Virus record (IMG/VR): IMGVR_UViG_2690316243_000006 | Strand: one strand, 5' to 3' | DNA length: 39,562 nucleotides | Source: a virus | Lineage: Duplodnaviria; Heunggongvirae; Uroviricota; Caudoviricetes | Part shown: positions 1-39,562 of the stretch, piece after piece | How the letters are laid out: every line of letters begins with the position of its first letter | Numbering within the stretch: the stretch's first letter is position 1 | Notes under the pieces: generated by a model | Told to the model about the DNA's origin: nothing | What the model saw: only the letters and a program-made list of their open reading frames with translations | The model's database searches: none | Program-made: the position numbers and the translations under genes

Positions 1-361
1 GGTACTTACCTCGGTACGGGTGTTCGGGTTCCAGGGGATCTCAAAGGACTCCGGCAGATAACGCACGGTGTCGCACAGGACCAGGCTCTGGTCGGTACTT
101 TTTTGCGCGTGCTCCTCATAAAAGAAGATGCCTTCCTCCGCCGCCATCCGGCACAGGAAATCGTAATCAGTTTCGCCGTACTGGACACAAAACTCACGGG
201 AAGGATGCGGCTCGCTGAACAGCGGACTCCACTCGGTCACACCGTTTTCCTTCAGGATCGTCGCGAGGATGCTTTCGATGTCCTCATTCTGGAAGATACG
301 GAAGTTCTGGCGCAGCCCTATGCGCCACAGCGGTGGGCATACCTTCATGCTGTACAGCATC
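1..361 (-). pseudogene. vgrG: Host vgrG-like (T6SS spike / phage gpD-like) gene, distal fragment, interrupted by prophage insertion; partial at window edge
   Basis: Minus-strand frame open from 363 to 1, reading QMLYSMKVCPPLWRIGLRQNFRIFQNEDIESILATILKENGVTEWSPLFSEPHPSREFCVQYGETDYDFLCRMAAEEGIFFYEEHAQKSTDQ...; continuous in frame with 39535-39562 once the prophage is removed. Confidence 0.6.
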
Positions 362-364
362 TGG
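351..364. repeat. Left copy of 14-bp direct repeat TGTACAGCATCTGG at the prophage junction; contains the inferred 5-bp target-site duplication GCATC (357-361)
   Basis: Identical 14-mer at 351-364 and 39529-39542; host sequence resumes immediately outside both copies. Confidence 0.7.
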
Positions 365-440
365 CGATTTTTTTGATACCGATTTGCATTTCATTTGATA
401 CCGCTGAAAAACACCGATACGCAACTTATTTGATACTAAA
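362..440. repeat. Phage right-end (attR-like) region with repeated putative transposase-binding motif TTGATACCG
   Basis: TTGATACCG at 373-381 and 395-403, TTGATACTA at 430-438; the inverted complement CGGTATCAA/CAGTATCAA recurs at the opposite end. Confidence 0.6.
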
Positions 441-482
441 TCGGCGCTTTTCTTTTGAGTTTTAGAATGAGTTTTTAAGCGT

Positions 483-1220
483 TCATTCACTCTCTTTCAA
501 ACCAGTTTTAACTGTTTGTGGTTTTGGGTAAGGCTGGACTTTGAATAGCTTTGTGTTAAGGCGTTTTCTGGCTCTCTTGTCCAGAAACCGGATGTAACGA
601 AACTGACGGAATTTATGAACACTGGCTCTGTCGATATTAGCCCGCAGATGTTCACCTCGCTGTCCTCCTCGTTTGATTGCATTCTTGCAAATCTCGTGAT
701 ACCACTCGCCATCAAGTTCATAGAATGTTGTTTCATGACTGCCTACATAATCAAAATTGCTTGCCTGGTACACGACACCAAGACAGCCACAACGCTCATC
801 TGCAAACGACTGAACCCACTGCACCTGCGGATAAAGTTGTCTGATTAGTTTGAGCGCGTAACTGATTGCCCTTGATTCGGAGTTTCTCGGCATACAGTCA
901 TGCAGCCATAACCGGTTAAGCTCCATATATTCGCGGTTCTGCGTGCCAGTTACGACGCGTGCACCATTGTTTGGATTAAGGGCATAACCCCATTGCATTA
1001 CGCCAACCAGCTCCCGTTCTGAAAATATGCCCAGATGAAGGTAGGAATTATTTACGAAACGATGGCTGTAATGTTTATTGACGACGACCAGCCGGGCCAG
1101 CCAGCAACTTATTGTCTCAACCCGTAACTCACGGGAGCCATAACCGACGATATTGTCGTTATAGTGAATAAGTTCAGGCGTGCTGATGATACGGGATGTA
1201 ACTTGCTTTCTGTTCCCCAC
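483..1220 (-). CDS. mom: Mom-like DNA modification protein (start tentative: GTG at 1220 preceded by AGGAAA; the open frame extends to 1415)
   Basis: Position at the phage right end immediately downstream of, and overlapping, a Com-like zinc-finger gene, as in Mu com-mom; assignment is by synteny, not motif recognition. Confidence 0.55.
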
Positions 1221-1374
1221 GACAGGATTTCCTTGTGTATGTGGGGTGCTCTGTGGCGCTCTGAGATGTGATTTGATTGAGGGTTTTACAGCGCGGACAT
1301 TTAACTTCCAGATAACTGAAGCTGGCTCGTGCCAGTAGCTTGTTACAATGTCGGCACCGTATGTTTCGATACAT
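1174..1374 (-). CDS. com: Com-like zinc-finger translational activator of mom
   Basis: [34 protein letters not shown]...[15 protein letters not shown] resembles Mu Com (CxxC...CPRC zinc finger); ATG at 1374 preceded by GGAGG; 3' end overlaps the mom frame. Confidence 0.8.
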
Positions 1375-1520
1375 GGCCGCATAACCTCCTGCTTTGTTGT
1401 TGATATCTTTATCACTCAATCGATCGACAAAAACGATCGATTTGATTTATTTAATTGATACAACAAATAACACGAAATGTCATTAGCGAAAATTTATGAG
1501 TTTGATCACTAATTTTAAAC
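1375..1520 (-). promoter_or_regulatory. Upstream control region of com-mom with three GATC (Dam) sites
   Basis: GATC at 1422-1425, 1435-1438 and 1504-1507 in an AT-rich leader; in Mu, mom transcription is controlled by Dam methylation of upstream GATC sites and by C protein. Exact promoter not resolved. Confidence 0.45.
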
Positions 1521-1630
1521 GGTGCTGTAACGCATAAGTGCTGAATGATTGTACATTTGAATACCGCAAAGCAAACAAATCAACTAATTTATAGAAGTCA
1601 ATTGGTTAATTGCCAGCGTAAGAGGCTGCT

Positions 1631-1924
1631 ATGGACAATCATGTAACGACGAGAAATCGAAAAATGATTGAAAATGCGGAAATCTATAATGATTATTTTT
1701 CCGATTATTCAGATGCCTGCAAATACAGTTCGAGTGCGGGAGAGTTCATATGCTTCAACTTTTTTATTAAATCTTATGTTTTTCCTCCACAGCAAGAAGA
1801 TGGAGGTGTGCCACCTCCTGAAATCACTTTGCACCGTATAGCCTCCGTCTCAATGATGGAGCAACAGGCTAATGAGCTGTATAGCATTCTGGGAACGATT
1901 CTACAAAAGCGTGAATCGGACTAA
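1631..1924 (+). CDS. Hypothetical protein (97 aa) in AT-rich cargo, divergent from com-mom
   Basis: ORF with AGAGG upstream of the ATG; no recognisable motif. Confidence 0.4.
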   Translation: MDNHVTTRNRKMIENAEIYNDYFSDYSDACKYSSSAGEFICFNFFIKSYVFPPQQEDGGVPPPEITLHRIASVSMMEQQANELYSILGTILQKRESD

Positions 1925-2091
1925 TGATACCGGTTCATTTGCCTGCCCGGATGGGGAAGCAGGATTGACTGCTCCATAAGCAGCTATATTTCTGAATACG
2001 AAATACTATCCAGCGATTACATATGGCTGGATAGCGGCAAAGATGTTTTCATTAGTGTCAAACCGGCAGAGGACACCACCGGTTTGTATTG

Positions 2092-2346
2092 TTACATCAT
2101 GGTACTGTCAGTTCCGGGCTGAGCCGGGTCTGGTTGCTCTGGCTGCGCGTCGGTTTTCGGCTCATTATCAGCATCACTGGCCGCAACTGCTGGCCCAATA
2201 AGTTTTGCCAGCACTTCATCAACGTAAGTGTCGATTTGTGCCTCAAAATCCTTGCGGACCTGCGCTTTCAGCAACTTATTTACTTCACCGGAATACAGTG
2301 CCTGTTTTACCAGGTCTTCAGTGACGGTGCCTTTAATTTCTGGCAT
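2092..2346 (-). CDS. Hypothetical small acidic helical protein (84 aa)
   Basis: Strong RBS AAGGAGGA 7 nt upstream of the ATG; protein-like composition; downstream of the 60-aa membrane protein gene. Confidence 0.5.
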   Translation of the reverse strand: MPEIKGTVTEDLVKQALYSGEVNKLLKAQVRKDFEAQIDTYVDEVLAKLIGPAVAASDADNEPKTDAQPEQPDPAQPGTDSTMM

Positions 2347-2381
2347 GTATATCCTCCTTATGCGGGAATAAAGCCCTGCAA

Positions 2382-2564
2382 TCAGGGCTGGGTCGGGTCT
2401 TTTGGGAGCGGAGTTACCTGCGCTGTTTTACTGAGTTTTTCAGCTGCTGCGTCCTCAATTTTGCGGCGAACATAATTTCTGATGGCCTTATAACCACCAC
2501 TCACCAGATATAACGCACATACTGCCGTGCAGAAATACAATAAAATAAGCTGTAAAAATGTCAT
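2382..2564 (-). CDS. Small single-pass membrane protein (60 aa; true start ATG at 2564, the ORF-track start at 2576 is a TTG)
   Basis: GGGAGGG RBS before the ATG; N-terminal hydrophobic helix LQLILLYFCTAVCALYLV followed by a basic tail. Confidence 0.5.
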   Translation of the reverse strand: MTFLQLILLYFCTAVCALYLVSGGYKAIRNYVRRKIEDAAAEKLSKTAQVTPLPKDPTQP

Positions 2565-2579
2565 TATCCCTCCCAATTA

Positions 2580-2620
2580 TTGACATGGTGTTGACACCGG
2601 TAATATCTGTTAGGTAAAAA
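2580..2620 (+). promoter_or_regulatory. Candidate sigma70 promoter on the + strand
   Basis: TTGACA at 2580-2585 and again at 2591-2596; TAATAT at 2601-2606; imperfect dyad GGTGTtgACACC at 2587-2598. Confidence 0.3.
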
Positions 2621-2660
2621 GGTGCACTGCATTTTTTGCTTTGGATATAACGATCTTTTT

Positions 2661-2701
2661 GCCGCCGGTTTCTTGTTTTCCCTTACCGGCGGCATTTTTT
2701 T
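2661..2701 (+). terminator. Candidate intrinsic terminator on the + strand
   Basis: GCCGCCGGT ... ACCGGCGGC stem (9 bp, 15-nt loop) followed by a run of seven T at 2695-2701; on the minus strand the stem is followed by AAAAAG, so it is not a canonical terminator for the esterase gene. Confidence 0.45.
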
Positions 2702-2708
2702 ATCCTGC

Positions 2709-4763
2709 TTACGCGTTATTCACTTCCACCACGATACTGTCAATCAGTACCGGGTAAGTCGCATTTTTAGTGATATCGGTCACGCGCAACTTGTCTGCCG
2801 TAAACGTGCCGACCGGAGACTGCGACAGCATGAATGGTGTCCCGTCCTTACCATCAATGACCGGCGTCACCTCAATACTGTTGTTACCGGCAAAACGGAA
2901 GCCCAGCGTATGCCATTCGTTATTAAATGCGCCGAATGACCCCAGCTTCGTGTTCTGCGCCGTGTTTCCTTTGTGATACATCACGTTAAGGTCTGTGGCA
3001 TCGCTCTGTACGTAGAACGATGCCAGCAGGTTATGACCGGCATTTCCTTCCAGAGTAACCCCTTGCGGCAGGGCAGAAACCGGCCAGTACAGCGCCAGTG
3101 CGTACTGATTAGCCGTAAGCGCGCCATCGAGTTTAAAACGACAACTGACAAGACCACCTTTACCCAGCAGGTCCGCACCATTACCAGCATCATGCTCAAG
3201 GTACCAGGGGGCTCTTCCTGTTTCCTTGGTCAGTTTCATTGCCTTACCCCCGCTGGCTCCGGCATCATCCACGATTTGAGCCTTGCCACCTCCGGCAGCC
3301 CAACCCTGTGGTGTCAACCGTCCTTCAGACTCAGATGCCCGGTAAGCAAATAGCGTACTCATCGTCGTGGTGTCTGCGGGTGGCGTGGACGGTTTTGATG
3401 GTGTATCAGGTGACGGCTTCTCATCCGGTGGTGTCACGGTCTGCCCGCGCATCAGTTCAGCCGTGCGCCCTGCATGGAGCATAATAGCTGAGGCCAGACG
3501 GTCTGAAATGACGCCCCTGCGTGCCCATGAGCTGAAATGGCTGTCACGCTGTGTCGAAACAAAACTGCCCTGGGTTCGGGATGCTGCACCGTAATACCCG
3601 ACAGCCACAATATCCGGGTCTTCCGCCGGAGCATTCGTTGGCGTGCTCTGTCCATTCTCATCCGTCAGGAACGGTACAAAGAAAATTTTCTGTGCTTCCT
3701 TGCCTTTGTAGCCACCGTATACTGCCTCATATTTATCGGTGCCAGCGTTTTTCCAGTAATACGTGGTATCACCGCAAATCCACGGCACCGTGGTGGCATT
3801 TCCACTCACGCACTGCGCAGCAAGCGGAGCCAGGTCAGTTCTGAACTGCTGAACCATGGCCGTGAATAAACTATTATGCTGCTGGCTTCCTGAGGCAAGG
3901 TCTGCCTCTCCCTGCATCCAGACCACAGCCAGAAGTTTGTTTTTCGGGTTTTTCGCCAGCGCGACTTTGGTGCGGCTTACCAGGTCCTGATACAGAGGTT
4001 TACCGGCCCCCCAGCGTGAAGAATCAGCGGAAGCACCGCTGGCCTCACTGAATGAGCCGTCGGCTCCAGTGGTGAATGCTGACCCGCCACGACAACAGGG
4101 CACCAGAAGTATCCCGGCATTCTGTGGGATATAGGGAAGCAGTTTTTTGGCAATATGCAACCCCTGACCGACAGTCCCGTACTGGCCTTTTGCCAGATCA
4201 GCTTTCGGGTGGTTTATCCCGCTCATATCCTGAACATCATGCAGGCAGTGGTCTGCCGGAATGATGTCGTTGTATGTACACGACGTACCGTTGGGCGTTA
4301 CCGTACTGCGGCGTGCCAGTTGCTTAATGCGTGGGTCCGGGCGGTCAAACGAATCCGGTAACGGCAGCCCCTCGCCGTAGGCCATGCCATTTGACTGACC
4401 CGCGAGAATGACAACAAAGTAATATTCCGGCTCTGAACTGCTGCCATTCGTGCTACCGGAAGGCCCGGCGTTATCCGGTGCATTCCAGTCGGAGGGCGTG
4501 AGCGTTCCGGCCACGTCAGATGTGATTGGAATGATGCCAGTCACGCCTGAACTGGTGATTTCTGCACTGGGATTACCGGATACCGGCATTACCCATAATG
4601 GCTCTTTCGTGCTGAAGCGGATCACGCAGTCTGCGAAGGTGATCCCCCCTTTATTACCCGAAGGGCGGAAAGGGCTTTCAATAAATGCCACCGTGCCACC
4701 GGCAACCTTGACTGAAAACTCTCCGGGCATGGCGGAGAGCATTTTCCACTTGGAGTCTGACAT
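2709..4763 (-). CDS. Sialate O-acetylesterase-like protein (SASA/SGNH esterase domain, Pro/Thr-rich linker, C-terminal lectin-like domain); resembles prophage NanS-p proteins
   Basis: GQSNGMAYGEG and WMQGEADLASG motifs typical of the SASA family; linker TPPDEKPSPDTPSKPSTPPADTT; about 200-aa C-terminal domain; own promoter region after the gin terminator. Confidence 0.7.
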   Translation of the reverse strand: MSDSKWKMLSAMPGEFSVKVAGGTVAFIESPFRPSGNKGGITFADCVIRFSTKEPLWVMPVSGNPSAEITSSGVTGIIPITSDVAGTLTPSDWNAPDNAGPSGSTNGSSSEPEYYFVVILAGQSNGMAYGEGLPLPDSFDRPDPRIKQLARRSTVTPNGTSCTYNDIIPADHCLHDVQDMSGINHPKADLAKGQYGTVGQGLHIAKKLLPYIPQNAGILLVPCCRGGSAFTTGADGSFSEASGASADSSRWGAGKPLYQDLVSRTKVALAKNPKNKLLAVVWMQGEADLASGSQQHNSLFTAMVQQFRTDLAPLAAQCVSGNATTVPWICGDTTYYWKNAGTDKYEAVYGGYKGKEAQKIFFVPFLTDENGQSTPTNAPAEDPDIVAVGYYGAASRTQGSFVSTQRDSHFSSWARRGVISDRLASAIMLHAGRTAELMRGQTVTPPDEKPSPDTPSKPSTPPADTTTMSTLFAYRASESEGRLTPQGWAAGGGKAQIVDDAGASGGKAMKLTKETGRAPWYLEHDAGNGADLLGKGGLVSCRFKLDGALTANQYALALYWPVSALPQGVTLEGNAGHNLLASFYVQSDATDLNVMYHKGNTAQNTKLGSFGAFNNEWHTLGFRFAGNNSIEVTPVIDGKDGTPFMLSQSPVGTFTADKLRVTDITKNATYPVLIDSIVVEVNNA

Positions 4764-4833
4764 CGTCTTTTCTGCCTGTTTCTGAATTAAACAGAGTCAG
4801 AATAGCGACCGCTGAAAAATATGTGTTTTGCGG

Positions 4834-4868
4834 AAATTCAAAAAAGCGTCACGGTACTTTTGGTGACG
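4834..4868 (-). terminator. Intrinsic terminator at the 3' end of gin
   Basis: Minus-strand hairpin CGTCAC/GTGACG (4847-4868, overlapping the gin stop codon) followed by CUUUUUUGAAUUU. Confidence 0.55.
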
Positions 4869-5421
4869 GAGCTGGTGAGGCAGGAAAATAACGATAAAGG
4901 GTGGAAAGGCCAATATCAAATATCAGTGCGATTTGTTTACGGGACTCGCCATTAGCCAGCAAACGGGCGATTTGCTCCCGCTCTTTCTCTGTCAGTTTCT
5001 GAGGTCTGCCGCCATGACGCCCCTGAGCACGGGCAGCAGCAAGACCCGCGCGTGTACGTTCAATAATGAGTTCCCGCTCCATTTCCGCCAGCGCGCCCAT
5101 TATATGGAAAAAGAAACGTCCCATGGGAGTGGATGTATCAATATTGTCCGTAATGCTGCGGAAGTTAACGCCGCGTTGCCGGAGTTCTTCTGTTAAAAGG
5201 ACAAGGTGCTGCATACTGCGTCCAAGGCGATCCAGTTTCCAGACCAGCAGGGTATCCCCTGGCCGGAGTCGCTTTAATGCGCGTTTAAGTCCGGGACGCT
5301 CCCTTGTCTTACCGCTTATTCTGTCTTCGAAAAACAGCTCACATCCTGCACATTCCAGCGCATTTCTTTGTAGCGCCGTATTCTGGTCATTTGTTGACAC
5401 CCTGATATACCCAATCAGCAT
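4849..5421 (-). CDS. gin: Gin/Hin/Pin/Cin-family serine DNA invertase
   Basis: MLIGYIRVSTNDQNTALQRNALE... (catalytic Ser in RVSTNDQ), 190 aa, C-terminal HTH; adjacent to the invertible tail-fibre segment. Confidence 0.9.
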   Translation of the reverse strand: MLIGYIRVSTNDQNTALQRNALECAGCELFFEDRISGKTRERPGLKRALKRLRPGDTLLVWKLDRLGRSMQHLVLLTEELRQRGVNFRSITDNIDTSTPMGRFFFHIMGALAEMERELIIERTRAGLAAARAQGRHGGRPQKLTEKEREQIARLLANGESRKQIALIFDIGLSTLYRYFPASPAPSPKVP

Positions 5422-5486
5422 ACGATTTCCTTATTATAAAAAGCCGGAATTGTCGCATGAGGAATAAAACAGAGTTAATCCTGGCT

Positions 5487-5512
5487 TTCCTGAAAACCTC
5501 GGTTTACGGGAA
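5487..5512. promoter_or_regulatory. gix/hix-like recombination site (left), crossover core TC at 5499-5500
   Basis: TTCCTGAAAACC TC GGTTTACGGGAA; close to Mu gix and Salmonella hix half-sites; lies at the outer boundary of the left inverted repeat. Confidence 0.7.
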
Positions 5513-5860
5513 ACGGTAAACAGGGCGGCGAATGCTCTGCCATCGGACGGCACCGCCGTTGCCGCGAATAGACTCGCCACCCCAAGAAATATTAATGGGG
5601 TTCCCTTTGACGGGACGCAGGACATAAACATCACTTCTGGTATAACACAGCAGGATGCGGATTCCCGATATATCCAGGATATCAGGCTGGGAGCAGAGAA
5701 CAGGCAGACAATGTACGGTGGGGCATATTACTCTGCGTACGGTAATGTTATGGCAGGCCTGCAGATTGACAGTAAAGTTGATGCTTCAAACGATTTTATA
5801 GCATTCAGACCCCTGCAAAAATTAGTCGGAGGTACATGGATTACGGTATCTCAGTTATAA
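5500..5860 (+). other. Silent alternative tail-fibre C-terminal cassette (promoterless, no start codon)
   Basis: + strand frame open from the gix core to TAA at 5858-5860, encoding ...[47 protein letters not shown]...GGTWITVSQL; the first ~40 aa are identical to the corresponding part of the expressed fibre. Confidence 0.6.
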
Positions 5861-5911
5861 ATAGTCAGTAAATAATATATTTTAAAACAGATTTATTTCC
5901 AGGAGGATTTT

Positions 5912-6433
5912 ATGGAACTAAAAAATATAACCCGTTATTATCCTGAAAATATGCCATATGGTAATAATGTTCAGTATTTCCAGAGTGAAGATGGTAAGGA
6001 TTTCTACGAATCCCTGCCATTATTCACCAAAAAATATAAACTTTGCATAACACCTGACAGCGGCGTTATCTGCTCAATATCACAGGACGCCTCGGCGCTG
6101 TATCCTGCGGGGTTTTCTGTGGTTGAGGTCGATGAACTCCCTGAAGGCACGGATATTTCAGGAAACTGGAAGTTTGATAATGGCATAATCTCCCGTATTC
6201 CGGTTAACTACGCAAGAAAACTGGAAGCAATGCGCCAGTCATATCTTAATCAGGCATATGAAAAAATTAATGACTGGAGAACGGAGCTACAACTGGGCAC
6301 CATCAGCGATGAAGACAGAGCAGCACTTACCCAATGGATGGCATACATCAGTCAGGTGAAGAAAATGGAACTACCCGCCATTAAAACAGAAGCTGAATTT
6401 AACGCCATTAAATGGCCTGAGCAGCCACAGTAA
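5912..6433 (+). CDS. Tail fibre assembly protein (Tfa/U-like chaperone) inside the invertible segment
   Basis: AGGAGGA RBS; C-terminal region ...EDRAALTQWMAYISQVKKMELPAIKTEAEFNAIKWPEQPQ is typical of Tfa chaperones; currently antisense to the expressed fibre gene. Confidence 0.75.
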   Translation: MELKNITRYYPENMPYGNNVQYFQSEDGKDFYESLPLFTKKYKLCITPDSGVICSISQDASALYPAGFSVVEVDELPEGTDISGNWKFDNGIISRIPVNYARKLEAMRQSYLNQAYEKINDWRTELQLGTISDEDRAALTQWMAYISQVKKMELPAIKTEAEFNAIKWPEQPQ

Positions 6434-6436
6434 TAA

Positions 6437-6456
6437 AGAAGGCCGGAAGGCCTTCT
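6437..6456. terminator. GC-rich hairpin between the convergent Tfa and tail-fibre genes
   Basis: AGAAGGCC GGAA GGCCTTCT (8-bp stem, 4-nt loop); flanks are AT-rich but not a clean U-run on either strand. Confidence 0.4.
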
Positions 6457-6464
6457 GAATATCA

Positions 6465-7346
6465 TTATATACTTGCAGCCGTCACCCATGCTCCATTTAA
6501 CAGATACTGCAACGGCCGGTAATACACGCCGCCGACGTTATCTGCCGTATTCTTACCGACATCCTGTACTTTAATTCCGGTAAGAACATTGCCGCCCCCC
6601 AGATTCAGATCCCAGCTTTCCCATGTTCCGGGCATATGTGCGGTCACCGACCCCAGTCTTATGGCGGTTACTGTTCCTGATGAGATAGTGATATCCTGCG
6701 TCCCGTCAAAGGGAACACCATTAATTGTGTGGGCATTTGCCAGCCTGTTCGCGGCAACGGCGGTGCCGTCCGATGGCAGGGCATTCGCCGCCCTGTTTAC
6801 CGTTTCCCGTAAACCGACGTTATCGATAAAAGCCCCTTTATCCGGAATGTCTGCGCCGTTCTGCTCCCTGCGCAGGTAACGGTTATCACCTTCGCTTTTG
6901 CTGTAAACATCCAGATTATTACGGGCGGTTCCCTTATTCTCCAGGTCGGCGAGATTCTGATCCTTCGCCAGGGCATTAACGTCAGCGGGACCAAGACTGT
7001 TTTTTGTGGCAAGCGTCCCCAGACCAAGATAACCACGGGCCAGACGCTGGGCCTCCGCACCGGCATCAGCAATTTCTTTCAGGTTATTTTTCCGGGAAAA
7101 GGCATTCGCAGCGATAATGGCTTTAATGGACAGCGTAAGCTGGTTTAACTGCGCCTTATCCGGCTGAATACTGGCTTCAGCCAGAATATTCAGCAGTTCG
7201 GCCTGGAGAATATTCAGCCAGTCCTGACCAATCCAGCTGATACCTTTTTGTCCGTCACCTTCGGTAAACCAGGTGGTGGTATTACTCTGCGCCGGTGCCA
7301 GCGCAGGCATATTCGCCACGCCGGAATTATTATCAACATGAAACAT
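6465..7346 (-). CDS. Tail fibre protein (S-like), with the currently expressed C-terminal variable part
   Basis: 293 aa; reads through the right inverted repeat and gix site; follows the baseplate genes in Mu order. Confidence 0.75.
6804..6829. promoter_or_regulatory. gix/hix-like recombination site (right), crossover core GA at 6816-6817
   Basis: TTCCCGTAAACC GA CGTTATCGATAA; shares the half-site TTCCCGTAAACC with the left site in inverted orientation; lies inside the tail-fibre coding sequence. Confidence 0.7.
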
Positions 7347-7906
7347 TAAATAGTCTCCTCTTCATGGCTGTTTGCATAAACGTAAATAAACGTCTGCCAT
7401 GCAGGCTTATAACGGTTCAGAATACATTCCAGCGCACCGCCTTCATAAATACGCAGCGGCGTGAGAATATCATCCAGCACATTCATATTCCGGTAGCCGG
7501 TTTCACTGTTAATCGTGACAATACTGACCCACTGCGAATCCGGTGAGGGCTGAATGTCAATCTGATAACCAAACTCCGCCGCAAACCGGATATAAAATTC
7601 ACGGTTCAGCGAGGGCTTCATCCGGTATTTATTTCCGGCATAACGCTGTCGCTCCGTGAGGGTGGCTCCGGCCATATCACACTCGGGAAGCCCGAGATAA
7701 CGCTCCCAGTCTTCCAGCAGCAGGCGCGACGTGTCAGGGAAACGCTCGGCAAGCAGCTGTTTACCCGTCCAGGATACACGCGCTGTCGAATGACTGAGGC
7801 CCAGACATAATGATGCCAGTACGGATGACGGACGCTTGTCCCATGCCAGCCCGTCAGGCAGTAACTGCAACAGGGCGCGCTGATGCGGGGTCAGGGTTAC
7901 AGCCAT
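7346..7906 (-). CDS. Tail protein (Mu gp48 / P2 gpI-like)
   Basis: 186 aa, between the baseplate J-like gene and the tail fibre gene; assignment by synteny. Confidence 0.6.
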
Positions 7907-8979
7907 GTGATTTCTCCTACCGTCAGCAGCTCACTGTCTCCCGCCTGAACTGACGTCAGCGGACTGCGCACTTCAAAATCCTCCAGATTTTTCACCCCTG
8001 CCACCGCCCGCCAGAAAGACGACGGCAGAACCAGACCGCCGGGCCGGGATTCGTTATACAACAGGTCGGTCAGCGCCTGTTTTACGGCCGCCTGATTCTC
8101 CGGTGTTTTCGGGATGATCCTGATGCTGAAGGGCACCGGCTTATTGGTCAGTTTAAACACGGTCACCGTCGGCCCCAGAGGCTGTCCGACAGGCTGGCCG
8201 GTCGCCGGATCATCATGACTGCGGATATAATCCGCCACCCGCTGAACATCACCGTCACCGGGGAAAATATCCGGGTTATTATCCTGAACAAACGTTACCC
8301 CCACGCTGCCCGCCTGCGGCCATTCCGGGCGGCACCATGCCCGCGTCACGCCCGGCACTTCACGCGCCCAGCGTTCAAAATCATACTGCGTGCCGCCGGA
8401 CGGTGGATTCTGCACCCGGAAAACCAGACGGGAAAGCAGCTCCGGCACGGTTTCCACATCCGCACCACCGGTGATCCCCGTTCCGGTCACCGTGGCCGTC
8501 TGGTTGATCCCCGCCTGCGGTGTGATAAATGTCAGTTTTGTCCCTGCCGGGGCATTCCCCGCACGACCGGCACTTTCGGCTTCCACACTGACATTCAGCG
8601 TACCGGCCTTACCGGTCAGGGAGGTGGTGATACGGTAAACCACGCCATCACTTCGCTGGAGAAGCACACCTTCCTTGATCCCCGCATCCGTGGTCAGCAT
8701 CAGCTGAACCGGCCCGTCCCCCCGAGAGGCAGGCTTACGCATGACGCCCCAGAATGCACAGTGTTTCAGCAGTTCGGCTTCATCGGCTTCGGTCGGGATG
8801 ATCTGACGCGCAATCCAGGCCAGATGCTCATGCTCCTGAGCAGATAACCCTGCCTGAGCGTAAGCAATGGCATTCAGGGTGGTTTCATTCACACCCGGCT
8901 GCGAGCCGGGCAGGCGCTGGCTGATATCCTGCTGTGTCTGCGTGATTAACTGTGCCAGCGGTAAAGGCTGATAAGGCAT
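7897..8979 (-). CDS. Baseplate J-like protein (Mu gp47-like)
   Basis: 360 aa; position and size match the baseplate J family. Confidence 0.7.
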   Translation of the reverse strand: MPYQPLPLAQLITQTQQDISQRLPGSQPGVNETTLNAIAYAQAGLSAQEHEHLAWIARQIIPTEADEAELLKHCAFWGVMRKPASRGDGPVQLMLTTDAGIKEGVLLQRSDGVVYRITTSLTGKAGTLNVSVEAESAGRAGNAPAGTKLTFITPQAGINQTATVTGTGITGGADVETVPELLSRLVFRVQNPPSGGTQYDFERWAREVPGVTRAWCRPEWPQAGSVGVTFVQDNNPDIFPGDGDVQRVADYIRSHDDPATGQPVGQPLGPTVTVFKLTNKPVPFSIRIIPKTPENQAAVKQALTDLLYNESRPGGLVLPSSFWRAVAGVKNLEDFEVRSPLTSVQAGDSELLTVGEITWL

Positions 8980-9416
8980 TACTCCCCCTTAAGATCAGCA
9001 TAAAAAATCATGGGCCTCACTGAACCATCAGGCAGGGTTATGCGCACCGAAAGCGCCAGCCGCGCGTGTCCCACACGTTCTGCATGACAGACCACGGATG
9101 ACGCCACGCCATCCTGACTGAGCCAGCCCAGCGCCTCATCCGCGTAAGCACGGGCACGGCTTATCACCGAGGCCAGCGTTTTTTCCCGGCTGAGAAGCCA
9201 CAGACGGGAGCCAATGGGGCGCGGGCGAAAACTGTCTCCCCACCATCCCCGGCGGTCGCGCGTACCGTCAGGGATTTCATCCGATGCCAGCGCCCGGCGG
9301 TCAGTAAACAGCGAAATCAGAACGGCCGTCAGCAGACTGTCATCCGTCAGCAGGTCGGCACCGTTCAGTTGCAGCGAACCGCATCCCTGATCCCACACAA
9401 TTGCAATATCAGCCAT
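8979..9416 (-). CDS. Baseplate protein gp46-like (start taken at internal ATG 9416; the ORF-track start at 9560 overlaps the upstream gene)
   Basis: MADIAIVWDQGCGSLQLNGADLLTDDSLLTAVLISLFTDRRA is a typical GP46-family N-terminus. Confidence 0.65.
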   Translation of the reverse strand: MADIAIVWDQGCGSLQLNGADLLTDDSLLTAVLISLFTDRRALASDEIPDGTRDRRGWWGDSFRPRPIGSRLWLLSREKTLASVISRARAYADEALGWLSQDGVASSVVCHAERVGHARLALSVRITLPDGSVRPMIFYADLKGE

Positions 9417-10023
9417 TCTCCGGCACTCCTGTCTTACTGCCTTCGCCGTTATCATGATGCACATGGCCGGAATACCGTATCCCTGCAATAACGGCATCCG
9501 ACATTGTGAACAGTCCCTGAGATTTCCCCGTACCCTCAAGCGCGAAATTACCCTTAACATGCAGGTTCTTATCCACCGTCACATTGCCCGTAAAGGTGGC
9601 TTCCGGCGTATCCACCCGCATCCCCTCGTCGGCGTAAATCTCCAGCATTTTGCATGTCACAATAATGCGGCCATCCTTTGTTAACCGTATCCGGTGCCCC
9701 TCATGGTGATACACCCCCGTATCTCCGGCTGTGAGTCCGGTCGGGCGGCTGCGCCGGTCTTCCACCACAAGCACCACAGTCTGATCCCGCTGTCCGCCCA
9801 GACAGGCAAAAAAGGTTTCCGCACCCGGCAGGGGAACGCTGATCTGCCCGTACTGCTGGGGACGCTCCACATCATCAAAGGTTTCGCCGTCCATGCCGGT
9901 GAGCTGCACATTCTGCATTTTCAGTTCGTCATGTGTGCCGGTCAGAACGCCCCGGCCAAACAACAGGCGAATACCGCGCGTTACCGGGGCAATCAGGCGG
10001 CTGAACACTTCATCATTCATCAA
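9409..10023 (-). CDS. Baseplate assembly/spike protein V-like (Mu gp45-like)
   Basis: 204 aa; synteny between gp44-like and gp46-like genes. Confidence 0.65.
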   Translation of the reverse strand: MMNDEVFSRLIAPVTRGIRLLFGRGVLTGTHDELKMQNVQLTGMDGETFDDVERPQQYGQISVPLPGAETFFACLGGQRDQTVVLVVEDRRSRPTGLTAGDTGVYHHEGHRIRLTKDGRIIVTCKMLEIYADEGMRVDTPEATFTGNVTVDKNLHVKGNFALEGTGKSQGLFTMSDAVIAGIRYSGHVHHDNGEGSKTGVPENG

Positions 10024-11137
10024 AGCTGATCCCCTGTTTTTTCATCTGCTGGCGAATAAAGGCATCAACATCGTCACCGGAACCACCCCGGCCCTTACTG
10101 TCCGGCTCTGCCGGAACGATAAAGCCGTCACGCGGTGCCAGTACCAGCCGGGTGACTTCCCCGTTATGCTCATCAAGTAAAAACTCCACCTGACAGACCA
10201 GCAGTTCAGTCTGTTCTATACCGAAACGCAGGGCTGAAACACCGGTCAGCAGATTGACATCCCATAACCGGCCATCATCCCGGAACCAGCCACGCACGGT
10301 GGCAGAAAACCGTTCTGAACGGGCAATCGCACGGCGCATTTCACGCAGGGCACGCTGCCGTGCACCGGTGATGTCTGTCTGTTGATCGGCGAGGATGATT
10401 TTCGGCCGGTAGCGGCCGATCTGCTCATCACTGATGACGCCCACAGGTGCTGCCAGACGGGCGGCGGATTCGCTGTCTCCCCGTTTGCCACCACCGCGCC
10501 CGTGTCCCCGGACACGGTATTCGCTGTATCGTCCTCGCCAGTCCGTGTTGTAATCGGCATCAAGCAGGTTATCTCCCAGCACCAGTCTGTCCGTCTGCTG
10601 GCTTCCTGCCTGGGTGAACACCAGATCGCCGTCAGCATTACTGGTCACCAGCACCCCGCGATGCCGGGCAGCACGGGTCAGCGCATCCGCCACGGTTTCT
10701 GAGTTTTCCAGCGTAAAAGAGCTGAAGGGGCGTGCAGCCGTGTCGTCGTTAACCTGCCAGCGCACGGCTATCCCGAAGGGCGCACATAAATCTGCGGCAA
10801 TCTGTGCCAGCGTCCGGTTGCGCCACTGGCTGCCGGGATGGATGGCGGCACAGTCCACCAGGTCGCCGGTTTTATCCCGACCGCTGATGCTGATCTGATG
10901 ACGGGTTGCACTGATCCGCTGACTGACCTGATCCAGCCAGCCACTGATGACCGTCTGCCCGTTAATTCTGAGCGTCAGGGACTGACCGGTCCGCAGGGCT
11001 GAGGGGATGCGCTCACCGGGCAGCATCAGCCCCAGTTCAAACGACCCGGCCAGATGCTCCAGCGAGCGACGGACGCTGACCGTCAGCCAGCCGGAAAAAA
11101 TACTGCCGCCGATATACAGTTCAATCCTGCTGCTCAC
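10013..11137 (-). CDS. Tail protein, phage late control D-like (Mu P / gp44-like)
   Basis: 374 aa; follows the N-like gene; gpD-like composition. Confidence 0.65.
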   Translation of the reverse strand: MSSRIELYIGGSIFSGWLTVSVRRSLEHLAGSFELGLMLPGERIPSALRTGQSLTLRINGQTVISGWLDQVSQRISATRHQISISGRDKTGDLVDCAAIHPGSQWRNRTLAQIAADLCAPFGIAVRWQVNDDTAARPFSSFTLENSETVADALTRAARHRGVLVTSNADGDLVFTQAGSQQTDRLVLGDNLLDADYNTDWRGRYSEYRVRGHGRGGGKRGDSESAARLAAPVGVISDEQIGRYRPKIILADQQTDITGARQRALREMRRAIARSERFSATVRGWFRDDGRLWDVNLLTGVSALRFGIEQTELLVCQVEFLLDEHNGEVTRLVLAPRDGFIVPAEPDSKGRGGSGDDVDAFIRQQMKKQGISFDE

Positions 11138-12479
11138 TGATCACCTCCACGCGGCGGCCACCCGGAACAAAAACCGGATCGGGGATATTGTTTCTGCGGA
11201 CAAAATACTGCCAGCGGCGGCTGTTACCGGTGGCACGGTACAGCGTGACCAGTGCCGGTTCGGTGGTTCGCACCATGACCTGAAAAGCACCGGGAAGATG
11301 CACGCTCCGCGTGGTTAAATCTTCTGTCAGCGCAAGCCCTGCATCACGTAATGCAAGGGCGGTGCCGGTATGGCCCTGTGCGGACAGATCCAGCACCTGT
11401 TGTTCCATGGCATCGCTCAAATCCCGGTTGATACGCTGCACATCAGCAGAACTTTCCAGCCAGGCCAGTCCGCCCGCACGGTCAGTATCCTGAACGTGCG
11501 TCGTATTCTGCCGGATGACCTGATCCAGCAGTTTTCCGACCGTCTGCGCCTGCGACACCAGGGCTGCACTCTGCATGACGCTCCGCAGCAGACGGATATT
11601 GTTCTGTGCCGCAGGCGTCAGACCAATCAGGCGCTGCGGATCATCCTGTTCGCTGAGGGTGTAACGCAGGGAAGAAAGTGTGCGGTACAGCTGCGGCATG
11701 GCCTGCTCTGTCGTGCTGTCACGGTTTGTGGTCAGGCTGCCGGACGGCGTTCCGGCTTTTCCGGTCAGCGACAGGGAAGGATCGCCGGGCAGCCCCGCCA
11801 GCACGGCAAACATTCCGGCCAGCGATTCAGCCATGCGACGGGGCGCATTAATCAGGGCGGCGGCATTCCCTTTCAGGGCAGTAAAACTGGCCGTAAAGGC
11901 ACTGATATCCTGCACAATCCCCATCCCTGAAACGGCATTCTCCAGCGCATCAATTTTATCGCTGATGGTGTCGGTCATGGCCTGTACATCATGCAGACCG
12001 TCTGAAATCACCGTCCAGCCGTCTGAAAGTGTGTTAAACAGCTGATTCATTGCTGAGCCGCTTTTCTGCTCCAGCGCAGCTGCCGTATCTTCTGCCACCG
12101 AAGGGGCGGTATCGTCACTGGCGGGGATCACGTTGATCGTGAACTCAACCGTTCCCTGCTCGCTGGCGTTATAACGGCTTTCAAAGCTGTTTATCAGCAC
12201 GTTTAACGTGCCGTAATCCGGGTGCATCAGTTCACCGGCACCGGGTGCACGCAGCGCATCACGCAGGCGGCTTCGCTGTGTCTGAAGATCGTCTCCGGTC
12301 ACTAGAACCGTGAATGTGAACTCCGGGAGTTTTGGCCCCAGATCATCCGCACCGCCGCTTTCACGCAGTGGGTATTCACGGCGCACAATGTTACGTCCGC
12401 CCCGTTCCCGCTGCTCCTGATAAACCAGGAACGGTACGCCACGAAAGGAGCCACGCCCCGGCGTGTCAGTAGAGGCCAT
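11121..12479 (-). CDS. DNA circularisation protein N-like (Mu gp43-like)
   Basis: 452 aa directly downstream of the tape measure gene, as in Mu. Confidence 0.65.
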   Translation of the reverse strand: MASTDTPGRGSFRGVPFLVYQEQRERGGRNIVRREYPLRESGGADDLGPKLPEFTFTVLVTGDDLQTQRSRLRDALRAPGAGELMHPDYGTLNVLINSFESRYNASEQGTVEFTINVIPASDDTAPSVAEDTAAALEQKSGSAMNQLFNTLSDGWTVISDGLHDVQAMTDTISDKIDALENAVSGMGIVQDISAFTASFTALKGNAAALINAPRRMAESLAGMFAVLAGLPGDPSLSLTGKAGTPSGSLTTNRDSTTEQAMPQLYRTLSSLRYTLSEQDDPQRLIGLTPAAQNNIRLLRSVMQSAALVSQAQTVGKLLDQVIRQNTTHVQDTDRAGGLAWLESSADVQRINRDLSDAMEQQVLDLSAQGHTGTALALRDAGLALTEDLTTRSVHLPGAFQVMVRTTEPALVTLYRATGNSRRWQYFVRRNNIPDPVFVPGGRRVEVISEQQD

Positions 12480-14523
12480 AGTTCCCTCCGTTCCAGACGT
12501 TCACATCCAGGCCATGCTGTGCGGTATCATCCACATCAATACTGCGCGCCCGCCAGCCTTCAGGGGCCACAAGCTCCACCCGTGCGGCGGTTTTCGCGGT
12601 GGCCTGTCCGCCGTTTTCGTCACTGCTGCCACGCAGTTTCTGCCAGGCCTGCGTCAGCCAGCCCCCCAGATAATCACCGAGATAGCTGCCCACCGAGGAA
12701 CCAATGGCAACCCCGACCGGACCGGCAGCCGCCCCCAGCGCGCCACCGGCGATACTTCCGGCAAGAGAACCCACGGCACCGGCTTTATCGGCTGCACTGG
12801 CGCTGCTGTCCAGCAGTACAGGAGCCGCCATGGCACCGGCCCACAGGGCACCACCACCCAGCCGACCGGCACCACGGAACAGCCCGGCAAAACGCCCCAG
12901 CCCCATGCGGTTTCCGGCCGCCGTTAGCAGACCACCGGCACGGCTCATCATACGACCGAAGAAGCCCTGTTTACCGGCACTCTCCGCCAGTTGCTCACCG
13001 GCAGTCACGACGGTCGTGACACCCCGTCCACGTCCGGGGCCGCGTTTTTTACGGCCGCGCACGGTTTTGCCGTCACCGCTGACCACCACATCCCCGCCAC
13101 CTGAGGCCAGGCCACCCGCAGGCCAGTTGGTGACCAGCACGGGCTGAACGGCAGCCGGATTTACCCCGGTAAGGAAATTCAGGAACCGGCCAGCGCGTCC
13201 GGGCTGCGTTCCCGGTACAGTGGTCTGCGGTTTGCGGAAGGGCGACGTCAGCACGGAGGTCATCGCCATGCCATAGCGTAAGGGGGTTGCGCCGAGACGT
13301 AATGCCCCCGTCCCTGCAAACCTGAGCACCTTCAGCGCACGGGAGGCGAGATACATATACATCAGGTACTTTGCGGCGGTCTGCGCACCCTGACCAATAC
13401 GATCCAGCGCATCGCCATAACCGGCGTCGCGCAGTGCCTGAAGCGTTTCCCTGACTTTCTGAATGGCCCGGTAAAAGCCGGTCGCAGCATCTCTGGCATA
13501 CTCAAATCCCTGATTCAGTGCTGAGGCCGTCTGTGTGGCCAGCTTATCCTGTAAGCCGCTTTTCTGTGCCGCATCGGCATAATCCAGAAAGCCTTTCAGG
13601 CTCTTTTTCAGGCTGTCAAACGGTCCCTTCGCCATCACGTCACGGGCAAACTGATCCCAGACGTCACCCATCATGGACGTCATTCCCGTCCATGAGTTCA
13701 TGGCGTTTTTCTGGGCACCTTTTGCCTGTTCGGCCATCACCTGAAATAACAGGCGAATGCTGTCCGGTCCCAGTTTTCCTTTCTCGCCTTTCTCACGGAT
13801 GATCTTCTGGTTTACACCCAGCTTATCGGCCAGTAACTGGTAAACGTTAATCCCGTATCCGGTCAGAATATTGGCGTCCGCTGCCTGGATACTCTGGCGG
13901 GCAAACATCTGTTTGAGTTGCAGGGACGCACCCTGTGCCTCTGACAGTGACCAGCCGTGATAGCCGCCCTGATCCTGAAGCATGGTAATAAAGCGACGGG
14001 CTTCCCTGTCACTCATGCCAAACCCGCGACTGGAGGCGTATTCCTGCATAACCCCCGCCAGCCCCCAGGTGGTGTCTTTGGCGTTCTGTACCGCCCAGGC
14101 TTTCACTGCTTCCGTTTTTGCCTTATCGCCATGATTAATGGCGTTGAGACGCAGAATATAGTTCTCCATCTCTGCGGCCGGGCGGATAAAGGCTTTATTA
14201 AAACCGTAGACCGCAGCCCCTCCCGCCAGCATCCCGTAAAGGTTGCTTATCCGCCCGATGGTGCCGGTAATGCTGCCCTGCAGGCGGTCAAAATCTGACG
14301 TTACCGTGCGGATACTGCCACGAACACCGGCAAGCGTTCGCTGCATACGGGAGCCAACAAGCTCTGTTTCCTGACCGGCCCGGCGTGCTGCATTTCCAAG
14401 ACCACCCAGCCCCGTCCTGCCGGAACGGGAGAATGCCCCCAGCTCCTGTGACCACTGGCGGGATTTGGCGGAAATATTGCCGAGTAAATCGACAATCAGG
14501 GAGGCTTTCAGGTTTTTTGCCAT
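12466..14523 (-). CDS. Tail tape measure protein
   Basis: 685 aa; Gly/Ala-rich C-terminal half; between chaperone-like gp41 and the N-like gene. Confidence 0.8.
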   Translation of the reverse strand: MAKNLKASLIVDLLGNISAKSRQWSQELGAFSRSGRTGLGGLGNAARRAGQETELVGSRMQRTLAGVRGSIRTVTSDFDRLQGSITGTIGRISNLYGMLAGGAAVYGFNKAFIRPAAEMENYILRLNAINHGDKAKTEAVKAWAVQNAKDTTWGLAGVMQEYASSRGFGMSDREARRFITMLQDQGGYHGWSLSEAQGASLQLKQMFARQSIQAADANILTGYGINVYQLLADKLGVNQKIIREKGEKGKLGPDSIRLLFQVMAEQAKGAQKNAMNSWTGMTSMMGDVWDQFARDVMAKGPFDSLKKSLKGFLDYADAAQKSGLQDKLATQTASALNQGFEYARDAATGFYRAIQKVRETLQALRDAGYGDALDRIGQGAQTAAKYLMYMYLASRALKVLRFAGTGALRLGATPLRYGMAMTSVLTSPFRKPQTTVPGTQPGRAGRFLNFLTGVNPAAVQPVLVTNWPAGGLASGGGDVVVSGDGKTVRGRKKRGPGRGRGVTTVVTAGEQLAESAGKQGFFGRMMSRAGGLLTAAGNRMGLGRFAGLFRGAGRLGGGALWAGAMAAPVLLDSSASAADKAGAVGSLAGSIAGGALGAAAGPVGVAIGSSVGSYLGDYLGGWLTQAWQKLRGSSDENGGQATAKTAARVELVAPEGWRARSIDVDDTAQHGLDVNVWNGGNYGLY

Positions 14524-14650
14524 GGGTTACTGCTTCGTTCTGAGAATTTTTTCGGTCTGTCGGCAGTGCCGGTAAAGCTGCGATAAGGGGAGGTTAAGCG
14601 CCCACTCCGGGCCGCTTTTTGTCACCATCCCCAGCACAATTGCGGCTTCT

Positions 14651-15130
14651 TCAATCTGATCCCGGCACTGCATCTGGTCGCCCCCGTTCAGCGACCAGCT
14701 TTCCTGCCATCGCGGAATCAAGCAGGCTTACCGCCGCCATCAGACGGGAGAGATCGCGCTCGCTGAGCTGTCCGATCTGACGCGGAGACAATGGCCCCTC
14801 AATCTGGCCAACAGCGGCAATCTGACGGCGCAGCAGTGCAATGCCGCGCAGTGCCGGCGAGGCTATCAGAACCGGGCCGCCATTTCGGGTTTCCATAAGA
14901 CGCTCGGCCTCGGTTTCCGCGTCAATGCTGTCTTTCGCCGTCAGTTCGCGGAAGGTGACGCGGTATTCACGGGATTCCCCGAACGGCAGACCGTCGAGCA
15001 GATCCACATAGCCGTTCGCCAGCTGTTCAGCCAGCCCGGCGGTGCGGGGATCGCCGTCTTCAAGTACATCCCGGATAGCCTCCATCACGGCCTCGTCAGA
15101 AACCGCCGTTTTTTTCTTACGTGTGGTCAT
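14651..15130 (-). CDS. Tail assembly chaperone-like protein (Mu gp41-like)
   Basis: 159 aa between the tail tube and tape measure genes. Confidence 0.55.
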   Translation of the reverse strand: MTTRKKKTAVSDEAVMEAIRDVLEDGDPRTAGLAEQLANGYVDLLDGLPFGESREYRVTFRELTAKDSIDAETEAERLMETRNGGPVLIASPALRGIALLRRQIAAVGQIEGPLSPRQIGQLSERDLSRLMAAVSLLDSAMAGKLVAERGRPDAVPGSD

Positions 15131-15144
15131 TGCATTTTTCCTGA

Positions 15145-15510
15145 TTACTGGACACGGGTACTGGTGGCGCTGGCGAACTTCGCGGAGATATCACCGCCAC
15201 CGTCAAGCGAGGCCGGTTCACTGCTCCAGGCCTTCGTCATCATATGGACTTCACCGGTATCGGCCACGAACTCAATCGTGACCGCAGTCCAGGTGTTGAT
15301 TTCATCGGCAGCCGGTGAACCTTCTCCGCCAGCCGGAAATTTACAGTCCAGCGTCGCCTCACGGGGTTTCTCACGATAGCCATAGACTTTCGCGCCTTTC
15401 ACCACTTCACGCTCAAAGCCGGACGGGGAGAACGTGGCTCCCTCAAGGGTGGCGTACTCCTGTCCGTTCACACGGATGGTGGCCGTGCCCTGATGCTGTT
15501 TTCCGCTCAT
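15145..15510 (-). CDS. Tail tube protein (Mu M / gp40-like)
   Basis: 121 aa immediately downstream of the sheath gene. Confidence 0.7.
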   Translation of the reverse strand: MSGKQHQGTATIRVNGQEYATLEGATFSPSGFEREVVKGAKVYGYREKPREATLDCKFPAGGEGSPAADEINTWTAVTIEFVADTGEVHMMTKAWSSEPASLDGGGDISAKFASATSTRVQ

Positions 15511-15518
15511 GCCTTACC

Positions 15519-17021
15519 TCACAAAATGAAACGGATCTGCGCGGCCATGAAGCGGAACTGGTTAACCAGATCCGGTGTACACATCACATCCAGACGGTTA
15601 CGGTCTTTTGTGTTGCGCTCCACGAGCAGATTCTTTTTAAAGGTGTCCAGATTTTCGACCAGCCCGAGTTCCACCCATTCTTCCCCCAGTGCAATCAGCT
15701 GGAGCGTCATAATCTCCGGCGTCACGATATTCTGACCGGGCCGGACGGGAGTACCGTTATCGGCCAGTTTGTGGCGCGGGAAACGCTGCGTGATAAAGGT
15801 GCGCAGGGAATAACGCAGATATGACAGGGTGTAGATGGTTTCTACATCCAGATAGCTGGGATCGCTTTCGCCGTATGCATTCTGACGGTACATCGTCACC
15901 TGACGTTCAATCTGCACCACATCAGCGGCCGCAACGGTCACCGTGGACATGCCGGTATAAAGCAGGCTGTTTCGCTCTTCCCGCGTCAGACGAGCCGGTG
16001 CTTCAGGTGCCATACGGGCAGGCAGCGCCAGTGTCTGTAATGGTCGGGCCGGATCCGTTGACAGGGAGGGCGCACAGACCGCACAAATGGAGGCCGCCCA
16101 GACATAATCCGGCTCTGGTGCTTTAGGAATAGAAGTGCAGGTAAACAGGAAGTCATTACGGGATTCACCAAAACTGGTTGCCGTACCGAAGGTGCCGGTA
16201 TGCGCCATCCAGACCATACCGTCCGACATTTTTACCGGTCCCCAGCGTTTCAGCAGTTCATCCGCCAGAATTTTGAGATTTGCCGCATCCTTATAGGGCA
16301 TGACGATGTAGTTGTACTGACGATTCCCCATCCCTGAGACGCTACGGGTGATATCGGGGTTTGTTGCCTTCTGTGTTGGCGCGACGAGCTCCAGCGTAAG
16401 ACCGGCCGGTGTAGTTTCACCGTCATAATAGTTCACCCGTAAATCATGAGCTGAGCATTCACCGATAAAGCGGGCGTTAACCCCCATGCTCCCTTTAAGT
16501 CCTTCAGCATTATCACCACTGACTTCAGCTGCGATAGCAGTGAATGGCGCATCAGTGTCAGCGTTAATGACCTTAGCCAGCTATTCCACAAGCTCTTTAC
16601 CTTTTTTCCCCTTACTGACGGGCAGGAGGTAACGGCGACCGCCGATGTAAACACTTAACACCCCGTCTGCCAATGCTGTTCCAATGATATTCATCACGCA
16701 TGCCCTGGACTGACCTGTTCCAGCCCCCTGTGCAATGGCATATAACTCTGTGTCAGGGTTAATGGCGATAAATTCCTCTACCATCAGTGCAATCATGGAA
16801 CCTCGCCCCCAGAGTTCTCTTGCTTGTGAAGCTCGGGTAATACGTACTGGTACATCAAGCTGACCGCGCCCCTGAATGGTGGTGTCTTTCATTGCAGCCT
16901 GACCAAACAACAGTACCGCCTGACGCTGTGGTGGAGTGCCGGTCACGGCCATTGAATTATTGATTTCAATCTGTACCAGCGGAATGCGATTGTTATCGCC
17001 GATATAATCAAAGTTAATCAT
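15519..17021 (-). pseudogene. Tail sheath gene (Mu L / gp39-like) interrupted by one in-frame TAG codon at 16581-16583
   Basis: ORFs 16581..17021 and 15519..16487 are in the same frame; the 31 codons between the TAG and the next ATG are open and read LAKVINADTDAPFTAIAAEVSGDNAEGLKGS; combined length ~500 aa matches a sheath protein. Confidence 0.8.
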
Positions 17022-17308
17022 CAGGACGTCCCCTTGTCTGATGCTGCGGGTTTTTCAGTCGCGGGTTTTTCAGTCGCAGGTTTTTCTGCTGCCGCTCCCG
17101 CGGGTTTTCCGGCGGCATCAGTCGTTGCAGACGCTGCTGCCGGTGCTGCTTCAGCCGCTTTTTCCACCACAATGACGTCCCCGTCATTAAGACGGCGGCA
17201 CCAGAACGGGGTGAAGGGTTTTTCCTCTCCCTCCTGCGCCAGCGGTTTCATGGTGTCCGGATCGCGGATCAGGCATCCCGGCGCGGGTTTGATAAAAATG
17301 GTTGTCAT
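17021..17308 (-). CDS. Mu gp38-like protein with a short EKPAT peptide repeat
   Basis: 95 aa; C-terminus AAEKPATEKPATEKPAAS encoded by a 15-bp tandem repeat at about 17034-17090. Confidence 0.55.
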   Translation of the reverse strand: MTTIFIKPAPGCLIRDPDTMKPLAQEGEEKPFTPFWCRRLNDGDVIVVEKAAEAAPAAASATTDAAGKPAGAAAEKPATEKPATEKPAASDKGTS

Positions 17309-17311
17309 CTG

Positions 17312-17875
17312 TTATTCCTCTGACGGTCCGGCTTTTTCACCGGCGGCGGTTGCACCTGGCAGGCTGATGTGCGCCTTAAATTCCGGTGTGCCTTCCGGTT
17401 CGGTGAAGGTTTCGTAATGGCGCAGGAAATCATCCAGCGAGCTGATATCAGTCAGCGGTGCGATCATTTCCTCGCAGGAGAAATAAAGCGCATACATCAC
17501 CGCGCCACTGTCGGCCTGCGTTTCGGTGTAACCGTTGACCGCCTTTTCAAAGTAAAGCGGTGAGGTTTTTTCGGTTCTGAAGCCGTCCAGCACGGTAATC
17601 AGGCGGGCCACAATCTGATAAAGCCCGGGACGGCTGACCTCACGGCCATTGAGCATGTCGCCGATGACGTAGAACACCCAGTGGCTGACCAGACGCCCAC
17701 GGGTACGGCCTTCACCGGCACCCAGCCAGGCAACGTAGATCGCCGGGGCGCTAATCAGCATGGTGCGCAGCACACTGTCGCTCCAGTCGCCGGGATGCGT
17801 GTCAACTGACACCAGTTCATTCCCGAAATACTCACGGATACGGGCGATGTACGCTTGCTCGGTTTCCGTAATCAT
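17312..17875 (-). CDS. Mu gp37-like (K) protein
   Basis: 187 aa; synteny. Confidence 0.55.
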   Translation of the reverse strand: MITETEQAYIARIREYFGNELVSVDTHPGDWSDSVLRTMLISAPAIYVAWLGAGEGRTRGRLVSHWVFYVIGDMLNGREVSRPGLYQIVARLITVLDGFRTEKTSPLYFEKAVNGYTETQADSGAVMYALYFSCEEMIAPLTDISSLDDFLRHYETFTEPEGTPEFKAHISLPGATAAGEKAGPSEE

Positions 17876-18291
17876 ATAAAGCCCTTCTGGTTGCGCCCGA
17901 ACACCGCCGCATCAGACTGCACCTGCGGTAAATCCCCGGATTCAGGGGCCGCACCGTCTGTATCCACGCCGACCGGCACGTTACCGTTCATGACATCTTT
18001 CAGCCAGGCCAGCGCCTCACGGTAACGGTCACGCGCCTGATCGGATGCCCGCTGATCGCACAGGTAATAAAAGGCAATCGTGCAGCAATGCTGAACAAGG
18101 ACCGCCGGAACCACCGCCAGCGGCAGCGTGTAACGGGCAGACAGGTAACTGTCGATAAGGGCAGACGCGTCCGTCAGTGCCCGGTTCAGCTTGCGCGCGT
18201 CCGGCTCATCCGAACGGGGCACGGCCAGTAATGGCCTGAGCAAATCCTCGCGGTAACGTGCCCGCATATCGGTTTCGGTGGCGTAATTCAT
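17872..18291 (-). CDS. Mu gp36-like (J) protein
   Basis: 139 aa; synteny. Confidence 0.55.
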   Translation of the reverse strand: MNYATETDMRARYREDLLRPLLAVPRSDEPDARKLNRALTDASALIDSYLSARYTLPLAVVPAVLVQHCCTIAFYYLCDQRASDQARDRYREALAWLKDVMNGNVPVGVDTDGAAPESGDLPQVQSDAAVFGRNQKGFI

Positions 18292-18641
18292 GCGCGAGCC
18301 TTTTTCGCCTGTCTGGCGTTATTGCCGGTCTTTTTCCGGGGAGCATCCTGTCCGGCTTCGGCTAAATCTGCACCGGTCTCTGCATGAACCACACCCGCCA
18401 CGGCTCCCGCATCATCACCAGGCGTCTGTAGTATTCGTACAGTGAGGCATGGCTCCGCTTCCAGTCGGGCAAGCTGCTCCGGGGTGACGTCAACCTGCTG
18501 GCGTCCCCGCATGAACAGGAACCCCGCACGACGAAACTGCGCACGACTGCAACGCACTTCTGCCAGTACCGTGACAGGACTGTCACCACTGACCTGAAGG
18601 CCTGAATCATCTGTTGCTGCCACAGTGTGATGTTCATTCAT
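18288..18641 (-). CDS. Mu gp35-like protein
   Basis: 117 aa directly after the major capsid gene; GGAGGG RBS. Confidence 0.55.
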   Translation of the reverse strand: MNEHHTVAATDDSGLQVSGDSPVTVLAEVRCSRAQFRRAGFLFMRGRQQVDVTPEQLARLEAEPCLTVRILQTPGDDAGAVAGVVHAETGADLAEAGQDAPRKKTGNNARQAKKARA

Positions 18642-18684
18642 ATTTGCCCTCCGCAGGGGCCGGGCCGTAAGCCCGGCTCACCGT

Positions 18685-19632
18685 TTACAGATAATCCGCG
18701 ACAACCAGCTCCAGCTTGCCCTTCATCTCGTTAGAGACGGTGGTGTTACCGTCCGCGAACAGCTCGCGCTCCAGCAGCTGCACCGCCTGTTTTTCCAGCG
18801 AGGTGGGGACAACAATATGGGTGGGTTTGATGCCGAGTTTGCGGCCACCGTCAGCCTTAAAGTCACGCATGGCTGACCAGCCGTGCCACAGCGCATCCAG
18901 CGTCAGCGGTGACTGCATCATGTAGGCCATCTGCCAGAAGCCGTAGCCCACATTGCGACGGGCGGAAGCACCGAACACAAACTCGTTATCAGTAAACGCA
19001 CGGCCTTCATCGACTTTTGTCTGGGCAACCAGTTCGGCCTTGCGGCGATCCTGATAAATCAGCGGTTTTACCGCGCGGGAGCAGTCAAGCAGATACCAGG
19101 CCGGGCCGCTGTAATCCGCCTGTGCACCGACAGAGCCGGTTTTTGCCACAAACATATTGCTGACCATCTGTGCATCACCGGAGCCATCCACTTTGGGGTA
19201 AACAGGGTGTTCGGTATCAAAGAAGTTCTGGCCGTCATAGCAGGCCGCATTCAGACCATCACGCAGTGCAGCAAAGACCAGTTCATCCGGTTGTGCCGCC
19301 GCAGCGCGCCCCATCTCCTGGAACAACGGGGAGTAGATGCCAAGATTGTCGTCTTCAAAGTCATCGCGGCTAATGGCAACGGTGCCTTCAAAGGTTTTGT
19401 TCACGATGGCGTAGCCATAGGCTTTCATCTTCTCGATGACGCGGGAGCCGATCCACTCACGGAACTGCGGGAACTGCCCCAGCCAGCCGTAGGTGTTGGA
19501 TTTCGACGTGGACGGTACGGTCATCGCAATTTTCTGGTACTGAGACGGAGCCATGGACATCCCGGCCTGAAAATCAGAACGGTAGCCCGTCATCAGGGCG
19601 GTGATCATCGCCGGTGTGATCGGGGTAGGCAT
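18685..19632 (-). CDS. Major capsid (head) protein (Mu T-like)
   Basis: 315 aa following the protease/scaffold gene; GC hairpin CCGGGC/GCCCGG just after the stop. Confidence 0.8.
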   Translation of the reverse strand: MPTPITPAMITALMTGYRSDFQAGMSMAPSQYQKIAMTVPSTSKSNTYGWLGQFPQFREWIGSRVIEKMKAYGYAIVNKTFEGTVAISRDDFEDDNLGIYSPLFQEMGRAAAAQPDELVFAALRDGLNAACYDGQNFFDTEHPVYPKVDGSGDAQMVSNMFVAKTGSVGAQADYSGPAWYLLDCSRAVKPLIYQDRRKAELVAQTKVDEGRAFTDNEFVFGASARRNVGYGFWQMAYMMQSPLTLDALWHGWSAMRDFKADGGRKLGIKPTHIVVPTSLEKQAVQLLERELFADGNTTVSNEMKGKLELVVADYL

Positions 19633-20756
19633 TATTGCATTTCCTCTTTCATTTTCAGGAACTCGGCTTCGGTTTTACCCAGCAGATGGGCGGCGGCGAT
19701 ATCTTCAGCCGACAGCGCAGCGGTGGCGGTCTTTTTATCCGGCACGGTTACGGTGTCGGTCTGAAGAGTGGTCAGAGCCGCAACCGGCTGGCGGGCGTCA
19801 AGCTGTGCAGAAAGTGCCGCAACACCAATCTGTTGTCCGAGTCCTTCCATGTATCCGCGTTCGCTTTTGAAAATGCGTCCTTCGGACTCGGCCTTATCCA
19901 GCAACTGCTCCAGCGTGGTGCTGCCGTGTTGTGCCGACAACGCGACATATTCGGTACGCAGGGCGTTATACGTCTCAACGGGCACGTATTTCGTCAGATC
20001 AATAGTGCCGCCAGTTGGTGTGCCTTTTGCGGTTTCCAGCTCTGCCGACAGGCTGGCAACCTGCGTTTTCAGGGTGTCGTGCGCATCCGCACGGGTTTTG
20101 ATCCCGGTAAGGGCAGACAGCGCCGCCGTGCCCAGTTCCGGTGTAAATTCGTCACCGTCGGCCACGGTCAGACCGAGCGCCGTCAGCAACTGGCGTAATT
20201 GCTCATTCATGGAGGTGTCCTTTAAAGGAGGGTTTAAGGCGTTATAAAGGTCATCCGCCGACAGTGCGGCGACAGGATTCATGCCAGTCAGACCGGGGTC
20301 ACCGGTAATAGCCAGCATCCGAAGCTCAACAGGTTCACCGGTGATTTCGTCATAACCAATCACCGGGGAAAACCAGGGAAATTCGTTATTGCGCAGGTGT
20401 TCAATGGCCGGAGGGTTCCAGTCCGGACGCACTTCAAAACCCCGCTCTTCACTGAAGCGGAAGTTTTCCGGTGAGGCCATGACAAAACCGGCAGCCGGTG
20501 CCGGATGCCCCTTAATCAGGGTCTGGTGGTTGTAGTCAATTTTTACCGGCTGATTGAGCGCCACAACCCGGGATACCATGCGCTCAACGGCCGCATGGTT
20601 AATCAGCCAGCCTTCCGCCGGTTTTTCCGGGCGACCGTCACGGGCCTTTACCCGACCGGCTGGCATGATCTGACACCAGTCACCGTCCCCGTCTGCGGAC
20701 AGGCTGATGGCATTCAGAATGGCATAAGCAAGTTTGGGCGTGTTTTTCGTCTTCAT
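19632..20756 (-). CDS. Head protease/scaffold protein (Mu I-like)
   Basis: 374 aa; position between the G-like and capsid genes. Confidence 0.75.
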   Translation of the reverse strand: MKTKNTPKLAYAILNAISLSADGDGDWCQIMPAGRVKARDGRPEKPAEGWLINHAAVERMVSRVVALNQPVKIDYNHQTLIKGHPAPAAGFVMASPENFRFSEERGFEVRPDWNPPAIEHLRNNEFPWFSPVIGYDEITGEPVELRMLAITGDPGLTGMNPVAALSADDLYNALNPPLKDTSMNEQLRQLLTALGLTVADGDEFTPELGTAALSALTGIKTRADAHDTLKTQVASLSAELETAKGTPTGGTIDLTKYVPVETYNALRTEYVALSAQHGSTTLEQLLDKAESEGRIFKSERGYMEGLGQQIGVAALSAQLDARQPVAALTTLQTDTVTVPDKKTATAALSAEDIAAAHLLGKTEAEFLKMKEEMQ

Positions 20757-20933
20757 TCCGGCAGCATAAGCCGGTGTTTTTCGGGGCCGGTTTTGCGGGA
20801 CTTCAGAAAGTGCTGACAGGGGAAAAATGAGAAAGGCGCTTCACGCAGATTTTAAAGCCCGTTAAATACAGGTTAGAAAATCACGACACGCGCCTGAAGA
20901 GGGTAAGGTAATGCGTTTGTATACCTTAAACCA
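20757..20933. other. G-I intergenic spacer near the genome centre; candidate strong gyrase site
   Basis: 177-bp non-coding gap about 48 percent of the way along the prophage; in Mu the strong gyrase site lies in this spacer. Positional inference only. Confidence 0.3.
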
Positions 20934-21407
20934 TTACGGCGTTTCTGTGGCCTTTTTAAAGCGTTTTCTGATTTCGTCCATGATCTCCTGTTCTGCCACC
21001 TGATCAAAGCCCATATACGGACGTGCGCCAATGGCCGCCGGTCCCGGTGGCATACCAGGCAGGCCACCCCACTGATGAATGGCCGCATAAGGTTCATTTG
21101 ATCCAATCAGCGCCCAGGTATCGCCATAATCCGTGGTCAGGCGGCGGGCCAGATCGCCGTTCAGTGTCAGGATTTTGCCGGGCGTGTATCCCTTACGGGT
21201 ACGCCACTTGCGGTAAGGATCTGACCAGTCATGCCAGCGTTCGCCGTCCGGCTCTTTTTCCTGTTCAAACGCCATTTCTGACGATGACAGAAGACTCTCC
21301 GCCACACTGCGGGCCAGGTCTTTTCCGCCGCCCACAAACTGAAGCCGGGCAAACACCCGCTGGAGACGCGTAACGTCAACAACGACAGCGGCATCAATGG
21401 ATGACAT
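20934..21407 (-). CDS. Virion morphogenesis protein (Mu G-like)
   Basis: 157 aa; synteny between the F-like and I-like genes. Confidence 0.7.
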   Translation of the reverse strand: MSSIDAAVVVDVTRLQRVFARLQFVGGGKDLARSVAESLLSSSEMAFEQEKEPDGERWHDWSDPYRKWRTRKGYTPGKILTLNGDLARRLTTDYGDTWALIGSNEPYAAIHQWGGLPGMPPGPAAIGARPYMGFDQVAEQEIMDEIRKRFKKATETP

Positions 21408-21447
21408 ATTGCCTCCGCATAAAGGATGAATATAAAATAAACAGGCG

Positions 21448-21527
21448 GTCAGTGTACGCTTAACTGGTAAAGTCGGTGCCTGCCTCCGGGTGGATCATGT
21501 ATGCGGGTTCGACCCCCGCCACTGACC
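21448..21527 (+). other. tRNA-like structure (perfect acceptor stem and T-arm, no anticodon stem) in the F-G spacer
   Basis: GTCAGTG pairs with CACTGAC (7 bp); T-arm GCGGG TTCGACC CCCGC; U8-A9 and a GG-containing D-loop; no 5-bp anticodon stem can be formed. Confidence 0.35.
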
Positions 21528-21528
21528 G

Positions 21529-22860
21529 TTAATCAATTTGTCCTTCCAGCACCTCAAGCATTCCGCCCCGGATATCCGATTTCAGCTTATCCATATTGAT
21601 AACCCGGTAAGCATTCACAATCACATCCAGTTTGTCGGGCTGACGTTTCAGACTGTACGGTGCATTAACGGCAATCTGCACACTGCCATCCTTATTTTCC
21701 ACGATATACATCAGATTTTTGTGCCGTTTGTCCCACAGCACCGCTTTTGGCTTTGCCAGCATTGCCGGTAAGCGCCCGAAGTCCTCTGGCATCAGGGCGA
21801 TGCCGTCATTCTGATGTTTCACACTGTCTGCATGGAGCACATTTTTACCGCTCATCGCCAGCAGGCGGGCCGGTGGCGTTCCCGTCCGGCTTTCCACTGC
21901 CTGCGCAATGCTTTCAGTCATAAAGCCCAGCGTGCGGATATCGTTACCACCTCGCCGGGTCTGCATGATGTTTTTTGCCCAGATGCGGAACGCCAGCTGC
22001 CGCTCCGGGCTGTTGTTCATCTCCTGAACCACCATTTCCCGTAACGCCGGGCTTTTCACCTCGATCAGTTTGCGGATCAGCGCCTGGTCTGTGCCGAACG
22101 CTGCCGAGCCGGGGTTATATGACCAGCCCACATCCGGTGTCATGGTTCTGGTGCCATCTGAATATGTGGTCACCGGCATTTCTCTGACTTCTCCGGTCTG
22201 TTTATCCACGCCAGCCTCAACATTGCGGGTGGAGAGATGATCCTCACCGGATGAAACGGATAACCCCATTGCATCCAGACGAGCCTGAGACAATGGCCGC
22301 ACACGGCAGCGGCAGTTCCAGCCATTAGGTGGGTAGTGTGTTTTCCAGAACGGATCGTCATAGCGGAATACCAGACCGTTAAGGGCGGAATGCGACGGGC
22401 GGGTACGGCTGTCCATGACCGCCACATACTGCCAGAACGGATGCGTGTCCGTGTTGTTCATCATCTGCGTGTAACGCCCGGCATTGTAAGCCACACGGGT
22501 GTTCACGTTGTAAATCAGCGCCAGACGACGGGGACTGCCCAGTTGCACTTCTTCCGCGTTACCGTCGCTGTCCACCACAATCTGCTTTCCCCACCATCCC
22601 AGCTTTTGCAGGCGTGGCGTCAGCGTGCGGATAAATGCTTTCTGTGAAATTCCCTCATCAATGGCCCGCTGCACTTCGGCCTGTAACGTGGTCACCACAT
22701 CCAGGCGTGCCGCTTTTGCTGCCGTGAATGAGCGGGCATGAACATCCGCGGCTGTTTCGAACCAGTTCCAGCTGATATGCGCCCCTTTGACACGGAAGTA
22801 TGCTACCGCCTCTTTTGAGGGAAGCGTGGCGGCATAACCTAAATCAATCCCCTGTGTCAT
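21529..22860 (-). CDS. Head morphogenesis protein (Mu F-like)
   Basis: 443 aa downstream of the portal gene. Confidence 0.75.
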   Translation of the reverse strand: MTQGIDLGYAATLPSKEAVAYFRVKGAHISWNWFETAADVHARSFTAAKAARLDVVTTLQAEVQRAIDEGISQKAFIRTLTPRLQKLGWWGKQIVVDSDGNAEEVQLGSPRRLALIYNVNTRVAYNAGRYTQMMNNTDTHPFWQYVAVMDSRTRPSHSALNGLVFRYDDPFWKTHYPPNGWNCRCRVRPLSQARLDAMGLSVSSGEDHLSTRNVEAGVDKQTGEVREMPVTTYSDGTRTMTPDVGWSYNPGSAAFGTDQALIRKLIEVKSPALREMVVQEMNNSPERQLAFRIWAKNIMQTRRGGNDIRTLGFMTESIAQAVESRTGTPPARLLAMSGKNVLHADSVKHQNDGIALMPEDFGRLPAMLAKPKAVLWDKRHKNLMYIVENKDGSVQIAVNAPYSLKRQPDKLDVIVNAYRVINMDKLKSDIRGGMLEVLEGQID

Positions 22861-24433
22861 CCAGCATCCCCTTCATTTCCGCAGCAAACATGGCATCACT
22901 GAGCAGCGTCATCAGGCGGGAATCATCCATTTCACGATAAAGGGCAGGCAGGTCTGCCAGCGCATCCGCCAGCCCCCGCGTTCTGATGGCATCAATGACC
23001 GGCTCCAGTACCGGGTCGATGGCCTCCTGTAAGCGGCGGGCAGGCACCGCGTCCCCCATATCATCCAGTTCATCACGCGGCGTGCTTTTCGCTTCCGGCA
23101 GTCTGGCTGACAGCGCCGTCTGCTCTGTTTTTTCCTGTTTTTCCGGTGGTGTTTCCCTGTCGGTCTGAGCCGGTTCATTGCCACTCTGACGGACACGGAA
23201 TATGGCTTCACCGGGCGTGGGCTGCGGAATACCGGTCTGCTCCCGTATCCAGGGATCAGAAATATCCATCCCCGTACTGAGCTGCATCACCGCACTGGTG
23301 ATTTTGGTGATATCACCTGGTTCTTTGGTCTGGAAGCAGATACGTGGCAGACGGCGGATATCAATAGTGTGCGTGGTGTTCAGGGCGTACAGCGGATACA
23401 CCAGATCGCGGTTCAGGGTTGCAGCCAGCTGCCGTAAATCAGAATCCCTGATTTCCCGGCGCACCTCGTTATGCACCTCACCCAGCGAGCGCGCGCCTTT
23501 GTCTCCGGCTTCCGTGGTCAGCGTGCCGCCGAGTATTGCTTTGGAGATGGAACGCTCCCCCCACGAAATCATGGTTTCAAATGGATCGGCCTGACCGTTT
23601 GCTGCCGCCTGAAATTCCAGCGACATCCCGGCCGGGATGATCCCGCCTGTACGTCGCCCGATATCCATCACCGCCCGCATCAGGGCGCTTTTCTGCTCCG
23701 GTGTTGCCCCGGACGGGTATTTCCCGACCTTCATCGGCAGTCCGTACACCTCCAGAAATTCGGCCAGATCGCGCACGGAATAGTTTTTGAAAATGAACGG
23801 CCAGATAAGCGTCCTGACAAGCCCCGTTGCGCCACCGTAACCGGTCCGTGAACGTGACTGATGCACTATCCAGCCAAAAGGCTGAAACGCCACCCCGGCA
23901 TGGCTGCCGTCACGCAGCCGCAGTTCGCTCAAATCATCCGGGTTAAGGCAGAAATGCCCGCTGTCACGCCAGCGGATGGCGCGGATGATGTGCATTTTAC
24001 CGAGCATCCCGTGCTCAATTTCCATGCAGGAATAGCCCTTCAGGATGGCATCCGTGGCGTCAAACAGCATGGCATCAAACCAGTCTGCGGAATGCAGATA
24101 TTCGTCGAGCATTTCCGCGTCCTTTTTCTCATTCGCGCTGGCGTTCGGTGGCGGCTCAATACTCCATGGCACCCCCTGAATGGCAAGACGTCGCTTGCCC
24201 AGCTCCGCAAAAAGGTGGGTGTCCTTTTCTTCAATATCAGCGGCCAGATCGGACTGGGCAATCAGATCGCCACGTTCAGCCCCGCGAAGGCACTGCGCCG
24301 CCCGGTTCGGGGTGATACCCGAAGCCGGATGTTCAATATAACGGCTGGCAATCTGCGGAATATCCAGCGCGGCACTCTGCATCTCCGGGTCAAAGGAGAA
24401 AGGTTTTCCGTCAGTATCAATGATGCGTCCCAC
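22844..24433 (-). CDS. Portal protein (Mu H-like)
   Basis: 529 aa directly after the terminase large subunit gene. Confidence 0.8.
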   Translation of the reverse strand: MGRIIDTDGKPFSFDPEMQSAALDIPQIASRYIEHPASGITPNRAAQCLRGAERGDLIAQSDLAADIEEKDTHLFAELGKRRLAIQGVPWSIEPPPNASANEKKDAEMLDEYLHSADWFDAMLFDATDAILKGYSCMEIEHGMLGKMHIIRAIRWRDSGHFCLNPDDLSELRLRDGSHAGVAFQPFGWIVHQSRSRTGYGGATGLVRTLIWPFIFKNYSVRDLAEFLEVYGLPMKVGKYPSGATPEQKSALMRAVMDIGRRTGGIIPAGMSLEFQAAANGQADPFETMISWGERSISKAILGGTLTTEAGDKGARSLGEVHNEVRREIRDSDLRQLAATLNRDLVYPLYALNTTHTIDIRRLPRICFQTKEPGDITKITSAVMQLSTGMDISDPWIREQTGIPQPTPGEAIFRVRQSGNEPAQTDRETPPEKQEKTEQTALSARLPEAKSTPRDELDDMGDAVPARRLQEAIDPVLEPVIDAIRTRGLADALADLPALYREMDDSRLMTLLSDAMFAAEMKGMLDDTGD

Positions 24434-26100
24434 TACCAGCCCCCCCGATCAAATTCATGATATGCCTCATCGTCATCACGATAACCGCCCTCCATTGCCC
24501 GCGACCGCTCCGGTAGCGCCTGACAGGCTGATTCATCCAGGATGAAGCCCTCCATGTATGACGCCCGGTTTGCCATACAGAGCGCCACGGCAAAATCACC
24601 ATGGCGGCGGGCGTTCGCAGCCGTTGCGTTCTGGTCCTTCGTGCGCCCCTTGTCGATTTGCGGGATACCATTCACTACCTTCACATGGCGCAAATCATCA
24701 AGCGTGGTCTGATGGCGGGCGACGAGGATATTCTGATCTTCAAACTCGGCTTTCAGTTTTGGCATCCACTCGCCGTACCACTTCGGCGACAACATCACGC
24801 AGTCGATGATATCCGGGCCAAAGGCCAGCAGTGCGGCCTCTGCCAGATAGCCGCCGTTACCGGTGGCGTCGAACGCCGCACCGACCAGCGCCGGAACGCG
24901 GGTCAGGATGTACATCATCACCTGTTCCTGCTGGGCATACGGCAGGTTGCGCAGCTCCACGCGAAACACCTCGCGCTTTGCCAGGGATTCGGTGATTTCC
25001 AGCAGCACAAAGCAGGACAGGTCACCGGTGCGGGCAAAGTCTTCCCCGAAGCTGAAGCGGGAACGGGGATTTAATTTCTCTAAAAGCGGTTTTAAATGTT
25101 CTTCACACCAGGTTAAAACTTCCGATTCACGCAGCCATACGGCACGGCTGATGAAGTTGTCCGGGGCTTCAAACGTCAGAATCGGGATGTCGCGGATCAT
25201 CGCCATTTCAATAAGCGCGTGGGGGATATAGGCACCGCCGGATTTTTTCGGGATACAGCCGTATTCCTCGTCGGCATCCTCACGGGTCGGGGCGTTTTTG
25301 TAGAGATCATCACGCCATTTCTGCTCGCTTTCCGGTGACCATTCCTGATCGGTGACGTAACAGATACGACGGTACAGCCCGTCCGCAATGGCATCATCCA
25401 GGGTTATGCGGTGGACGCTGTAATCCTTGCGCCCCTCGCGGGCTTCCTGAATGTACTGATTAAACAGATTATCGACGCCGTTATGCGTGGAGATAATACG
25501 CACGCGCGCGCCCCACATAGTGAGCGCCATTGCCGCCTTGAGAAGCTCATCCAGTGACTCGTGGAACGCGGCTTCATCAATCACCACATCCCCCTGAAGG
25601 CCGCGCAGGTTTGACGGACGGGAAGACAATGCCTGAATTTTGAATCCACTGTTCGGAAAGCGGATCATGTAGGTCAAAATTTCTTCTTTTTTATCCCGAT
25701 CCCAGAATGTCTGCTCATACACATCAGCATCTGCCAGCTGGTTAAAGGCACGGGAGAACAGCGCGCAGGCAGAAATATATTCCAGCGCCATCTCCTGCTT
25801 TGATCCCACATAAAACACATTGCGGCCACCACGACGCTTCGGTTTTGCAGCAGTAATGACGTTACGCCCGGCTTCCGCCCAGGTAAGACCGGTGCGGCGG
25901 GATTTCTCCGCGATGCAGACCTGACTTTCATCTGCAAACCAGCGGGCCTGATAATCCAGAAACACCGGCATATCACCGGGCAAATCAAGGCTGTCCGGCA
26001 CATCCACGCCCAGCAGGGCTTTTTCACCTGACAGATCAATTTTGCGGGGAGGCGTCATTTGCATCAGTGAAGGCGACGTTTCTCTGGCTTTGTTCATCAT
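24433..26100 (-). CDS. Terminase large subunit (Mu gp28-like)
   Basis: 555 aa; position upstream of the portal gene. Confidence 0.8.
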   Translation of the reverse strand: MMNKARETSPSLMQMTPPRKIDLSGEKALLGVDVPDSLDLPGDMPVFLDYQARWFADESQVCIAEKSRRTGLTWAEAGRNVITAAKPKRRGGRNVFYVGSKQEMALEYISACALFSRAFNQLADADVYEQTFWDRDKKEEILTYMIRFPNSGFKIQALSSRPSNLRGLQGDVVIDEAAFHESLDELLKAAMALTMWGARVRIISTHNGVDNLFNQYIQEAREGRKDYSVHRITLDDAIADGLYRRICYVTDQEWSPESEQKWRDDLYKNAPTREDADEEYGCIPKKSGGAYIPHALIEMAMIRDIPILTFEAPDNFISRAVWLRESEVLTWCEEHLKPLLEKLNPRSRFSFGEDFARTGDLSCFVLLEITESLAKREVFRVELRNLPYAQQEQVMMYILTRVPALVGAAFDATGNGGYLAEAALLAFGPDIIDCVMLSPKWYGEWMPKLKAEFEDQNILVARHQTTLDDLRHVKVVNGIPQIDKGRTKDQNATAANARRHGDFAVALCMANRASYMEGFILDESACQALPERSRAMEGGYRDDDEAYHEFDRGGW

Positions 26101-26345
26101 GCTTTACCTGTCAGAATGCTTTTGATTCGGGACTCAAGCTCTTCAGTCATCACGTCCACGCCGCTCAACTCATCAGTGGCAGCCTCTGCCAGCAGCGAAT
26201 GCAGTTGTTCCAGGGATATTTCCCCGGCAATGCTGAGTTCAGTCAACTCACGACATACCTTTATGGTTTCAGGAGGTAACTGTGTTGCAAGACTGAATGC
26301 TTTCTGATGGGCACTGCTCATCAGTGAGCGGTTATCTGTTGCCAT
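26097..26345 (-). CDS. Hypothetical protein (82 aa) whose C-terminus resembles that of the adjacent gp27-like protein
   Basis: C-terminus TDELSGVDVMTEELESRIKSILTGKA versus TDELRGVDGMSEQIEFRIRQMLLGKA in the 193-aa protein. Confidence 0.5.
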   Translation of the reverse strand: MATDNRSLMSSAHQKAFSLATQLPPETIKVCRELTELSIAGEISLEQLHSLLAEAATDELSGVDVMTEELESRIKSILTGKA

Positions 26346-26355
26346 GATTCACCTC

Positions 26356-26937
26356 CTACGCCTTACCCAGCAGCATCTGCCTGATACGGAATTCGATCTG
26401 CTCGCTCATGCCATCCACGCCGCGCAACTCATCGGTGACCGCATTCGCCATCTCTTCAGCAAATGCGGCCCGGATTTCTTTTTCACGCTTAATGCTGCGC
26501 TCGGCGGCACTTTCTGCACGCTGTGCCGACAGGAGGATGTCCTTAATAAGGCGCATATCCACATCGCTGTCGCTGTTCAGGGATTCGGTGGCGGCACGCA
26601 GACGGCGGTACATCAGGGCACGGGACATCTCCAGAATCAGTGCCGTGGTTTCACCGGTCGGCTTATCCCCCAGTTCGGCCATCATGGCTTTTGTCTGCTC
26701 GCGTAAATCACGCAGATTACGGGCAATCAGCTCATTACGGGAGGCTTCCCGGCTGATGGCCGCCGGTGAGAGCTGCTGCTCTTCCGGCAGACCTGCTTCA
26801 CGGATCAGACGGTTGATTTCCTCGCGGATCTGGACCTGCGTCAGACGTTTTTCACGCAGCATTTCCAGCAGCGGCTTACGGATGCTGTCGGGGAGCAAAT
26901 CCACCTTGCGTACACGGCCACGCGTTGGCTTATCCAT
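26356..26937 (-). CDS. Mu gp27-like protein (putative terminase small subunit / DNA-binding)
   Basis: 193 aa immediately upstream of the terminase large subunit gene. Confidence 0.6.
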   Translation of the reverse strand: MDKPTRGRVRKVDLLPDSIRKPLLEMLREKRLTQVQIREEINRLIREAGLPEEQQLSPAAISREASRNELIARNLRDLREQTKAMMAELGDKPTGETTALILEMSRALMYRRLRAATESLNSDSDVDMRLIKDILLSAQRAESAAERSIKREKEIRAAFAEEMANAVTDELRGVDGMSEQIEFRIRQMLLGKA

Positions 26938-26939
26938 CG

Positions 26940-27230
26940 TTACCCCCTTGCGCGTGGTTTCTTCACACCCGGAACGGTGGCGCGGCCTTCCGCCACATCC
27001 TGACCCCGGCCGGTCAGTTCAGCGATGAAATAACCGTTAACAAGCGTGCGCTTACGCACCAGTCCCTGCTCGGCAAGCCAGGCAATGTGGGTATGAACGG
27101 TGTCGCGGGACACGCGGTGACCGTAATCATCCAGGCAGTCCTGAAGCACGGATTCGCCCAGTTCGCCGTTGTAATCCGCCAGCGACCGCAGAATGACAAG
27201 ACGCTGATCTTCAGTAATGAAATCACTCAT
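26940..27230 (-). CDS. Small winged-helix-like protein (Mu gp26 position)
   Basis: 96 aa; VSRDTVHTHIAWLAEQGLVRKR resembles a wHTH recognition helix. Confidence 0.5.
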   Translation of the reverse strand: MSDFITEDQRLVILRSLADYNGELGESVLQDCLDDYGHRVSRDTVHTHIAWLAEQGLVRKRTLVNGYFIAELTGRGQDVAEGRATVPGVKKPRARG

Positions 27231-27534
27231 TGTGTTTTTTCCTTACAGCCTGCTCCAGCAGCAGTTCGTTCTGATGGGAGACGGATTTCAGGGTGGCATT
27301 GGTGGCCTTAAGCTCACCGCGCAGGGTGGTGATTTCGATATTGAGTCTGTTCACCTCCTGCTGCGTGGGCAGGCCGGAAATCCGGCTCTCCACCCGCTCA
27401 ACCCGGTCGGAGAGTTTTTCAAAGGCCTCGCGGGGGACAAAGGTTTTGCGCATCAGCGCCATGAAGATCCCCCCGGCTGTGGCCGTTGCCGACAGGATCG
27501 GCACGACATAATCTTTAACGATGCTGACCCACAT
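27223..27534 (-). CDS. Membrane-anchored protein (Mu gp25 position; lysis-associated candidate)
   Basis: 103 aa; N-terminal hydrophobic segment VVPILSATATAGGIFMALM then a coiled-coil-like region. Confidence 0.5.
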   Translation of the reverse strand: MWVSIVKDYVVPILSATATAGGIFMALMRKTFVPREAFEKLSDRVERVESRISGLPTQQEVNRLNIEITTLRGELKATNATLKSVSHQNELLLEQAVRKKHNE

Positions 27535-27742
27535 GACCGGCCTCCATGATGTTCTGGCAGTTCACACAACGGATGGCATCCGGCACGGCAACCAGACGGG
27601 CAGCCGGAATGTCACCCCCGCAGTCCGCGCATACACGCCTGCCCGGTGTCTCCGCCACCCGGCGCTTACGTGTCAGCCGGTCACAAAGGGCGCGTTCTGT
27701 TGCACGCTCCATGACTGCCTGAGCACAATCTGAATCATCCAT
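27515..27742 (-). CDS. TraR/DksA-family C4 zinc-finger protein (start taken at MDDSD; the ORF extends to 27808)
   Basis: CADCGGDIP...RCVNCQ four-cysteine motif. Confidence 0.6.
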   Translation of the reverse strand: MDDSDCAQAVMERATERALCDRLTRKRRVAETPGRRVCADCGGDIPAARLVAVPDAIRCVNCQNIMEAGHVGQHR

Positions 27743-27752
27743 ACCTTTTTCC

Positions 27753-28124
27753 TTACTTCGTCTTTCCTGCCGGAACAGCAGTCGTTCCGGCCATATCAGT
27801 AAATTCATGCTGTCGCTGTGTCTCCAGACGGCGGATGCTGGCCTTGTCCACGTTGCAGTTTTTAATCACCGCCAGCAGTTGCAGGTTGTAAGTGACCGAT
27901 GCACCAAACGTGAACGGCTGCGGCGCGGGAGGGACCAGGCAGTCAGCCAGCCATTCAGCGGGGATCGGCACCGGCGGCACAGGGACGAATTTCACAGACG
28001 GCCCGCCGCACCCGGTCAGCCACATCATCAGACACAGGCACAGCGGCAGCAGGCACCGTTGCCAGTGACCGGCGGACAATGCTCTGCTGTTCCTCGCTGT
28101 GCTGCATGTTCTGCTGTTTTTCAT
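27753..28124 (-). CDS. Outer-membrane spanin (o-spanin) lipoprotein candidate, overlapping the i-spanin in another frame
   Basis: Lipoprotein signal LLPLCLCLMMWLTGC (lipobox LTGC), proline-rich mature part; start position approximate. Confidence 0.45.
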   Translation of the reverse strand: MKNSRTCSTARNSRALSAGHWQRCLLPLCLCLMMWLTGCGGPSVKFVPVPPVPIPAEWLADCLVPPAPQPFTFGASVTYNLQLLAVIKNCNVDKASIRRLETQRQHEFTDMAGTTAVPAGKTK

Positions 28125-28476
28125 TCGTGGCCGCCTTGCTGATTTGTGAAATGAGTTGCAGGGTGCGTTGCTGGTTTGCCAGCACCAGACGGGCTTCGTC
28201 CCGTTCACGCACAAGCACATGATTATTGTCCTCAAGGCGCTGCGTCTTCTGGTGCATTCCCCATACCACGGCAGCCAGCACGCTCATCACCCCCAGCGCC
28301 GCCATACAGCCTCCGGCAATCAGGGCCGGTAAGGGATTGTTCACCGCAGACACAGCACACCCCGCAGCAGCACAACGGCACACAGCAGCGCAATCATGAG
28401 CGGTCGCCAGAAGCGGTTCAGACTTTCGGCAAATCGTAACGACATAACCATTCATCCGCCGAACGGCGGGCCTCAA
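27955..28476 (-). CDS. Inner-membrane spanin (i-spanin) candidate (start uncertain)
   Basis: Hydrophobic segment LPALIAGGCMAALGVMSVLAAVVWGM followed by a charged coiled-coil-like region; immediately downstream of the lysozyme gene. Confidence 0.5.
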   Translation of the reverse strand: MRPAVRRMNGYVVTICRKSEPLLATAHDCAAVCRCAAAGCAVSAVNNPLPALIAGGCMAALGVMSVLAAVVWGMHQKTQRLEDNNHVLVRERDEARLVLANQQRTLQLISQISKAATNEKQQNMQHSEEQQSIVRRSLATVPAAAVPVSDDVADRVRRAVCEIRPCAAGADPR

Positions 28477-28918
28477 GACCGGGGAGTTTTACCCCCTTTG
28501 AATAAATCCAGCGGATATACTGCTTACAGGACGCGGGCATCTGCCCGGCATTGATAAGGCGCAGGAGCGTGGAGTTGCGAAAGTTCGTTTCACCGGCCCA
28601 GAAAATCCAGGAGGCCAGCGCCACCGTCTGACCACGGGTAAGCGGCACCTGAACATGACGATCGATAGCCGCAAAGGCCCATTTCATGTCCTTTTCCAGC
28701 AGCTCCAGACACTCTTCATCAGTTTTTGTCATCCCCGGTTTCACATCCGGGCCGGTATGGCCGTAACAGATGGTGGGGGTGCCGGTGGGATCAATGTACG
28801 TGGTGTTTTCTTTCCCTTCCCAGTAGCCGGTGTAGTGCGTGGCAATGGTGAACGTCCCGGCTCCGGCCAGAACAAGGGCAATCAGCTTTTTACGCAGGGG
28901 TGCGGGGAGTTTTGGCAT
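28418..28918 (-). CDS. Endolysin (lysozyme) with N-terminal signal-anchor-release-like segment
   Basis: N-terminus KKLIALVLAGAGTFTIA followed by TICYGHTGPD, similar in architecture to Mu gp22. Confidence 0.8.
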   Translation of the reverse strand: MPKLPAPLRKKLIALVLAGAGTFTIATHYTGYWEGKENTTYIDPTGTPTICYGHTGPDVKPGMTKTDEECLELLEKDMKWAFAAIDRHVQVPLTRGQTVALASWIFWAGETNFRNSTLLRLINAGQMPASCKQYIRWIYSKGVKLPGLEARRSADEWLCRYDLPKV

Positions 28919-28989
28919 TGTTACGCTGTCTCATGGTGTTCTCTGAGTCAGCGTAACCGTGAGGAAAAGGGGGCAGGATTTGCGGAATA

Positions 28990-29412
28990 TCAGAAAAGCC
29001 GGGGCTGCGTGCGCTCCTGATGCAGGCGACGCTGGTTGCGGATAACGGAGTAAATCTGCGTCTCTGACATCTGGTAGTGGCGGCGCAGGGTTTCAATTTT
29101 TTCGCCCTGGCTCCAGCGGGAAAAAATTTCATTATTGCGCAGTTCGGTGAAAAGGGATTCACCGACCGGGAGATAATAACCACGCCCGCCCATGTACCCG
29201 GCCTGTGCGGCTGCAACCTTACGGGCAAGCATTCCCGCCTGAGCAGGTTCAATCCCCTGACGGTGCAGTTCAGCACTGATCACATCAACCAGGTCCCGCA
29301 GCGTGCCGGGCCAGTTCTTTTTCAGCTCATCATCAGGAATATCATCCAGACGGTCAATCAGCGCGTGCAGCTGTTCGCTGTCACCAAACATGCTCATCTG
29401 TGTTTCAGCCAT
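28990..29412 (-). CDS. Mor/C-family transcription activator (likely the late-gene activator by position upstream of lys)
   Basis: 140 aa; C-terminal HTH ...IETLRRHYQMSETQIYSVIRNQRRL resembles Mor/C. Confidence 0.7.
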   Translation of the reverse strand: MAETQMSMFGDSEQLHALIDRLDDIPDDELKKNWPGTLRDLVDVISAELHRQGIEPAQAGMLARKVAAAQAGYMGGRGYYLPVGESLFTELRNNEIFSRWSQGEKIETLRRHYQMSETQIYSVIRNQRRLHQERTQPRLF

Positions 29413-29443
29413 ACCCGCCTCCGGTCATCATTACACAGGGCAA

Positions 29444-29476
29444 GTTTAAAATAAAAATCCCGCGCTGTGGCGGGAT
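29444..29476 (-). terminator. Intrinsic terminator immediately after gemA
   Basis: Minus-strand hairpin ATCCCGC/GCGGGAT followed by UUUUUAUUUUAAAC. Confidence 0.55.
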
Positions 29477-29482
29477 TTGGGG

Positions 29483-29995
29483 TTAACGGGGGAATGATTT
29501 TTCATACAGCCTGCAAACACGCTCATAACTCATCACTGCACGTTCCGACATATCCAGGGCTGCCAGCATTTTGCGGCGGTGCCAGCGTTTGAGACGCTCC
29601 AGCACATCAGAGGCCAGCGCGGGTTGTTGCTCCAGCCACTGCCAGTTAGCCACACCTTCGCCGTCGTTCTGCGCGGCCGTCTGCGATTTCACCCAGCGGT
29701 TAAGGGCCGTTTCCCCGCCATCAGAGATAAATCCCTGCCGGTGCATCACTTTCCAGATGGCGCGAATTTTGGCGGTCACCGTACCCGGTTTTAAGGCCCG
29801 GTTAACCGGCTTCTGACGCACTTTAAAACCGCGTTTTTTGAAAACATCCAGCACGCGGGATAACTCACCGGGTGACATATCACGGCAACTGGATTTGCCG
29901 GTGGCTGCCAGCAGCGCGGATGTATAGGTATCATGGTCAAGCTGTAGATCGCGTTTTGCGACATGTATTAAGGTAATCAGGGAAGCGCGATTCAT
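29483..29995 (-). CDS. gemA: GemA-like protein (Mu gp16 family)
   Basis: MNRASLITLIHVAKRDLQLDHDTYTSALLAATGKSSCRDMSPGELSRVLDVFKKRGF matches my recollection of the gp16 family N-terminus. Confidence 0.65.
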   Translation of the reverse strand: MNRASLITLIHVAKRDLQLDHDTYTSALLAATGKSSCRDMSPGELSRVLDVFKKRGFKVRQKPVNRALKPGTVTAKIRAIWKVMHRQGFISDGGETALNRWVKSQTAAQNDGEGVANWQWLEQQPALASDVLERLKRWHRRKMLAALDMSERAVMSYERVCRLYEKSFPR

Positions 29996-30011
29996 TATCG
30001 TGGCTCCATAA

Positions 30012-30037
30012 AAAATGGGCGGTGTTACCGCACCGCC
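30012..30037 (-). terminator. Intrinsic terminator or attenuator just upstream of gemA
   Basis: Minus-strand hairpin GGCGGTG/CACCGCC (30018-30037) followed by CAUUUUUUAU, ending about 15 nt before the gemA RBS. Confidence 0.5.
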
Positions 30038-30065
30038 ATGTCAATTAACATAAAAGGAAAAATCT

Positions 30066-30305
30066 ATGTCAGATATAAAAAATGCACTTGATGTTGCCGC
30101 ATTCACAATGGCTGGAAATCTTATGGTAACCCTGTTCGATAAGGGGCTGATTTCCCGTGAGGAGGCAATACATATTATCAATCTCGCTCAAAAAAACTCT
30201 ACCCCGGAAAATGCAGAAGATATCCAGGATGGCTCATATATTAATACCGACTGGCATTTCGACAATCTCCGGGCCTGTATGGGGATTACCGCTGAAAAAG
30301 ATTAA
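30066..30305 (+). CDS. Hypothetical protein (79 aa) on the opposite strand to the early operon
   Basis: AAGGA RBS 8 nt before the ATG; AT-rich island; 3' end overlaps the convergent minus-strand ORF by 20 nt. Confidence 0.4.
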   Translation: MSDIKNALDVAAFTMAGNLMVTLFDKGLISREEAIHIINLAQKNSTPENAEDIQDGSYINTDWHFDNLRACMGITAEKD

Positions 30306-30571
30306 AAATTTTTGCATAATGTTCAGATGTAAGAATTGCTGAACCATCAACACCGAGCCTGCGGCGAACGTATTCCTCGCGGGCTATTTTATTATCCAGA
30401 GATACAGCATCCTTAATCAGGTTAATCTCCCGCTCCATTATCAAAAGGGCTTCTCTGGCTGCAAGATTTTCTTTTATCGCATATTCGATAATGTCCCGCA
30501 TACGTTCAAGCATGCCGATTTTAGCCAGTTCTTCGTCGATAGATTTAGGCGCAAATTTGATTTCTTTTTCC
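30286..30571 (-). CDS. Hypothetical charged helical protein (about 95 aa; start taken at MEKEIK)
   Basis: Start overlaps the stop of the upstream zinc-ribbon ORF; Glu/Lys/Arg-rich. Confidence 0.45.
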
Positions 30572-30574
30572 ATA

Positions 30575-30718
30575 TTATTCATCCTCACAATTTATACATG
30601 CAGTGTCGTCGCCCATATCGCAGTGGTTACATTTTATCTCACCACAATGTGGGCACTCTTTCAGATACTCCGGGTCCTCATTTCCACAGGTGGGACATTC
30701 AACAATTTGCTCATCCAT
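30575..30718 (-). CDS. Small zinc-ribbon protein (47 aa, four CxxC motifs)
   Basis: MDEQIVECPTCGNEDPEYLKECPHCGEIKCNHCDMGDDTACINCEDE; ATG 2 nt after the stop of the upstream gene; not in the supplied ORF track (under 60 aa). Confidence 0.45.
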   Translation of the reverse strand: MDEQIVECPTCGNEDPEYLKECPHCGEIKCNHCDMGDDTACINCEDE

Positions 30719-31043
30719 TATGTATCCCCTGTAATTCCGGCAAGGCCGAAAGATGGCACCAGTGCGTCACCTGTCCGTCCTCATCTTCAAGGCAGGCTCC
30801 GGTTTCTTCATCAATAAAAAAGCCTTCATACCCCATATGGCCGATGCGCAGTTCCTGTTGGTCACCATACTGAACAATCAGCACGACAGCCTCCATATCA
30901 GGCGGAAATGCGTCATCCAGTGAATGCCAGGGATAACCGCGCAAATCCCCGAAATAAACGCCGGTCAGCGTTCCGCCACAGAGCGGCATTCCGGCGGCAC
31001 ACACAAGAGGTTCATCTGATTCAACAAATAAGGTCGTTATCAT
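30711..31043 (-). CDS. Hypothetical strongly acidic protein (110 aa)
   Basis: About 19 Asp/Glu against very few basic residues; early-region position. Confidence 0.5.
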   Translation of the reverse strand: MITTLFVESDEPLVCAAGMPLCGGTLTGVYFGDLRGYPWHSLDDAFPPDMEAVVLIVQYGDQQELRIGHMGYEGFFIDEETGACLEDEDGQVTHWCHLSALPELQGIHNG

Positions 31044-31591
31044 GGCGTTAACTCCCGTAATACAGCGTCCTCGGCAGTCCGGCGACGGTAATAAACTGCG
31101 TGAGCAGAATGTTCAGATATTCCAAACTTTTCGCCAATTTCCCGGAATGACAGACGGCGTGGGTAATCGGAATCACGCAGCGCACGTATAAGACGTACAT
31201 CATCATCAGATATGCGCGTGCCGGGGCGTAACTCTCCGCACTTTGTTAATCCAGCACCAATCATTCCTGCCCGACATCTGACAGAATCTTTATTACGTCC
31301 GAGATATTCTCCCATTTGCTGGCAGGTCATTGTTCTGGCATTTTTTCGAATAAACTTATCTTCATCAGGTGTAAATCTTGGGTGTTTATATTTCAGTAAC
31401 TCCGGGTATGAACTGCGCAATACACCAGTCCGGTTATATACAGCCCAGACAGTTCTTTTTATTCTGGCAGCAATATCCTTAACCGGGGTGGATGAATAAA
31501 GCGCAATCAGCAGCGCATCTTCTTCAGGTGTCCACGGACGGACATGAGCGGGGGCGCGACCTTTTAGTCCCATGGGTTGTAATTTCATCAT
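31040..31591 (-). CDS. Putative DNA-binding protein with Myb/SANT-like N-terminal motifs and a C-terminal HTH
   Basis: RPWTPEEDALLIALY and FTPDEDKFIRKN motifs; C-terminal FREIGEKFGISEHSAHAVYYRRR resembles Mor/C or sigma region-4 HTH. Confidence 0.55.
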   Translation of the reverse strand: MMKLQPMGLKGRAPAHVRPWTPEEDALLIALYSSTPVKDIAARIKRTVWAVYNRTGVLRSSYPELLKYKHPRFTPDEDKFIRKNARTMTCQQMGEYLGRNKDSVRCRAGMIGAGLTKCGELRPGTRISDDDVRLIRALRDSDYPRRLSFREIGEKFGISEHSAHAVYYRRRTAEDAVLRELTP

Positions 31592-31594
31592 GCA

Positions 31595-32110
31595 TCACCC
31601 CCTGACTCGCTTTTCAGCAGCATAAAACTCATCAGACAGTATTTCGGTCATTTTCTGTTTTGCGGGTTTTACGCCGCACTGAAGGTAAATCACATCGTCA
31701 ACGCAGAACCACTTCACAGGGCCAAACAGGATTGCCGAGAAATCAATACCCAGCCAGAACAACAGCGCATCGGTTCTGGCATACGTGACGGGCGAATATT
31801 CACGCCACAGACTGTTCAGTTCATCAGAGGCAACACGCAGGGTTTTAGGGATACGTGATGTGCGCGGTGTGCAGCTCCAGCCATTCGACGCAGTCGGTTT
31901 TCGCCATAAGTCGCGATGAAAAGGATATTTGTCCTCCGTAAAACGCAGTCCCTTAAAGCAAAATCCACTGATACCGGATACAAATACCGACCGGCACGCA
32001 ACATTCAGCACGGCCTCAAGGCGTTTTGCCTCATCCTTAACTTTCTGGCAGTCCTGCTGGTATTTTTGCCACGCAGCCAGCGCGGAAGGGTTTGATGTTT
32101 TAAAGAACAT
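31595..32110 (-). CDS. Hypothetical protein (171 aa)
   Basis: Tightly packed in the early operon; no recognisable motif. Confidence 0.5.
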   Translation of the reverse strand: MFFKTSNPSALAAWQKYQQDCQKVKDEAKRLEAVLNVACRSVFVSGISGFCFKGLRFTEDKYPFHRDLWRKPTASNGWSCTPRTSRIPKTLRVASDELNSLWREYSPVTYARTDALLFWLGIDFSAILFGPVKWFCVDDVIYLQCGVKPAKQKMTEILSDEFYAAEKRVRG

Positions 32111-32643
32111 TACGCCACCTCCGCAGATATCCCTGCCGATGCCGCTGTCCGGTCAATAATCAGGTAACGCAGAACGCGCCCGGTGATGTTCCAGCCGCTT
32201 AAGCCGCAGATAATGACGCCCAGGCGAATGTCGATATACGCCATCACAAACTGGGGCACGCCTTCTTTCATGGCCTGCTCATCAACTTCAGCCACCACAT
32301 AAACGGTTTCGCAGGTCAGTACTCCCTGAGCAAATTCCCACGCCATCGACGGAATATCATGCCCCTCAATCCACGGCAGGGATTTTCTGAAGCTGCACCA
32401 CTGAACATCATCAGCCGCACCTTCCTGGCTGCATTTGCGACGAACCGCCTGCACCGGGCGGGGACGCGGAATATCATAAAAACCGTTACGGTCCGTCAGC
32501 ACCCCGGCATCGACCGCATCACGCAGAAAATAAACCATGGAGGATAGCGGCATATTCATTTTTTCTGCCAGAGAACGACTGGTCAGACGGCCAGAAAAAC
32601 GCAGCCAGCTTTTAACCCCTTCAAGCACTTTTGCATCAATCAT
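32110..32643 (-). CDS. Hypothetical protein (177 aa) with a possible N-terminal winged helix
   Basis: LTSRSLAEKMNMPLSSMVYFLRDAVDAGVL is HTH-like; stop/start overlap with the neighbouring gene. Confidence 0.5.
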   Translation of the reverse strand: MIDAKVLEGVKSWLRFSGRLTSRSLAEKMNMPLSSMVYFLRDAVDAGVLTDRNGFYDIPRPRPVQAVRRKCSQEGAADDVQWCSFRKSLPWIEGHDIPSMAWEFAQGVLTCETVYVVAEVDEQAMKEGVPQFVMAYIDIRLGVIICGLSGWNITGRVLRYLIIDRTAASAGISAEVA

Positions 32644-32646
32644 GAA

Positions 32647-33189
32647 TTATTCCTCCGTCAGCGCCACATATTCAGAATGTTTAATTTCCTGGCATTCTTC
32701 AGGAATACCCCCTTTTATTTCCCTGCCATAAGCGCCTACTTTAAACACCACGCACAGGGCATCACGGGAGAGCGACGGGGTCCACCAGGAGTCCGTGTTA
32801 AACATGGAGGGGATTCTCATTACCCCCAGCTTTTCACAGAGCCAGACAAGGAAATCAGGACGCTTTCTTAACTCACGTTCAGCGGTTTCAATCATTGCGG
32901 CAATCGCCGGACCTTCAGGGCATGACTCATCAGGTCTGGCAATAAAGCACGGTCCGTCCCCGATAAAAGCCACATCATCGCGCTTACGCCAGCCCGCAGG
33001 CAGAGAACCAGAAAAATAAAACTCACTGATTACGTCCATGGCGAACGGCTTTAAGCGCAATCCGGCAGCGCCTGTATTTTTCAGTAATGCCCGAAGAATA
33101 CTGTTGCGTAGCGGTAAAACATCCCGCTGATATTCGGTTAAATATTTATTTGTGTACACTATGTCTAATTTGAAATAAAAATATGCCAT
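32647..33189 (-). CDS. Hypothetical protein (180 aa)
   Basis: ORF downstream of gam; no recognisable motif. Confidence 0.5.
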   Translation of the reverse strand: MAYFYFKLDIVYTNKYLTEYQRDVLPLRNSILRALLKNTGAAGLRLKPFAMDVISEFYFSGSLPAGWRKRDDVAFIGDGPCFIARPDESCPEGPAIAAMIETAERELRKRPDFLVWLCEKLGVMRIPSMFNTDSWWTPSLSRDALCVVFKVGAYGREIKGGIPEECQEIKHSEYVALTEE

Positions 33190-33286
33190 ATTTCCTGTTC
33201 CTTATTTTCAGTTTACAGGCGCAGGCAGTCCCCTGACGCGAGCGCCATAATTAACACGATGTGATATTTAAAGATTTAATGCGGTG

Positions 33287-33817
33287 TTATTTATTCAGTC
33301 CGGCGTCCTGTTCAAAAGGCTCGACATAAAAACTTTCAGCGCCTTTATTCACCTTTATACCGGCAATGCCCTTCACCGCATCTGGCTCCGCCAGGACAGC
33401 TTGCTTATTCACTTCCTCTTTCGTGCGGATGAAGCGCTCAAGGCCCATACGGCGCAGCATTTCAATCACGCCTTCCACATCACGGCTGACGCTGCATGAT
33501 GGCGTTCCCAGCCGCCATGACACCGTTCCGGTGGTCAGATTGGCTGTTTTGGTTTCGCCGCCGTTCGTCAGCTCATTGCGGTTGGTTTTACACCAGTCAT
33601 GAATCCCCTTAAAAAGCACTTTGATTTCTTTTTTAAGGTTTTCAATCTGCGGCGTATAACGGGCGGTGATTTCTGCCACTTCGTCATTCATCGCCGTTTC
33701 CAGGCGTAGTGCCTCACGCTGCATATCCCCAAAGCGTCGGATATCGCGGCTGACCTCTTCACGGGTCTGCGGTGCTGCCTCGGCTGCGGCCTTTAATTTT
33801 GTAACGCGTTTAGCCAT
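33287..33817 (-). CDS. gam: Host-nuclease inhibitor Gam (Ku-like DNA-end-binding protein)
   Basis: MAKRVTKLKAAAEAAPQTREEVSRDIRRFGDMQREALRLETAMNDEVAEITARY...TANLTTGTVSWR...RFIRTKEEVNKQAVLAEP closely resembles Mu Gam; 176 aa. Confidence 0.85.
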   Translation of the reverse strand: MAKRVTKLKAAAEAAPQTREEVSRDIRRFGDMQREALRLETAMNDEVAEITARYTPQIENLKKEIKVLFKGIHDWCKTNRNELTNGGETKTANLTTGTVSWRLGTPSCSVSRDVEGVIEMLRRMGLERFIRTKEEVNKQAVLAEPDAVKGIAGIKVNKGAESFYVEPFEQDAGLNK

Positions 33818-33828
33818 TTTGTTTTTCC

Positions 33829-34122
33829 TTATTGCAGTGTGCCTGATGCTTTATGCACGCGGTGGCGTTTAATGATGGCATCCGCCCCAAAAGCCTGTAC
33901 AGATGCCTGAAATTCCGCTGAGAGAAACTGAATAATTTCAGGACTGTGATACTGGAGAATACTTGCATAAACGTCACAGAGTGACGTCGGCCTGTTATCC
34001 GTATCACGTTCTGTTTTTACATCCACACCAATCTTTTCATGCACTTCAACACTGTCATTGCCTGCCGGTTTTTCGTCATGCGAAACATGCTCAAATTCAA
34101 AAATAACGCGTACTTTGCTCAT
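33829..34122 (-). CDS. Small hypothetical protein (start taken at MSKVRVIFEF); paralogue of the next gene
   Basis: Shares the MSKV-R-IFE N-terminus and overall pattern with the 34127-34399 product. Confidence 0.45.
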   Translation of the reverse strand: MSKVRVIFEFEHVSHDEKPAGNDSVEVHEKIGVDVKTERDTDNRPTSLCDVYASILQYHSPEIIQFLSAEFQASVQAFGADAIIKRHRVHKASGTLQ

Positions 34123-34126
34123 GGAA

Positions 34127-34399
34127 TTACCCCTGCTGATTAAATTCATTACCGTTAATAACCCCGGAAGCCATGCCCCTGTCTTTCATGAATGCACTGG
34201 CTTTCATTGCCACAAGCTCTGCGAAGTTTCTGCTTTCTGCCAGCATAACCACCCCAAAAATCATGGCGGGGCTATCATTTTTCTGCTTTATTCCGGTTGA
34301 ACGTATATCCAGACTTACCCCCATGTGCACTGTTCCATCAGCGTTTTTACGGATAACGTCCTCCTTGTATTCGAAAATAATGCGCACGACTTTACTCAT
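34127..34399 (-). CDS. Small hypothetical protein (90 aa); paralogue of the previous gene
   Basis: MSKVVRIIFEYKEDVIRK... versus MSKVRVIFEFEHVSHDEK... Confidence 0.45.
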   Translation of the reverse strand: MSKVVRIIFEYKEDVIRKNADGTVHMGVSLDIRSTGIKQKNDSPAMIFGVVMLAESRNFAELVAMKASAFMKDRGMASGVINGNEFNQQG

Positions 34400-34677
34400 C
34401 CTCTGGCCCTCGTTCTGTTTGGATAACTGACCCGGCGTCTGACCTCACGGCAGAACTGAACCATGGCATTAAAGGCTTCTTCTTCCGTCACCGCTTCCGG
34501 TATTCCAGGAACCAGTAGCTGTTCCTGTTCATCGCGTCCATGACGCGCCACAACATCAATCACATGCCGTACCGTGGCGGGCTTTCCGGCAACTATCGGC
34601 AATGCACCTTCCGGCAGGACGTAACCAAACTCAATAAGACCACTCGACCACGCCCATGCAATGAGATTTTTTTTCAC
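34396..34677 (-). CDS. Hypothetical protein (93 aa)
   Basis: Early-operon ORF with overlapping stop/start. Confidence 0.45.
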   Translation of the reverse strand: MKKNLIAWAWSSGLIEFGYVLPEGALPIVAGKPATVRHVIDVVARHGRDEQEQLLVPGIPEAVTEEEAFNAMVQFCREVRRRVSYPNRTRARG

Positions 34678-34678
34678 C

Positions 34679-34945
34679 TCACACCTCCCAGTAAACCGTG
34701 CAGCCGCTGATGCGGGTGGCCTTCACACGGCGGCGCAGGCCGTTGGTCTGTATGGTGATTTCAATTTCACCGGTTCCCTGCACGTTGCCTACCGGCGGCG
34801 TGGTTTTCAGTGCAAAACGTTGCGGATAGCGCTTACTGCGTTCCAGTACCGCACCGGCAAGTTCGGTCAGACGGCGCGCGCTGTTCAGGGAGTCGAATAA
34901 ATTCATTTTGTTACCGCAGGATTGCATATTCATATAACACCTCAT
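34679..34945 (-). CDS. Hypothetical protein (88 aa)
   Basis: Early-operon ORF. Confidence 0.4.
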   Translation of the reverse strand: MRCYMNMQSCGNKMNLFDSLNSARRLTELAGAVLERSKRYPQRFALKTTPPVGNVQGTGEIEITIQTNGLRRRVKATRISGCTVYWEV

Positions 34946-35173
34946 TTAGCTGACTTGTTTCGCACCAACAGAACGGCATATTCCGCTGTAAACTTCTGTC
35001 GCACCTTCGCGATCAAGTCCGGCAGATATCACCATTCGTGTGCGGTCATTAAATTCAAAAAGTAAATCGCCACATGCTTTATTTTCGGCCAGTGAAATCA
35101 CCTTCACGTTATCGAAATTAACCAGGTAAAAGCGTCCGTAAATATCAGGAATATTAAATACCGCCATAATCAC
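34946..35173 (-). CDS. Small protein at the Mu kil position (75 aa); function not established
   Basis: Immediately downstream of the B-like gene, where Mu carries kil; size and position only. Confidence 0.35.
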   Translation of the reverse strand: MIMAVFNIPDIYGRFYLVNFDNVKVISLAENKACGDLLFEFNDRTRMVISAGLDREGATEVYSGICRSVGAKQVS

Positions 35174-36102
35174 ACCTGTGAGAGTAATTCAGGGTTGGTA
35201 TAAACCTCTTTAAAGGCCGCATTAATATGTTTTTCTGTCAGCGCCGCGCCTTCACCGCTGGCGGTGAGCCACGCCTGGTTAAGCGTATGTGTCAGAACAC
35301 GTAATGCTCCCGGCTTTTCAGCGATAGCCTGCATGACGGCCAGCTCGGCCTCACCACTGATACCCCATGCCCTGGCAATGGCCAGCACATCCGCCTTTTT
35401 GGCCTTGCGAAGTTGTTTTGTACGGGCAAGACGGCTGAACAGGCGCGATAAATCATCAAAGGCGCGGCGTCCACCTTTAAACAATCCGCGCGGGTTACCA
35501 ATAAGCACCATCCCGATCCCCGTGGCGTCCTGAATTGCCCGGAGTTGCTCCAGACCGTCAATACCAAGATGATCCGCCTCATCCACAATCACCAGTCCAC
35601 GCGTTCCCGTCAGGCGACGGCGGATGGCGCGGGATAATGCCCCTTTGTTCGCGCGGGTGTAATCAATCCCCAGCGCATCGGCCAGCTCCAGCAGACACTC
35701 CGTGACGCTGGAGTGCGCGGGTGACAGGGTGATCATCCAGGTGTTTGGTTGCTCCTGGCAGTAATTACGGGCAGTGGCCGTTTTACCCACACCCGGTACG
35801 CCCACAATAACGTTAATACAGCCCATCAGGCGAACCGCCTGAAACAGTGCGCGCAGCTCCTGGACTGTCTGAGTTTCCACAAACTGCGGCGGTTCCGGCA
35901 GTGCGCTTTGTTTATTCCAGTTCTCATACCAGGAGCGCAGGGAAGCAGCCACAGCGGCGTTATCGCCTTTATATTTCCCCTTGCGGAAAGCCGATAATGT
36001 GCCGTCGGAAATTCCCGCCTCTCTGGCGATGGCATACTGCGTCAGCACGCCGCCATCAATAAGTTCATCAATGGTCTTGATTACATCGTTTATATCGGTC
36101 AT
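35170..36102 (-). CDS. B: MuB-like transposition target-DNA activator (AAA+ ATPase)
   Basis: 310 aa; Walker A GVPGVGKT and Walker B LVIVDEAD; directly downstream of the transposase gene. Confidence 0.85.
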   Translation of the reverse strand: MTDINDVIKTIDELIDGGVLTQYAIAREAGISDGTLSAFRKGKYKGDNAAVAASLRSWYENWNKQSALPEPPQFVETQTVQELRALFQAVRLMGCINVIVGVPGVGKTATARNYCQEQPNTWMITLSPAHSSVTECLLELADALGIDYTRANKGALSRAIRRRLTGTRGLVIVDEADHLGIDGLEQLRAIQDATGIGMVLIGNPRGLFKGGRRAFDDLSRLFSRLARTKQLRKAKKADVLAIARAWGISGEAELAVMQAIAEKPGALRVLTHTLNQAWLTASGEGAALTEKHINAAFKEVYTNPELLSQV

Positions 36103-36177
36103 ATTATTACCTCGCGTTTGTGTAGTTCCTTTGTTTAATCAAATAACCTGAGTCGCCGCTCGGGTTATTTTTTTATT

Positions 36178-38286
36178 TCAGGCCAGAGGGTCATTTTCTT
36201 TTAATTTCGCTTCGAGCAACTGCAATCCCCGCTGGAAATTACGCTCGTATTCTTCATCAGGCTCATCATCAACGGCAGGTTGCTGAACGGTCACCGTATT
36301 ACCCACAGGGCGGTATATGTTTTCCAGCCAGGGCTCCTGCGGCTTGTGCTCCAGCACGTTGACAACCTCATCCTCGGCATCACGGATTTTTTCCTCTGCG
36401 CGTTTACGCATACCTTTAAGGCGTTGCTGCTGTTTGTAGTATTCCGCGCTGACCGGGAAGGCTTCGCGTTTATTGCCGTCCCATACCGCCTCGCAAATCA
36501 CGCTGCCATCCGGGCGACGTACGGTAATTCGTTCGGCATCATGAATGTCATAGCTGATAAGCACCTTGCGGCCATGCTCATCACTCAGCTCGGGCGCGTA
36601 GTAAATATTATTCAGCCAGCGTATTTCACAGCGTCTTACAGGGCGTTCCACCATTGGCCGGAACATATCCCGCAGCTCAACATCGGACAGCCATTCAATT
36701 TCCGTGTCCTCTTCTGCCAGGCGTTTTTTTCTGAACTCCGCCGGGCTGTAATGCTTCCCGTTCGGCTTCATGGGTAATTCATCGTGCGGCCGGTTGTTGT
36801 ACCACTCAACGCCATCACGAATGGCATCAATCAGTTCAGACCAGGACGGTAAATCACGCATCGCTGACTGTTGCCGGGCGTTCAGCCGTTTGCCCTGTTG
36901 CAGGGCGGTAAATGCCGAGCGTAAATCGCGGTTGGTTTTGCGTAACGTCTCGCGATCTGCACCTTTCCCGAAATAGGTGCGGTATTTACGGGCTATACGC
37001 ATCGGTAACGTGCGGTTAAGCCGTTCGATAATGCCCCGTCCCTGCGGGTTACCGGCAATCCCGGTTGGGTGATTAATCCCCAGTCGCGGCAGGATCCCCA
37101 CAACTTCCTTATCCAGGATGTCGGCGGTTTCCCCGGAACCGTTATCCGAGTAATACAGAAACGGTTTGCCGTGATTACGAATACCGTACTGTATGGCACC
37201 GGCTACGGCGAAAACATTTTCAGCCAGGTCAAGGCTCCAGCCCACCACAAAGCGCGTGCCACCGTCGATAACAAAGGTCACTTCCGGTGCAAATGGCCGC
37301 CCGTGAACCGGGTGCCTGCATTTCAGCTTCATGCCGTGACCGTCACCAATCCAGACATAATTCACCGGCATTCTGGACCAGTCGCGGCGCGTGAATCCCT
37401 CAAGCTGGCGGTATTCACTGCCGGTCACCCGGCCTTTTTGTTTCACCACTTCCGGCAGTTTCTTCATTGCGCGGCGGATGGTGTCGTAAGACGGCATGAT
37501 ATCGAGCATATAAGGCTCATCAGCGTGCCGGTGCTGCCATTCAGCGACAAAATCCTCGTAAGCCTCGGTCATTGGTCGGCCGTTTGACTGGCGATACTGC
37601 GCCAGAAATTCGGGCAGCCAGTTAATATCTTCGGCTTTTATTTCCTGGCGCTTACCAGGTGCCAGCAAAAGCAGGCGTTCAGCGGCGTTCTGCGCCTTGT
37701 TAAAGGCTGCAATCCAGCGTTTCAGCGTGATTTCACTCAACGCACGGCTGTTTCCCTTTTTGGCGTTCGCCGTCTCAACCATTGCCACAATGCGCTCGTC
37801 CAGTTGCGAACGTGCCAGGTTGTCAACGATAAACCGGATAGCCTTCGCACAGCTGAAACCAGGTTGTTGCGCGACTTTCAGAACTTCGCTGACGATCGCG
37901 ATTCGTGCATCAGCCACCTGGCGCTGGTTTTCAGTCAGGGCATTGAGGCGTTCGAGCATCAGTTGTGGTGATCCGCGATATGCCTCCACCGCATCAACCA
38001 CGGCAGGTGAGCGCCTGGCCTTTGTCACTACCGGAGCCGGTGATTCATCGGCTTTTTGCGTCATCAGTTGCAGGGCATAGCGTTCGCGTACTGCCTGCTG
38101 AACAGTTAAAGGCAAAGCCCCTATTTCACACTCTAAAACTTTCCCTTTTACCCCTGGTTTTAGCCGCGTTTTCCACGCTTCCCTCTTTGCTTTTTTGTGC
38201 AGACCTGCCAAAGAACTAGGTAGGTCACTGAATGAAATCAATTCAGTCATTGCAACCCACATATTTCCTCCGCGCACGTCGTTCAT
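36178..38286 (-). CDS. A: MuA-like DDE transposase (start probably ATG at about 38250)
   Basis: 702 aa; N-terminal LPSSLAGLHKKAKREAW domain shared with the c-like repressor; follows ner. Confidence 0.85.
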   Translation of the reverse strand: MNDVRGGNMWVAMTELISFSDLPSSLAGLHKKAKREAWKTRLKPGVKGKVLECEIGALPLTVQQAVRERYALQLMTQKADESPAPVVTKARRSPAVVDAVEAYRGSPQLMLERLNALTENQRQVADARIAIVSEVLKVAQQPGFSCAKAIRFIVDNLARSQLDERIVAMVETANAKKGNSRALSEITLKRWIAAFNKAQNAAERLLLLAPGKRQEIKAEDINWLPEFLAQYRQSNGRPMTEAYEDFVAEWQHRHADEPYMLDIMPSYDTIRRAMKKLPEVVKQKGRVTGSEYRQLEGFTRRDWSRMPVNYVWIGDGHGMKLKCRHPVHGRPFAPEVTFVIDGGTRFVVGWSLDLAENVFAVAGAIQYGIRNHGKPFLYYSDNGSGETADILDKEVVGILPRLGINHPTGIAGNPQGRGIIERLNRTLPMRIARKYRTYFGKGADRETLRKTNRDLRSAFTALQQGKRLNARQQSAMRDLPSWSELIDAIRDGVEWYNNRPHDELPMKPNGKHYSPAEFRKKRLAEEDTEIEWLSDVELRDMFRPMVERPVRRCEIRWLNNIYYAPELSDEHGRKVLISYDIHDAERITVRRPDGSVICEAVWDGNKREAFPVSAEYYKQQQRLKGMRKRAEEKIRDAEDEVVNVLEHKPQEPWLENIYRPVGNTVTVQQPAVDDEPDEEYERNFQRGLQLLEAKLKENDPLA

Positions 38287-38488
38287 ATCTAGTAGGCCAA
38301 ATAACCTGTGGCTCTACACCTATAGCCCTAGCAATTATCTTTTCACCTTTAGGGTAGGGAACTCGCAAAGCATTACCCAAAGTCCTAGGCTGCAAATTAT
38401 TTTCCCTTGATAAACGTGACAAATTGGTATCGCGTTTTTCTAAGGCTGCCTTTATATCGGCGGAAGACCAATCTTCAATAAGACTCAC
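38243..38488 (-). CDS. ner: Ner-like DNA-binding regulator (GTG start, AGGGGG RBS)
   Basis: DWSSADIKAALEKR...LGNAL...YPKGEKIIARAIGVEPQVIWPTRY resembles Mu Ner. Confidence 0.8.
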   Translation of the reverse strand: MSLIEDWSSADIKAALEKRDTNLSRLSRENNLQPRTLGNALRVPYPKGEKIIARAIGVEPQVIWPTRYERRARRKYVGCND

Positions 38489-38704
38489 AATGGCCCCCTG
38501 TGTACTTTCTATGGCAAACTTTATTACTCATGTGTGCTACTCTATTGAGTTACTCACTAGTGTATGTTTGATATGTTAGATATTAACTTAGTAAATATCA
38601 ACTGGTTAATTTCAAATTTTTAAATTTGCTCTGTATCTATTTGTTTTTTATTGAGTTATTTTTGAAATAAACCACATAAAGATATAAACAAAAGTTAATA
38701 TCAA
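38489..38704. promoter_or_regulatory. Divergent early promoter / operator region between c and ner
   Basis: AT-rich 216-bp spacer between divergent genes with reiterated TTACTCA motifs; in Mu this spacer holds the operators, Pe, Pc and the transposition enhancer. Confidence 0.5.
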
Positions 38705-39223
38705 ATGGAGTTTGATATGATCCTTGACCAAGAATGGATCCTTGCCAGTGACTTGTTGGGGGTTGGAGGTCTTCCTTCATCTCTGGCTGGGCTTCATAAA
38801 CGAGCAAAAAATGAAGGATGGGAAAAACGTTCGGTAACTACACCTGGTATCAGAGGGAGAGCATTTGCCTACCGTTTAAGCGACTTACCTGCACATGTTG
38901 TTTCCATCATTACAGGTAGTGCAGAAATAAAACACCAGCCCCCTCAAAAGAACGGTGGCAATAGCGAGTTGCTCGAACTCATCGACACTTTGAGCCAAGA
39001 AGAGCAAGAATTAGTTATTTACACCTTGAGAAGGAAAGGGGTAGAAAAATTGCTGGAATTCTGCAATCAAGAGAATCAAGAGTTGATCGCTTTAACAGGT
39101 ATTCGACGCCTGGCAGCATTGAGCCTTAATAATTTATCAGATCAAAAGGTTAGAGAGATTTTCGAGGGAGATGAAACCAAGGATCATCATTTCAATTTAA
39201 CCCATAAAGAAGCCAAAGCGTAA
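38705..39223 (+). CDS. c: Mu c-like repressor
   Basis: 172 aa; N-terminal ...LPSSLAGLHKRAKNEGWEKR domain homologous to the transposase N-terminus; divergent from ner. Confidence 0.7.
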   Translation: MEFDMILDQEWILASDLLGVGGLPSSLAGLHKRAKNEGWEKRSVTTPGIRGRAFAYRLSDLPAHVVSIITGSAEIKHQPPQKNGGNSELLELIDTLSQEEQELVIYTLRRKGVEKLLEFCNQENQELIALTGIRRLAALSLNNLSDQKVREIFEGDETKDHHFNLTHKEAKA

Positions 39224-39354
39224 CCCCATGAAGCCCAGGCCATGCACTTAGCGAGCACTTTCAACTTGATTTGTGACCAGATCGATATTGATATAAACTT
39301 TTTAGCATAAAAGACATTTTAAGTACTTTTAAAAACGTCCATAAGCAGTATGTG

Positions 39355-39534
39355 CAGTATCAAATTTGTTGCCGATACCTTAATTTTATACCGGATTTTA
39401 TTTAATCAGTATCAAAACTAAACAACCTCCAGAATCATCGATCACCTGTTTTATTTCAGTATCTTACAGGTGATTTCACCTCCTTTCACTAAAACCCTTG
39501 TCGGTATCAAATGATTTACCTAGTTACATGTACA
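39355..39534. repeat. Phage left-end (attL-like) region with repeated putative transposase-binding motif
   Basis: CAGTATCAA at 39355-39363 and 39407-39415, CGGTATCAA at 39502-39510, inverted relative to TTGATACCG at the other end; phage ends ...TGTACA at 39534. Confidence 0.55.
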
Positions 39535-39542
39535 GCATCTGG
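39529..39542. repeat. Right copy of the 14-bp direct repeat TGTACAGCATCTGG; contains the inferred 5-bp duplication GCATC (39535-39539)
   Basis: Identical to 351-364. Confidence 0.7.
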
Positions 39543-39562
39543 TTTTTGTCGTTCTCCCCCAG
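39535..39562 (-). pseudogene. vgrG: Host vgrG-like gene, proximal fragment upstream of the insertion point (partial at window edge)
   Basis: Reverse complement reads LGENDKNQMLY, in frame with the fragment at 1-361. Confidence 0.45.

Follow-up and report, generated by a model that had tools for sequence, protein, structure and literature searches.

The window, meaning the whole 39,562-nt stretch of DNA analysed here, contains a Sp18-like Mu-type prophage that interrupts a vgrG gene, and at its mom-side (left) end the eight terminal phage bases carried by its relatives are replaced, in register, by eight bases of the host target. A templated patch, taken from uninterrupted target sequence during repair of the junction, is the favoured explanation of this overwritten end, with a probability of roughly 0.55. 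The retained body of the prophage was delimited to 363-39528 through identity to relatives and Pfam matches, with most genes on the minus strand, and the full element would span 355-39528 (39,174 bp). Nucleotide identity to Sp18-like prophages was high genome-wide (99.4% to the E. coli AF39 prophage over 363-30014). The closest relative (L033) showed 3 mismatches in 9401 nt, yet it retained the family terminus that is altered here; all three mismatches are non-coding-like, and no lineage-specific protein therefore lies close to the junction.

The gene layout was that of Mu: one end has repressor, ner, A and B, the opposite end com/mom, and Gam, Mor and Gin are also present (Pfam and relatives' annotation). 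The equivalent of the Mu left end is marked by the repressor (38705-39223, plus strand), which has a Mu c-like DNA-binding domain (Pfam HTH_Tnp_Mu_1), and that of the Mu right end by the DNA modification gene mom (483-1220, minus strand; Pfam Mom, E = 7.8e-78, and relatives' annotation). Pfam also identified a transposase with a MuA-like domain set (36178-38286, minus strand; Mu-transpos_C and HTH_Tnp_Mu_1) and a MuB-like AAA+ transposition protein, a MuB-type ATPase (35170-36102, minus strand; Phage-MuB_C, E = 2.5e-25). Comparison with AF39 revealed an in-frame amber codon (GAG to TAG, 16581-16583) in the tail sheath gene (15519-17021, minus strand), the product of which is otherwise 100% identical to that of the AF39 prophage. 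Scans of the window for tRNAs and Rfam families gave no matches. Seven copies of TTTGATAC[CT] were located, six of them within 200 bp of the ends, where they form two presumed transposase-binding arrays of three copies each in inverted orientation: at 372, 394 and 429 on the mom side (372-437, plus strand), the first 17 nt from the expected terminus, and at 39356, 39408 and 39503 on the repressor side (39356-39511, minus strand), the outermost 17 nt from the terminus.

The ends of the Sp18-like family were established from about 100 relatives inserted at unrelated loci and read 5'-TATAGCGC...GGTTACA-3', the left terminus being followed by GGCGATTTTTTTGATACCG. TATAGCGC was present in every relative read directly, each with unrelated flanks, and in all 60 BLAST hits sampled out of 234 E. 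coli records; this sampling used a 200-nt query from the phage end, an earlier 39-nt query having returned no matches, probably through low-complexity masking. Homology of some 230 relatives to the window begins at position 363. Of 20 distinct junctions, only 6 have TG immediately before TATAGCGC, and TG was therefore assigned to the flank and not to the phage. The same 20 flanks led to the rejection of a candidate in which TGTACAGC was a phage end derived from TGTATAGC by divergence and a 2-nt indel. At the other end, matches to 13 near-identical relatives at differing loci stop at 39528-39530, the sequences read directly diverge immediately past ...GTTACA (window 39528), and 39528 is also where the annotation of the Stx phage LC727881 ends its Mu-like insert. 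One match (H45) seemed to carry the right end on to 39547, but this extension was a gapped alignment arising by chance. The target duplication was 4 bp in all eight prophages for which both junctions were available; in one of these the ypdA empty site predicted from a 4-bp duplication was identical to intact ypdA at 296 of 296 positions. Insertions of the family were found at dozens of different loci with this fixed short duplication, and the first TTTGATACC repeat lies 17 nt from the terminus at both family ends. The conserved 5'-TG...CA-3' ends of Mu-like phages were not found in Sp18-like elements, which have CA at one end only, and the missing TG...CA is a departure from Mu proper common to the whole family. 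The textbook Mu rule (5-bp duplication, TG...CA) thus fails for these common prophages of E. coli and Shigella, a point of use to annotators; the literature searched on Sp18-like phages and SfMu did not state a duplication length.

Given these family ends and the 4-bp duplication, comparison with relatives places the right end of the window prophage at 39528 and its target duplication as TGTA, at 351-354 and again at 39529-39532, directly after the conserved terminus ...GTTACA-3' (39523-39528). The repressor-side terminus ...CCTGGTTACA of the lineage is present at 39519-39528 with one unique substitution, a G-to-A at 39522 and thus 7 nt from the end, so that the window has CCTAGTTACA where every relative that was read has CCTGGTTACA. 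The boundaries are thereby fixed as right end 39528, duplication TGTA and expected left end 355. An analysis made beforehand from the sequence alone had preferred a standard Mu-style insertion, with TG...CA ends at 362 and 39534, a GCATC duplication and a 9-bp chance match between phage and host, or else a variant with terminal TGTACA on the element. Such an insertion obeys the rule for phage Mu itself, which duplicates 5 bp (PMC8705779). It is contradicted by the directly measured family termini and 4-bp duplication, and relative to prophages with 3 mismatches in 9.4 kb it adds 6 nt at one end and removes 7 nt at the other. Three versions of a 5-bp duplication with TG...CA were also tried, with TG counted as phage, with the last A of ACA in the duplication, or with the first T of TATAGCGC in the duplication, and each failed in two or more of the eight relatives with both junctions. 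The 5-bp placement, its TGTACA variant included, is by this comparison already refuted and retains next to no probability. The ten possible 5-bp placements counted by the sequence-only reading are arithmetically right, but their premises, a 5-bp duplication and TG...CA ends, do not hold for this family.

Other parts of that reading were borne out. The 14-mer TGTACAGCATCTGG that it saw at both junctions has exactly two occurrences in the window (351-364 and 39529-39542); in 300 shuffles of both junction regions the longest common word was mostly 6-8 nt and at most 11. When the host flanks are fused through a single copy of the 14-mer, one open VgrG frame results (...LGENDKNQMLYSMKVCPPLWRIG...); that a Mu-type prophage interrupts vgrG is likewise supported. 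The left flank (1-350, minus strand) encodes the vgrG segment that lies downstream of the insertion (SMKVCPPLWRIG... and beyond; translation and identity to intact vgrG) and the right flank (39529-39562, minus strand) the part upstream (...LGENDKNQMLY; translation and comparison with the empty site); the gene is broken near codon 95. Over positions 1-364 the window and intact E. coli vgrG genes share 98.9% identity. Comparison with an uninterrupted allele, the check that the same reading had proposed, was provided by the intact vgrG of E. coli O121 RM8352 (locus L008), which reads ...ACCTTCATGC TGTACAGCATCTGG TTTTTGTCGTTCTCCCCCAG... and has the 14-mer once, at exactly this position. The palindrome reported in the host target, ATGCTGTACAGCAT, is perfect over its 14 bp (347-360) and is also present in this empty site.

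With both the empty site and the family terminus in hand, the left junction could be read in register. It was expected as TGTA/TATAGCGC/GGCGA and was found as TGTA/CAGCATCT/GGCGA. A normal family junction at this site would read ...CATGCTGTA/TATAGCGCGGCGA... (it would also contain TGTATATAGCGCGGCG and CATGCTGTATATAGCGCGGCGATTTTTTTG), whereas the junction as assembled contains TGTACAGCATCTGGCGATTTTTTTG and CATGCTGTACAGCATCTGGCGATTTTTTTG, the altered end reading CAGCATCT-GGCGATTT. The eight bases at 355-362 are those that follow TGTA in the empty site and stand in place of the TATAGCGC that directly precedes GGCGATTTTTTTGATACCG elsewhere in the family; the window is therefore a Sp18-like member by descent with a damaged end. 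Counting from TGTA, the window equals the host at offsets 1-10 and the phage from offset 9 onward. The shared GG (363-364), a cross-over microhomology, is the earliest in-register match of two or more bases. Of the 14 bp repeated, 4 are consequently genuine target duplication, 8 are host bases that have taken the place of the phage terminus, and the last two (GG) belong to host and phage alike. Among the options named in the sequence-only reading, its fallback of a longer duplication came nearest to this.

A templated patch would account for this arrangement as follows. The phage would have inserted into vgrG in the family-normal way, its repressor-side end (...GTTACA, 39528) being joined to the target with the 4-bp duplication TGTA. 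At the left junction a nascent strand would then have copied about 12-14 nt of intact target, possibly from the strand not yet cut, from a sister chromosome without the prophage, from a paralogue of vgrG or from the right junction, and have realigned with the phage strand at GG, where two adjacent bases first match in register, before continuing, so that the last eight phage bases TATAGCGC would be exchanged base for base for CAGCATCT. This may have taken place during recombinational repair of the integration intermediate or in a later repair event. Counting against the patch, the realignment has just TGTA to anchor it at one side and GG at the opposite side, which is energetically weak. Recombinational repair of Mu strand-transfer intermediates has been proposed from genetics (RecABC, PriA-DnaT), and the junction could, as a tentative and more specific proposal, be a natural scar of such sister- or target-templated repair. 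If so, a transposon terminus can be lost to target sequence through repair, and one such step is enough to immobilise a transposable prophage.

It was also considered that only the repressor-side end had been transferred, the mom-side end having been nibbled by 8-10 nt and joined at GG, by microhomology-mediated end joining and with no templated copying, to a host break 12-14 bp away. The canonical right junction is consistent with such a one-ended integration, and a 2-nt cross-over microhomology together with lost terminal phage bases is typical of end-joining joints. However, exactly as many phage bases are missing as host bases have been added, a coincidence under end joining but natural for a realigned, anchored nascent strand, and end joining mostly deletes host sequence and seldom duplicates it; aberrant integration of this kind is therefore regarded as unlikely. 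As the target is a perfect palindrome, intrastrand template switching after a normal insertion might instead have restored ATGCTGT/ACAGCAT, which would account for six of the eight replaced bases (CAGCAT). The next two bases, CT (361-362), are those of the host target and not of the phage (GC), whereas a hairpin template would give GA, and a quasi-palindrome mutation is accordingly a very improbable origin of the octamer.

The 39,562 nt of the window make up one complete contig (CXCY01000024.1) of a draft assembled from short reads, the assembly of the source isolate being GCA_001258795.1, and the left junction rests on this single contig, which counts against the patch. The true junction might thus be TGTA/TATAGCGC, with eight bases overwritten from intact vgrG paralogues during assembly or post-assembly improvement. 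The contig ends in a multi-copy gene (E. coli genomes usually hold several vgrG-like copies, median 2), a length-preserving paralogue overwrite is the expected look of mis-polishing, and a second unique change is present 41 nt before the contig stops. On the other hand, De Bruijn contigs hold only read-derived k-mers, no route was found by which scaffolding or gap filling would yield an in-register 8-nt swap with a 2-nt overlap, and the rest of the contig matches an independent assembly of run ERR025737 perfectly over 10.4 kb, a stretch without the junction. An artefact is on balance considered quite unlikely. If confirmed in reads, the junction would be a rare natural case of a transposable-phage end overwritten by its target, with a bearing on the repair of Mu-type insertions and on prophage fixation.

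The templated patch would also have consequences for mobility. The transferred strand at the mom-side end would terminate in ...CTG-3' instead of the former ...ATA-3', and the overwrite would have removed the transposase cleavage site there. With that site gone the prophage is probably locked in place; this follows by analogy from the terminus requirements of Mu, the transposase here being very divergent. If the prophage is indeed immobile, disruption of this vgrG copy is permanent. The junction was carried by none of the complete E. coli genomes, neither it nor the altered end was found in GTDB genomes, JGI metagenomes or IMG/VR, and no comparable scar was seen among the approximately 100 relatives. 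The lack of a second example counts against the patch; an altered end found nowhere else would be expected of a one-off, immobilising event.

Among known systems, the window is closest to Sp18 of E. coli O157:H7 Sakai and to the Sp18-like prophages of the LC727881 insert, E. coli AF39 and O157 F8492, with which it shares gene order and content, 85-99.97% nucleotide identity, ...GTTACA at the right end, arrays of TTTGATACC repeats and a duplication of 4 bp. Sp18-like insertion sites are scattered over unrelated loci (PMC7430833, PMC10132054), as was also seen here. Unlike these prophages, the window has host CAGCATCT for TATAGCGC, the unique G-to-A and the sheath amber codon. Phage Mu (Muvirus) resembles it as a transposable temperate myovirus with repressor/ner/A/B and com/mom at opposite ends, Gam, Mor and a Gin-type invertase, and three transposase-binding repeats per end (presumed sites in the window). 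In Mu-like phages, headful packaging from integrated copies leaves variable host DNA at the virion DNA ends. The family differs from Mu in its 4-bp instead of 5-bp duplication and in one terminus that begins 5'-TA instead of 5'-TG, and the transposase sequence of the window is so distant from MuA that it is barely detectable as a homologue. That duplication length varies between transposable phages is shown by Pseudomonas phage B3, which duplicates 6 bp where Mu duplicates 5 bp (PMC8705779); B3 belongs to an unrelated lineage, and its 6 bp again differ from the 4 bp found here. Finally, the apparent loss of a cis-acting mobility site together with a nonsense mutation in a structural gene recalls 'grounded' prophages, which are immobilised and decaying, but the window differs from such prophages in that its lesion is a precise 8-bp overwrite by the target and not a deletion or an IS insertion.

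The element between the repeats is a Mu-type transposable prophage. Pfam searches matched window proteins to a Mu-type transposase (Mu-transpos_C, HTH_Tnp_Mu_1), MuB and a Mu-type repressor, along with a Ner-like protein, Gam, Mor, a Gin-type invertase and Mom. As the repressor and transposase lie at the right of the window and com/mom at the left, the window's left end corresponds to the right end of Mu. The motif TTTGATAC[CT] was found in three copies per end, in inverted orientation, with six of its seven window copies less than 200 bp from the ends. The transposase (36178-38286, minus strand) is very distant from MuA in sequence; in comparison with solved structures, Mu proteins were matched by its N-terminal DNA-binding domain alone (E = 1.6e-5), and its catalytic core matched retroviral integrases weakly (E about 2e-4) and not the MuA core. 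By nucleotide similarity, the prophage is assigned to the Sp18-like Mu-like prophages, a common group in E. coli and Shigella that occupies loci varying by strain (PMC7430833, PMC10132054). The closest relative found (L033) differed from the window at 3 of 9401 nt, and Shigella sonnei 53G (HE616528) was among the closest phage relatives.

Several features proposed by the sequence-only reading were borne out. Exactly two copies of the 14-mer TGTACAGCATCTGG are present in the window (351-364 and 39529-39542), the longest words common to the two junction regions after shuffling being mostly 6-8 nt and at most 11. Removal of the interior and one 14-mer copy left a single open VgrG frame (...LGENDKNQMLYSMKVCPPLWRIG...), and the host target contains the perfect palindrome ATGCTGTACAGCAT. 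The suggested comparison with an uninterrupted allele was provided by the intact vgrG of E. coli O121 RM8352, which carries the 14-mer at the insertion site (...ACCTTCATGC TGTACAGCATCTGG TTTTTGTCG...). Only 34 nt of host flank remain on the right of the window, which is what a contig ending where vgrG becomes repeated would show.

Insertion in vgrG stood, but the termini and duplication length proposed with it (phage 362..39534, duplication GCATC, TG...CA ends) did not. At the right end, 13 near-identical relatives (in ypdA, hyfF, yahO, torZ and others) stopped matching the window at 39528-39530, and every relative inspected directly ended in ...CCTGGTTACA followed by unrelated DNA, which places the window's right terminus at 39528. 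At the left end, the match in about 230 E. coli genomes began only at 363 (GGCGATTTTTTTGATACCG), and in every relative inspected the same 8 nt, TATAGCGC, lay directly 5' of this, preceded by unrelated flanks. All 60 matches sampled from 234 records began at the first T of TATAGCGC; since TG preceded it in just 6 of 20 distinct junctions, that dinucleotide belongs to the flank and not to the phage. The first TTTGATACC repeat lies 17 nt from the terminus at both ends. These alignments define the Sp18-like ends as 5'-TATAGCGC...GGTTACA-3', unlike the TG...CA ends of Mu, and do not support a terminal TGTACA on the element.

All eight prophages with both junctions available (L001, L009, L010, L011, L003+L024, L026+L025, L028+L027 and L030+L029) were flanked by 4-bp duplications (GATG, TGTA, TCAG, AGTG, CGTG, GTAC, CATA and GTAA). 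Each way of stretching these to 5 bp failed on several of the eight. Assuming a 4-bp duplication, the uninterrupted site predicted at ypdA was identical to intact ypdA over 296/296 ungapped positions.

A right end at 39528 makes TGTA the duplication in the window (39529-39532 and 351-354). The left junction was therefore expected to read ...CATGC TGTA, TATAGCGC, GGCGATTT..., but was observed as ...CATGC TGTA, CAGCATCT, GGCGATTT...; eight terminal phage bases are swapped for eight others, with length unchanged. The replacement is exactly the host sequence that lies 3' of TGTA at the uninterrupted site. When positions are numbered from the first base past TGTA, the window agrees with host over offsets 1-10 and with phage from 9 onward, and the overlap, GG, marks the first two consecutive in-register positions at which host and phage agree. 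On this alignment, the 14-bp repeat is read as a 4-bp true duplication, an 8-bp overwritten terminus and 2 bp of common sequence. The earlier fallback of a longer duplication came closest. The altered end was seen nowhere else in GTDB genomes, JGI metagenomes or IMG/VR, and none of about 100 relatives carried a similar scar. At the right junction (39525-39532), insertion also created an 8-bp palindrome, TACA/TGTA, beside the host's own 14-bp palindrome.

The overwritten end probably arose by a patch templated on an intact copy of the target, since host sequence is present on both strands of the left junction. The host 3' end there would have been extended along the uncut strand, a prophage-free sister chromosome, a vgrG paralogue (vgrG matches a median of 2 places per E. 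coli genome) or the right junction, and the new strand would have returned to the phage strand after 12-14 nt. Anchored upstream, a nascent strand could re-pair only in register, and two base pairs first become available in register at GG, from which both the matching lengths and the position of the cross-over would follow. A non-templated joint, formed by microhomology joining after one-ended transposition, is possible, but the exact register would then be coincidental. Hairpin templating that restored the palindrome accounts for no more than six of the eight bases. The window is an entire contig (CXCY01000024.1, 39,562 nt) of a draft assembly (GCA_001258795.1). An artefact built from vgrG paralogues is possible but unlikely: de Bruijn contigs contain only k-mers present in reads, and no way was seen for scaffolding or gap filling to swap 8 nt in register. 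Run ERR025737, assembled independently in Logan, was identical over 10.4 kb, a stretch that stops short of the left junction.

Terminal base changes in Mu block cleavage. The overwritten mom-side end would give a transferred strand ending in ...CTG-3' and not ...ATA-3', with loss of the cleavage site, and the prophage is probably immobilised in vgrG. A unique G-to-A change at 39522, 7 nt from the repressor-side terminus, gives CCTAGTTACA in place of the CCTGGTTACA of all relatives inspected; this position is 41 nt from the contig end, and the change may be either genuine or an error of low coverage. The tail sheath gene (15519-17021, minus strand), whose protein is otherwise 100% conserved, carries an amber codon (GAG to TAG, 16581-16583). 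Two short contigs from human-gut metagenomes (L044, L045) encode the same truncated 146-aa product, and the sheath variant therefore exists outside the window's assembly. The 39522 change, the amber codon and the absence of the altered end elsewhere are consistent with a decaying element.

Elsewhere in the family, L035 and L040 are decayed copies: their alignments skip from about 7,700 to about 16,000-18,000 of the window, an internal deletion having fused the sheath region straight to the tail-fibre region. Among roughly 100 insertion sites, several independent ones fell within or next to genes for type VI secretion: tssM (H106), IcmH/DotU (H154), TagO (H200), adjoining SciN/DotU genes (L036) and vgrG in the window. 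This may reflect chance, or tolerance in dispensable islands.

The element is thus an additional Sp18-like family member whose overwritten end is unusual and probably immobilising, a finding of modest novelty. The most reusable result is that the whole family shares a 4-bp duplication and a terminus other than TG. The publications on Sp18-like phages that were consulted do not state the duplication length or ends; one GenBank record, of an Stx phage with a Mu-like insert (LC727881), is annotated by its depositors with a 4-bp duplication. As Mu duplicates 5 bp and B3 6 bp (PMC8705779), variation among transposable phages is already known, and the Sp18-like prophages differ from Mu both in duplication length (not 5 bp) and in their ends (not TG...CA).

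Follow-up and report, generated by a model that had tools for sequence, protein, structure and literature searches.

A com-mom module near one end of a 39,562-nucleotide stretch of viral DNA (the whole stretch is called the window here) raises the question of whether its mom gene is controlled as in bacteriophage Mu. An earlier note on this DNA had proposed a non-ATG start for mom, pointed out GATC sites upstream of com, and found the locus compatible with the Mu scheme of Dam methylation, C protein and Com-dependent translation. All of its coordinates, for com, the mom frame, the GTG, the overlap and the GATC sites, hold. The best explanation of the locus, in which we have considerable confidence, is a Mu-type com-mom operon gated at two levels.

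The window consists almost entirely of one Mu-like transposable prophage in minus-strand orientation (about 363-39532), with genes for a transposase, Gam, a Mor/C-family activator, lysis, head and tail proteins, and gin. The com-mom operon lies at the right end of this E. coli prophage, where Mu carries com-mom. The same element occupies another chromosomal site in E. coli AF39, with 99.4% identity across 363-30011, and the annotation of that copy includes a transposase, an AAA ATPase, Gam, a Mor-family activator, lysozyme, Mu-type head and tail genes, and a Gin-type invertase. The host junction is placed at about 363 because homology to the prophage at the other chromosomal site stops there. 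A survey of 5426 complete E. coli genomes found the module in 233 (∼4%), and the prophage family also occurs in O157:H7. The operon is a genuine, intact, and widespread one of the Mu type.

Both proteins are readily identified. Com matches Pfam PF10122 (Zn_ribbon_Com) with E=7.5e-13 (48.2 bits, cut-off 22.9), and Mom matches PF25680 from profile position 1 to 202 of 202 with E=1.6e-77 (260 bits, cut-off 27.1), values that place both genes far beyond chance and bear out the earlier recognition of a com-mom module with Com at 1174..1374. A search of NCBIfam gave no Mom or Com model. Com is a four-cysteine zinc ribbon of the CxxC...CxxC kind (Cys 7, 10, 26, and 29) that is 45% identical to Mu Com, and PGAP calls the identical com CDS. 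In an alignment beginning at residue 1, window Mom shows 78% identity to the 231-aa Mu Mom. Its Y51, R103, S116, and Y151 correspond to Mu Y49, R101, S114, and Y149, all in invariant columns of a 14-sequence alignment; these Mu residues are reported to be functionally critical or essential (PMC7261163). The features of the region are collected in Table 1.

Table 1. Positions of the com-mom features and of related elements in the window
Feature	Position	Strand	Basis or remark
Flank left of the prophage (362 nt)	1-312		Phage_GPD (VgrG-type) protein fragment encoded
Prophage right end, downstream of mom	363..482	-	GGTATCAAA-type repeated motifs
mom CDS, GTG start, 245 aa, stop 485-483	483..1220	-	Pfam PF25680, identity to Mu Mom, RefSeq
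com CDS, 66 aa, ATG 1374, TGA 1176-1174	1174..1374	-	Pfam PF10122, identity to Mu Com, PGAP
Translation-inhibition hairpin (TIS)	1215..1246	-	Minimum-energy fold and pairing in relatives
Com target, bipartite GAGCGCC-ACA-GAGCACC	1245..1261	-	Motif match and stem covariation
com ribosome-binding site AGGAGG, 10 nt upstream of ATG 1374	1385..1390	-	Read from the sequence; conserved across the lineage
Candidate core promoters overlapping the GATC pair, P-b and P-c	1400..1430	-	Hexamer scan
Candidate P-b, TGaTAAAGA	1414-1406	-	Hexamer varies in the lineage
Candidate P-c, TTGTCG, 19-nt spacer, TATCAA	1430-1425, 1405-1400	-	Hexamer cores and spacing in all lineage variants
Perfect inverted repeat AATCGATCG-N7-CGATCGATT, 9-nt arms	1418..1442	.	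Homologue of Mu GATC sites II and III
Best OxyR-consensus match, overlapping the GATC pair	1423..1459	-	13/20 specified positions
Conserved upstream block at the module edge, with ATCAATTAA and candidate P-a	1443..1483	-	Homology to O157-type and Stx-phage-inserted relatives starts at 1469-1483
Candidate P-a, ATGACA, 17-nt spacer, TATCAA	1483-1478, 1460-1455	-	Hexamer scan; upstream of the GATC pair
Third GATC, outside the conserved module	1504..1507	.	Sister prophages carry unrelated sequence there
C-like late activator (Mor family)	28990..29412	-	Pfam Mor 6.7e-31; 40% identical to Mu C

The mom frame is open from 1415 down to 483, and several lines of evidence identify the GTG at 1220 as its start. 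This codon lies downstream of AAGGAAA at 1233-1227, overlaps com by 47 nt, and yields a 245-aa product; the AGGAAA, the overlap, the approximate length, and the open frame to 1415 had all been described correctly before. It aligns codon for codon with a GTG of Mu (L001:858, where L001 is the Mu locus). The Mu start is a GUG within the stem of the translation-inhibition structure, or TIS (PMC6483171), and Mu Mom has been treated as a protein of 231 aa (PMC7261163). That length corresponds to the GTG at L001:858; the record NC_000929 instead annotates an ATG 30 nt upstream. RefSeq PGAP annotation selects the window's start in identical and sister prophages (738-nt CDS, 47-nt overlap; WP_000528246.1 and WP_000528251.1). 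Moreover, in the O157-type sister lineage, whose Mom is 96-97% identical, a GTT to GTA change that is silent in com creates a TAA in the mom frame 73 nt into com and leaves the GTG as the sole start codon of the open frame. The GTG is likewise the only candidate start in L050, L088, and L092. As the homologue of the Mu GUG, the RefSeq choice, and the only start left in the O157-type lineage, GTG 1220 can be accepted as the mom start. A non-ATG start is no novelty here, being already annotated and homologous to that of Mu.

Initiation farther upstream, at ATG 1382 or GTG 1415, would give a Mom of 299-310 aa read through com in another frame. The open frame in the window would permit this and an AGGAGG adjoins ATG 1382, but only 2 nt separate that ATG from the ribosome-binding site, the Mu frame opens only 109 nt into com, and the Pfam Mom domain covers the 310-aa reading frame only from residue 96 on. 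The com-silent TAA blocks any such extension in the sister prophages and therefore excludes 1382 and 1415 there. Together with the observation that conservation among 14 diverse homologues starts only at S9-R10 of the GTG-initiated protein, and with PGAP also picking the GTG, these stops effectively exclude 1382 and 1415 as a conserved feature; an upstream start is so improbable that it can practically be set aside.

With initiation at the GTG, the junction of com and mom carries the two RNA elements of the Mu translational switch. Selection experiments defined the Com motif GAGNNCC(N2-3)GAGNNCC, and a hairpin form with CC(N2-3)GAG across the loop is bound by Com (PMC6483171). The sequence in the window matches both the SELEX motif and the loop motif and lies directly 5′ of the TIS. 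Its hairpin has a 4-bp stem (1259-1256 with 1249-1246) and a 6-nt loop, CACAGA, so that CC-ACA-GAG spans the loop. One position of this stem is a C·A mismatch that is common to L004, L030, and L031 and is U-A in L009, and the minimum-energy fold gives only two pairs of the window's Com hairpin.

The earlier note had suggested folding the overlap in search of a stem-loop that sequesters the start, and one is found at 1246-1215, burying both the GUG and the ribosome-binding site. Its 6-bp outer stem pairs CCCCAC (1246-1241) with GUGGGG (1220-1215), which places the GUG start (1220-1218) inside the stem, and within its 20-nt loop an inner helix takes up the GG of the ribosome-binding site, AAGGA (1233-1229). 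For a 58-nt segment the fold has an energy of -14.3 kcal/mol and z = -2.0, and extending the context to 141 nt leaves the hairpin in place.

Both helices were examined for covariation in an alignment of 14 distinct enteric junction sequences. Across the two, 96.8% of 126 cells pair, compared with 24-56% after the 3′ partners had been shifted by 1-3 columns, and the observed covariation score was reached by none of 500 shuffles. All four stem pairs of the Com hairpin have changed on both sides among the 14 relatives. All cells of the TIS stem pair, and its closing pair covaries (C-G in eight sequences, U-A in five, U·G in one) with no unpaired case; neither change alters the protein of its own frame, as com keeps His (CAU/CAC) and mom keeps Gly (GGA/GGG). 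Pairs 2-6 of the TIS never break, hardly vary, and sit in doubly coding sequence, and the covariation of this stem comes from the closing pair only. An alignment column shared by the two elements (column 25, C1246 in the window) can pair with column 12 in the Com hairpin or with column 56 in the TIS and covaries with both, which hints that the hairpins may be mutually exclusive. An Rfam scan of the whole window matched no family, and there is therefore no curated model for com-mom RNA. Taken together, motif, folding, and covariation lend good support to the scheme of Com-dependent translation with which this locus had been found compatible, and by these comparative criteria the switch is conserved. 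The covariation adds comparative support for a two-hairpin Com switch that has hitherto rested on Mu and one Haemophilus Com.

Upstream of com, the leader is AT-rich, as had been remarked (34% G+C at 1376-1630 versus 54% for the whole window), and GATC sites occur at 1422, 1435, and 1504. By count, the cluster is not significant: the window holds 117 GATCs, fewer than shuffled sequence, and equally tight pairs and triplets occur elsewhere in it. The pair at 1422 and 1435 is judged real because of homology rather than count. It aligns with sites II and III of Mu at the identical 13-nt spacing, and both of its Dam sites (1422-1425 and 1435-1438) fall within a perfect inverted repeat whose Mu counterpart is AATCGATC...GATCGATT. 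Both GATCs are kept in all 13 upstream variants of the lineage and in all 17 enteric relatives that have this pair spacing. A plus-strand terminator-like call at 1418-1442 is merely this GATC inverted repeat, as no plus-strand gene ends there.

The third site is a different matter. The GATC at 1504 lies 69 nt upstream of the pair, and homology with sister lineages starts only at 1469-1483; the nearest further GATC in those lineages lies 31, 69-70, or 109-111 nt upstream of the pair. Thus the picture of three Dam sites stands for 1422 and 1435, the equivalents of Mu sites II and III, and fails for the third, since the window lacks Mu site I and 1504 is a bystander without conservation. As to the impression that the spacing departs from Mu, within the pair the spacing is the same 13 nt, the third site is 69 nt off, and the pair sits 27 nt nearer to com.

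The insignificant count and the loss of one of Mu's three sites could also mean that the GATCs are a chance or relic feature without a regulatory role, or that the module is a silent remnant. Among the lineage variants, however, the pair and its repeat stay the same apart from a single change in one arm (L025), in contrast to the following 20 nt, where many positions differ. The pair spacing is kept in every enteric module that has it. No such GATC cluster is found in the non-enteric com-mom modules (Pseudomonas, Desulfovibrio, and Rhodospirillaceae), whose hosts are not expected to have Dam, and this distribution fits a Dam-linked device. Both open reading frames are intact with their critical residues kept, and the module recurs in those 233 genomes, so that an absence of any regulatory role seems quite improbable.

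The best match to the OxyR consensus in this region overlaps the pair. Its score is as high as the best in the mom region of Mu and is suggestive, but taken by itself it is weak, and three other sites in the window also reach 13. Scores of 12 or more cluster at 1414-1454. The Dam/OxyR layer of control is probably retained through two of the three Mu sites.

The promoter itself departs more clearly from Mu. We take the Mu promoter to have the -10 element TAAGAT, a transcription start near 697 in L001, and the C site TTATgccccaATAA. In the window 51 nt separate the proximal GATC from the com ATG, as against 78 nt in Mu, and sequence comparison indicates that about 27-30 bp are absent, namely the segment that in Mu includes the C site TTATgccccaATAA, a poor -35 element, and a T6 run. 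Functional assignments for this missing segment are also found as general statements in the literature (PMC3378877, PMC4461284). With the GATC pair this close to com and this segment gone, an OxyR-type operator here should either coincide in part with the core promoter or fall among the 40 nucleotides transcribed first.

The dependence on C that formed part of the Mu scheme finds no support in the sequence, given the missing C-site segment and the lack, upstream of com, of a box of the kind shared by Plys and PI. The phage does encode a C-like activator (Table 1), and Plys (28947-28987) and PI (20760-20800) share a box with 26 of 41 positions identical, CCGCAAAnCCnGCCCC...TTAYGCTG; CCGCAAAnCCnGCCCC occurs in the window with no mismatches only at these two. 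Upstream of com this box was not found, the best match to the 41-nt profile being 12/26, which is the background level. The box was likewise found at none of the other promoters of the phage, the third late promoter included, and its absence upstream of com is therefore no proof of independence from C. Two possible C-site traces were considered and set aside. CCGCAAA on the reverse strand at about 1566-1572 was judged to be chance, as a 7-mer is expected about five times in the window. The dyad TGAT-N6-ATCA at 1414-1401, which resembles the TTAT-N6-ATAA of the Mu C site, is unconserved in sister variants and would place the -10 element inside com.

When 1380-1640 was scanned for standard sigma-70 promoters, the com strand yielded none. 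Relaxing the hexamer criteria brought up P-a, P-b, and P-c, with no firm ranking among the three; the lineage conserves P-a and P-c but not P-b. The sequence ATCAATTAA, upstream of the GATC pair, is common to Mu, where it is the 3′ end of gin. Under all promoter scenarios, the operator is predicted to overlap the core promoter or the early leader instead of lying upstream of an activator site as in Mu.

One scenario is a compact promoter, in which the Dam/OxyR operator has moved onto the core promoter, the C site has been lost, and mom is gated without C by Dam/OxyR alone or by an unknown binder of the inverted repeat. The spread of enteric modules agrees with it, as they fall into two classes. 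In the Mu-type class (Mu, D108-like, L033, L035, L089, L090, and L102), three GATCs are spaced 18/19 and 13 nt apart and the proximal one is 71-83 nt from com. In the short-type class (the window lineage, the IMG/VR loci L030, L031, and L032, and L088 from Edwardsiella anguillarum), only the GATC pair is present, 51-57 nt from com. Moreover, L030-L032 and L088 have good -10 hexamers (TATACT, TATAGT, and TAGATT) 11-13 nt past the proximal GATC, and the lack of a Plys/PI-type box upstream of com points the same way. On the other hand, the -35 regions are poor, which usually means that an activator is needed. The C sites of Mu at Pmom and Plys are themselves unlike, so that a C site that had diverged could escape notice, and the window C, with its 40% identity to Mu C, has a specificity known from two promoters only. 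A compact promoter is accordingly put forward as a tentative possibility.

Alternatively, transcription could start from P-a, upstream of the pair, with the OxyR-type site in the transcribed leader acting as a roadblock, as in E. coli agn43 (flu). Within the conserved block, no com-strand sequence comes nearer to sigma-70 than P-a (9/12), and both P-a hexamers are conserved in the lineage, but its -10 hexamer has no final T, and L030-L032 and L088 lack these hexamers and have their best -10 downstream of the pair. Use of P-a appears unlikely.

In the preferred explanation, a Mu-type operon with two-level gating, Mom would be a GNAT-fold enzyme that uses Gly-tRNA(Gly) to convert adenine in phage DNA to N6-carbamoylmethyl-adenine, as homology suggests; Gly-tRNA(Gly)-dependent formation of this base is the reaction described for Mom (PMC13219725). 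The modification is expected to protect phage DNA against restriction enzymes. By the same homology Mom would be toxic to the host, and its expression would therefore be gated at two levels. At the promoter, by analogy with Mu, OxyR may bind unmethylated or hemimethylated Dam sites and repress, and full Dam methylation may relieve this repression; a layer of activation by C is not visible in the sequence. At translation, folding and covariation show that mom, starting at GUG 1220 inside the 3′ end of com, has its start codon and ribosome-binding site locked in the hairpin at 1246-1215. Com, translated first from the same mRNA, would then bind the hairpin at 1261-1245 and open the mom start, as in Mu.

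The discovery value of the locus is small, as the genes, the GTG start, and the Com mechanism were already known from Mu. They are textbook Mu biology, already annotated in RefSeq. The shortened promoter region, a modest variant that has not been described before, is the only unusual feature of the operon. Among enteric com-mom promoters, those of the Mu type have three GATCs, whereas those of the compact type have two and no known C site. It is conceivable, if doubtful, that several enteric Mu-like phages have a distinct short-type mom promoter with the Dam/OxyR operator on the core promoter and the C site gone, in which methylation and Com alone switch the toxic mom gene and C1246 may alternate between the hairpins as a physical switch. 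If true, this would be a toxic phage gene run by a Dam/OxyR switch without a late activator.

Known systems offer three points of comparison. In the Dam/OxyR switch of agn43 (flu), GATCs lie in an OxyR operator at or just downstream of the core promoter, and methylation sets the on or off state. That system has three GATCs, governs a host gene with heritable phase variation, and has no translational gate of the Com type, and its likeness to the window is confined to operator position. A second comparison is with the short-type relatives L030-L032 and L088. Like the window, they have just the GATC pair with its 13-nt spacing (in these relatives 52-54 nt from the com ATG), a C-G closing pair of the TIS, and a GTG start. 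They differ in having a much better -10 just past the pair and a hairpin in the leader ahead of the ribosome-binding site, and often a third GATC 31 nt upstream of the pair.

The third comparison is with Mu itself. Its GATCs lie at L001:610, 628, and 641 (spacing 18 and 13 nt), at about -87, -69, and -56 and upstream of the activator site. Of this Mu arrangement of three GATCs spaced 18/13 nt, the window has the 13-nt pair only, 27 nt closer to com, and site I has no counterpart. Where Mu has a C site between the GATCs and the -10, the window has neither the Mu segment nor a match to its own Plys/PI box. In addition, a 3.4-kb block (a SASA esterase, DUF1378, DUF826, and an orphan ORF) separates gin from com in the window. 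The com-mom overlap, counted from the GUG, is 50 nt in Mu versus 47 nt, and the TIS loop of Mu is 11 nt, whereas the TIS of the window has six G-C/A-U pairs and a 20-nt loop with an inner helix that also pairs the ribosome-binding site. The overall plan is nevertheless that of Mu, and also of D108 and SfMu: a transposable prophage carries the operon at its right end, com and the 5′ end of mom overlap, a CCCAC/GUGGG hairpin buries the mom GUG and is immediately preceded on its 5′ side by the Com target hairpin, and GATC sites II and III are present at identical spacing with their flanking inverted repeat.

Nucleotide 1246 can pair either with 1259, closing the Com-binding hairpin, or with 1215, closing the inhibitory hairpin that covers the mom start. 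Across relatives, the corresponding position (column 25 of alignment A3, which holds 14 enteric junction sequences) covaries with both partners. The Com switch may thus physically pivot on nucleotide 1246.

The putative late promoters of the lysozyme and protease genes are identical at 26 of 41 positions. Their shared box consists of CCGCAAAnCCnGCCCC, a 13-nt spacer and TTAYGCTG, and probably serves the phage's homologue of the Mu late activator C as binding site and -10 element. Upstream of the C homologue gene itself, at 29467-29482, there is a weaker relative with two mismatches.

Features of the late promoters and of the region between the invertase gene and com
Feature	Coordinates	Strand	Remarks
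Putative late promoter	28947-28987	-	upstream of lysozyme gene
Putative late promoter	20760-20800	-	upstream of protease gene
gin-type invertase	4849-5421		
Extra block	1664-4763		3.4 kb, between gin-type invertase and com
684-aa protein	within 1664-4763		SASA sialate-O-acetylesterase + DUF6645
DUF1378 and DUF826 genes	within 1664-4763		
Orphan ORF, 86 aa	1664-1924		oppositely oriented

The complete Mu-like prophage (363-39532, minus strand, about 39.2 kb) takes up nearly the whole window. The flank at 1-362 belongs to the interrupted gene, whose product has a VgrG-type Phage_GPD domain (Pfam, 5.9e-28); in E. coli AF39 a copy of the prophage is inserted in dcyD. Mu lacks the block that this prophage carries between the invertase gene and com. 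We read the 684-aa protein of the block as NanS-p-like. Nothing in Pfam, PHROGs or NCBIfam matches the orphan ORF, and a different ORF takes its place in the related O157-type sister prophage.

The RefSeq pipeline PGAP names Com (1174-1374, as annotated in loci L003 and L004) a "DNA-binding transcriptional regulator," which is misleading because the literature describes Com as an RNA-binding translational activator. PGAP also places a "tRNA-OTHER" at about 21448-21527 (plus strand) of an identical prophage; ARAGORN and Rfam found no tRNA anywhere in the window. In the Mu reference record NC_000929 (L001:828-860), Mom has 241 residues and begins at an ATG that precedes the documented GUG start by 30 nt. 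The literature length is 231 residues (PMC7261163), and a 2026 structure paper reports that loss of 10 N-terminal residues is tolerated.

Mom homologues without a com gene (L051-L084 and L097-L101; 66-70% identical) occur in genomes of Yersinia, Serratia and Sphingomonas as well as in IMG/VR viral contigs that are unassigned. In L054 (619-1500), the one locus of this set that was checked, a gene for the phage antiterminator Q (Pfam PF06323, 7.9e-41) lies directly 5' of mom, which follows a structured leader. Q antitermination appears to gate mom there, and the start is ATG or TTG.

No GATC cluster lies upstream of the distant com-mom modules of Pseudomonas, Desulfovibrio and Rhodospirillaceae (L106-L135). 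Several of these modules carry a near-perfect tandem GAGCGCC-N3-GAGCGCC, clearest in the Pseudomonas group, just 5' of a mom that starts with ATG. These tandem motifs are closer to the SELEX-derived Com motif than is the sequence of Mu.

Follow-up and report, generated by a model that had tools for sequence, protein, structure and literature searches.

The AT-rich block at positions 1420-2708 of the window (the whole stretch of viral DNA that was analyzed, 39,562 nucleotides) lies at the right end of an E. coli prophage of the Mu-like, Sakai Sp18 type and is not a single cargo island but a mosaic composed of three parts, namely the com/mom control region of the phage backbone, a hypervariable slot occupied by a 97-aa reading frame (orf97) and the distal end of a cassette, which begins with the gene of a predicted NanS-p-type sialate O-acetylesterase and continues with the genes of two small proteins of the families DUF1378 and DUF826. 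The gene of a small RNA (sRNA), predicted to be an allele of EcOnc33, lies antisense in the spacer between the esterase and the DUF1378 gene. The identity and the architecture of these parts can be stated with high confidence. As overall explanation, a mosaic containing a portable cassette with an accessory protein pair and an antisense sRNA is the one favored here, and it is considered reasonably probable. The features are located as follows:

1375 to ~1475, minus strand: upstream control region of com/mom, Mu-like backbone, conserved in sister prophages
~1476 to 2057, no strand assigned: hypervariable slot, bordered by the com control region and by the hairpin downstream of DUF826
1631 to 1924, plus strand: orf97, 97 aa, acidic (pI 4.7), orphan in the hypervariable slot
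2058 to 2085, plus strand: hairpin AAACCGG...CCGGTTT followed by GTATTGTT, right border of the slot
2058 to 2708: distal end of the NanS-p sialate O-acetylesterase cassette
2092 to 2346, minus strand: DUF826 gene, 84 aa, Pfam PF05696, PHROG 311
2382 to 2564, minus strand: DUF1378 gene, 60 aa, Pfam PF07125, PHROG 494
2589 to 2618, plus strand: predicted sRNA promoter, TTGACA (2589-2594), 18-nt spacer, TAAAAA (2613-2618)
2622 to 2703 (ends ±5 nt), plus strand: predicted sRNA gene, ~75-82 nt, EcOnc33 allele, antisense to the spacer
2709 to 4763, minus strand: predicted NanS-p-type sialate O-acetylesterase gene, 684 aa, SASA and DUF6645 domains, first gene of the cassette

The initial annotation had described positions 1420-2708 as one AT-rich cargo block of small genes. 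The low GC content holds for the block overall (42.6% compared to 53.7% in the window, the 9th lowest value among 766 windows of equal size), but it is unevenly distributed, increasing from 33% at 1420-1630 to 40% in orf97, 45% in the DUF1378 gene and 50% in the DUF826 gene, the latter being close to the backbone value. The coordinates of the three reading frames proved exact, and all three have good ribosome-binding sites, i.e., GGGAGGG 4 nt upstream of the ATG for DUF1378, AGGAGG 5 nt upstream for DUF826 and AAGAGG 5 nt upstream for orf97. It also holds that none of them is a gene of phage Mu, the block being accessory DNA in a Mu-like prophage. The start of the cargo at position 1420, however, has to be shifted, as the first ~55-64 nt (1420 to ~1475/1483) are conserved backbone sequence of the com/mom control region. 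This region is kept in the FORC069, CI5, M18 and Sp18 prophages up to ~1475-1483, beyond which the sequences diverge, and, as the Dam/GATC-bearing control region of the com-mom operon, it carries the GATC sites at 1422 and 1435 within an inverted repeat (1418-1442). A frameshift in com, flagged by RefSeq in an identical prophage, was not taken over, as the alignment is without indel.

Beyond this border, alignment of the sister prophages revealed unrelated reading frames in the slot, and the megablast coverage classes break at query position 641, corresponding to window position 2060. The alternative occupants include a 66-aa minus-strand ORF (locus L002), a 175-aa ORF (L006) and the 154-aa ORF ECs4996 (L022); no Pfam or PADLOC family was found for the alternative ORFs, four of which were included in the PADLOC search. 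The three reading frames, initially treated as one block, thus have to be separated, because the 97-aa ORF occupies a slot that is filled by unrelated ORFs elsewhere. At its right side the slot is limited by the hairpin at 2058-2085, which is conserved in all four aligned prophage types (with a stem of 7 bp here and 10 bp in the others) and likely acts as terminator for plus-strand transcripts of the slot. Megablast matched the block to no phage record, the matches in the phage collection being limited to Mu-like insertions inside two Stx phage records, and a homolog at the gin-com junction of Mu-type phage genomes was not found by this search.

The slot ORF itself is probably a real gene and, judged by the searches done, a lineage-restricted orphan. 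Its start codon M1 is conserved, whereas M12, the start chosen by RefSeq, is replaced by Thr in the CI5 variant, and a dN/dS ratio of 0.36 (p = 0.004) was obtained in a single comparison. A word-indexed search yielded only 14 near-identical clusters from Escherichia/Shigella, an exhaustive HMMER search of 1.84e9 representatives gave nothing beyond its own cluster, and there is no match in Pfam, PHROG, NCBIfam or PADLOC. The AlphaFold model (pLDDT 52.7) was too poor to justify a fold search.

The two minus-strand genes had been regarded as a separate island of the cargo. They instead continue the esterase gene at 2709-4763, which lies beyond the coordinates considered initially. Based on its domains, the product of this gene is classed as a NanS-p-type esterase: it combines a SASA domain (SGNH-type; E = 1.5e-13) with a C-terminal DUF6645 domain (E = 7e-68) and is similar to esterases of Stx2 phages. 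It shares 66% identity with VT2-Sap44 of VT2-Sakai over residues 94-684, including the GQSNG motif, and 76% with ECs1527 of Sp6; the similarity with VT2-Sap44/ECs1527 begins at residue ~94/109, and the N-terminal ~100 residues are unrelated to those of both proteins. The order on the minus strand, esterase (4763..2709), DUF1378 (2564..2382) and DUF826 (2346..2092), is the same in 40 comparison loci. Followed by a holin gene, it is found in O157 Sp6, VT2-Sakai, PhiR12_4, 1720a-02 and other E. coli prophages and in a Citrobacter prophage, and in lambdoid and Shiga-toxin phages this same cassette is flanked by Q/stx on one side and by the pinholin gene S on the other. In Mu-like prophages at many different chromosomal sites, Sakai Sp18 included, the order is invertase, esterase, DUF1378, DUF826, slot, com and mom.

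The closest described counterparts of the cassette are the VT2-Sakai and Sakai Sp6 ECs1527-ECs1530 regions (nanS-p/DUF1378/DUF826/S), in which these three genes are arranged and oriented as in the window and the spacer between esterase and DUF1378 likewise contains the antisense sRNA unit. The identities to the window amount to 66-76% for the esterase, 52-65% for DUF1378 and ~40-47% for DUF826. In contrast to these regions, the window does not have the lambdoid placement, i.e., Q/stx before the cassette and the class II holin/endolysin genes after it; here a Gin-type invertase gene comes before the cassette, and the variable slot and the com-mom genes of a transposable phage come after it. Moreover, the esterase of the window differs in its N-terminal ~100 residues and lacks DUF1737. 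The architecture is rather that of the Mu-like prophage Sakai Sp18 (ECs4992-ECs4998), in which invertase, esterase, DUF1378, DUF826, an opposite-strand ORF, com and mom follow each other, the com/mom DNA is 94.6% identical and an antisense sRNA, the Hfq-bound EcOnc37, is encoded in the same spacer. However, the cassette alleles differ (~70% DNA identity for the esterase, 79% for DUF826), the slot of Sp18 contains an unrelated 154-aa protein gene instead of the 97-aa ORF, and the sRNA bodies are unrelated (spacer 52% identical), the window carrying a body of the EcOnc33 type.

The profile searches proposed in the initial annotation assigned two of the three proteins to families, DUF1378 and DUF826, but left orf97 without match. 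The 60-aa protein matches PF07125 over model positions 1-58 of 59 (E = 9e-32; 109.4 bits compared to a gathering cut-off of 25) and PHROG 494 (E = 1e-32). It was correctly described as a single-pass membrane protein: a single strongly hydrophobic segment at residues 3-21 (Kyte-Doolittle 2.27) is followed by a basic tail, and alignment, hydropathy and charge together delineate a transmembrane helix (3-21), an invariant SGGY motif and a basic juxtamembrane helix. Applying the positive-inside rule, an N-out/C-in topology in the inner membrane is predicted. The 84-aa protein matches PF05696 over model positions 1-58 of 75 (E = 6e-16; 58.7 bits compared to a gathering cut-off of 25) and PHROG 311 (E = 5e-28). 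It is acidic (pI 4.2) and helical as expected, AlphaFold predicting essentially one long helix (residues 20-50, pLDDT 84-95) with a disordered tail, and a Foldseek search of this model against the PDB returned 0 matches. In the alignments, the conserved N-terminal ~51 residues are followed by an acidic tail, rich in Pro/Glu and variable, and then by a short C-terminal motif that is conserved. When the PDB sequences were searched with the profiles of the two families, no match had an E-value lower than 0.39, i.e., the matches were at chance level only. PHROGs lists both families as of unknown function, and neither an experiment nor an annotation on their function was found; the one paper found to discuss them just names them as ORFs located between nanS-p and S, and searches for ECs4993-4996, ECs1528/1529, Z1467, L0106/7 and NanS-p in Mu-like prophages retrieved nothing relevant.

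The conservation in related prophages argues for DUF1378 and DUF826 being real genes rather than chance ORFs. DUF1378 is intact in nearly all cassette loci fetched as judged by a motif search, which left two loci unmatched, and a 76-aa variant with altered tail occurs in three. Both proteins are under purifying selection, with dN/dS ratios of 0.14-0.27 for DUF1378 (Fisher p about 2e-5) and 0.08-0.21 for DUF826 (p about 2e-8). This holds within comparisons restricted to Mu-like prophages, in which no holin gene is adjacent, as shown by the window and locus L003 for DUF1378 (dN/dS 0.14) and by the window and locus L005 for DUF826 (dS 0.85; dN/dS 0.17). A census of phage records revealed the C-terminal domain of the esterase in 342 and DUF1378 in 309 records. 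It rests on these two proteins because the lambdoid DUF826 alleles are too diverged for a tblastn search with an 84-aa query, which retrieved 2 records only. In every DUF1378 locus fetched, an esterase gene, either intact or degraded, is located directly upstream. Conversely, the prophages PP2 and PP5 of EPEC E2348/69 contain esterase and holin-lysozyme genes without the DUF1378/DUF826 pair. The dependence of the pair on the esterase therefore appears one-sided in the loci compared, the pair being unnecessary for the esterase because the latter works in phages without it. The constant adjacency could also reflect a shared recombination history rather than a shared function.

Next to the proteins, the cassette carries the antisense sRNA gene. 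The plus strand between the esterase stop codon and the DUF1378 gene has the layout of the EcOnc33- and Pas-type sRNAs, i.e., an antisense unit with its own promoter and an intrinsic terminator, the latter being formed by a stem (2660-2693) and seven T residues, after which 6 nt remain to the esterase stop codon. The target of the EcOnc33 northern probe, which is present exactly in Sakai Sp6, matches at 30 of 35 positions (2624-2658, plus strand), and the folding energy of -26.7 kcal/mol corresponds to z = -3.96. In O157 Sakai, both EcOnc33 and EcOnc37 were obtained together with Hfq, and a ~71-nt band was detected for EcOnc33 (Tree et al., 2014, PMC4104026); after a verified offset of +128 between the genome versions the coordinates of both fall into the homologous spacers. 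PasA and PasC, sRNAs of EPEC prophages (Pearl Mizrahi et al., 2021, PMC8550237; Zhu et al., 2026, bioRxiv 10.64898/2026.05.13.724894), have the same position and orientation as the sRNA in the window. By these sequence features it is classed as an EcOnc33 allele, expression and Hfq binding being known from its relatives in Sakai and EPEC. The gene is missing from the genome annotations examined, and together with its promoter (~2589-2703, plus strand) it had also been overlooked initially.

EcOnc33, EcOnc37, PasA and PasC share with the window sRNA the location just 3' of a prophage sialic-acid esterase gene in antisense orientation, the short length, a TTGACA-type promoter, a variable body and a strong intrinsic terminator. 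The promoter pattern, TTGACN followed after 18 or 19 nt by an A-rich hexamer, is kept in every intergenic allele although the RNA bodies differ, and it lies in the same register as the mapped 5' end of PasA; a simple promoter scan had omitted it as its rule demands a T at position 6 of the -10 hexamer. Similarly, the terminator stems differ between the alleles, whose bodies are unrelated, yet stay paired by compensation. With PasA and PasC a 5' start motif is shared (TGCACTGCA against TGTACTGCC), whereas the bodies cannot be aligned with that of the window, and EPEC differs further in carrying two sRNA units in tandem and in the absence of DUF1378 and DUF826. The spacer is 83% identical to that of Sp6 compared to 51% at third codon positions of DUF1378; mosaic ancestry could in part account for this high conservation. 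Rfam has no entry for the EcOnc33/Pas-type family and yielded nothing above threshold for the window sRNA. The sole sub-threshold match, Esr41 (RF02676; 22.2 bits compared to a gathering score of 102, E = 0.76), covers mostly the terminator and was rejected, also because Esr41 is encoded on SpLE1 and not beside nanS-p.

For the expression of the cassette, a promoter scan and reading of the sequence revealed no convincing sigma-70-like promoter in the minus strand of the spacer from which DUF1378 could be transcribed; likewise, neither a convincing promoter nor a terminator was recognized between gin and the esterase gene. The hairpin in the spacer carries a T-run on the plus strand only. The promoter of the sRNA gene looks constitutive, and transcription would run opposite to the cassette. 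DUF1378 and DUF826 would thus probably be translated from read-through transcripts of the esterase gene, which in the Mu-like prophage may start at or upstream of gin. We propose that DUF1378 is inserted into the inner membrane with its basic helix in the cytoplasm, where DUF826 would form a long helix with an acidic tail, and that both act as a membrane-anchored accessory pair serving the esterase cassette at the cell envelope. The pair might affect the timing or the manner in which the esterase, which has no signal sequence, exits the cell, or it might protect the membrane during late expression. This role is a tentative proposal, to which clearly less than an even chance is given. The sRNA would act in trans through Hfq by analogy to its relatives. 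In cis, the sRNA may lower read-through from the esterase gene into the membrane-protein genes downstream in the lysogen, both by its convergent transcription and by its perfect antisense pairing; the chances of this cis function are placed somewhat below even.

As a first alternative the pair might be an accessory of lysis, which modulates the pinholin/SAR-endolysin system and is present in the Mu-like prophage only as passenger of the esterase. In every lambdoid context it is located directly upstream, within ~60-80 nt, of a class II (Phage_holin_2_1) holin gene; there it is linked to the holin gene as tightly as to the esterase gene, making a lytic role equally compatible, and a single-pass membrane protein could interact with holins. 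However, the pair stays intact and under purifying selection, at dS values up to ~0.9, in Mu-like prophages without adjacent holin gene, EPEC PP2 and PP5 share the holin-lysozyme genes without having the pair, and Pfam and PHROGs show no similarity to holins, antiholins or spanins, rendering a lysis function rather unlikely.

The initial annotation had considered a toxin-antitoxin, superinfection-exclusion or abortive-infection module. These ideas did not find support, since no model of such systems matched, the pair is directly downstream of a NanS-p-type esterase gene in all contexts examined and a promoter of its own was not recognized. In a protein-based toxin-antitoxin or abortive-infection system, the 60-aa membrane protein would be the toxin and the 84-aa acidic protein its neutralizer, stabilizing the prophage or killing infected cells. 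Such a module would fit the succession of two small proteins with strong ribosome-binding sites, first a hydrophobic and, 35 nt later, an acidic one, the location in accessory DNA, and the joint inheritance of both genes under purifying selection; a basic cytoplasmic helix and an acidic partner would moreover suit a direct complex. Nevertheless, Pfam, NCBIfam and PHROGs contain no toxin, antitoxin or defense match for the pair, and PADLOC, searched with the three ORFs, the esterase and the four alternative slot ORFs, gave a single match of DUF826 to PbeC, which is too weak (E = 0.0076, 12.9 bits) to be taken as real. The putative antitoxin has no DNA-binding domain, an own promoter/operator was not found, none of the loci fetched contains the pair without an esterase gene, and in lambdoid phages it is part of the Q-dependent late operon between esterase and holin, i.e., at the position of a lytic-cycle gene and not of an addiction or defense module expressed in the lysogen. 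We consider such a module quite improbable.

A further possibility is that esterase, antisense sRNA and the two small proteins work together as a single device which is exchanged between phages of unrelated types. DUF1378, as a bitopic protein, would together with DUF826 constitute a small membrane machine releasing the signal-less esterase or damaging the membrane independently of the holin, and the Hfq-dependent antisense sRNA would silence this machine in the lysogen; a type I toxin-antitoxin switch and a system for enzyme release would thereby be combined. We regard a device of this kind as an unlikely explanation.

Type I toxin-antitoxin loci with a divergent sRNA, such as tisB/istR-1, zorO/orzO and shoB/ohsC, resemble the window in having the gene of a small hydrophobic membrane protein and directly upstream of it a divergent small RNA gene. 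Accordingly, DUF1378 could act as a small membrane toxin, with the sRNA (2622-2703) binding to the leader of its mRNA and DUF826 as an extra. On the strand opposite to DUF1378, the sRNA gene is its direct upstream neighbor, with 25 nt between the -35 box and the DUF1378 start codon, and this arrangement is kept in all DUF1378 loci aligned. Moreover, a DUF1378 mRNA starting in or upstream of the 3' end of the esterase gene would be perfectly complementary to the whole sRNA, the promoter of which looks constitutive and the relatives of which are abundant Hfq-bound RNAs in uninduced lysogens. Several differences argue against such a locus. PasA and PasC are found at the same position in prophages without DUF1378, and the sRNA is therefore tied to the 3' end of the esterase gene and not to DUF1378, an RNA of this type occurring also without the protein gene; its relatives have many trans partners on Hfq. 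The complementary region is located 58-139 nt upstream of the DUF1378 start and not at the ribosome-binding site. With 60 aa and a long hydrophilic tail, DUF1378 exceeds the known type I toxins in size; its partner is soluble and conserved, and its gene is part of an operon in which a 2-kb enzyme gene precedes it. A type I function is thus very improbable.

Least probable of all is superinfection exclusion by a small inner-membrane protein that is expressed in the lysogen and blocks DNA entry of related phages, as the moron gp15 of HK97 does: a single-pass inner-membrane protein is encoded in prophage accessory DNA and, with no terminator found between them, might be transcribed with gin and the esterase gene in the lysogen, but it has no family match to known exclusion proteins, its position in the lambdoid late operon argues against expression in the lysogen there, and any read-through in the lysogen would be counteracted by the antisense sRNA.

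As a summary, the favored reading is that of a mosaic with a portable esterase cassette, its accessory pair and an antisense sRNA. DUF1378 and DUF826 are already catalogued and by themselves do not represent a new kind of system. For the annotation, the three ORFs are split into two catalogued families that travel with the esterase and a lineage-restricted orphan, and the block contains a gene of an experimentally supported sRNA class. NanS-p esterases enable pathogenic E. coli to use O-acetylated sialic acids of mucus, and sRNAs at the 3' position of the esterase gene rewire host regulation through Hfq. The cassette is under selection in lambdoid as well as in Mu-like prophages, which suggests that the small proteins serve the cassette itself rather than lambdoid lysis. 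This selection in both phage types gives a concrete reason to characterize DUF1378 and DUF826.

The window opens on the right end of a Mu-like E. coli prophage, which it shows in reverse orientation. The initial annotation had set apart an AT-rich cargo block of three small genes next to com-mom. This observation is real. Annotated DNA of 14 complete E. coli genomes matches the block at 100% identity, and portions of the block are present in 350 of 5426 genomes. The three ORFs, at 1631..1924 (plus strand, 97 aa), 2092..2346 (minus strand, 84 aa) and 2382..2564 (minus strand, 60 aa), each have a good Shine-Dalgarno sequence. Substitution patterns indicate that all three are genes. The dN/dS is 0.14-0.27 for the 60-aa and 0.08-0.21 for the 84-aa ORF, and for the 97-aa ORF it is 0.36 in the single informative comparison (15 synonymous versus 24 non-synonymous changes, Fisher p = 0.004). 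AT-richness holds for the block overall (42.6% GC vs 53.7% in the window) but is uneven, with minima upstream of com (33%) and in the 97-aa ORF (40%), the 84-aa ORF being at 50%. The block boundaries and the grouping of the ORFs were wrong; the 97-aa ORF lies outside the unit formed by the other two. The most AT-rich part of the window is 38000-39562 (GC 0.38-0.42 in 1289-nt windows), below the block. The left part, with its zones defined by alignment with sister prophages, is organized as follows:

483-1190, minus strand: mom (Pfam Mom, E = 2e-77)
1174-1374, minus strand: com (Zn_ribbon_Com)
1375 to ~1475: com leader and mom control region, common to sister prophages
1420-2708: initially annotated block, between com and esterase
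~1476-2057: variable slot, entirely different between lineages (97-aa ORF in the window and CI5; 66-aa ORF on the opposite strand in FORC069-type prophages; 175-aa ORF in M18; 154-aa ECs4996 in Sp18)
2058-2085: hairpin just past the stop codon of the 84-aa ORF, where homology resumes
2589-2594 and 2613-2618, plus strand: predicted sRNA promoter (TTGACA, 18-nt spacer, TAAAAA)
~75-80 nt, plus strand: predicted sRNA transcribed region
2660-2693, plus strand: sRNA terminator, a GC-rich hairpin followed by a T7 run and ending 6 nt away from the esterase stop codon
2709-4763, minus strand: NanS-p-type sialate O-acetylesterase, 684 aa (SASA and DUF6645 domains)
4849-5421, minus strand: Gin-type invertase

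Similarity to Sp18, the Mu-like prophage of O157 Sakai, starts at position 363 and repeated TTTGATACCG motifs at 370-420 resemble transposase-binding end repeats (window ~280-480), which places the putative prophage right end and host junction near position 360.

At full length, the 60-aa ORF belongs to Pfam DUF1378 (109 bits, cut-off 25), and the 84-aa ORF is a member of DUF826 (59 bits, cut-off 25); PHROGs lists both as of unknown function. By context, DUF1378 and DUF826 belong to the esterase and not to Mu. The gene order of lambdoid prophages and Stx phages (Sakai Sp6, VT2-Sakai, PhiR12_4, 1720a-02, other prophages of E. coli and one of Citrobacter) is invariably Q, (stx), esterase, DUF1378, DUF826, class II holin, endolysin. 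Mu-like prophages at many unrelated chromosomal insertion sites invariably follow the order tail-fibre assembly, invertase, esterase, DUF1378, DUF826, [variable ORF], com, mom, as does the reference Sp18 (ECs4992-ECs4998). From residue ~94/109 on, the window esterase shares 66% identity with VT2-Sap44 of VT2-Sakai and 76% with ECs1527 of Sp6, whereas its N-terminal ~100 residues (4476-4763), for which a Pfam search returned no family, show no relationship to the DUF1737 N-terminus that lambdoid esterases carry. The unrelated N-terminus next to 66-76% identity over residues 94-684 thus indicates one recombination joint inside the esterase gene. The phage collection holds the esterase C-terminal domain in 342 records and DUF1378 in 309. 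Every DUF1378 locus retrieved has the esterase directly upstream, while EPEC E2348/69 prophages carry esterase and holin without DUF1378 and DUF826. Dependence thus runs in one direction: the pair accompanies the esterase, which can dispense with it.

Apart from one Citrobacter case, DUF1378 homologues come almost exclusively from Escherichia and Shigella. They have in common a hydrophobic helix (3-21), an invariant SGGY, a basic helix KAIRNYVRRKI and a variable tail; by the positive-inside rule, their predicted topology is N-out/C-in. In DUF826 the N-terminal ~51 residues are almost invariant and are modelled by AlphaFold as one long helix (20-50, pLDDT 84-95), followed by a variable acidic Pro/Glu-rich linker and a short conserved C-terminal motif. 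A 96-aa protein (P0154) has the first ~35 DUF826 residues fused to sequence from upstream of com, indicating a probable deletion variant that lacks the rest of DUF826 and the entire variable slot.

From the stop codon of the esterase to the start codon of DUF1378 there is a spacer of 144 nt, and its plus strand contains an sRNA gene that the initial annotation had not noticed. Its predicted fold beats 200/200 shuffles (z = -3.96). EcOnc33 is an Hfq-crosslinked RNA from the minus strand of prophage Sp6 with a ~71-nt northern band (Tree et al. 2014 supplementary tables, PMC4104026). Its northern-probe target is found exactly in the Sp6 esterase-DUF1378 spacer and at 30/35 positions in the window (2624-2658, plus strand), so that these tables identify the window sRNA as the predicted EcOnc33 counterpart. 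The coordinates of EcOnc37 (PMC4104026) fall in the same spacer of Sp18 once an offset of +128 nt from one genome version to another is applied; this offset was checked against the EcOnc33 probe position. Esr41, the sole Rfam match, was rejected, being sub-threshold (22 bits vs 102) and mapping elsewhere, to SpLE1. Throughout 11 distinct spacer alleles, promoter boxes and a terminator persist; the sRNA body varies between allele groups, and the terminator stems vary yet remain paired (e.g. GCCGCCGG/CCGGCGGC, GCTGCCGG/CCGGCAGC, CCGCCAGC/GCTGGCGG). Compared to Sp6, the spacer is 83% identical and the third codon positions of neighbouring DUF1378 only 51%, which is consistent with a constrained spacer, with a possible contribution from mosaic ancestry. 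Moreover, the EPEC sRNAs PasA and PasC (Pearl Mizrahi et al. 2021, PMC8550237; Zhu et al. 2026, bioRxiv 10.64898/2026.05.13.724894) follow the esterase in the same place and orientation as the window sRNA, with which they have promoter and 5' start motif in common. In EPEC E2348/69 PP2 (L007:2766-3050), two tandem units, PasA and an esterase-proximal PasC-like unit, each with a TTGACA promoter and its own terminator, lie between esterase and holin gene, and DUF1378 and DUF826 are absent.

The 97-aa ORF is an orphan that is dispensable for this prophage type. Its near-identical relatives occur in Escherichia and Shigella only, an exhaustive HMMER scan found no further homologues, and its structure model is of low confidence; none of the slot ORFs (97-, 66- and 175-aa, ECs4996) has a Pfam or PADLOC family. 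The start at 1631 is preferable to the internal RefSeq start, because the CI5 variant has Thr in place of the internal Met but retains Met1 and the ribosome-binding site. Upstream of com, GATC sites at 1422 and 1435 lie inside a perfect inverted repeat (1418-1442, AATCGATCG...CGATCGATT), which a simple scan flags as terminator-like, and a third lies at 1504; this arrangement fits Dam-methylation control of mom, as in Mu. The com frameshift labelled by RefSeq in an identical prophage was not confirmed, as com has no indel relative to Sp18, FORC069 and locus L023 and looks intact. The mom frame is open upstream through com (310-aa ORF, 483-1415, minus strand). In one otherwise syntenic Mu-like prophage a PF00145 cytosine-type DNA methylase replaces the Mom gene directly after com (L041:5331-6383).

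No promoter was found on the minus strand of the spacer and no terminator in the gin-esterase interval, and the spacer hairpin has a U-tract on the plus-strand transcript only, so that DUF1378 and DUF826 would most simply be read from esterase transcripts. As purifying selection on both persists in Mu-like prophages without an adjacent holin, a role in the esterase cassette at the inner membrane is favored over a lambdoid lysis role; the basic membrane-anchored helix of DUF1378 might pair with the acidic soluble helix of DUF826 to serve the cassette there. The divergent layout of sRNA and DUF1378 suggests a type I-like unit of toxin (DUF1378) and antisense antitoxin, which is weakened by positional sRNA homologues existing without DUF1378. 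The toxin-antitoxin, defence or exclusion module proposed initially is unsupported, as no such family matched, the sole PADLOC row being a weak PbeC match for DUF826 (E = 0.0076, 12.9 bits), and the lambdoid late-operon position is unexpected for a lysogen-expressed addiction or defence module. Like the EcOnc and Pas RNAs, the sRNA most likely works in trans via Hfq. It may, in addition, hold down the downstream membrane-protein genes in the lysogen, being transcribed convergently with the read-through transcript and complementary to it along its full length. The read-through expression, the cassette role of the pair and the actions of the sRNA are guesses, which we regard as possible but rather doubtful.

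All elements had been catalogued before, namely two Pfam DUFs, a hypothetical orphan ORF, the EcOnc33/37 sRNA class and the Sp18 arrangement in the reference genome. As the literature yielded no description of the cassette as one unit common to both phage types, its presence in lambdoid as well as Mu-like prophages may be modestly novel.

What the first reader, a model, noticed from the sequence alone, without database searches (positions are those of the whole stretch)
2577..2702. Promoter-to-terminator unit on the + strand: possible small RNA antisense to the membrane-protein leader
Two TTGACA hexamers and a TAATAT sit upstream of a GC-rich hairpin followed by seven T on the + strand, with no credible + strand coding sequence between them. 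That predicts a transcript of roughly 80-90 nt, complementary to the region just upstream of the 60-aa membrane-protein gene. This resembles a type I toxin-antitoxin layout, but the promoter spacing is non-ideal and the hairpin loop is long.
Basis: inference. Interest (0 to 1): 0.4.

Follow-up and report, generated by a model that had tools for sequence, protein, structure and literature searches.

The report
Prophage small RNA gene behind esterase
The flagged stretch is very probably a real small regulatory RNA gene of about 75 nt, the counterpart in a Mu-like prophage of an Hfq-bound RNA (EcOnc33) already detected in E. coli O157, so it is a new copy of a known kind and probably not a toxin-antitoxin pair.

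Summary
The + strand carries two TTGACA hexamers, a TAATAT, a 10-bp GC-rich hairpin and a run of seven T. No conserved ORF lies between them.

Comparison with 29 distinct versions of this intergenic region corrects the promoter. The conserved elements are TTGACA (2591-2596), an 18-nt spacer and TAAAAA (2615-2620). TAATAT is not conserved. The predicted RNA runs from A2626 to about 2700, roughly 75 nt.

The window is a Mu-like E. coli prophage. It carries a sialate-esterase (NanS-p type) - DUF1378 - DUF826 module between the invertase and com/mom, and the unit lies between the esterase stop and the DUF1378 start.

The 81%-identical unit in O157 Sakai prophage Sp6 is EcOnc33. Published data show it in 5 of 5 Hfq crosslinking sets, as a band of about 71 nt on a northern blot, and in RNase E-CLASH reads that match the sequence. 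The same slot in the Mu-like prophage Sp18 holds EcOnc37. PasA and PasC lie just 3' of other esterase alleles, and Esr41 is a distant relative.

The best reading is an Hfq-dependent, trans-acting sRNA with a 5' seed. The arcA start region is a candidate target. The type I toxin-antitoxin reading is geometrically possible but has no support.

Novelty: new member of a known kind. Interest is low to moderate.

The parts
2591..2596 (+). -35 hexamer TTGACA, the copy likely to be functional
   Evidence: Invariant in all EcOnc33-type alleles: either this copy, or the single copy in alleles that lack the 11-bp duplication. It lies 17-19 nt upstream of an A-rich -10 in all 12 compared units.
2580..2585 (+). 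Upstream TTGACA copy, part of the 11-bp tandem duplication TTGACATGGTG / TTGACACCGGT. Probably not the promoter in use.
   Evidence: Reads TTGATA, TTAATA or TCGACA in most alleles. The duplication is absent in the 1604D011 and ST865 types.
2601..2606 (+). It lies inside the spacer and is not conserved.
   Evidence: Reads TAATAC or TAATGC in other alleles. It is only 15 nt from TTGACA#1 and 4 nt from TTGACA#2.
2615..2620 (+). -10 element TAAAAA
   Evidence: TAAAA is invariant across 17 distinct alleles. The same TAAAAA lies 17-18 nt after the -35 in the EcOnc33, EcOnc37 and Stx2a-phage units.
2626..2701 (+). Predicted sRNA of about 75 nt, the EcOnc33 orthologue. Start is at A2626 and the end falls within the U-tract.
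   Evidence: The 5' ends of Esr41 (start of the Rfam model match) and PasA (5' end reported from RNA-seq coverage) lie 30 nt after the -35 end. The EcOnc33 CLASH read begins at the homologous base. Covariance model R1 matches 2626-2701 at 84.6 bits, but the window sequence was part of that model. The weak Esr41 match spans 2621-2703.
2626..2647 (+). 5' single-stranded seed region ACUGCAUUUUUUGCUUUGGAUA
   Evidence: CCTGCAT(G/T)TTTTG is nearly invariant among alleles. In EcOnc33 this segment is the half of the CLASH hybrid that is ligated to the arcA start region. The predicted duplex of the window allele with arcA -17..+5 is -14.7 kcal/mol.
2660..2694 (+). Intrinsic terminator hairpin: 10-bp stem (2660-2669 with 2685-2694) and 15-nt loop. 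The invariant loop core CTTGTTTTCCC lies at 2672-2682.
   Evidence: about -20 kcal/mol. The stem is invariant within the allele group. Stems differ in a compensatory way between allele groups. The loop core is invariant in 17 alleles.
2695..2701 (+). U-tract (T7): end of the terminator and presumed Hfq-binding 3' tail
   Evidence: T6-8 is present in every allele. The - strand has no U-tract after the hairpin, so the terminator works in one direction only.
2709..4763 (-). Convergent upstream gene: SASA / DUF6645 sialate O-acetylesterase (NanS-p type), 684 aa
   Evidence: Pfam SASA plus DUF6645. RefSeq annotation of a 100%-identical genome. The esterase 3' end adjoins the unit in 78 of 80 viral loci.
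2382..2564 (-). Divergent neighbour: DUF1378 small membrane protein of 60 aa. Its Shine-Dalgarno complement lies at 2568-2574.
   Evidence: Pfam DUF1378 at 109 bits. RefSeq CDS. Its start codon is 62 nt from the predicted sRNA start, with the sRNA promoter in between.
2092..2346 (-). DUF826 protein of 84 aa, the last gene of the module
   Evidence: Pfam DUF826. Same gene order in Sp6, Sp18 and Stx phages.

Best explanation
The unit is an independent sRNA gene. It is an allele of the prophage sRNA detected in E. coli O157 Sakai as EcOnc33.

Transcription starts from TTGACA(2591)-N18-TAAAAA(2615) at about A2626. It ends at the hairpin and U7 terminator at about 2700, giving an RNA of about 75 nt. 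That RNA has an unstructured, U-rich 5' part (the seed), a U-rich stretch directly 5' of the terminator, and a long 3' U-tail. This is the usual anatomy of an Hfq-dependent sRNA.

It is probably made in the lysogen. There it most likely binds Hfq and base-pairs in trans with host mRNAs through its 5' end. The leading candidate target is the arcA translation start region, which would be repressed.

The gene travels as part of an esterase-sRNA-DUF1378-DUF826 module found in lambdoid prophages and, as here, in Mu-like prophages.

Shown: the anatomy, its conservation, and orthology to an RNA that was detected experimentally. Inferred: expression and Hfq binding of this particular copy, action in trans, and the arcA target.
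For: Context.
- The window is 100% identical to E. coli chromosomes in which the neighbours are annotated mom, com, DUF826, DUF1378, DUF6645/SASA esterase and recombinase.

Orthology to EcOnc33.
- The 148-nt intergenic region is full-length in 355 genomes. In 326 of them it is 81% identical, inside an O157 lambdoid prophage. In Sakai that prophage is Sp6, between ECs_1527 (esterase) and ECs_1528.
- Tree et al. 2014, Table S2, lists EcOnc33 in Sp6 on the antisense strand: 5 of 5 Hfq-CRAC sets, a rho-independent terminator, and a northern band of about 71 nt.
- I calibrated the coordinate shift between genome versions at +134 to +142, using AsxR, EcOnc03 and Esr41. This places the EcOnc33 peak on the body of the Sp6 unit.
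- Independently, the CLASH reads assigned to EcOnc33, 'CCTGCATGTTTTGCTTTGGAT' and 'CCTGCCCCGGCGGCC', are the Sp6 intergenic sequence.

The Mu-like counterpart.
- Sakai's Mu-like prophage Sp18 has the same gene order. EcOnc37 maps to the same slot, and its CLASH reads match that sequence.

Shared architecture.
- All 12 compared units share TTGAC(A/T), a 17-19 nt spacer, an A-rich -10, a 63-94 nt body, and a GC hairpin with U7-8. The set comprises the window unit, four other EcOnc33-type alleles including EcOnc33 itself, two EcOnc37-type units, the Stx2a-phage unit, Esr41, PasA, a unit next to PasA, and PasC.
- The lengths predicted this way reproduce the reported sizes of Esr41 (71 vs 74), PasA (84 vs 85) and PasC (77 vs 79).
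- Among 17 distinct alleles, the -35, the -10, the seed, the stem and the U-tract are conserved, while the linker varies.

Candidate target.
- The top EcOnc33 CLASH partner is ECs5359, which is arcA, at its start codon: 5 reads, both replicates, both orientations, FDR 2.7e-4.
- The window allele keeps a -14.7 kcal/mol duplex over arcA -17..+5, and 69 of 2000 shuffles reach that value.

Distant similarity.
- Rfam's only match covering the unit is Esr41, end to end but below threshold.
Against: - There are no expression data for this strain or this allele.
- The -10 TAAAAA lacks the conserved final T, and the consensus scan finds no promoter.
- The terminator loop is long (15 nt).
- The window allele differs from EcOnc33 at seed positions 1 and 8. 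The predicted arcA duplex weakens from -19.3 to -14.7 kcal/mol and is only marginally better than shuffles.
- The arcA link for EcOnc33 rests on 5 hybrid reads and has not been validated.
- Within the allele group the stem never varies, so there is no covariation support.
- The northern size of EcOnc33 (about 71 nt) is somewhat shorter than the 78-81 nt predicted for that allele.
- In a Mu-like prophage the transcriptional state of the convergent esterase gene in lysogens is unknown.
Confidence: 0.8

Rival explanations
1. Type I toxin-antitoxin-like pair. The RNA acts in cis as an antisense repressor of the DUF1378 small membrane protein by pairing with the leader of its mRNA.
For: - DUF1378 is a 60-aa protein with a hydrophobic N-terminus and a charged tail.
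- The RNA is perfectly complementary to the RNA just upstream of that gene if the gene is co-transcribed with the esterase.
- In all 77 DUF1378 loci in which the gene start could be located, the unit is present directly upstream.
- No - strand promoter for DUF1378 was found in the intergenic region, so its mRNA would contain the complementary stretch.
Against: - The RNA (2626-2701) does not reach the Shine-Dalgarno sequence (2568-2574) or the AUG (2562-2564). The sRNA promoter lies between them.
- DUF1378 is a conserved late-operon gene just upstream of the holin gene in lambdoid phages, with no reported function or toxicity.
- Related sRNAs exist without DUF1378: PasA between an esterase and a holin gene, and Esr41 in SpLE1.
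- The characterised or profiled relatives bind or depend on Hfq and interact with RNAs encoded elsewhere.
- No Rfam antitoxin family matches.
Confidence: 0.07
2. The hairpin and T7 are only a protective terminator. It would stop stray + strand transcription, for example from the 97-aa ORF at 1631-1924 or from antisense promoters, from running into the esterase gene. The TTGACA motifs would be incidental.
For: - The terminator works in one direction, on the + strand, and sits 7 nt from the esterase stop.
- The consensus scan finds no promoter.
- The -10 is imperfect.
Against: - The TTGACA-N17/18-TAAAA arrangement is conserved across 17 alleles while nearby bases vary.
- The unit is kept in lambdoid prophages that have no + strand gene upstream.
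- A discrete RNA of about 71 nt was seen for the Sp6 orthologue, and a CLASH read starts at the predicted +1.
Confidence: 0.06
3. Cis-acting antisense element of the late or module transcript. In this reading its main role is pairing with the convergent esterase-DUF1378 read-through RNA, through RNase III cleavage or transcriptional interference, so that esterase expression is uncoupled from the downstream genes. Regulation of host genes would be secondary.
For: - Full complementarity to the intercistronic RNA is inherent in the geometry.
- The unit always abuts the esterase stop.
- PasA was found by RIL-seq to interact with the 3' ends of esterase mRNAs (motif table).
Against: - EcOnc33 and EcOnc37 were recovered bound to Hfq in lysogens. 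Late phage genes are normally silent in lysogens; that is general knowledge of lambdoid phages and was not tested here.
- The seed is the most conserved single-stranded part. Pure cis-antisense action would not require this, because any sequence there is complementary.
- CLASH partners of EcOnc33 are encoded elsewhere in the genome.
Confidence: 0.07

Closest known systems
EcOnc33 (E. coli O157:H7 Sakai, prophage Sp6; Tree et al. 2014 Table S2; Waters et al. 2017 Table EV7)
   Same: - Same slot, between the esterase stop and the DUF1378 start, on the antisense strand.
- 81% identity over the whole intergenic region.
- Same promoter (TTGACA-18-TAAAAA), the same seed apart from two bases, the same stem, the same loop core and the same U-tract.
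   Different: - Seed is ACUGCAUUUUUUGCU here and CCUGCAUGUUUUGCU in EcOnc33.
- The window has a 2-nt insertion in the linker and a loop 6 nt shorter.
- The host element is Mu-like here and lambdoid for EcOnc33. The window allele was found only in Mu-like context (10 of 10 informative viral loci).
- EcOnc33 has no assigned function and no Rfam family.
EcOnc37 (Sakai Mu-like prophage Sp18)
   Same: - Identical genomic layout: invertase - esterase - sRNA slot - DUF1378 - DUF826 - com - mom.
- Same promoter type (TTGACT-18-TAAAAA) and a terminator with U7.
- Hfq-bound in 5 of 5 sets.
   Different: - The RNA body is essentially unrelated in sequence and is about 94 nt long, with a UUUUCCUUUAUGGGUU motif like that of Esr41.
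- Model R1 scores it at only 15.7 bits.
Esr41 (Rfam RF02676; EHEC SpLE1/OI-43; represses chuA, cirA, bfr and LEE, activates motility)
   Same: - About 74 nt and Hfq-dependent.
- Promoter is TTGACA-18-A/T-rich -10.
- A U-rich single-stranded centre, then a GC terminator followed by UUUUUUUAU.
- It is the best Rfam match to the window unit, end to end. It matches the Stx2a-phage unit in the same slot more strongly: 29.8 bits, E = 0.0013.
   Different: - The score of 22.2 bits is far below the family threshold of 102.
- The seed differs (UUUUCUCCAUGGGG).
- Esr41 lies in SpLE1 next to iha, with no esterase or DUF1378 beside it.
PasA / PasC (EPEC E2348/69; Pearl Mizrahi et al. 2021; Zhu, Shabalina and Storz 2026 preprint) and their EHEC homologues EcOnc51/52
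   Same: - Hfq-dependent sRNAs of 79-85 nt, convergent with and directly 3' of a prophage SASA esterase.
- TTGACA promoter and a terminator with U7 that abuts the esterase stop in PasC.
   Different: - No detectable sequence similarity in the body.
- They follow a different esterase allele.
- At the PasA locus the next gene downstream is a holin gene and there is no DUF1378.
AsxR / AgvB 'anti-sRNAs' (Rfam RF02703, RF02702)
   Same: Short prophage sRNAs, Hfq-bound, with a variable 5' seed and a conserved terminator. They are antisense to the late operon in the moron region.
   Different: - They lie on the other side of the esterase gene, paired with STnc100/PasD.
- They are 51-60 nt long.
- Neither matches anywhere in the window at the Rfam thresholds.
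Type I toxin-antitoxin loci with antitoxins pairing in the leader (hok/sok, tisB/istR-1, zorO/orzO)
   Same: A small hydrophobic ORF with a small RNA gene on the opposite strand just upstream. The RNA is complementary to the 5' untranslated region.
   Different: - No evidence of toxicity.
- The RNA does not cover the translation start region.
- Relatives of the RNA occur without the ORF and act in trans.
- No match to any antitoxin RNA family.

Membership tests
EcOnc33-type prophage sRNA (no curated family; defined here by the Sakai Sp6 locus) | Located between the stop of a SASA/DUF6645 esterase gene and the start of a DUF1378 gene, on the opposite strand | tested here: met
   Window 2565-2708 lies between CDS 2709-4763(-) and CDS 2382-2564(-). 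The Sp6 layout is the same.
EcOnc33-type prophage sRNA (no curated family; defined here by the Sakai Sp6 locus) | Sequence homology over the whole unit | tested here: met
   BLASTN gives 81.3% identity over 148 of 148 nt, E = 6e-31. The alignments are collinear. Model R1 gives 84.6 bits, but the window sequence was in the training set, so that score is not independent.
EcOnc33-type prophage sRNA (no curated family; defined here by the Sakai Sp6 locus) | Intact promoter, 5' seed and intrinsic terminator | tested here: met
   The -35, -10, stem and U7 are identical to the consensus. The seed differs at 2 positions.
EcOnc33-type prophage sRNA (no curated family; defined here by the Sakai Sp6 locus) | Expressed as an RNA of about 70-80 nt and bound by Hfq | not testable with these tools
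   Known only for the Sakai orthologue.
Esr41 (Rfam RF02676) | Covariance-model score at or above the gathering threshold of 102 bits | tested here: not met
   22.2 bits, E = 0.2, over model positions 1-74. No match at the gathering threshold. Genuine Esr41 scores 108.6 bits.
PasA / PasC | Sequence similarity to the E2348/69 PasA or PasC genes (the published family was collected by blastn) | tested here: not met
   The PasA and PasC loci (L003, L004) are not matched by model R1, apart from a weak terminator-level hit on the unit next to PasA (15 bits, E = 0.86). The bodies do not align. Only position and architecture are shared.
AsxR / AgvB anti-sRNAs (RF02703, RF02702) | Rfam gathering score | tested here: not met
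   No match in the window. Controls in Sakai score 88 and 57 bits.
Type I toxin-antitoxin system | The small ORF encodes a toxic membrane peptide | not testable with these tools
   DUF1378 has a hydrophobic N-terminus, but no function or toxicity is on record.
Type I toxin-antitoxin system | The antitoxin RNA pairs with the toxin mRNA at or near its translation start, or at a documented standby or leader site | tested here: inconclusive
   The RNA is complementary to positions -62 to -137 relative to the AUG if the gene is co-transcribed. It does not overlap the Shine-Dalgarno sequence or the AUG. The 5' end of the DUF1378 mRNA is unknown.
Type I toxin-antitoxin system | The RNA and the toxin gene are inherited as an obligate pair | tested here: inconclusive
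   The unit is present in all 77 DUF1378 loci that could be examined. However, relatives of the RNA (PasA, Esr41) occur without DUF1378, and the esterase 3' end is an equally constant partner (78 of 80 loci).

The most novel reading that the evidence does not exclude
The space behind the prophage sialate esterase may be a mobile 'sRNA cassette slot'. It would move with the esterase between lambdoid and Mu-like phages, keeping its promoter and terminator while the seed is exchanged (EcOnc33, EcOnc37, an Esr41-like type and another allele type; PasA and PasC are known so far only behind lambdoid esterase alleles).

In this reading the EcOnc33-type alleles, including this one, repress translation of the global redox regulator ArcA through their 5' end. 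The invariant C/U-rich terminator loop (CUUGUUUUCCC) would be a second functional site. A Mu-like prophage would then retune the host's aerobic/anaerobic programme together with sialic-acid scavenging.
Probability: 0.25. Interest if true: 0.55.

Novelty: new member of a known kind. Interest (0 to 1): 0.3.

Why it matters
Prophage-encoded, Hfq-dependent sRNAs are a recognised way for phages to rewire pathogenic E. coli. Esr41, AsxR, AgvB and the Pas RNAs are examples. Most of the 55 candidates encoded in pathogenicity islands of O157 remain unannotated and unnamed, however.

This finding adds four things.

- EcOnc33 has a clear gene model: promoter, +1, seed and terminator.
- It belongs to a conserved slot shared with EcOnc37 and a further allele type in the same esterase-DUF1378 gap. 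PasA and PasC sit in the equivalent position behind other esterase alleles, and Esr41 is a distant relative that now lies elsewhere.
- The slot also occurs in Mu-like prophages, including those of non-O157 strains.
- A testable target (arcA) can be proposed from published hybrid reads.

In practice, genome annotation (RefSeq, Rfam) currently leaves this gene blank in several hundred complete E. coli genomes. It is an incremental result, not a new principle.

Tried and rejected
- Megablast of 2000-2800 against the phage collection found nothing. Only the more sensitive mode found Mu-like inserts and esterase 3' ends.
Taxonomic breadth beyond E. coli and Shigella phages was therefore not established.
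- I tested for covariation in the terminator within the EcOnc33-type alleles and found none. The stem is simply invariant.
- I tried to link the allele groups statistically with covariance model R1. The other groups' units were usually the best hit in their locus and at the right place, but with E = 0.014 to 4. Esr41, PasA and PasC were not hit. A sequence 'superfamily' is suggested but not demonstrated.
- I searched the prophage itself for complements to the sRNA. The best were 11-12 nt matches at the level expected by chance. These include one inside the repressor-like ORF at 38803-38813.
- I considered the 43-aa - strand ORF (2564-2695) and the + strand ORFs 2622-2939 and 2641-2757 as coding explanations. 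I rejected them because they are not conserved or are interrupted by the terminator.
- I considered a bidirectional terminator for the esterase gene. I rejected it because the - strand RNA has AAAAAG, not a U-tract, after the hairpin.
- A literature search for EcOnc33 in main texts found nothing. It appears only in supplementary tables.
Full report
**1. What is in the sequence**

On the + strand:
- TTGACA at 2580-2585 and again at 2591-2596. The two copies belong to an 11-bp tandem duplication, TTGACATGGTG / TTGACACCGGT.
- TAATAT at 2601-2606.
- TAAAAA at 2615-2620.
- A hairpin in which U2660-U2669 pair with A2685-A2694: 10 bp, nine of them in the run GCCGCCGGU / ACCGGCGGC, with a 15-nt loop.
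- Seven T at 2695-2701.

The esterase gene on the - strand stops at 2709-2711. The 60-aa gene on the - strand starts at 2564, with a GGGAGGG Shine-Dalgarno sequence at 2574-2568.

The consensus scanner lists neither a promoter nor a terminator here. Its rules require a 16-18 nt spacer, a T at the last -10 position and a loop of at most 8 nt.

The unit is nevertheless far from random. The fold has z = -3.8. A custom scan for a stable hairpin followed by at least six T finds only six sites on both strands of the 39.6-kb window, against 0.4 in shuffled sequence. This one has one of the two lowest fold energies and is the only long uninterrupted stem.

**2. Context**

The stretch 2000-2800 is 100% identical to several E. 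coli chromosomes. In those records the neighbours are annotated, from left to right in window orientation, as mom, com, a hypothetical gene, DUF826, DUF1378, a DUF6645/SASA esterase, a recombinase (invertase) and tail-fibre genes. Pfam confirms DUF1378, DUF826 and SASA plus DUF6645.

The window is therefore a Mu-like prophage. A NanS-p-type sialate esterase - DUF1378 - DUF826 module sits between its invertase and com/mom. The same three genes, in the same order, lie between stx (or Q) and the holin gene in lambdoid prophages. In both settings the module is read on the strand opposite to the flagged unit.

**3. Conservation corrects the promoter**

The 148-nt intergenic region is present full-length in 355 of 5426 complete E. 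coli genomes.

A search of viral contigs with DUF1378 returned 80 loci. In the 77 where the gene start could be located there were 29 distinct upstream regions, and every one carries a promoter-to-terminator unit on the antisense strand.

Seventeen distinct alleles belong to the same sequence group as the window. Their alignment shows the following.

| Element | Behaviour across alleles |
|---|---|
| TTGACA at 17-18 nt from the -10 | invariant |
| TAAAA of the -10 | invariant |
| 5' motif CCTGCAT(G/T)TTTTG | nearly invariant |
| Stem arm TGCCGCCGGTT | invariant |
| Loop core CTTGTTTTCCC | invariant |
| T-run | invariant |
| TAATAT | varies (TAATAC, TAATGC) |
| Upstream TTGACA | mostly TTGATA; the 11-bp duplication is missing in two allele types |

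The promoter is therefore TTGACA(2591-2596) - 18 nt - TAAAAA(2615-2620).

For Esr41 (start of the Rfam model match) and PasA (5' end reported from RNA-seq coverage), the 5' end lies 30 nt after the -35. Applied here, that gives +1 = A2626 and an RNA of about 75 nt. The same rule reproduces the known lengths of Esr41, PasA and PasC to within 3 nt.

**4. The orthologue has been seen experimentally**

The 81%-identical version lies in O157:H7 lambdoid prophages. In Sakai it is in Sp6, between ECs_1527 (esterase) and ECs_1528.

Table S2 of Tree et al. 2014 (PMC4104026) lists EcOnc33 in Sp6 on the antisense strand. It was found in five of five Hfq-CRAC data sets, has a rho-independent terminator, and gives a northern band of about 71 nt.

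That table uses an older genome version. I calibrated the offset to the current record with three sRNAs that Rfam locates exactly: AsxR, the AgvB-like EcOnc03, and Esr41. The offset is +134 to +142. This places the EcOnc33 peak on the body of the Sp6 unit.

Independently, the RNase E-CLASH tables of Waters et al. 2017 (PMC5286369) print reads assigned to EcOnc33: 'CCTGCATGTTTTGCTTTGGAT' and 'CCTGCCCCGGCGGCC...GCCGCCGGTTCTGG'. These are the Sp6 intergenic sequence, and the first begins at the predicted +1.

Sakai's own Mu-like prophage, Sp18, has the same layout as the window. EcOnc37 (five of five Hfq sets) maps to its esterase-DUF1378 gap, and its CLASH reads match that sequence.

**5. Relation to other named sRNAs**

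*PasA and PasC.* These RNAs of EPEC E2348/69 were validated by northern blot and show Hfq-dependent stability (PMC8550237). They lie convergent with, and directly 3' of, other alleles of the same esterase. At the PasA locus the next gene is a holin gene and there is no DUF1378.

*Esr41.* It has the same promoter spacing, length and terminator type. It is the only Rfam family that aligns over the whole unit. The score is 22 bits for the window and 30 bits (E = 0.0013) for the Stx2a-phage unit in the same slot, against a family threshold of 102.

*Links between allele groups.* A covariance model built from 14 EcOnc33-type alleles finds the other allele groups at the right place, but only at E = 0.014 to 4. 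It does not find Esr41, PasA or PasC.

The window unit is therefore a clear member of the EcOnc33 group. It is a positional and architectural relative of the others, not a demonstrated sequence relative.

*Context survey.* The window allele occurs only in Mu-like context (10 of 10 informative viral loci). Other EcOnc33-type alleles are mostly lambdoid (47 loci with a holin gene nearby, against 3 in Mu-like context). The module evidently moves between phage types.

**6. How it most likely works**

*Shown:* the anatomy, its conservation, and orthology to an Hfq-bound RNA.

*Inferred from established knowledge of Hfq-dependent sRNAs:* a GC terminator preceded by a U-rich stretch and followed by a long U-tail forms the Hfq-binding module, and the unstructured 5' end is the seed. 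The window RNA has GAUCUUUUU directly 5' of the stem, a U7 tail, and a 5' part that folds weakly.

*Candidate target.* The top EcOnc33 hybrid in CLASH is with ECs5359 at its start codon: 5 reads, both replicates, both orientations, FDR 2.7e-4. ECs5359 is arcA. The hybrid pairs sRNA nucleotides 2-21 with arcA -17..+5, which covers the Shine-Dalgarno sequence and the AUG.

| Allele | Duplex with arcA (kcal/mol) | Shuffles reaching it |
|---|---|---|
| Sp6 (EcOnc33) | -19.3 | 14 of 2000 |
| Window (A1, U8 instead of C1, G8) | -14.7 | 69 of 2000 |

Repression of arcA translation is a reasonable but unproven hypothesis, and it is weaker for this allele.

**7. The toxin-antitoxin reading**

By geometry, the RNA is antisense to whatever - strand RNA crosses the gap. 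No - strand promoter for DUF1378 was found, so the gene is probably co-transcribed with the esterase.

Four points argue against a toxin-antitoxin pair.
- The RNA ends its complementarity 52 nt before the Shine-Dalgarno sequence.
- DUF1378 has no known toxicity.
- Relatives of the RNA live without DUF1378.
- The seed is conserved, which a purely cis-acting antisense RNA would not need.

I rate this reading at about 0.07. A cis effect on the module transcript is a separate possibility at about 0.07. A mere protective terminator is at about 0.06.

**8. Unexplained**

The 11-nt loop core CUUGUUUUCCC is invariant in all 17 alleles, although neighbouring loop and linker bases vary. A few single-read CLASH hybrids involve this part together with G-rich partners. 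It may be a second interaction site, but I could not resolve this.

Within the allele group the stem shows no covariation because it never changes.

**9. Verdict**

The unit is a new member (allele and host element) of a known kind of prophage-encoded Hfq sRNA. Interest is 0.3.

Noticed in passing
window about 480-39500 (whole window): The window is essentially one complete Mu-like prophage. It has mom (483-1190) and com (about 1174-1419) at one end and a Mu-repressor-like ORF (38705-39223, +) at the other. The esterase-sRNA-DUF1378-DUF826 module is inserted between the invertase (4849-5421) and com/mom, exactly as in O157 Sakai prophage Sp18 (L013).
   Followed up: partly
window 4764-4848 and the whole window: Rfam finds no STnc100/PasD-type or AsxR/AgvB-type sRNA anywhere in the window. 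In lambdoid prophages these flank the 5' side of the same esterase gene (L002, L009, L011, L012). Only the sRNA on the 3' side travelled with the module into the Mu-like phage.
   Followed up: partly
window 2672-2682: The terminator-loop core CTTGTTTTCCC is invariant in 17 distinct alleles while adjacent loop and linker bases vary. No conserved ORF explains this. It may be a second functional site of the RNA.
   Followed up: partly
window about 1420-1446 (- strand, upstream of com): A GATC-rich palindrome, AAATCGATCGTTTTTGTCGATCGATT, gives weak sub-threshold IS102 RNA matches in Rfam. From general knowledge of phage Mu, clustered GATC sites upstream of com/mom suggest Dam-methylation-dependent control of the mom operon.
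   Followed up: no
window 1174-1419 (-): The com-like gene is annotated as a frameshifted pseudogene in the 100%-identical RefSeq record. The mechanical ORF list shows an 81-aa ORF with a TTG start that carries the Com zinc-ribbon motif (CxxC...CxxC).
   Followed up: no
window 38803-38813 (+): An 11-nt perfect complement (AGCAAAAAATG) to the sRNA seed lies inside the repressor-like ORF. About two such 11-mers are expected by chance, so it is probably meaningless.
   Followed up: yes
window 1631-1924 (+): A 97-aa ORF (annotated as hypothetical in RefSeq, with no Pfam family) lies between DUF826 and com on the opposite strand. Sp18 has a different gene of 465 nt (ECs_4996) at this position.
   Followed up: no
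L003 2745-2900 (E2348/69 prophage PP2, - strand): Directly downstream of PasA there is a second complete promoter-terminator unit: TTGACA, an AAAAAT -10, a hairpin and U7. It abuts the esterase stop. This probably explains the 236-nt 'minor' PasA species reported by Pearl Mizrahi et al.
   Followed up: partly

Follow-up and report, generated by a model that had tools for sequence, protein, structure and literature searches.

By sequence comparison, the 684-aa ORF downstream of gin in this Mu-like prophage is a real, conserved gene. It encodes a variant of the NanS-p sialate O-acetylesterases in which DUF1737 is exchanged, exactly at linker 1, for an unrelated domain of about 95 aa specific to Mu-like phages. 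We lean toward explaining it as a late-expressed NanS-p variant whose exchanged N-terminal module is possibly a virion anchor. According to this explanation, the SGNH/SASA domain would de-O-acetylate sialic acids such as Neu5,9Ac2, and the C-terminal lectin-like jelly-roll would target glycans. A site for a Mor/C-family dimer near -43, together with a -10 hexamer and no -35, would lead to transcription of the esterase with the lysis and head proteins, and the repressed lysogen would not produce it. The Mu-specific N-terminal domain (N-domain) would dock the esterase-lectin unit on the particle, as DUF1737 reportedly does on the phi24B capsid. The window (the whole 39,562-nucleotide stretch of DNA that was analyzed; Table 1) is a Mu-like prophage in its entirety; it contains MuA, MuB, GemA, Mor-family, Mu portal, F, I and T genes.

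Table 1. Coordinates of the features discussed, in positions of the window
Feature	Position	Strand	Remarks
mom	483-1220		After com; Mom, Pfam PF25680
com	1174..1374	-	Downstream limit of the extra region; Zn_ribbon_Com; PGAP coordinates
DUF826 gene	2092..2346	-	Module gene 3; PF05696, 6.4e-16
DUF1378 small membrane protein gene	2382..2564	-	Module gene 2; PF07125, 1.2e-31; PGAP annotation
Strong 10-bp G+C hairpin	2661..2693	.	Just past the esterase stop codon; -23.3 kcal/mol, z = -4.63
NanS-p-type sialate O-acetylesterase gene, DUF1737-less variant	2709..4763	-	684-aa ORF; Pfam SASA and DUF6645; PDB; PHROG_143
C-terminal lectin-like jelly-roll domain (DUF6645)	2712..3359	-	aa 469-684, ~215 aa; 6YP6, DUF6645
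Linker 2, Pro/Thr/Ser-rich	3360..3467	-	aa 433-468; 53% P/T/S
NanS/SASA SGNH catalytic domain	3468..4433	-	aa 111-432; 3PT5 alignment aa 110-428
Linker 1, Gly/Ser-rich	4434..4478	-	aa 96-110; contains SSSEP; homology to DUF1737-type NanS-p starts here (alignment)
N-terminal domain, predicted all-beta	4479..4763	-	aa 1-95; no known family; replaces DUF1737
Inverted repeat CTGTTT-N7-AAACAG	4776..4794	-	At predicted transcription start/5'UTR; unique in window
-10-like hexamer TATTCT	4799..4804	-	22 nt 3' of motif; dyad center at -42.5 relative to hexamer
Pseudo-dyad TTTTGAATTTCCGCAAAA, candidate Mor/C-type activator site	4826..4843	-	Core motif 4827-4840
Weak hairpin CGTCAC-N10-GTGACG + T6	4840..4868	-	Overlaps gin stop; possible leaky gin terminator
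gin DNA invertase gene	4849..5421	-	Upstream neighbor; Resolvase + HTH_7
Motif copy 3, PI position	20792..20805	-	Upstream of head protease/scaffold gene I
Motif copy 2, Plys position	28979..28992	-	Between Mor/C-family gene and endolysin gene
Mor/C-family protein gene	28990-29412		

Identity and kinship of the esterase

Both motifs that the first-pass annotation had read in the ORF, GQSN (aa 122-125, nt 4389-4400, with S124 as its serine) and WMQGEAD (aa 282-288, nt 3900-3920), are present, and the membership in the SASA/SGNH family claimed from them holds. The Pfam SASA profile (PF03629) matches aa 117-312 above its gathering score (51.3 bits; cut-off 24.8), PDB 3PT5 (NanS) matches aa 110-428 (E = 1.8e-117), and the protein matches PHROG_143 (1.7e-296). 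The catalytic blocks include RDSH (aa 406-409, with H409 as its histidine), the equivalent of SGNH block IV; the block definitions, including the RxSH histidine block in NanS, are those of PMC10462455. GQSN and RDSH are invariant across an alignment of 17 sequences. The Pro/Thr linker and the lectin-like C-terminal domain, also proposed earlier, are borne out by PDB 6YP6, the lectin domain of NanS-p, which matches aa 469-683 (7.1e-98); Pfam DUF6645 (PF20350) matches the protein with 226.5 bits (7.4e-68). By a hand count on the 6YP6 alignment, Y554, Y559, Y584 and F654 are the counterparts of the four aromatics through which vb_24B_21 is proposed to bind sugar (PMC10462455). Neither NCBIfam nor PADLOC gave a match for the esterase. 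A full-length AlphaFold2 model, built with 16 near-identical homologs aligned, reached a mean pLDDT of only 36 and was discarded.

Identity to prophage NanS-p is 82-83% overall and 84-93% in the catalytic and lectin domains. In DNA, lambdoid nanS-p is 91.7% identical across positions 2685-4433 of the window, corresponding to the ORF without its N-domain, and the homology stops at 4433. The NanS-p architecture first ascribed to this protein thus stands as to kinship but not as to the N-terminus, where DUF1737 is absent and an unrelated domain takes its place; of the two Pfam profiles anticipated, SASA matched and DUF1737 did not (E <= 0.1). The cluster of the identical protein sequence has 599 members, and 22 complete E. 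coli genomes carry this locus at an identity of 99% or more. NanS-p enzymes, the products of late genes, are documented de-O-acetylases of Neu5,9Ac2 and mucin (PMC8065619). We infer de-O-acetylation of sialic acids such as Neu5,9Ac2 for the present enzyme as well, from its 65-90% identity to characterized enzymes, the catalytic domain being 84-91% identical to the family that contains them.

Like the NanS-p of EHEC/STEC lambdoid phages, for example L0105/z1466 of 933W and vb_24B_21/gp84 of phi24B, the protein combines SASA/SGNH and DUF6645 domains with a Pro/Thr linker, and DUF1378 and DUF826 follow its gene. It is unlike them in having a beta domain of about 95 aa where DUF1737 would be, in its host, a transposable Mu-like myovirus rather than a lambdoid phage, and in its position between tail-fiber/gin and com-mom, lambdoid nanS-p being located between Q/stx and the holin gene. 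The order of parts in phi24B gp84 is the same: an N-module, a Gly/Ser linker with an SSP-like motif (here SSSEP), the esterase, a Pro/Thr linker and the lectin domain. The two N-modules, however, are not homologous, the present one being predicted to be all-beta, and gp84 is reportedly virion-borne, whereas virion association is a possibility for the protein described here.

Chromosomal NanS (YjhS, 3PT5) shares the SGNH block variants in its catalytic domain. It consists of one domain, carries a signal peptide and works in the periplasm; its gene is part of the nanCMS operon. Unlike NanS, the esterase of the window has extra N- and C-terminal domains and, judged from its sequence, lacks a signal peptide, so that lysis would be needed for it to reach its substrate. 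No description of NanS or of a sialate esterase in Mu-like phages was found in the literature searched.

N-terminal domain and genomic setting

The DUF1737 profile (PF08410) has no match at E <= 0.1 in the whole esterase or in aa 1-112, nor does any Pfam family match the N-domain at that threshold; in the alignment, DUF1737-type proteins share 17% identity with the N-terminus. DUF1737 consists of one helix and three strands (preprint 10.64898/2026.04.10.717836). The AlphaFold2 model of the N-domain has six strands, with pLDDT of 70-83 in the core, and a fold search with it gave generic matches only, with no virion-protein match above noise. A word-index homology search returned only fragments of the same protein. 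An exhaustive HMMER search of 1.84 billion proteins returned fragments of the same family and two further sequences: a Salmonella esterase fragment (P0125), which is a genuine distant relative, and P0126 (7e-4), which is weak and probably spurious. A scan of species-representative genomes found no N-domain, and no isolated phage with the esterase gene was found in the phage collection searched.

The N-domain occurs in 32 of 5426 complete E. coli genomes, the classical nanS-p region being matched in about 1290. It was found only fused to such esterases, in Mu-like prophages of E. coli and Salmonella. These N-domain esterases fall into three classes (two in E. coli, one in Salmonella), always beside tail-fiber/gin genes. 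Within a class, the N-domain is 97-100% conserved, while the catalytic and lectin domains vary between 81 and 99.7% identity, and DUF1737-type alleles of these two domains are as close as those of fellow N-domain proteins. In three relatives (L034, L035 and L038), the lectin domain has been exchanged, down to 40% identity.

The distance from gin to com is about 3.4 kb, as first noted, compared with 94 bp in phage Mu (gin end 35673, com start 35768). The description of the insert as a single cargo gene had to be given up: it comprises all three genes of the nanS-p/DUF1378/DUF826 set known from lambdoid prophages, where DUF1378 and DUF826 come after nanS-p in the same order, together with a separate variable slot. 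DUF1378 at least is found downstream of the esterase in 30 of 34 viral-contig loci; of the four without a visible DUF1378, the contig ends first in L010, L015 and L023. The module is a syntenic fixture in a clade of Mu-like prophages and has been kept across three diverged classes. Where gin has been deleted, the esterase gene directly adjoins the tail-fiber and fiber-assembly genes.

DUF1737 is reported to be the capsid-binding domain of NanS-p in phi24B, and the same preprint argues that NanS-p esterases are capsid-decoration proteins (10.64898/2026.04.10.717836). The role of the N-domain may be to dock the esterase-lectin unit on a Mu-type particle, an assignment that we make tentatively. 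That it is a previously unrecognized virion-docking module, which shows esterase and lectin on a Mu-type myovirus and leaves the anchor as the only part swapped between morphotypes, is a more doubtful proposition.

The esterase could instead be a soluble late enzyme only, freed by lysis to serve sibling lysogens as a public good or to help phage diffuse in mucus. DUF1737 would then simply have been lost, and the N-domain would have a non-anchoring role such as oligomerization or folding. We consider this possible but somewhat unlikely. The late-promoter architecture described below fits it, as does the absence of a virion-protein match above noise in the fold search; in phi24B, moreover, cleavage frees the catalytic and lectin domains from a capsid-bound stub, so the active enzyme is soluble anyway (10.64898/2026.04.10.717836). 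Against it stands the replacement of a known capsid anchor, exactly at the linker, by another folded domain that is highly conserved within each class and strictly partitioned by phage type while the remaining protein recombines freely.

For the question of capsid decoration, the Mu-like variant represents a natural experiment, in which catalytic and lectin parts shared with lambdoid phages are joined to a domain that tracks phage type and stands in place of the reported capsid anchor. If the N-domain does anchor, selection would have favored a sialic-acid esterase displayed on the virion across unrelated phage architectures, with a bearing on how temperate coliphages handle gut mucus, and DUF1378 and DUF826 would go with the esterase rather than with the lambdoid lysis cassette. 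If docking is true, NanS-p-type esterases would be structural mucus- or glycan-directed accessories, gained separately by lambdoid podo- and siphoviruses and by transposable myoviruses. If the N-domain is not an anchor, the locus just adds another place where a familiar accessory gene occurs.

Promoter region and timing of expression

The first-pass annotation had given the esterase gene a promoter region of its own. A consensus scan of the 85-bp spacer between gin and the esterase finds no sigma-70-like promoter; what the spacer carries instead looks, by its sequence and by analogy with Mu, like a promoter of the phage's activator-dependent late type. C-dependent promoters combine a -10 hexamer with an imperfect dyad centered about -43.5 and have no -35 (PMC2582627); the spacer, likewise with no -35, has a -10-like hexamer and a dyad centered at -42.5, the span of the pseudo-dyad having been picked by eye. 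The exact motif TGANNTNNCGCAAA occurs three times in the window, each time on the transcribed strand; the chance mean is 0.12 and none of 1000 randomizations yielded three or more. In a divergent relative, Mu_JNE082796, the exact motif also occurs three times, at the homologous Plys, PI and esterase positions. All six sites of the two phages have a TAnnnT hexamer 22-23 nt 3' of the motif, which places the dyad center at -42.5/-43.5. The motif is kept in 34 of 34 related loci; it is absent from the Salmonella relative L004.

[quoted passage not shown] The site sequence, however, is unlike that of Mu C sites (TTAT-N6-ATAA type) apart from a CCGCA core, and Mu's own late promoters lack the motif, the CCGCA core alone being common to Plys and PI. 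The motif is thus a peculiarity of this phage lineage, and analogy is the basis on which the activator is assigned. Mu has separate mor and C genes, whereas the region scanned here has only one Mor/C-family gene, which lies between gemA and lys. No more than three sites were found, and neither com nor the tail genes were seen to have one ahead of them, which leaves the late regulon only partly explained. By analogy, the esterase is probably expressed late in lytic growth rather than in the silent prophage. Late expression, which is predicted here, is documented for NanS-p (PMC8065619); in the lambdoid phages, it depends on the Q-antiterminated pR' rather than on a Mor/C-type candidate site.

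The promoter evidence bears on the proposal, made when the gene was first described, that it is a lysogenic-conversion moron, expressed by the repressed prophage and allowing the lysogen to grow on O-acetylated sialic acids of mucus. We regard this as quite unlikely. The gene is, as claimed, outside the canonical Mu gene set, and some transcription could reach it from upstream. The gin terminator that had been proposed reduces to a weak 6-bp hairpin followed by T6 (-6.9 kcal/mol, z = -1.0), and the terminator scan (loop limit 8 nt) reported none in the spacer; low-level read-through from gin into the esterase is therefore possible, and gin is expressed in Mu lysogens. In addition, EHEC can grow on Neu5,9Ac2 with the help of NanS-p alleles (PMC8065619). 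The late-type architecture and the lack of a sigma-70-like site argue, however, against expression in the repressed prophage and hence against a classical moron, and nanS-p itself is late and induction-dependent in Stx phages (PMC8065619). Base composition also fails to set the gene apart, the G+C fraction over 3001-4500 being 0.53-0.57 (53-57%), as in the rest of the phage body, and 0.40 in the adjoining variable ORF region. The missing signal peptide counts against the proposal too, as does synteny that is fixed over three diverged Mu-like classes rather than sporadic. A virion-associated protein, which the first-pass annotation had given as its alternative, is now more plausible than the moron.

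Other placements and nearby sequence features

The least probable placement, and one we think improbable, is on the tail, where the N-domain would sit on the baseplate or tail fibers and the enzyme, comparable to the esterase tailspikes of other coliphages, would de-O-acetylate a bacterial surface glycan (O-acetylated K1 polysialic acid or O-antigen) for adsorption: the gene comes right after the tail-fiber and fiber-assembly genes, an N-terminus specific to the lineage, joined to catalytic and binding parts that can be exchanged (including the swapped lectin domains noted above), is typical of tail enzymes, aa 211-312 weakly match phrog_25867, a "tail protein" family (1.2e-6), and O-antigen de-acetylation has been raised as a possible role of NanS-p (PMC8065619), but the catalytic domain is nearest to the sialic-acid-specific NanS, features of trimeric fibers or beta-helices are absent, the same catalytic and lectin alleles occur in lambdoid phages with quite different tails, and the sole experimental localization of a homolog is to the capsid (10.64898/2026.04.10.717836).

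The inverted repeat at 4776-4794 is kept between phages that are 70-80% identical there. As a candidate RNA hairpin hiding the ribosome-binding site, by analogy with Com and mom, it was rejected, being no more stable than shuffled sequences (z = -0.18). The strong hairpin beyond the esterase stop codon has its T-run on the + strand side.

The prophage and its gin-com interval

The Mu-like prophage in the window is complete: it encodes MuA, MuB and GemA, a Mor-family activator, the Mu portal, F and I, and T, the major head protein. Its host is E. coli; of 5426 complete genomes, 22 contain the window locus at ≥99% identity. The insertion site in strain HH35 is a diguanylate cyclase gene (window 1-480 side), as expected of a transposable phage; some E. 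coli strains carry the prophage at up to three places per genome, consistent with active transposition. The region examined has only one Mor/C-family gene, with gemA and the endolysin gene as its immediate neighbours. In Mu, mor and C are distinct genes, one on each side of a middle operon, and the regulatory cascade of the window phage may be shortened compared with that of Mu.

The first-pass annotation correctly placed gin, com and mom, and its distance of about 3.4 kb between gin and com (94 bp in Mu) holds as well. It saw a single cargo gene in this interval, which instead contains a trio encoding the esterase, DUF1378 and DUF826, plus a separate variable slot. The order of the trio is identical to that in the lambdoid loci compared (Q, tRNA/stx, SASA esterase, DUF1378, DUF826, holin, lysozyme; likewise PMC10462455). 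The insert is thus a module rather than one gene, the lambdoid trio separate from the lysis cassette. DUF1378 and DUF826 accompany the esterase in lambdoid and Mu-like phages alike (window 2092-2576 against the lambdoid-type loci L039 and L040), though lysis genes are not near in the window, which suggests a functional tie to the esterase and not to lysis.

Features of the gin-com region, the esterase and the predicted regulatory sites
Feature	Position	Strand	Remark
gin	4849-5421		
Esterase ORF	2709-4763	-	684 aa
GQSN	aa 122-125		esterase
WMQGEAD	aa 282-288		esterase
RDSH	aa 406-409		esterase; NanS-type His block
Pro/Thr/Ser-rich linker	aa 433-468		esterase
C-terminal domain			esterase; about 215 aa, directly after linker
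G+C hairpin	2661-2693		10 bp, directly after esterase stop codon
DUF1378 gene	2382-2564	-	downstream of esterase; Pfam
DUF826 gene	2092-2346	-	downstream of esterase; Pfam
Variable-slot ORF	1631-1924	+	97 aa, convergent to module; region 1460-2060
Variable-slot ORF, PGAP version	1664-1924	+	86 aa
sigma-70-like sites	1610-1639, 1668-1696		in front of variable-slot ORF
GATC-site cluster	1420-1460	-	upstream of com
com	1174-1374		
mom	483-1220		
TGANNTNNCGCAAA site	4827-4840		before esterase
TGANNTNNCGCAAA site	20792-20805		before head gene I
TGANNTNNCGCAAA site	28979-28992		between Mor/C-family and endolysin genes
Mor/C-family gene	28990-29412	-	
Inverted repeat	4776-4794	-	CTGTTT-N7-AAACAG

The esterase ORF was confirmed as real, and its product ('DUF6645 domain-containing protein' in RefSeq) contains both catalytic motifs reported for it. 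Membership in the SASA family, also proposed, agrees with the Pfam profile (PF03629, 51.3 bits; cut-off 24.8). Among solved structures, residues 110-428 match NanS/YjhS (3PT5, 1.8e-117) and residues 469-683 the C-terminal lectin domain of NanS-p (6YP6, 7.1e-98); together with DUF6645 (PF20350, 226.5 bits) the latter match upholds the suggested lectin-like C-terminus. The protein is predicted to work like NanS-p. In the class-2 phages L034, L035 and L038 the lectin-like C-terminus is just 40% identical to that of the window (catalytic domain 64%), and the carbohydrate-binding module appears to have been swapped independently in these phages.

An exchanged N-terminal domain

The esterase has the enzymatic body and companion genes of NanS-p, but departs from that family as described in two features, the missing DUF1737 domain and a location outside the lambdoid late region. 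The NanS-p architecture had been assigned to it; DUF1737 is, however, absent (Pfam, even at E ≤ 0.1), and an unrelated domain of ~95 residues, itself without a Pfam match at this threshold, stands there instead. Close homologues form a common class of 647-650 aa with DUF1737 and a rare class of 680-691 aa without it. The first ~95 residues of the two are unrelated (17% identity in alignment), whereas from the linker onward they are 84-93% identical; DNA of a lambdoid nanS-p matches window 2685-4433 (the ORF without the N-domain) at 91.7% identity. Within the rare class, identity is 97-100% in the N-domain, 81-99.7% in the catalytic domain and 81-93% in the lectin domain, and the latter two share alleles with DUF1737-type proteins. 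Conservation of the N-domain beside alleles common to both classes indicates that the enzymatic body is drawn from one recombining pool, with the N-terminal module split strictly by phage type. The searchable literature yielded no account of NanS-type esterases from Mu-like phages.

The N-domain is rare: among complete E. coli genomes it occurs in just 32 of 5426, in up to three copies each. HMMER, run exhaustively against 1.84 billion representative proteins, gave four hits, two of which (P0122 and P0123) are fragments of the same family. The third, a 30%-identical Salmonella enterica fragment (P0125), has the order of the window protein (N-domain, Pro/Thr linker, esterase start EYYFVIPVAGQSN), and its gene lies in a Mu-like prophage, preceded by baseplate, tail fibre, an invertible segment, gin and a pair of small ORFs. 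The fourth, P0126 (7e-4), looks spurious. A second E. coli class, ~62% identical, occurs in a Mu-like phage inserted into the Stx phages LC727881 and LC727895, in the order gin, esterase, DUF1378, DUF826, com. Thirty-four IMG/VR contigs share one synteny: fibre, fibre-assembly gene, (gin), esterase, DUF1378, DUF826, variable slot, com, mom (DUF1378 seen downstream in 30 of 34; in L010, L015 and L023 the contig ends first). Eight of them (L010, L011, L013, L015, L018, L023, L024, L025) have lost gin except for a 3'-end remnant, which places the esterase immediately after the gene for tail-fibre assembly; they retain the late-promoter-like motif. An AlphaFold2 prediction for residues 1-112, built on five sequences, shows an all-beta core of six strands (mean pLDDT 66; 70-83 over residues 7-80), a different fold from the helix plus three strands of DUF1737, as described for phi24B.

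Predicted late expression of the module

The esterase gene had been credited with its own promoter after a gin terminator, but a consensus scan of the 85-bp spacer shows neither a sigma-70-like promoter nor a terminator. A 6-bp hairpin with T6 that overlaps the gin stop codon is weak (-6.9 kcal/mol, z = -1.0). The hairpin after the esterase stop codon (-23.3 kcal/mol, z = -4.6) has its T-run on the + strand side and would therefore terminate transcripts of the opposite direction, not that of the esterase.

Alignment of the spacer to that of the ~62% class (70-80% nucleotide identity there) revealed the conserved block TGAATTnnCGCAAAA. The exact pattern TGANNTNNCGCAAA occurs three times in the window, always on the transcribed strand, and at exactly three sites in the divergent ~62%-class phage, at homologous positions; it was derived from one site, the other two per genome being independent. 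Randomised sequences had a mean of 0.12 matches, and none of 1000 had three or more. All six sites in the two phages are preceded by CTTT and followed after 22-23 nt by a TAnnnT hexamer, which places the pseudo-dyad centre at -42.5 or -43.5. With a position weight matrix the window sites score 28.8-29.9 bits and the next best site 14.5. In 34/34 related loci the motif is present, at positions -77 to -81 relative to the ATG; it is absent from the Salmonella relative, and neither the tail genes nor com have a comparable site in front of them. [quoted passage not shown] The window sites differ from those of Mu in sequence; the motif sites and their spacing, which matches the Mu definition, make it most likely that the module is transcribed from a predicted activator-dependent late promoter. 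Such expression would parallel that of nanS-p in Stx phages, which is late and induction-dependent (PMC8065619). The inverted repeat at the predicted esterase transcription start is conserved between diverged phages and unique in the window, and its RNA form has no unusual stability; a protein might bind there.

Proposed role of the esterase and the com-mom region

During lytic development, the Mor/C-family activator would switch on the trio alongside lysis and head genes. Since the esterase has no signal peptide, its substrate would be reached only via lysis or on the virion. The SGNH domain would strip sialic acids of O-acetyl groups, and targeting to glycans would fall to the lectin domain. 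According to a 2026 preprint (10.64898/2026.04.10.717836), the NanS-p of phi24B (gp84) decorates the capsid: its DUF1737 (residues 2-57) sits as a hexamer within the pore of the central hexons, and cleavage at linkers containing SSP releases the esterase and lectin parts. In the window protein another folded domain sits where this anchor would be, joined to the esterase by a Gly/Ser linker with SSSEP. We tentatively infer that the N-domain may dock the esterase on the Mu-type particle as its anchor. This would fit the strict association of the N-domain with Mu-like phages, its place beside tail-fibre genes and its conservation in a protein that otherwise recombines. The variant offers a way to test whether sialate esterases are displayed on virions generally, by means of anchors that can be swapped.

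A purely soluble late enzyme, reaching its substrate through lysis and with no docking role for the N-domain, is rather unlikely. Expression in the lysogen as a moron, the role first suggested, is improbable. The region's most moron-like part is the variable slot, whose ORF, set in a 40% G+C stretch and without a match in Pfam, NCBIfam, PHROGs or PADLOC, is a much closer fit to a typical moron than the esterase is; related phages hold other sequence between DUF826 and com (in Mu_JNE082796, a 64-aa Cys-rich ORF). That the protein is a tail-associated receptor-modifying enzyme, for all its gene's place beside the fibre genes, is likewise improbable.

The GATC cluster upstream of com (AAATCGATCGTTTTTGTCGATCGATT) resembles that of the mom regulatory region of Mu (AAATCGATCGGTAATACAGATCGATT). 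Its distance to the com start is, however, just about 45 nt, and it is not followed by a C-type motif; regulation of com-mom in the window phage may therefore differ from that in Mu. In the related Mu-like phage Mu_JNE082796 (L002, LC727881) a C-5 cytosine DNA methyltransferase gene (3171-4223, - strand; PF00145, 2e-42) follows com at the place of Mom, which suggests that the anti-restriction modification gene controlled by Com can be exchanged.

Follow-up and report, generated by a model that had tools for sequence, protein, structure and literature searches.

The tail-fibre locus described here is an active Gin/gix switch of a Mu-like, Sp18-type prophage. The reading towards which we lean, if only slightly, is that it governs host range, that one Tfa protein would serve both fibre tips and that tfa, as now oriented, would have a transcript of its own. 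To judge by gene order and homology, the element is an Sp18-type variant of the Mu G segment, a known family that occurs in several hundred E. coli genomes. The window, by which we mean the whole 39.5-kb stretch of DNA that was analysed, is in essence a single Mu-like E. coli prophage whose late genes lie on the minus strand.

In the mechanism proposed, Gin would pair the two gix sites and invert the 1,317-bp segment between them, and this inversion would exchange the last ~117-120 fibre codons between two homologous cassettes, A (now expressed) and B (silent). In the flipped orientation, tfa would be co-transcribed with the fibre gene. As the segment now lies, tfa and the fibre gene converge, and transcription of tfa would need a putative promoter of its own. 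A single generalist Tfa would serve both tips; we infer its action on tip A as well as the independent promoter. This generalist reading draws on the selection acting on the tips, on the Tfa-type genes found beside relatives of the A and C tips, on the retention of tfa in a lineage locked in one orientation, and on the tolerance of Tfa proteins for diverse heads.

The invertible segment and its occurrence in E. coli

Homologues of the Mu baseplate genes gp44-gp48 occupy positions 11137-7346 on the minus strand, the gp48 homologue (7346-7906, minus strand) lying directly 5′ of the fibre gene. The fibre gene itself (7346-6465, minus strand) encodes 293 aa. Its constant N-terminal part (6817..7346) lies outside the segment, as in Mu, and residues 1-191 match residues 1-184 of Mu S (~1e-46). 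At the other end of the segment, a gene for a Gin-like serine DNA invertase of 190 aa (4849-5421, minus strand) starts 65 nt from the nearer gix site and reads away from the segment, in agreement with the initial annotation, which had placed gin just outside. Genes for a 684-aa SASA/DUF6645 protein, a DUF1378 protein and a DUF826 protein lie between gin and com, and mom follows com.

The gin-side gix site at 5487..5512 reads TTCCTGAAAACCTCGGTTTACGGGAA, with core TC at 5499-5500. The fibre-side site at 6804..6829 reads TTATCGATAACGTCGGTTTACGGGAA as its reverse complement, with core GA (TC on the minus strand) at 6816-6817. The two 26-mers are thus mutually inverted; they share the TC core and have identical inner half-sites. 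Compared with Mu gix (NC_000929), the gin-side site was identical at 21/26 positions and the fibre-side site at 22/26, bearing out the claim of two inverted gix/hix-like sites, and the sites fall at the same codons as in Mu (...ETVN...). A left repeat arm (5492..5640), which encodes a shared protein stretch, and a right arm (6676..6824, from the repeat search) pair over 86 nt at 93% identity (5492-5577/6739-6824) and over 50 nt at 84% (5591-5640/6676-6725). By BLAST the inverted repeat measured 127-145 nt at 85-89% identity, and the earlier figure of ~126 bp was a fair one.

The gin product contains a resolvase domain (PF00239, 1.6e-51) and an HTH_7 domain (PF02796, 4.9e-15), and the YIRVSTNDQ motif with its catalytic Ser is present. 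It is identical to Mu Gin at 136/190 residues (72%), and the first 200 nt of the gene, in the 5′ part where invertase genes of this type contain a Fis-bound recombinational enhancer, align with Mu gin at 75% identity and without gaps. The locus has two defining features of a DNA-invertase system, namely a serine recombinase with an HTH domain and inverted 26-bp sites with the same central dinucleotide. Seventeen complete E. coli genomes carry the segment at ≥99% identity, which argues that its architecture did not arise by chance. The relation to Mu S/U and S′/U′ raised in the initial annotation holds for the heads and for Tfa, which are homologous; the segment is shorter, at 1,317 bp core to core versus 3,059 bp in Mu G.

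The variable end of the fibre amounts to ~117-120 codons in each cassette, and both tips end in a ~70-residue head domain of the Mu S/S′ type. The expressed tip, or tip A, is opposed to tfa and occupies 6465..6816 on the minus strand, where the current C-terminus of the fibre had been expected. Its best solved relative is the short tail fibre 9cuy_c (1.3e-10), matches to Mu S′/S being weaker. The silent alternative tip, or tip B, is linked to tfa and occupies 5500..5860 on the plus strand. Its frame is open from the gix site to 5860, has no start codon, stops at 5858-5860 and carries a Mu-S-like head at its end (E=2e-7). The proposal that this frame is an alternative C-terminus depended on its homology to fibre tips, and the match to Mu S upholds it. 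Tip B also forms the end of an expressed 296-aa fibre in E. coli FORC_043. The arrangement is that of Mu G, with a constant N-terminus outside and two opposite C-terminal cassettes inside, and the folds of both tips and of Tfa can be regarded as already settled by homology to the solved Mu S/U.

Sp18 was described in 2009 by Asadulghani et al. as an invertible host-specificity region distinct from Mu (PMC2669165). The prophage was reported to be intact and efficiently packaged, and one of three phage morphologies in the culture supernatant was ascribed to it (PMC2669165). In E. coli O157:H7 Sakai, Sp18 shows the same order as the window, with fibre gene ECs_4989, convergent tfa ECs_4990, silent tip ECs_4991 and invertase ECs_4992, and past the invertase it likewise carries a DUF6645 protein, DUF1378, DUF826, com and mom. 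Its orientation is also that of the window. The constant part of the fibre is ~98% identical to that of the window (taken from locus L005, which has the same tip set as Sp18), while Tfa is 62% and Gin 78% identical. The tips differ, Sp18 having cassettes C and D and the window A and B.

When the segment was inverted in silico at the gix cores, the resulting sequence aligned with E. coli FORC_043 (L002) without a break along all 2,601 nt, at 99.6% identity, whereas the native orientation of the window aligned in three separate pieces. The inverted form, on which the claim of a switching segment depended, thus occurs in FORC_043. This genome and JE86-ST05, which has the window's orientation, are annotated with an identical gin product (WP_000904914.1). 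Orientations were counted in 5,426 complete E. coli genomes. The window's tip set was found in the window's orientation in 20 genomes and inverted in 6, and the Sp18 tip set in 182 and 25, respectively; an in-silico flip of the Sp18 tip set gave a 100% match in two genomes. These matches, which come from related genomes and not from the window's own strain, indicate a naturally flipping, functional Gin/gix switch with its breakpoint in the site core. The orientation bias itself (202 opposed versus 31 linked) was considered and rejected as a sign of function, as clonal inheritance or biased flipping could yield the same counts.

A single tfa gene between two tips

The tfa gene (5912-6433, plus strand), whose start is preceded by AGGAGG, encodes a protein of 173 aa that matches PF02413 (Caudo_TAP; 4.8e-19, 69.2 bits against a cut-off of 22.1) and Mu U (5yvq_B; 4.2e-16), with 32-36% identity to U and U′. 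By these matches the product is a fibre assembly protein of the Caudo_TAP type, with a putative role in binding or trimerisation of the fibre head. An HMM built from 16 Tfa proteins, searched against all six frames at E≤10, revealed no second Tfa in the 39.5-kb window; the same HMM recovers two Tfa genes in the canonical loci L021 and L024. In Mu, a cognate Tfa (U or U′) stands behind each cassette. The segment, and the window as a whole, has one.

The stop codons of the fibre gene (6465) and tfa (6433) are convergent, with 31 nt between them. Together with the HMM search, this spacing agrees with the initial annotation of only one Tfa-like chaperone, on the strand opposite to the expressed fibre. 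A second chaperone gene between the two stops was rejected, the gap being too small. Frames of 45-66 aa on the minus strand past the fibre stop were also rejected as candidates, being antisense to tfa or tip B. Between the stops lies a GC-rich hairpin (6437..6456, minus strand), a palindrome with an 8-bp stem and then TTATTACTGT, which is terminator-like on the minus strand only, that is, after the expressed fibre.

Several searches were made for a promoter upstream of tfa. A consensus scan of the window found no sigma-70-like promoter on the plus strand upstream of the gene, and sigma-70 matches upstream of tfa in the relatives L004 and L005 were not above shuffled expectation. By eye, no late-promoter motif of the Mu C type was common to the tfa upstream regions and the candidate late promoters of Sp18, Mu and the window. 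The spacer upstream of tfa in the window is 51 nt long, which is also the distance at which tfa would follow the fibre gene in the flipped orientation. It differs from the spacers of relatives and lacks the 88-nt element conserved among them. The lack of a sigma-70 match in the window, the missing 88-nt element and the lack of a common late-promoter motif all argue against a promoter belonging to tfa.

To place this layout, IMG/VR was scanned with the fibre N-terminus and the loci recovered were classed by their Tfa, tip and Gin profiles. A scan of genome contigs with the same N-terminus gave 5 loci and was less informative. Loci fell into two groups. The canonical group, ordered tip-tfa / tfa-tip, comprised 11 complete loci and one cut by a contig end, plus Mu and the E. 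coli Mu prophage. The second group had one tfa between two tips and, with the genome loci added, numbered 40 single-tfa loci. In 40/40 of these the tfa-opposed tip was of class A or C, two related types that both carry the motif VQDxG..ADNxGGVYYRP. The tfa-linked tip belonged to one of five other clusters and was never of class A or C (0/40).

The type of Tfa did not co-vary with either tip across these loci, the same Tfa cluster occurring with several tip combinations, and Tfa can therefore not be assigned to one tip. In a Citrobacter braakii prophage (L016), a single Tfa of 229 aa accompanies three tips and three gix-like sites. This locus shows that the family can extend beyond two tips around one Tfa. 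On the distribution seen in the survey, the one-chaperone asymmetry is a conserved trait of the family and not a lesion.

Proposed chaperoning of the tfa-opposed tip

The head domain of tip A is of a Tfa-dependent type by homology, tfa is convergent with the fibre, and no promoter was detected for it. Under these conditions, the present orientation might be a non-infective OFF state, in which a fibre that needs Tfa is made and Tfa is not, so that the segment would turn infectivity on and off instead of changing the host range. Selection on the tips makes this very improbable. For tip A, dN/dS was 0.09 at dS 0.46 (against the L006 and L007 loci) and for tip C 0.10 at dS 0.86, compared with 0.09-0.11 for the linked tips and 0.16 for tfa. 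The tfa-opposed tip is thus under purifying selection as strong as that on the linked tips (dN/dS ~0.1), and is not decaying. Tips A and C are moreover exchanged as cassettes and yet remain intact, assemblies show the opposed orientation more often (202 versus 31, to be read with the reservation made above on clonal inheritance and biased flipping), and a diversified lineage is locked in that orientation. The first of three options offered in the initial annotation, a non-functional orientation, is accordingly disfavoured by the dN/dS of ~0.09, by the majority orientation and by the locked lineage, which has only such a tip.

The locked lineage is defined by one common deletion junction; the deletion took out the linked tip, the greater part of gin and the gix site next to it. 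Eight loci were fetched, one from a complete genome and seven from IMG/VR; the junction occurs in 7 complete genomes in all, including that one. In all eight fetched loci the fibre gene, ending in tip A or C, is intact, as is the convergent tfa of 173 aa, and in the 7 complete genomes tfa is annotated as an intact gene. Within the lineage, tfa had a dN/dS of 0.10-0.23 at dS up to 0.43, values that are no strict proof of selection after locking, as the alleles could have come by recombination from invertible relatives. The 88 nt that precede tfa in the locked loci and in their closest invertible relatives changed 3.4 times more slowly than tfa itself at synonymous sites (K 0.096 versus dS 0.329). 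The lineage has retained tfa although the gene can be transcribed only alone, with the opposed tip as its sole possible client. The second option, that the chaperone has its own promoter, is therefore favoured, if only indirectly.

The third option, that the tip needs no chaperone, is less probable. It takes its sharpest form in the proposal that tips of the A/C class fold without Tfa, and that Tfa is a dedicated partner of the linked tip, perhaps staying bound as part of the adhesin; the switch would then alternate between chaperone-free and chaperone-dependent fibres. The occurrence of A/C tips in the opposed position in 40/40 one-Tfa loci, and in the linked position in none, fits such a functional asymmetry, and the rule could equally mark a class able to do without a co-transcribed Tfa. 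The absence of a detectable tfa promoter in the window and the terminator-like hairpin that ends the fibre transcript right past tip A point in the same direction, as does the fibre itself, which is short (293 aa), has a small head and may fold more easily.

Relatives of the A and C tips outside the one-Tfa family suggest otherwise. At 45-60% identity, such relatives were directly followed by a Tfa-type gene in every context examined, namely in Certrevirus PBES02 and POP15, phage TH18, a P2-like phage, P1, the canonical E. coli Mu prophage and a Citrobacter prophage. By the homology to these neighbours of Tfa-type genes, the A/C head would be a chaperone client. The locked lineage, whose one tip is of class A/C and whose tfa is intact at low dN/dS in 8/8 loci, and the conservation of the non-coding DNA upstream of that gene are likewise hard to square with folding unaided. 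We consider a chaperone-free tip A a minority prospect, with a real but distinctly smaller claim than a shared Tfa.

Tfa proteins appear to tolerate considerable head diversity. A single Tfa cluster (≥80% identity) occurred next to four clusters of tips with a mutual identity of only 31-48%, and Mu U partners a head of class E, while a homologue 91% identical to it partners a head of class A/C. A domain model for the Mu Tfa was reportedly given by North et al. in 2019. The N-domain of the window's Tfa scored best against the Tfas of A/C-class tips (PBES02, POP15 and P1), which hints faintly at a link to such heads. The shared-Tfa reading is also supported by Sp18, which has the same layout and orientation and was reported to be efficiently packaged, with particles (PMC2669165).

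The same tolerance for different tips would allow the chaperone of tip A to be supplied in trans, by the Tfa of another prophage in the same cell, and several Tfa genes are commonly present in one E. coli genome. Other prophages would not be reliably co-induced, however, such dependence would break on transfer to a new host, and the retention by the locked lineage of its own convergent tfa would be left unexplained. Supply in trans is for these reasons very improbable.

A more specific form of the shared-Tfa reading, to which we give not quite even credence, is that Tfa acts as a hub chaperone. A generalist Tfa would be transcribed whatever the orientation of the segment, possibly from an activator-dependent late promoter. 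The opposed slot would be reserved for A/C tips and the linked slot would take at least five others, with the three tips around one Tfa in the Citrobacter braakii prophage as an extended case.

Relation to other fibre switches

Like Mu, the window has Gin (72% identical between the two) adjacent to the segment and reading away from it, with com and mom beyond, and gix sites that share 21-22/26 positions with the Mu site. It differs from Mu in the number of Tfa proteins, Mu having two (U and U′) and the window one. The variable part is also shorter, at ~117-120 codons versus ~330 in Mu, a middle part of ~240 residues being absent from the window, and the SASA/DUF6645, DUF1378 and DUF826 genes between gin and com are cargo that sets the window apart. 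The e14 P segment also has one chaperone per orientation.

The P1 C segment with Cin and the e14 P segment with Pin are likewise invertase-driven swaps of a fibre C-terminus (for e14, partly PMC4272514). In the P1-like record MH422554, the invertase, fibre and Tfa genes are followed by an oppositely oriented Tfa and fibre, which provides a chaperone for each orientation, unlike in the window. Multiple-inversion fibre systems are also known, such as Min of p15B and a three-repeat P2-like locus in EPEC (PMC4272514); the window has only two sites and two tips. In EPEC E2348/69, a phase-variable 'Mu prophage' locus has been described (PMC4272514).

The switch itself is textbook biology and its layout was noted in print in 2009; the single-chaperone feature is under-analysed, and nothing is overturned by it. 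No discussion of the single chaperone of the Sp18 layout was found in PMC2669165 or in other searchable literature. The family nonetheless offers a natural experiment on chaperone specificity, in which two heads, or three in a relative, would share one Tfa across several hundred E. coli genomes, and one sublineage retains tfa despite its 'wrong' direction. Should a generalist Tfa with its own promoter prove correct, engineering of phage or tailocin host range would be simpler, as a swap confined to the ~70-80-residue variable part of the head would do, with no matched chaperone. Should Tfa act as a hub, its specificity would be far looser than in the one-fibre-one-chaperone picture, and the locus would provide a compact natural scaffold for the exchange of receptor-binding heads.

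There is also a lesson for annotation, in that the silent tip is half of a functional gene whatever its label. Annotation pipelines were seen to mislabel it, calling it a pseudogene or assigning it to small proteins named 'hypothetical' or 'tail fiber'.

Locked and possibly decayed forms of the fibre switch

Comparison of the related loci identified a sublineage with a common deletion junction (L004 2964-3269; also L032-L034, L037, L041, L042 and L049). These loci have lost the linked tip, the tip that lies beside tfa, along with a gix site and the greater part of gin, and they are fixed in the orientation in which tfa and the fibre gene converge. In the genome of strain JE86-ST05, a prophage of this locked type is present alongside one of the type found in the window.

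Other copies showed signs of decay or of sequencing error, with defects at about 3920 in L002 (E. coli FORC_043), at 1550-2121 in L012/L013 and at 2186-3540 in L014. The silent tip A of FORC_043 was frameshifted by a 1-nt deletion within a G/C run. Strains DLI.5a, TOE17 and AST46 each carried a truncated second prophage copy with a frameshifted gin, fixed in the flipped orientation. The tips of the second copy in AST46 resembled A/B hybrids, with numerous small gaps.

Conserved DNA upstream of tfa

Upstream of tfa lies a non-coding stretch of approximately 88 nt (L004 3170-3268) that was strongly conserved across L004, L006-L008 and L056-L059, and its final 50 nt were nearly invariant. The stretch contains two dyads, CTGAAAATATGCGTTATTTCAG, which is similar to the gix half-sites, and TTGCCTGTATATGGCAA. 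The 51-nt spacer found upstream of tfa in the window is unrelated to this element.

Multiple tips and nested Mu-like phages

A related Mu-like prophage of Citrobacter braakii ATCC 51113 (L016 7800-10300) contains three gix-like sites, at about 7826, 9839 and 10200, and three alternative fibre tips with a single Tfa, which is longer at 229 aa. It looks like a multiple-inversion system around a single chaperone.

Two records of Stx-converting phages, LC727881.1 (35677-75644, L001) and LC727895.1, contain an entire inserted Mu-like phage of the family to which the prophage in the window belongs, the insertion being as annotated by the depositors. The inserted phage has the same kind of one-Tfa segment, with the C/D tip set.

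Cargo and com/mom genes

The interval between gin and com, empty in Mu, holds cargo genes in the window (2092-4763, minus strand). A protein of 684 aa, which combines a sialate O-acetylesterase (SASA) domain with DUF6645 at its C-terminus, is followed by two small genes that carry the labels DUF1378 and DUF826 in the annotation of relatives. Stx phages have the same three genes downstream of stx, with esterases of the NanS-p type.

The longest com (1174-1419) and mom (483-1415) reading frames, both on the minus strand, overlap, and each is longer than its Pfam domain. The Com zinc ribbon occupies residues 16-58 of the 81-residue com frame; in the 310-residue mom frame, the Mom domain covers residues 96-298. 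The real start codons are probably internal to these frames, which is also how Sp18 is annotated.

Follow-up and report, generated by a model that had tools for sequence, protein, structure and literature searches.

A probable isolate-private amber mutation in the tail sheath gene of a Mu-like prophage of Shigella sonnei

The tail sheath gene of a Mu-like transposable prophage of Shigella sonnei is interrupted by one in-frame amber codon, and the change, E147amber, is probably a genuine nonsense mutation that is private to one isolate and sits in an otherwise well-preserved element. The gene lies on the minus strand of the window (the whole stretch of 39,562 nucleotides that was analysed), where translation of the sheath frame gives 501 codons with a lone internal stop at codon 147 and a terminal TGA (Table 1). 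Judging from the sequence, the prophage should fail to build contractile tails in a host that has no amber suppressor. As a biological event this is an ordinary isolate-private knockout, in which nothing departs from known biology and no new mechanism or family is involved, and its significance beyond annotation is little.

Table 1. Coordinates of the sheath gene, its parts and the features discussed with it
Feature	Position	Strand	Remarks
Tail sheath gene, Mu gpL/gp39 homologue	15519..17021	-	500 sense codons plus TGA if codon 147 is sense; one amber here
Amber TAG, codon 147	16581..16583	-	G to T on the coding strand (plus-strand C to A at 16583); next base C, UAG-C
N-terminal ORF, 146 aa, predicted truncated product	16581..17021	-	ORF list; NCBI CSQ18794.1
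C-terminal ORF, 322 aa, Met179-Leu500	15519..16487	-	ORF list; NCBI CSQ18789.1; both Pfam sheath domains
31 open codons from TAG to next ATG	16488..16580	-	Residues 148-178 of intact relatives
A6 run (16602-16607), then GG (16600-16601)	16600..16607	-	Intact in the window; -1 deletions in other public near-identical prophage assemblies
Tail tube gene (Tail_tube, PF10618)	15145..15510	-	8 nt past the sheath stop; intact, identical to AF39
DUF2635 gene	17021..17308	-	Directly upstream; stop overlaps sheath ATG; intact; query for sister loci
tRNA-like element, 80 nt	21448-21527	+	PGAP 'tRNA-OTHER' in AF39; Rfam tRNA, 31 bits

The stop is read on the minus strand from 16583 to 16581 as TAG (CTA on the plus strand), in the context ...GGG AAA AAA GGT AAA GAG CTT GTG GAA TAG CTG GCT AAG... 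The arithmetic of the frame, 441 nt or 147 codons from 17021 to 16581 and 93 nt or 31 codons from 16580 to 16488, places the ORFs in a common frame, and the 31 codons that follow the TAG (LAKVINADTDAPFTAIAAEVSGDNAEGLKGS) match the corresponding residues of the intact relatives exactly. The original prediction had described two same-frame ORFs split by one TAG, with 31 open codons between them and a combined product of about 500 aa; the ORF list and the translation bear this out exactly, and a restored codon 147 gives 500 aa. A chance juxtaposition of two ORFs was ruled out, since the 1503 nt correspond, save for one base, to a sequence annotated as a single 500-aa CDS (WP_021554363.1). Both half-products carry the NCBI label 'tail sheath protein [Shigella sonnei]'. 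They are the halves of one gene, and CSQ18794.1 and CSQ18789.1 should be annotated as one pseudogene and not as two CDSs.

The identity of the gene as a contractile-tail sheath, which had been proposed from its size, is sustained by domain content and by alignment to the sheath of phage Mu. Membership in a Pfam family was taken as a score above the curated cut-off, and the restored protein passes for both sheath domains: Phage_sheath_1 (PF04984) at residues 217-377 with 117.8 bits (cut-off 31.4) and Phage_sheath_1C (PF17482) at residues 385-498 with 78.7 bits (cut-off 26.9). Residues 2-500 of the restored protein align to residues 4-495 of the Mu tail sheath PDB 9khy_a (495 aa) with E=5.5e-149. 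A database search returned 1126 homologues, and every full-length one measures 492-505 aa; the window copy, with its internal TAG at codon 147, has no single uninterrupted ORF of about that size. It is a member of the Mu gpL/gp39 family by descent, but a pseudogene.

The surroundings of the gene lead to the same assignment. Its late genes follow the canonical Mu order (Gp36, Gp37, DUF2635, sheath, tube, Gp41, tape measure, DNA-circularisation protein and baseplate), and the series DUF2635, sheath, Tail_tube (PF10618), Gp41_Mu and TMP is common to the window and to all the sister loci. The likeness to Mu gpL/gp39 (PDB 9khy/9ki1/9lj8) extends over the full-length alignment, the Pfam domains and the gene order. 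Nevertheless, the prophage is not Mu: the protein match is strong yet clearly divergent, megablast against a phage collection gave just two partial matches at about 80% identity, and the relatives of this prophage end in ...GCGCTATA where Mu ends in ...CA. The allele is formally of the same kind as the laboratory Mu L(am) mutants, except that it is spontaneous and occurs in a clinical-type S. sonnei draft genome, being neither engineered nor selected. Those L(am) mutants were reportedly used in the mapping of the tail genes, and Mu tail-gene amber mutants are said to give heads without tails.

The nature of the lesion emerges from the comparison with intact relatives. Of the 231 records that megablast returned from complete E. 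coli genomes, 16 have 99% identity or more. The annotation of all nine E. coli relatives that were fetched gives the sheath as a single unbroken CDS, which has 1503 nt in eight of them and 1500 nt in the ninth and most divergent. The copies in AF39 (OZ547136) and JKHS016 (CP147059) each differ from the window at one position in 1503 nt, gene nucleotide 439, which is T here and G in both. The intact sheath of both genomes, WP_021554363.1, annotated as 'phage tail sheath subtilisin-like domain-containing protein', shares 1502 of its 1503 nt and 499 of its 500 codons with the window. On this comparison the ancestral codon 147 is GAG (Glu) and the change is a G to T transversion, E147amber, which answers the question of the residue expected at the TAG that had been raised as a check. 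The mismatch at 16583 is an isolated singleton, as the nearest other differences from AF39 lie at 14587 (about 2 kb away) and at 17171 (about 0.6 kb away). Sister loci were fetched by exact identity of neighbour proteins (DUF2635 and gpN), and wherever the sheath region is covered, in 18 loci, they encode 500 aa of sheath without interruption; the three closest are separated from the window by 4-5 SNPs per 13-20 kb, and the base at 16583 is G in them as in all the sister loci.

No in-frame stop at codon 147 was found in any of the nine annotated relatives, the 18 sister loci or 22 diverse homologues. In the last set, which reaches down to 50% identity, column 147 is occupied by E, A, K, R, G or L, and L148 is nearly invariant. 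A homologue whose sheath ends at this point, or in which a new gene begins at 16487, was also looked for, and none occurs among the relatives, sister loci and homologues. The rest of the prophage is well preserved. Window positions 363-30014 form a gap-free alignment of 29.6 kb with the AF39 prophage, at 99.4% identity, and the 174 mismatches fall mostly in clustered mosaic patches. Of the CDSs mapped from AF39, which extend from Mom to gp16, the 40 besides the sheath keep the lengths that they have in AF39 and contain no internal stop. ORFs of 702, 310, 81 and 172 aa are present, as would be expected by size for MuA-like, MuB-like, Ner-like and repressor genes, and the TerL-like gene is called at 555 aa. 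A search for defence systems among the cargo genes near mom gave no PADLOC match. The earlier reading of a recent point nonsense lesion among intact structural genes is supported by these data: the amber is the sole gene-wide difference from the nearest relatives, its flanks are unchanged, and the 40 mapped CDSs are free of internal stops.

The distribution of the allele is extremely narrow. The 146-aa product ending at the stop was found only in the source contig of the window, CXCY01000024.1 (S. sonnei GCA_001258795.1), and in an independent Logan assembly of run ERR025737; the exact intact sheath protein is present on at least 1000 public contigs. The window holds three private changes, namely the sheath E147amber, T610S in the tape measure (12696) and A320V in the TerL-like protein (25139), and exact-product look-ups recovered each of them from the same two assemblies and no others. 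Two gut-metagenome contigs that the 146-aa look-up returned were considered as independent TAG alleles and rejected: both end at gene nucleotide 439 with the wild-type G, and they were recovered because exact-product matching brings an ascertainment artefact. A literature search found no publications on ERR025737, GCA_001258795 or CXCY01.

The main competitor of a real mutation is that the T at 16583 arose in sequencing, in the library or in the stock, so that the prophage truly has GAG or the mutation exists only in the culture that was sequenced. The confinement of the allele to one isolate or run among all public assemblies searched would fit this explanation, as would the likely homopolymer artefacts in other public assemblies of the sheath gene and an anomalous 8-nt substitution at the mom-side terminus of the same contig, which is possibly an assembly or polishing artefact. 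The TAG change, however, is a substitution and no homopolymer indel. The Logan contig is identical to the window across 10,359 nt, TAG included, and this k-mer contig runs unbroken over the site and breaks at genuine repeats only (the DUF2635 tandem repeat and the invertible-segment repeats). Since two different assemblers give the same base, an assembler artefact is unlikely; and because the private SNPs of the isolate recur in both assemblies, the reads carry a coherent private haplotype. Both assemblies almost certainly come from one read set and therefore speak to assembler error, not to library, culture-stock or systematic read error. The sequencing-error alternative named in the original prediction is consequently weakened in its assembler form, and what is left of it, an artefact at the level of the reads or of the stock, is improbable though of some weight. 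A second, intact copy of the prophage may also have been collapsed into the same contig.

If the mutation is real, its consequences can be anticipated from the structure of the Mu tail. The Mu sheath is built from 30 hexameric rings of gp39, that is, 180 copies, which are tied by a four-stranded 'handshake' to which one subunit contributes its N-arm, the adjacent subunit its C-arm and the next ring a beta-hairpin of domain I, and a domain-I helix, residues 72-86, touches the tube (PMC11915804). In a non-suppressing host, translation would halt after 146 residues. The resulting fragment would keep the N-arm, part of domain I and the tube-contact helix and would lack the Pfam core (217-498) and the C-arm. 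The 322-aa fragment, which could arise through re-initiation only, would keep the core and the C-arm and would lack the N-arm and the tube-contact helix. Re-initiation is unlikely because no well-spaced Shine-Dalgarno sequence precedes the ATG at 16487, where GGGAG ends 1 nt before and GAAGGA 12 nt before. Neither fragment has both arms, and therefore neither could be expected to polymerise. A partial precedent is provided by deletion fragments of T4 gp18, which fail to polymerise when they are devoid of such regions (PMC3004832). The loss of terminal regions is alike in the two cases, and by analogy a loss of polymerisation would be expected for the 146-aa and 322-aa pieces. The likeness is distant, however, as gp18 has 659 aa and an extra domain and its fragments were engineered for crystallography.

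After induction, the prophage would therefore be predicted to form heads, accompanied at best by tail parts that lack a sheath, and infectious virions would be absent. The premature stop could also affect the tube, chaperone and tape-measure genes that lie downstream, through Rho-dependent polarity. The practical bearing of the allele is that it predicts the Mu-like prophage of this isolate to be non-infectious, which is relevant to experiments on prophage induction or transduction.

This outcome would be avoided if the amber were read through, either by a host amber-suppressor tRNA or by near-cognate readthrough at UAG-C, to a level that gives enough full-length sheath for the prophage to be viable. 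Some natural enterobacterial isolates carry amber suppressors, and there are stronger terminator contexts than a UAG with C as the next base. The protein itself would also tolerate such an event, since the residues accepted at column 147 are so varied that nearly any inserted amino acid should be acceptable, and both the codon after the TAG and everything downstream are unchanged. On the other side, no relative conserves the stop, which argues against programmed recoding; the window encodes no suppressor tRNA; and TAG is the normal stop codon in two of the 43 prophage genes that were examined, those for the TerL-like protein and Gp27. Moreover, a virion needs about 180 sheath copies (PMC11915804), and with a basal readthrough well below a few per cent the yield would drop severely. 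Readthrough sufficient for viability is therefore very improbable, and trace amounts of full-length sheath through near-cognate readthrough are possible. Programmed readthrough was rejected: the stop is conserved in no relative, the window has no cognate tRNA and TAG is not reassigned.

In this context the tRNA content of the window deserves description. ARAGORN predicted no tRNA gene in it. The tRNA-like element at 21448-21527 matches the Rfam tRNA model in its acceptor, D and T arms and has a 24-nt insert in place of the anticodon arm. It was considered as a phage-encoded suppressor and discarded, as it has no anticodon arm, is rejected by ARAGORN and folds no more stably than shuffled sequences (z=-0.8).

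Other disrupted alleles of the sheath gene were encountered in the course of the look-ups. The 322-aa product also retrieves assemblies with a 195-aa upstream product, each with a -1 deletion located 18-24 nt ahead of the TAG site: A6 is shortened to A5 at 16602-16607 in SRR065192, SRR094061, SRR094137 and SRR094138, and GG to G at 16600-16601 in ERR14061149. All five frameshifted assemblies have G at gene nucleotide 439. Proteins corresponding to the frameshifted product, 195 aa long, are on record at NCBI for S. sonnei 53G, S. sonnei 3226-85 and E. coli DEC6B/D. In two 2010-era runs with the frameshift, a second single-A deletion, A7 to A6, is found in the adjacent chaperone gene. As evidence of recurrent sheath inactivation, the -1 alleles were rejected, because their location in the A6 and GG runs together with the companion A7 to A6 deletion is the signature of homopolymer error, and they are probably homopolymer sequencing errors. 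Exact-product look-ups of this kind offer a way to tell a private nonsense allele from homopolymer artefacts.

These alleles, taken at face value, would make of the sheath stretch of about 25 nt that contains the A6-GG run and codon 147 a recurrent target of inactivation in the Mu-like prophages of Shigella and E. coli, in which hosts are selected to retain a tail-less element and the amber is one of several independent hits. Were it true, the element would still be induced, transpose and lyse the cell while being non-infectious, with cargo such as the SASA/DUF6645 gene and mom; the proposal is highly doubtful. Also highly doubtful is the claim of selection on its own, that Shigella and E. coli hosts repeatedly disable the sheath and keep the non-infectious element, for which one could invoke three distinct lesions within 25 nt in near-identical prophages and the 195-aa NCBI proteins that fit the frameshifted product, and which is countered by the homopolymer nature of the frameshifts (two of the runs with an additional A7 deletion), by the ascertainment bias of a look-up that retrieves disrupted alleles only, by the presence of intact alleles on at least 1000 contigs versus roughly ten disrupted ones, and by the privacy of the TAG to one isolate. 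A single spontaneous E147amber mutation remains the preferred account of the allele.

Lastly, the ends of the prophage and its insertion site present a peculiarity of their own. The host flank, positions 1-362 of the window, corresponds to a vgrG gene. The prophage of this isolate forms a stand-alone contig, and the break is attributable to vgrG being multi-copy in E. coli. Insertion sites differ among relatives, with vgrG here, dcyD in AF39, dgcE in HH35 and another site in S. sonnei 53G; the host-prophage junction of the window was found nowhere in the complete E. coli genome collection, which is without Shigella sonnei. Comparison of HH35 with the uninterrupted dgcE target reveals a short YGTA target duplication, and the matching pattern in AF39 suggests one there as well. 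All ten relatives, which represent nine insertion sites and include the finished S. sonnei 53G, end on the mom side in ...TCGCCGCGCTATA|host. The window departs from this: the last 8 nt on this side, GCGCTATA, have given way to the 8 nt that come next in the vgrG target, with no change in length, and the two flanks share 12-14 nt (351-364 = 39529-39542). The altered terminus either was produced in assembly or polishing, at a contig edge that adjoins a repeated gene, or is a true defect of the transposition end, so that the sheath TAG may not be the sole defect of the prophage unless the anomaly comes from assembly. Mom-side reads of the form ...TGTA|TATAGCGCGGCGATTT would mean an assembly artefact, and reads of the form ...TGTACAGCATCTGGCGATTT a truly altered attR and a transposition-defective prophage.

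The sheath gene is also found with single-nucleotide losses in other public assemblies that carry near-identical prophages. Deletions of one nucleotide (-1) fall in its A6/GG run in SRR065192, SRR094061, SRR094137, SRR094138 and ERR14061149, and proteins matching these -1 alleles are present in NCBI for S. sonnei 53G, S. sonnei 3226-85 and E. coli DEC6B/D. In two of the five assemblies the A7 run of the chaperone gene (window about 15115) has a deletion as well, and the losses in both runs are probably homopolymer errors. Exact-product look-up further surfaced two independent gut metagenome contigs, L013 (ERZ914920) and L014 (ERZ27272137), both of which end exactly at sheath nt 439 and carry the wild-type G. 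A branch in the assembly graph could account for their ending there; most likely, the shared end is a coincidence brought out by the look-up itself. Next to the sheath gene, the DUF2635 gene varies between 276 and 288 nt among relatives owing to a variable copy number of GAAAAACCCGCGACT, which codes for (EKPAT)n, and the Logan k-mer assembly (an independent assembly of run ERR025737) is broken at this repeat.

Features of the prophage and its flanks (window coordinates)
Feature	Position	Strand	Remarks
Host flanks	1-362 and 39529-39562		T6SS vgrG gene
Flank-shared sequence TGTACAGCATCTGG	351-364 and 39529-39542		
Cargo block	1664-4763		Between gin and com/mom
SASA/DUF6645 protein	2709-4763	-	684 aa; in cargo block
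Gin-type invertible tail-fibre segment	4849-7346		
Inverted repeats of invertible segment	5483-5622 and 6691-6834		~87% identical
Sheath A6/GG run	16600-16607		-1 deletions in loci L015, L016, L018, L019 and L021 (public contigs)
Tandem repeat GAAAAACCCGCGACT	About 17040-17085		C-terminus of DUF2635 gene
tRNA-like element	21448-21527	+	Rfam tRNA match; between gpF-like and gpG-like genes

The prophage, whose ends lie at about 363 and 39528, is inserted in the vgrG gene of this isolate, whereas in the finished chromosome of S. sonnei 53G (HE616528.1) it occupies another site. The Mu-like element has therefore moved, or was gained independently, within S. sonnei. The mom-side terminus itself is unusual. 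In all ten relatives compared it reads ...TCGCCGCGCTATA followed by host DNA, whereas in the window the final 8 nt have been swapped, at equal length, for the 8 nt that come next in the vgrG target, leaving TGTACAGCATCTGG common to both flanks. In its place, the relatives have a duplication of ~4 bp (YGTA). The odd terminus is either an assembly artefact beside a multi-copy gene or a genuine attR defect.

Between the late genes, the tRNA-like element is oriented antisense to the late operon and scores 31 bits against the Rfam tRNA model (gathering score 29). The alignment matches the acceptor, D and T arms, and the anticodon arm is replaced by a 24-nt insert. ARAGORN made no tRNA call at this position, and the fold of the element was no better than that of shuffled sequence. 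An identical copy is present in the E. coli relative AF39, where PGAP labels it 'tRNA-OTHER'.

In the invertible segment, S/U-like fibre and assembly genes accompany a recombinase, and a partial alternative fibre gene is encoded on the other strand. Besides the DUF6645 protein, the cargo block comprises DUF1378, DUF826 and, on the opposite strand, an ORF of 86 aa; phage Mu is not known to have such a block between gin and com/mom. PADLOC returned no defence match for any of its genes. The exact DUF6645 protein occurs in 4464 indexed blocks of the public contig collection.
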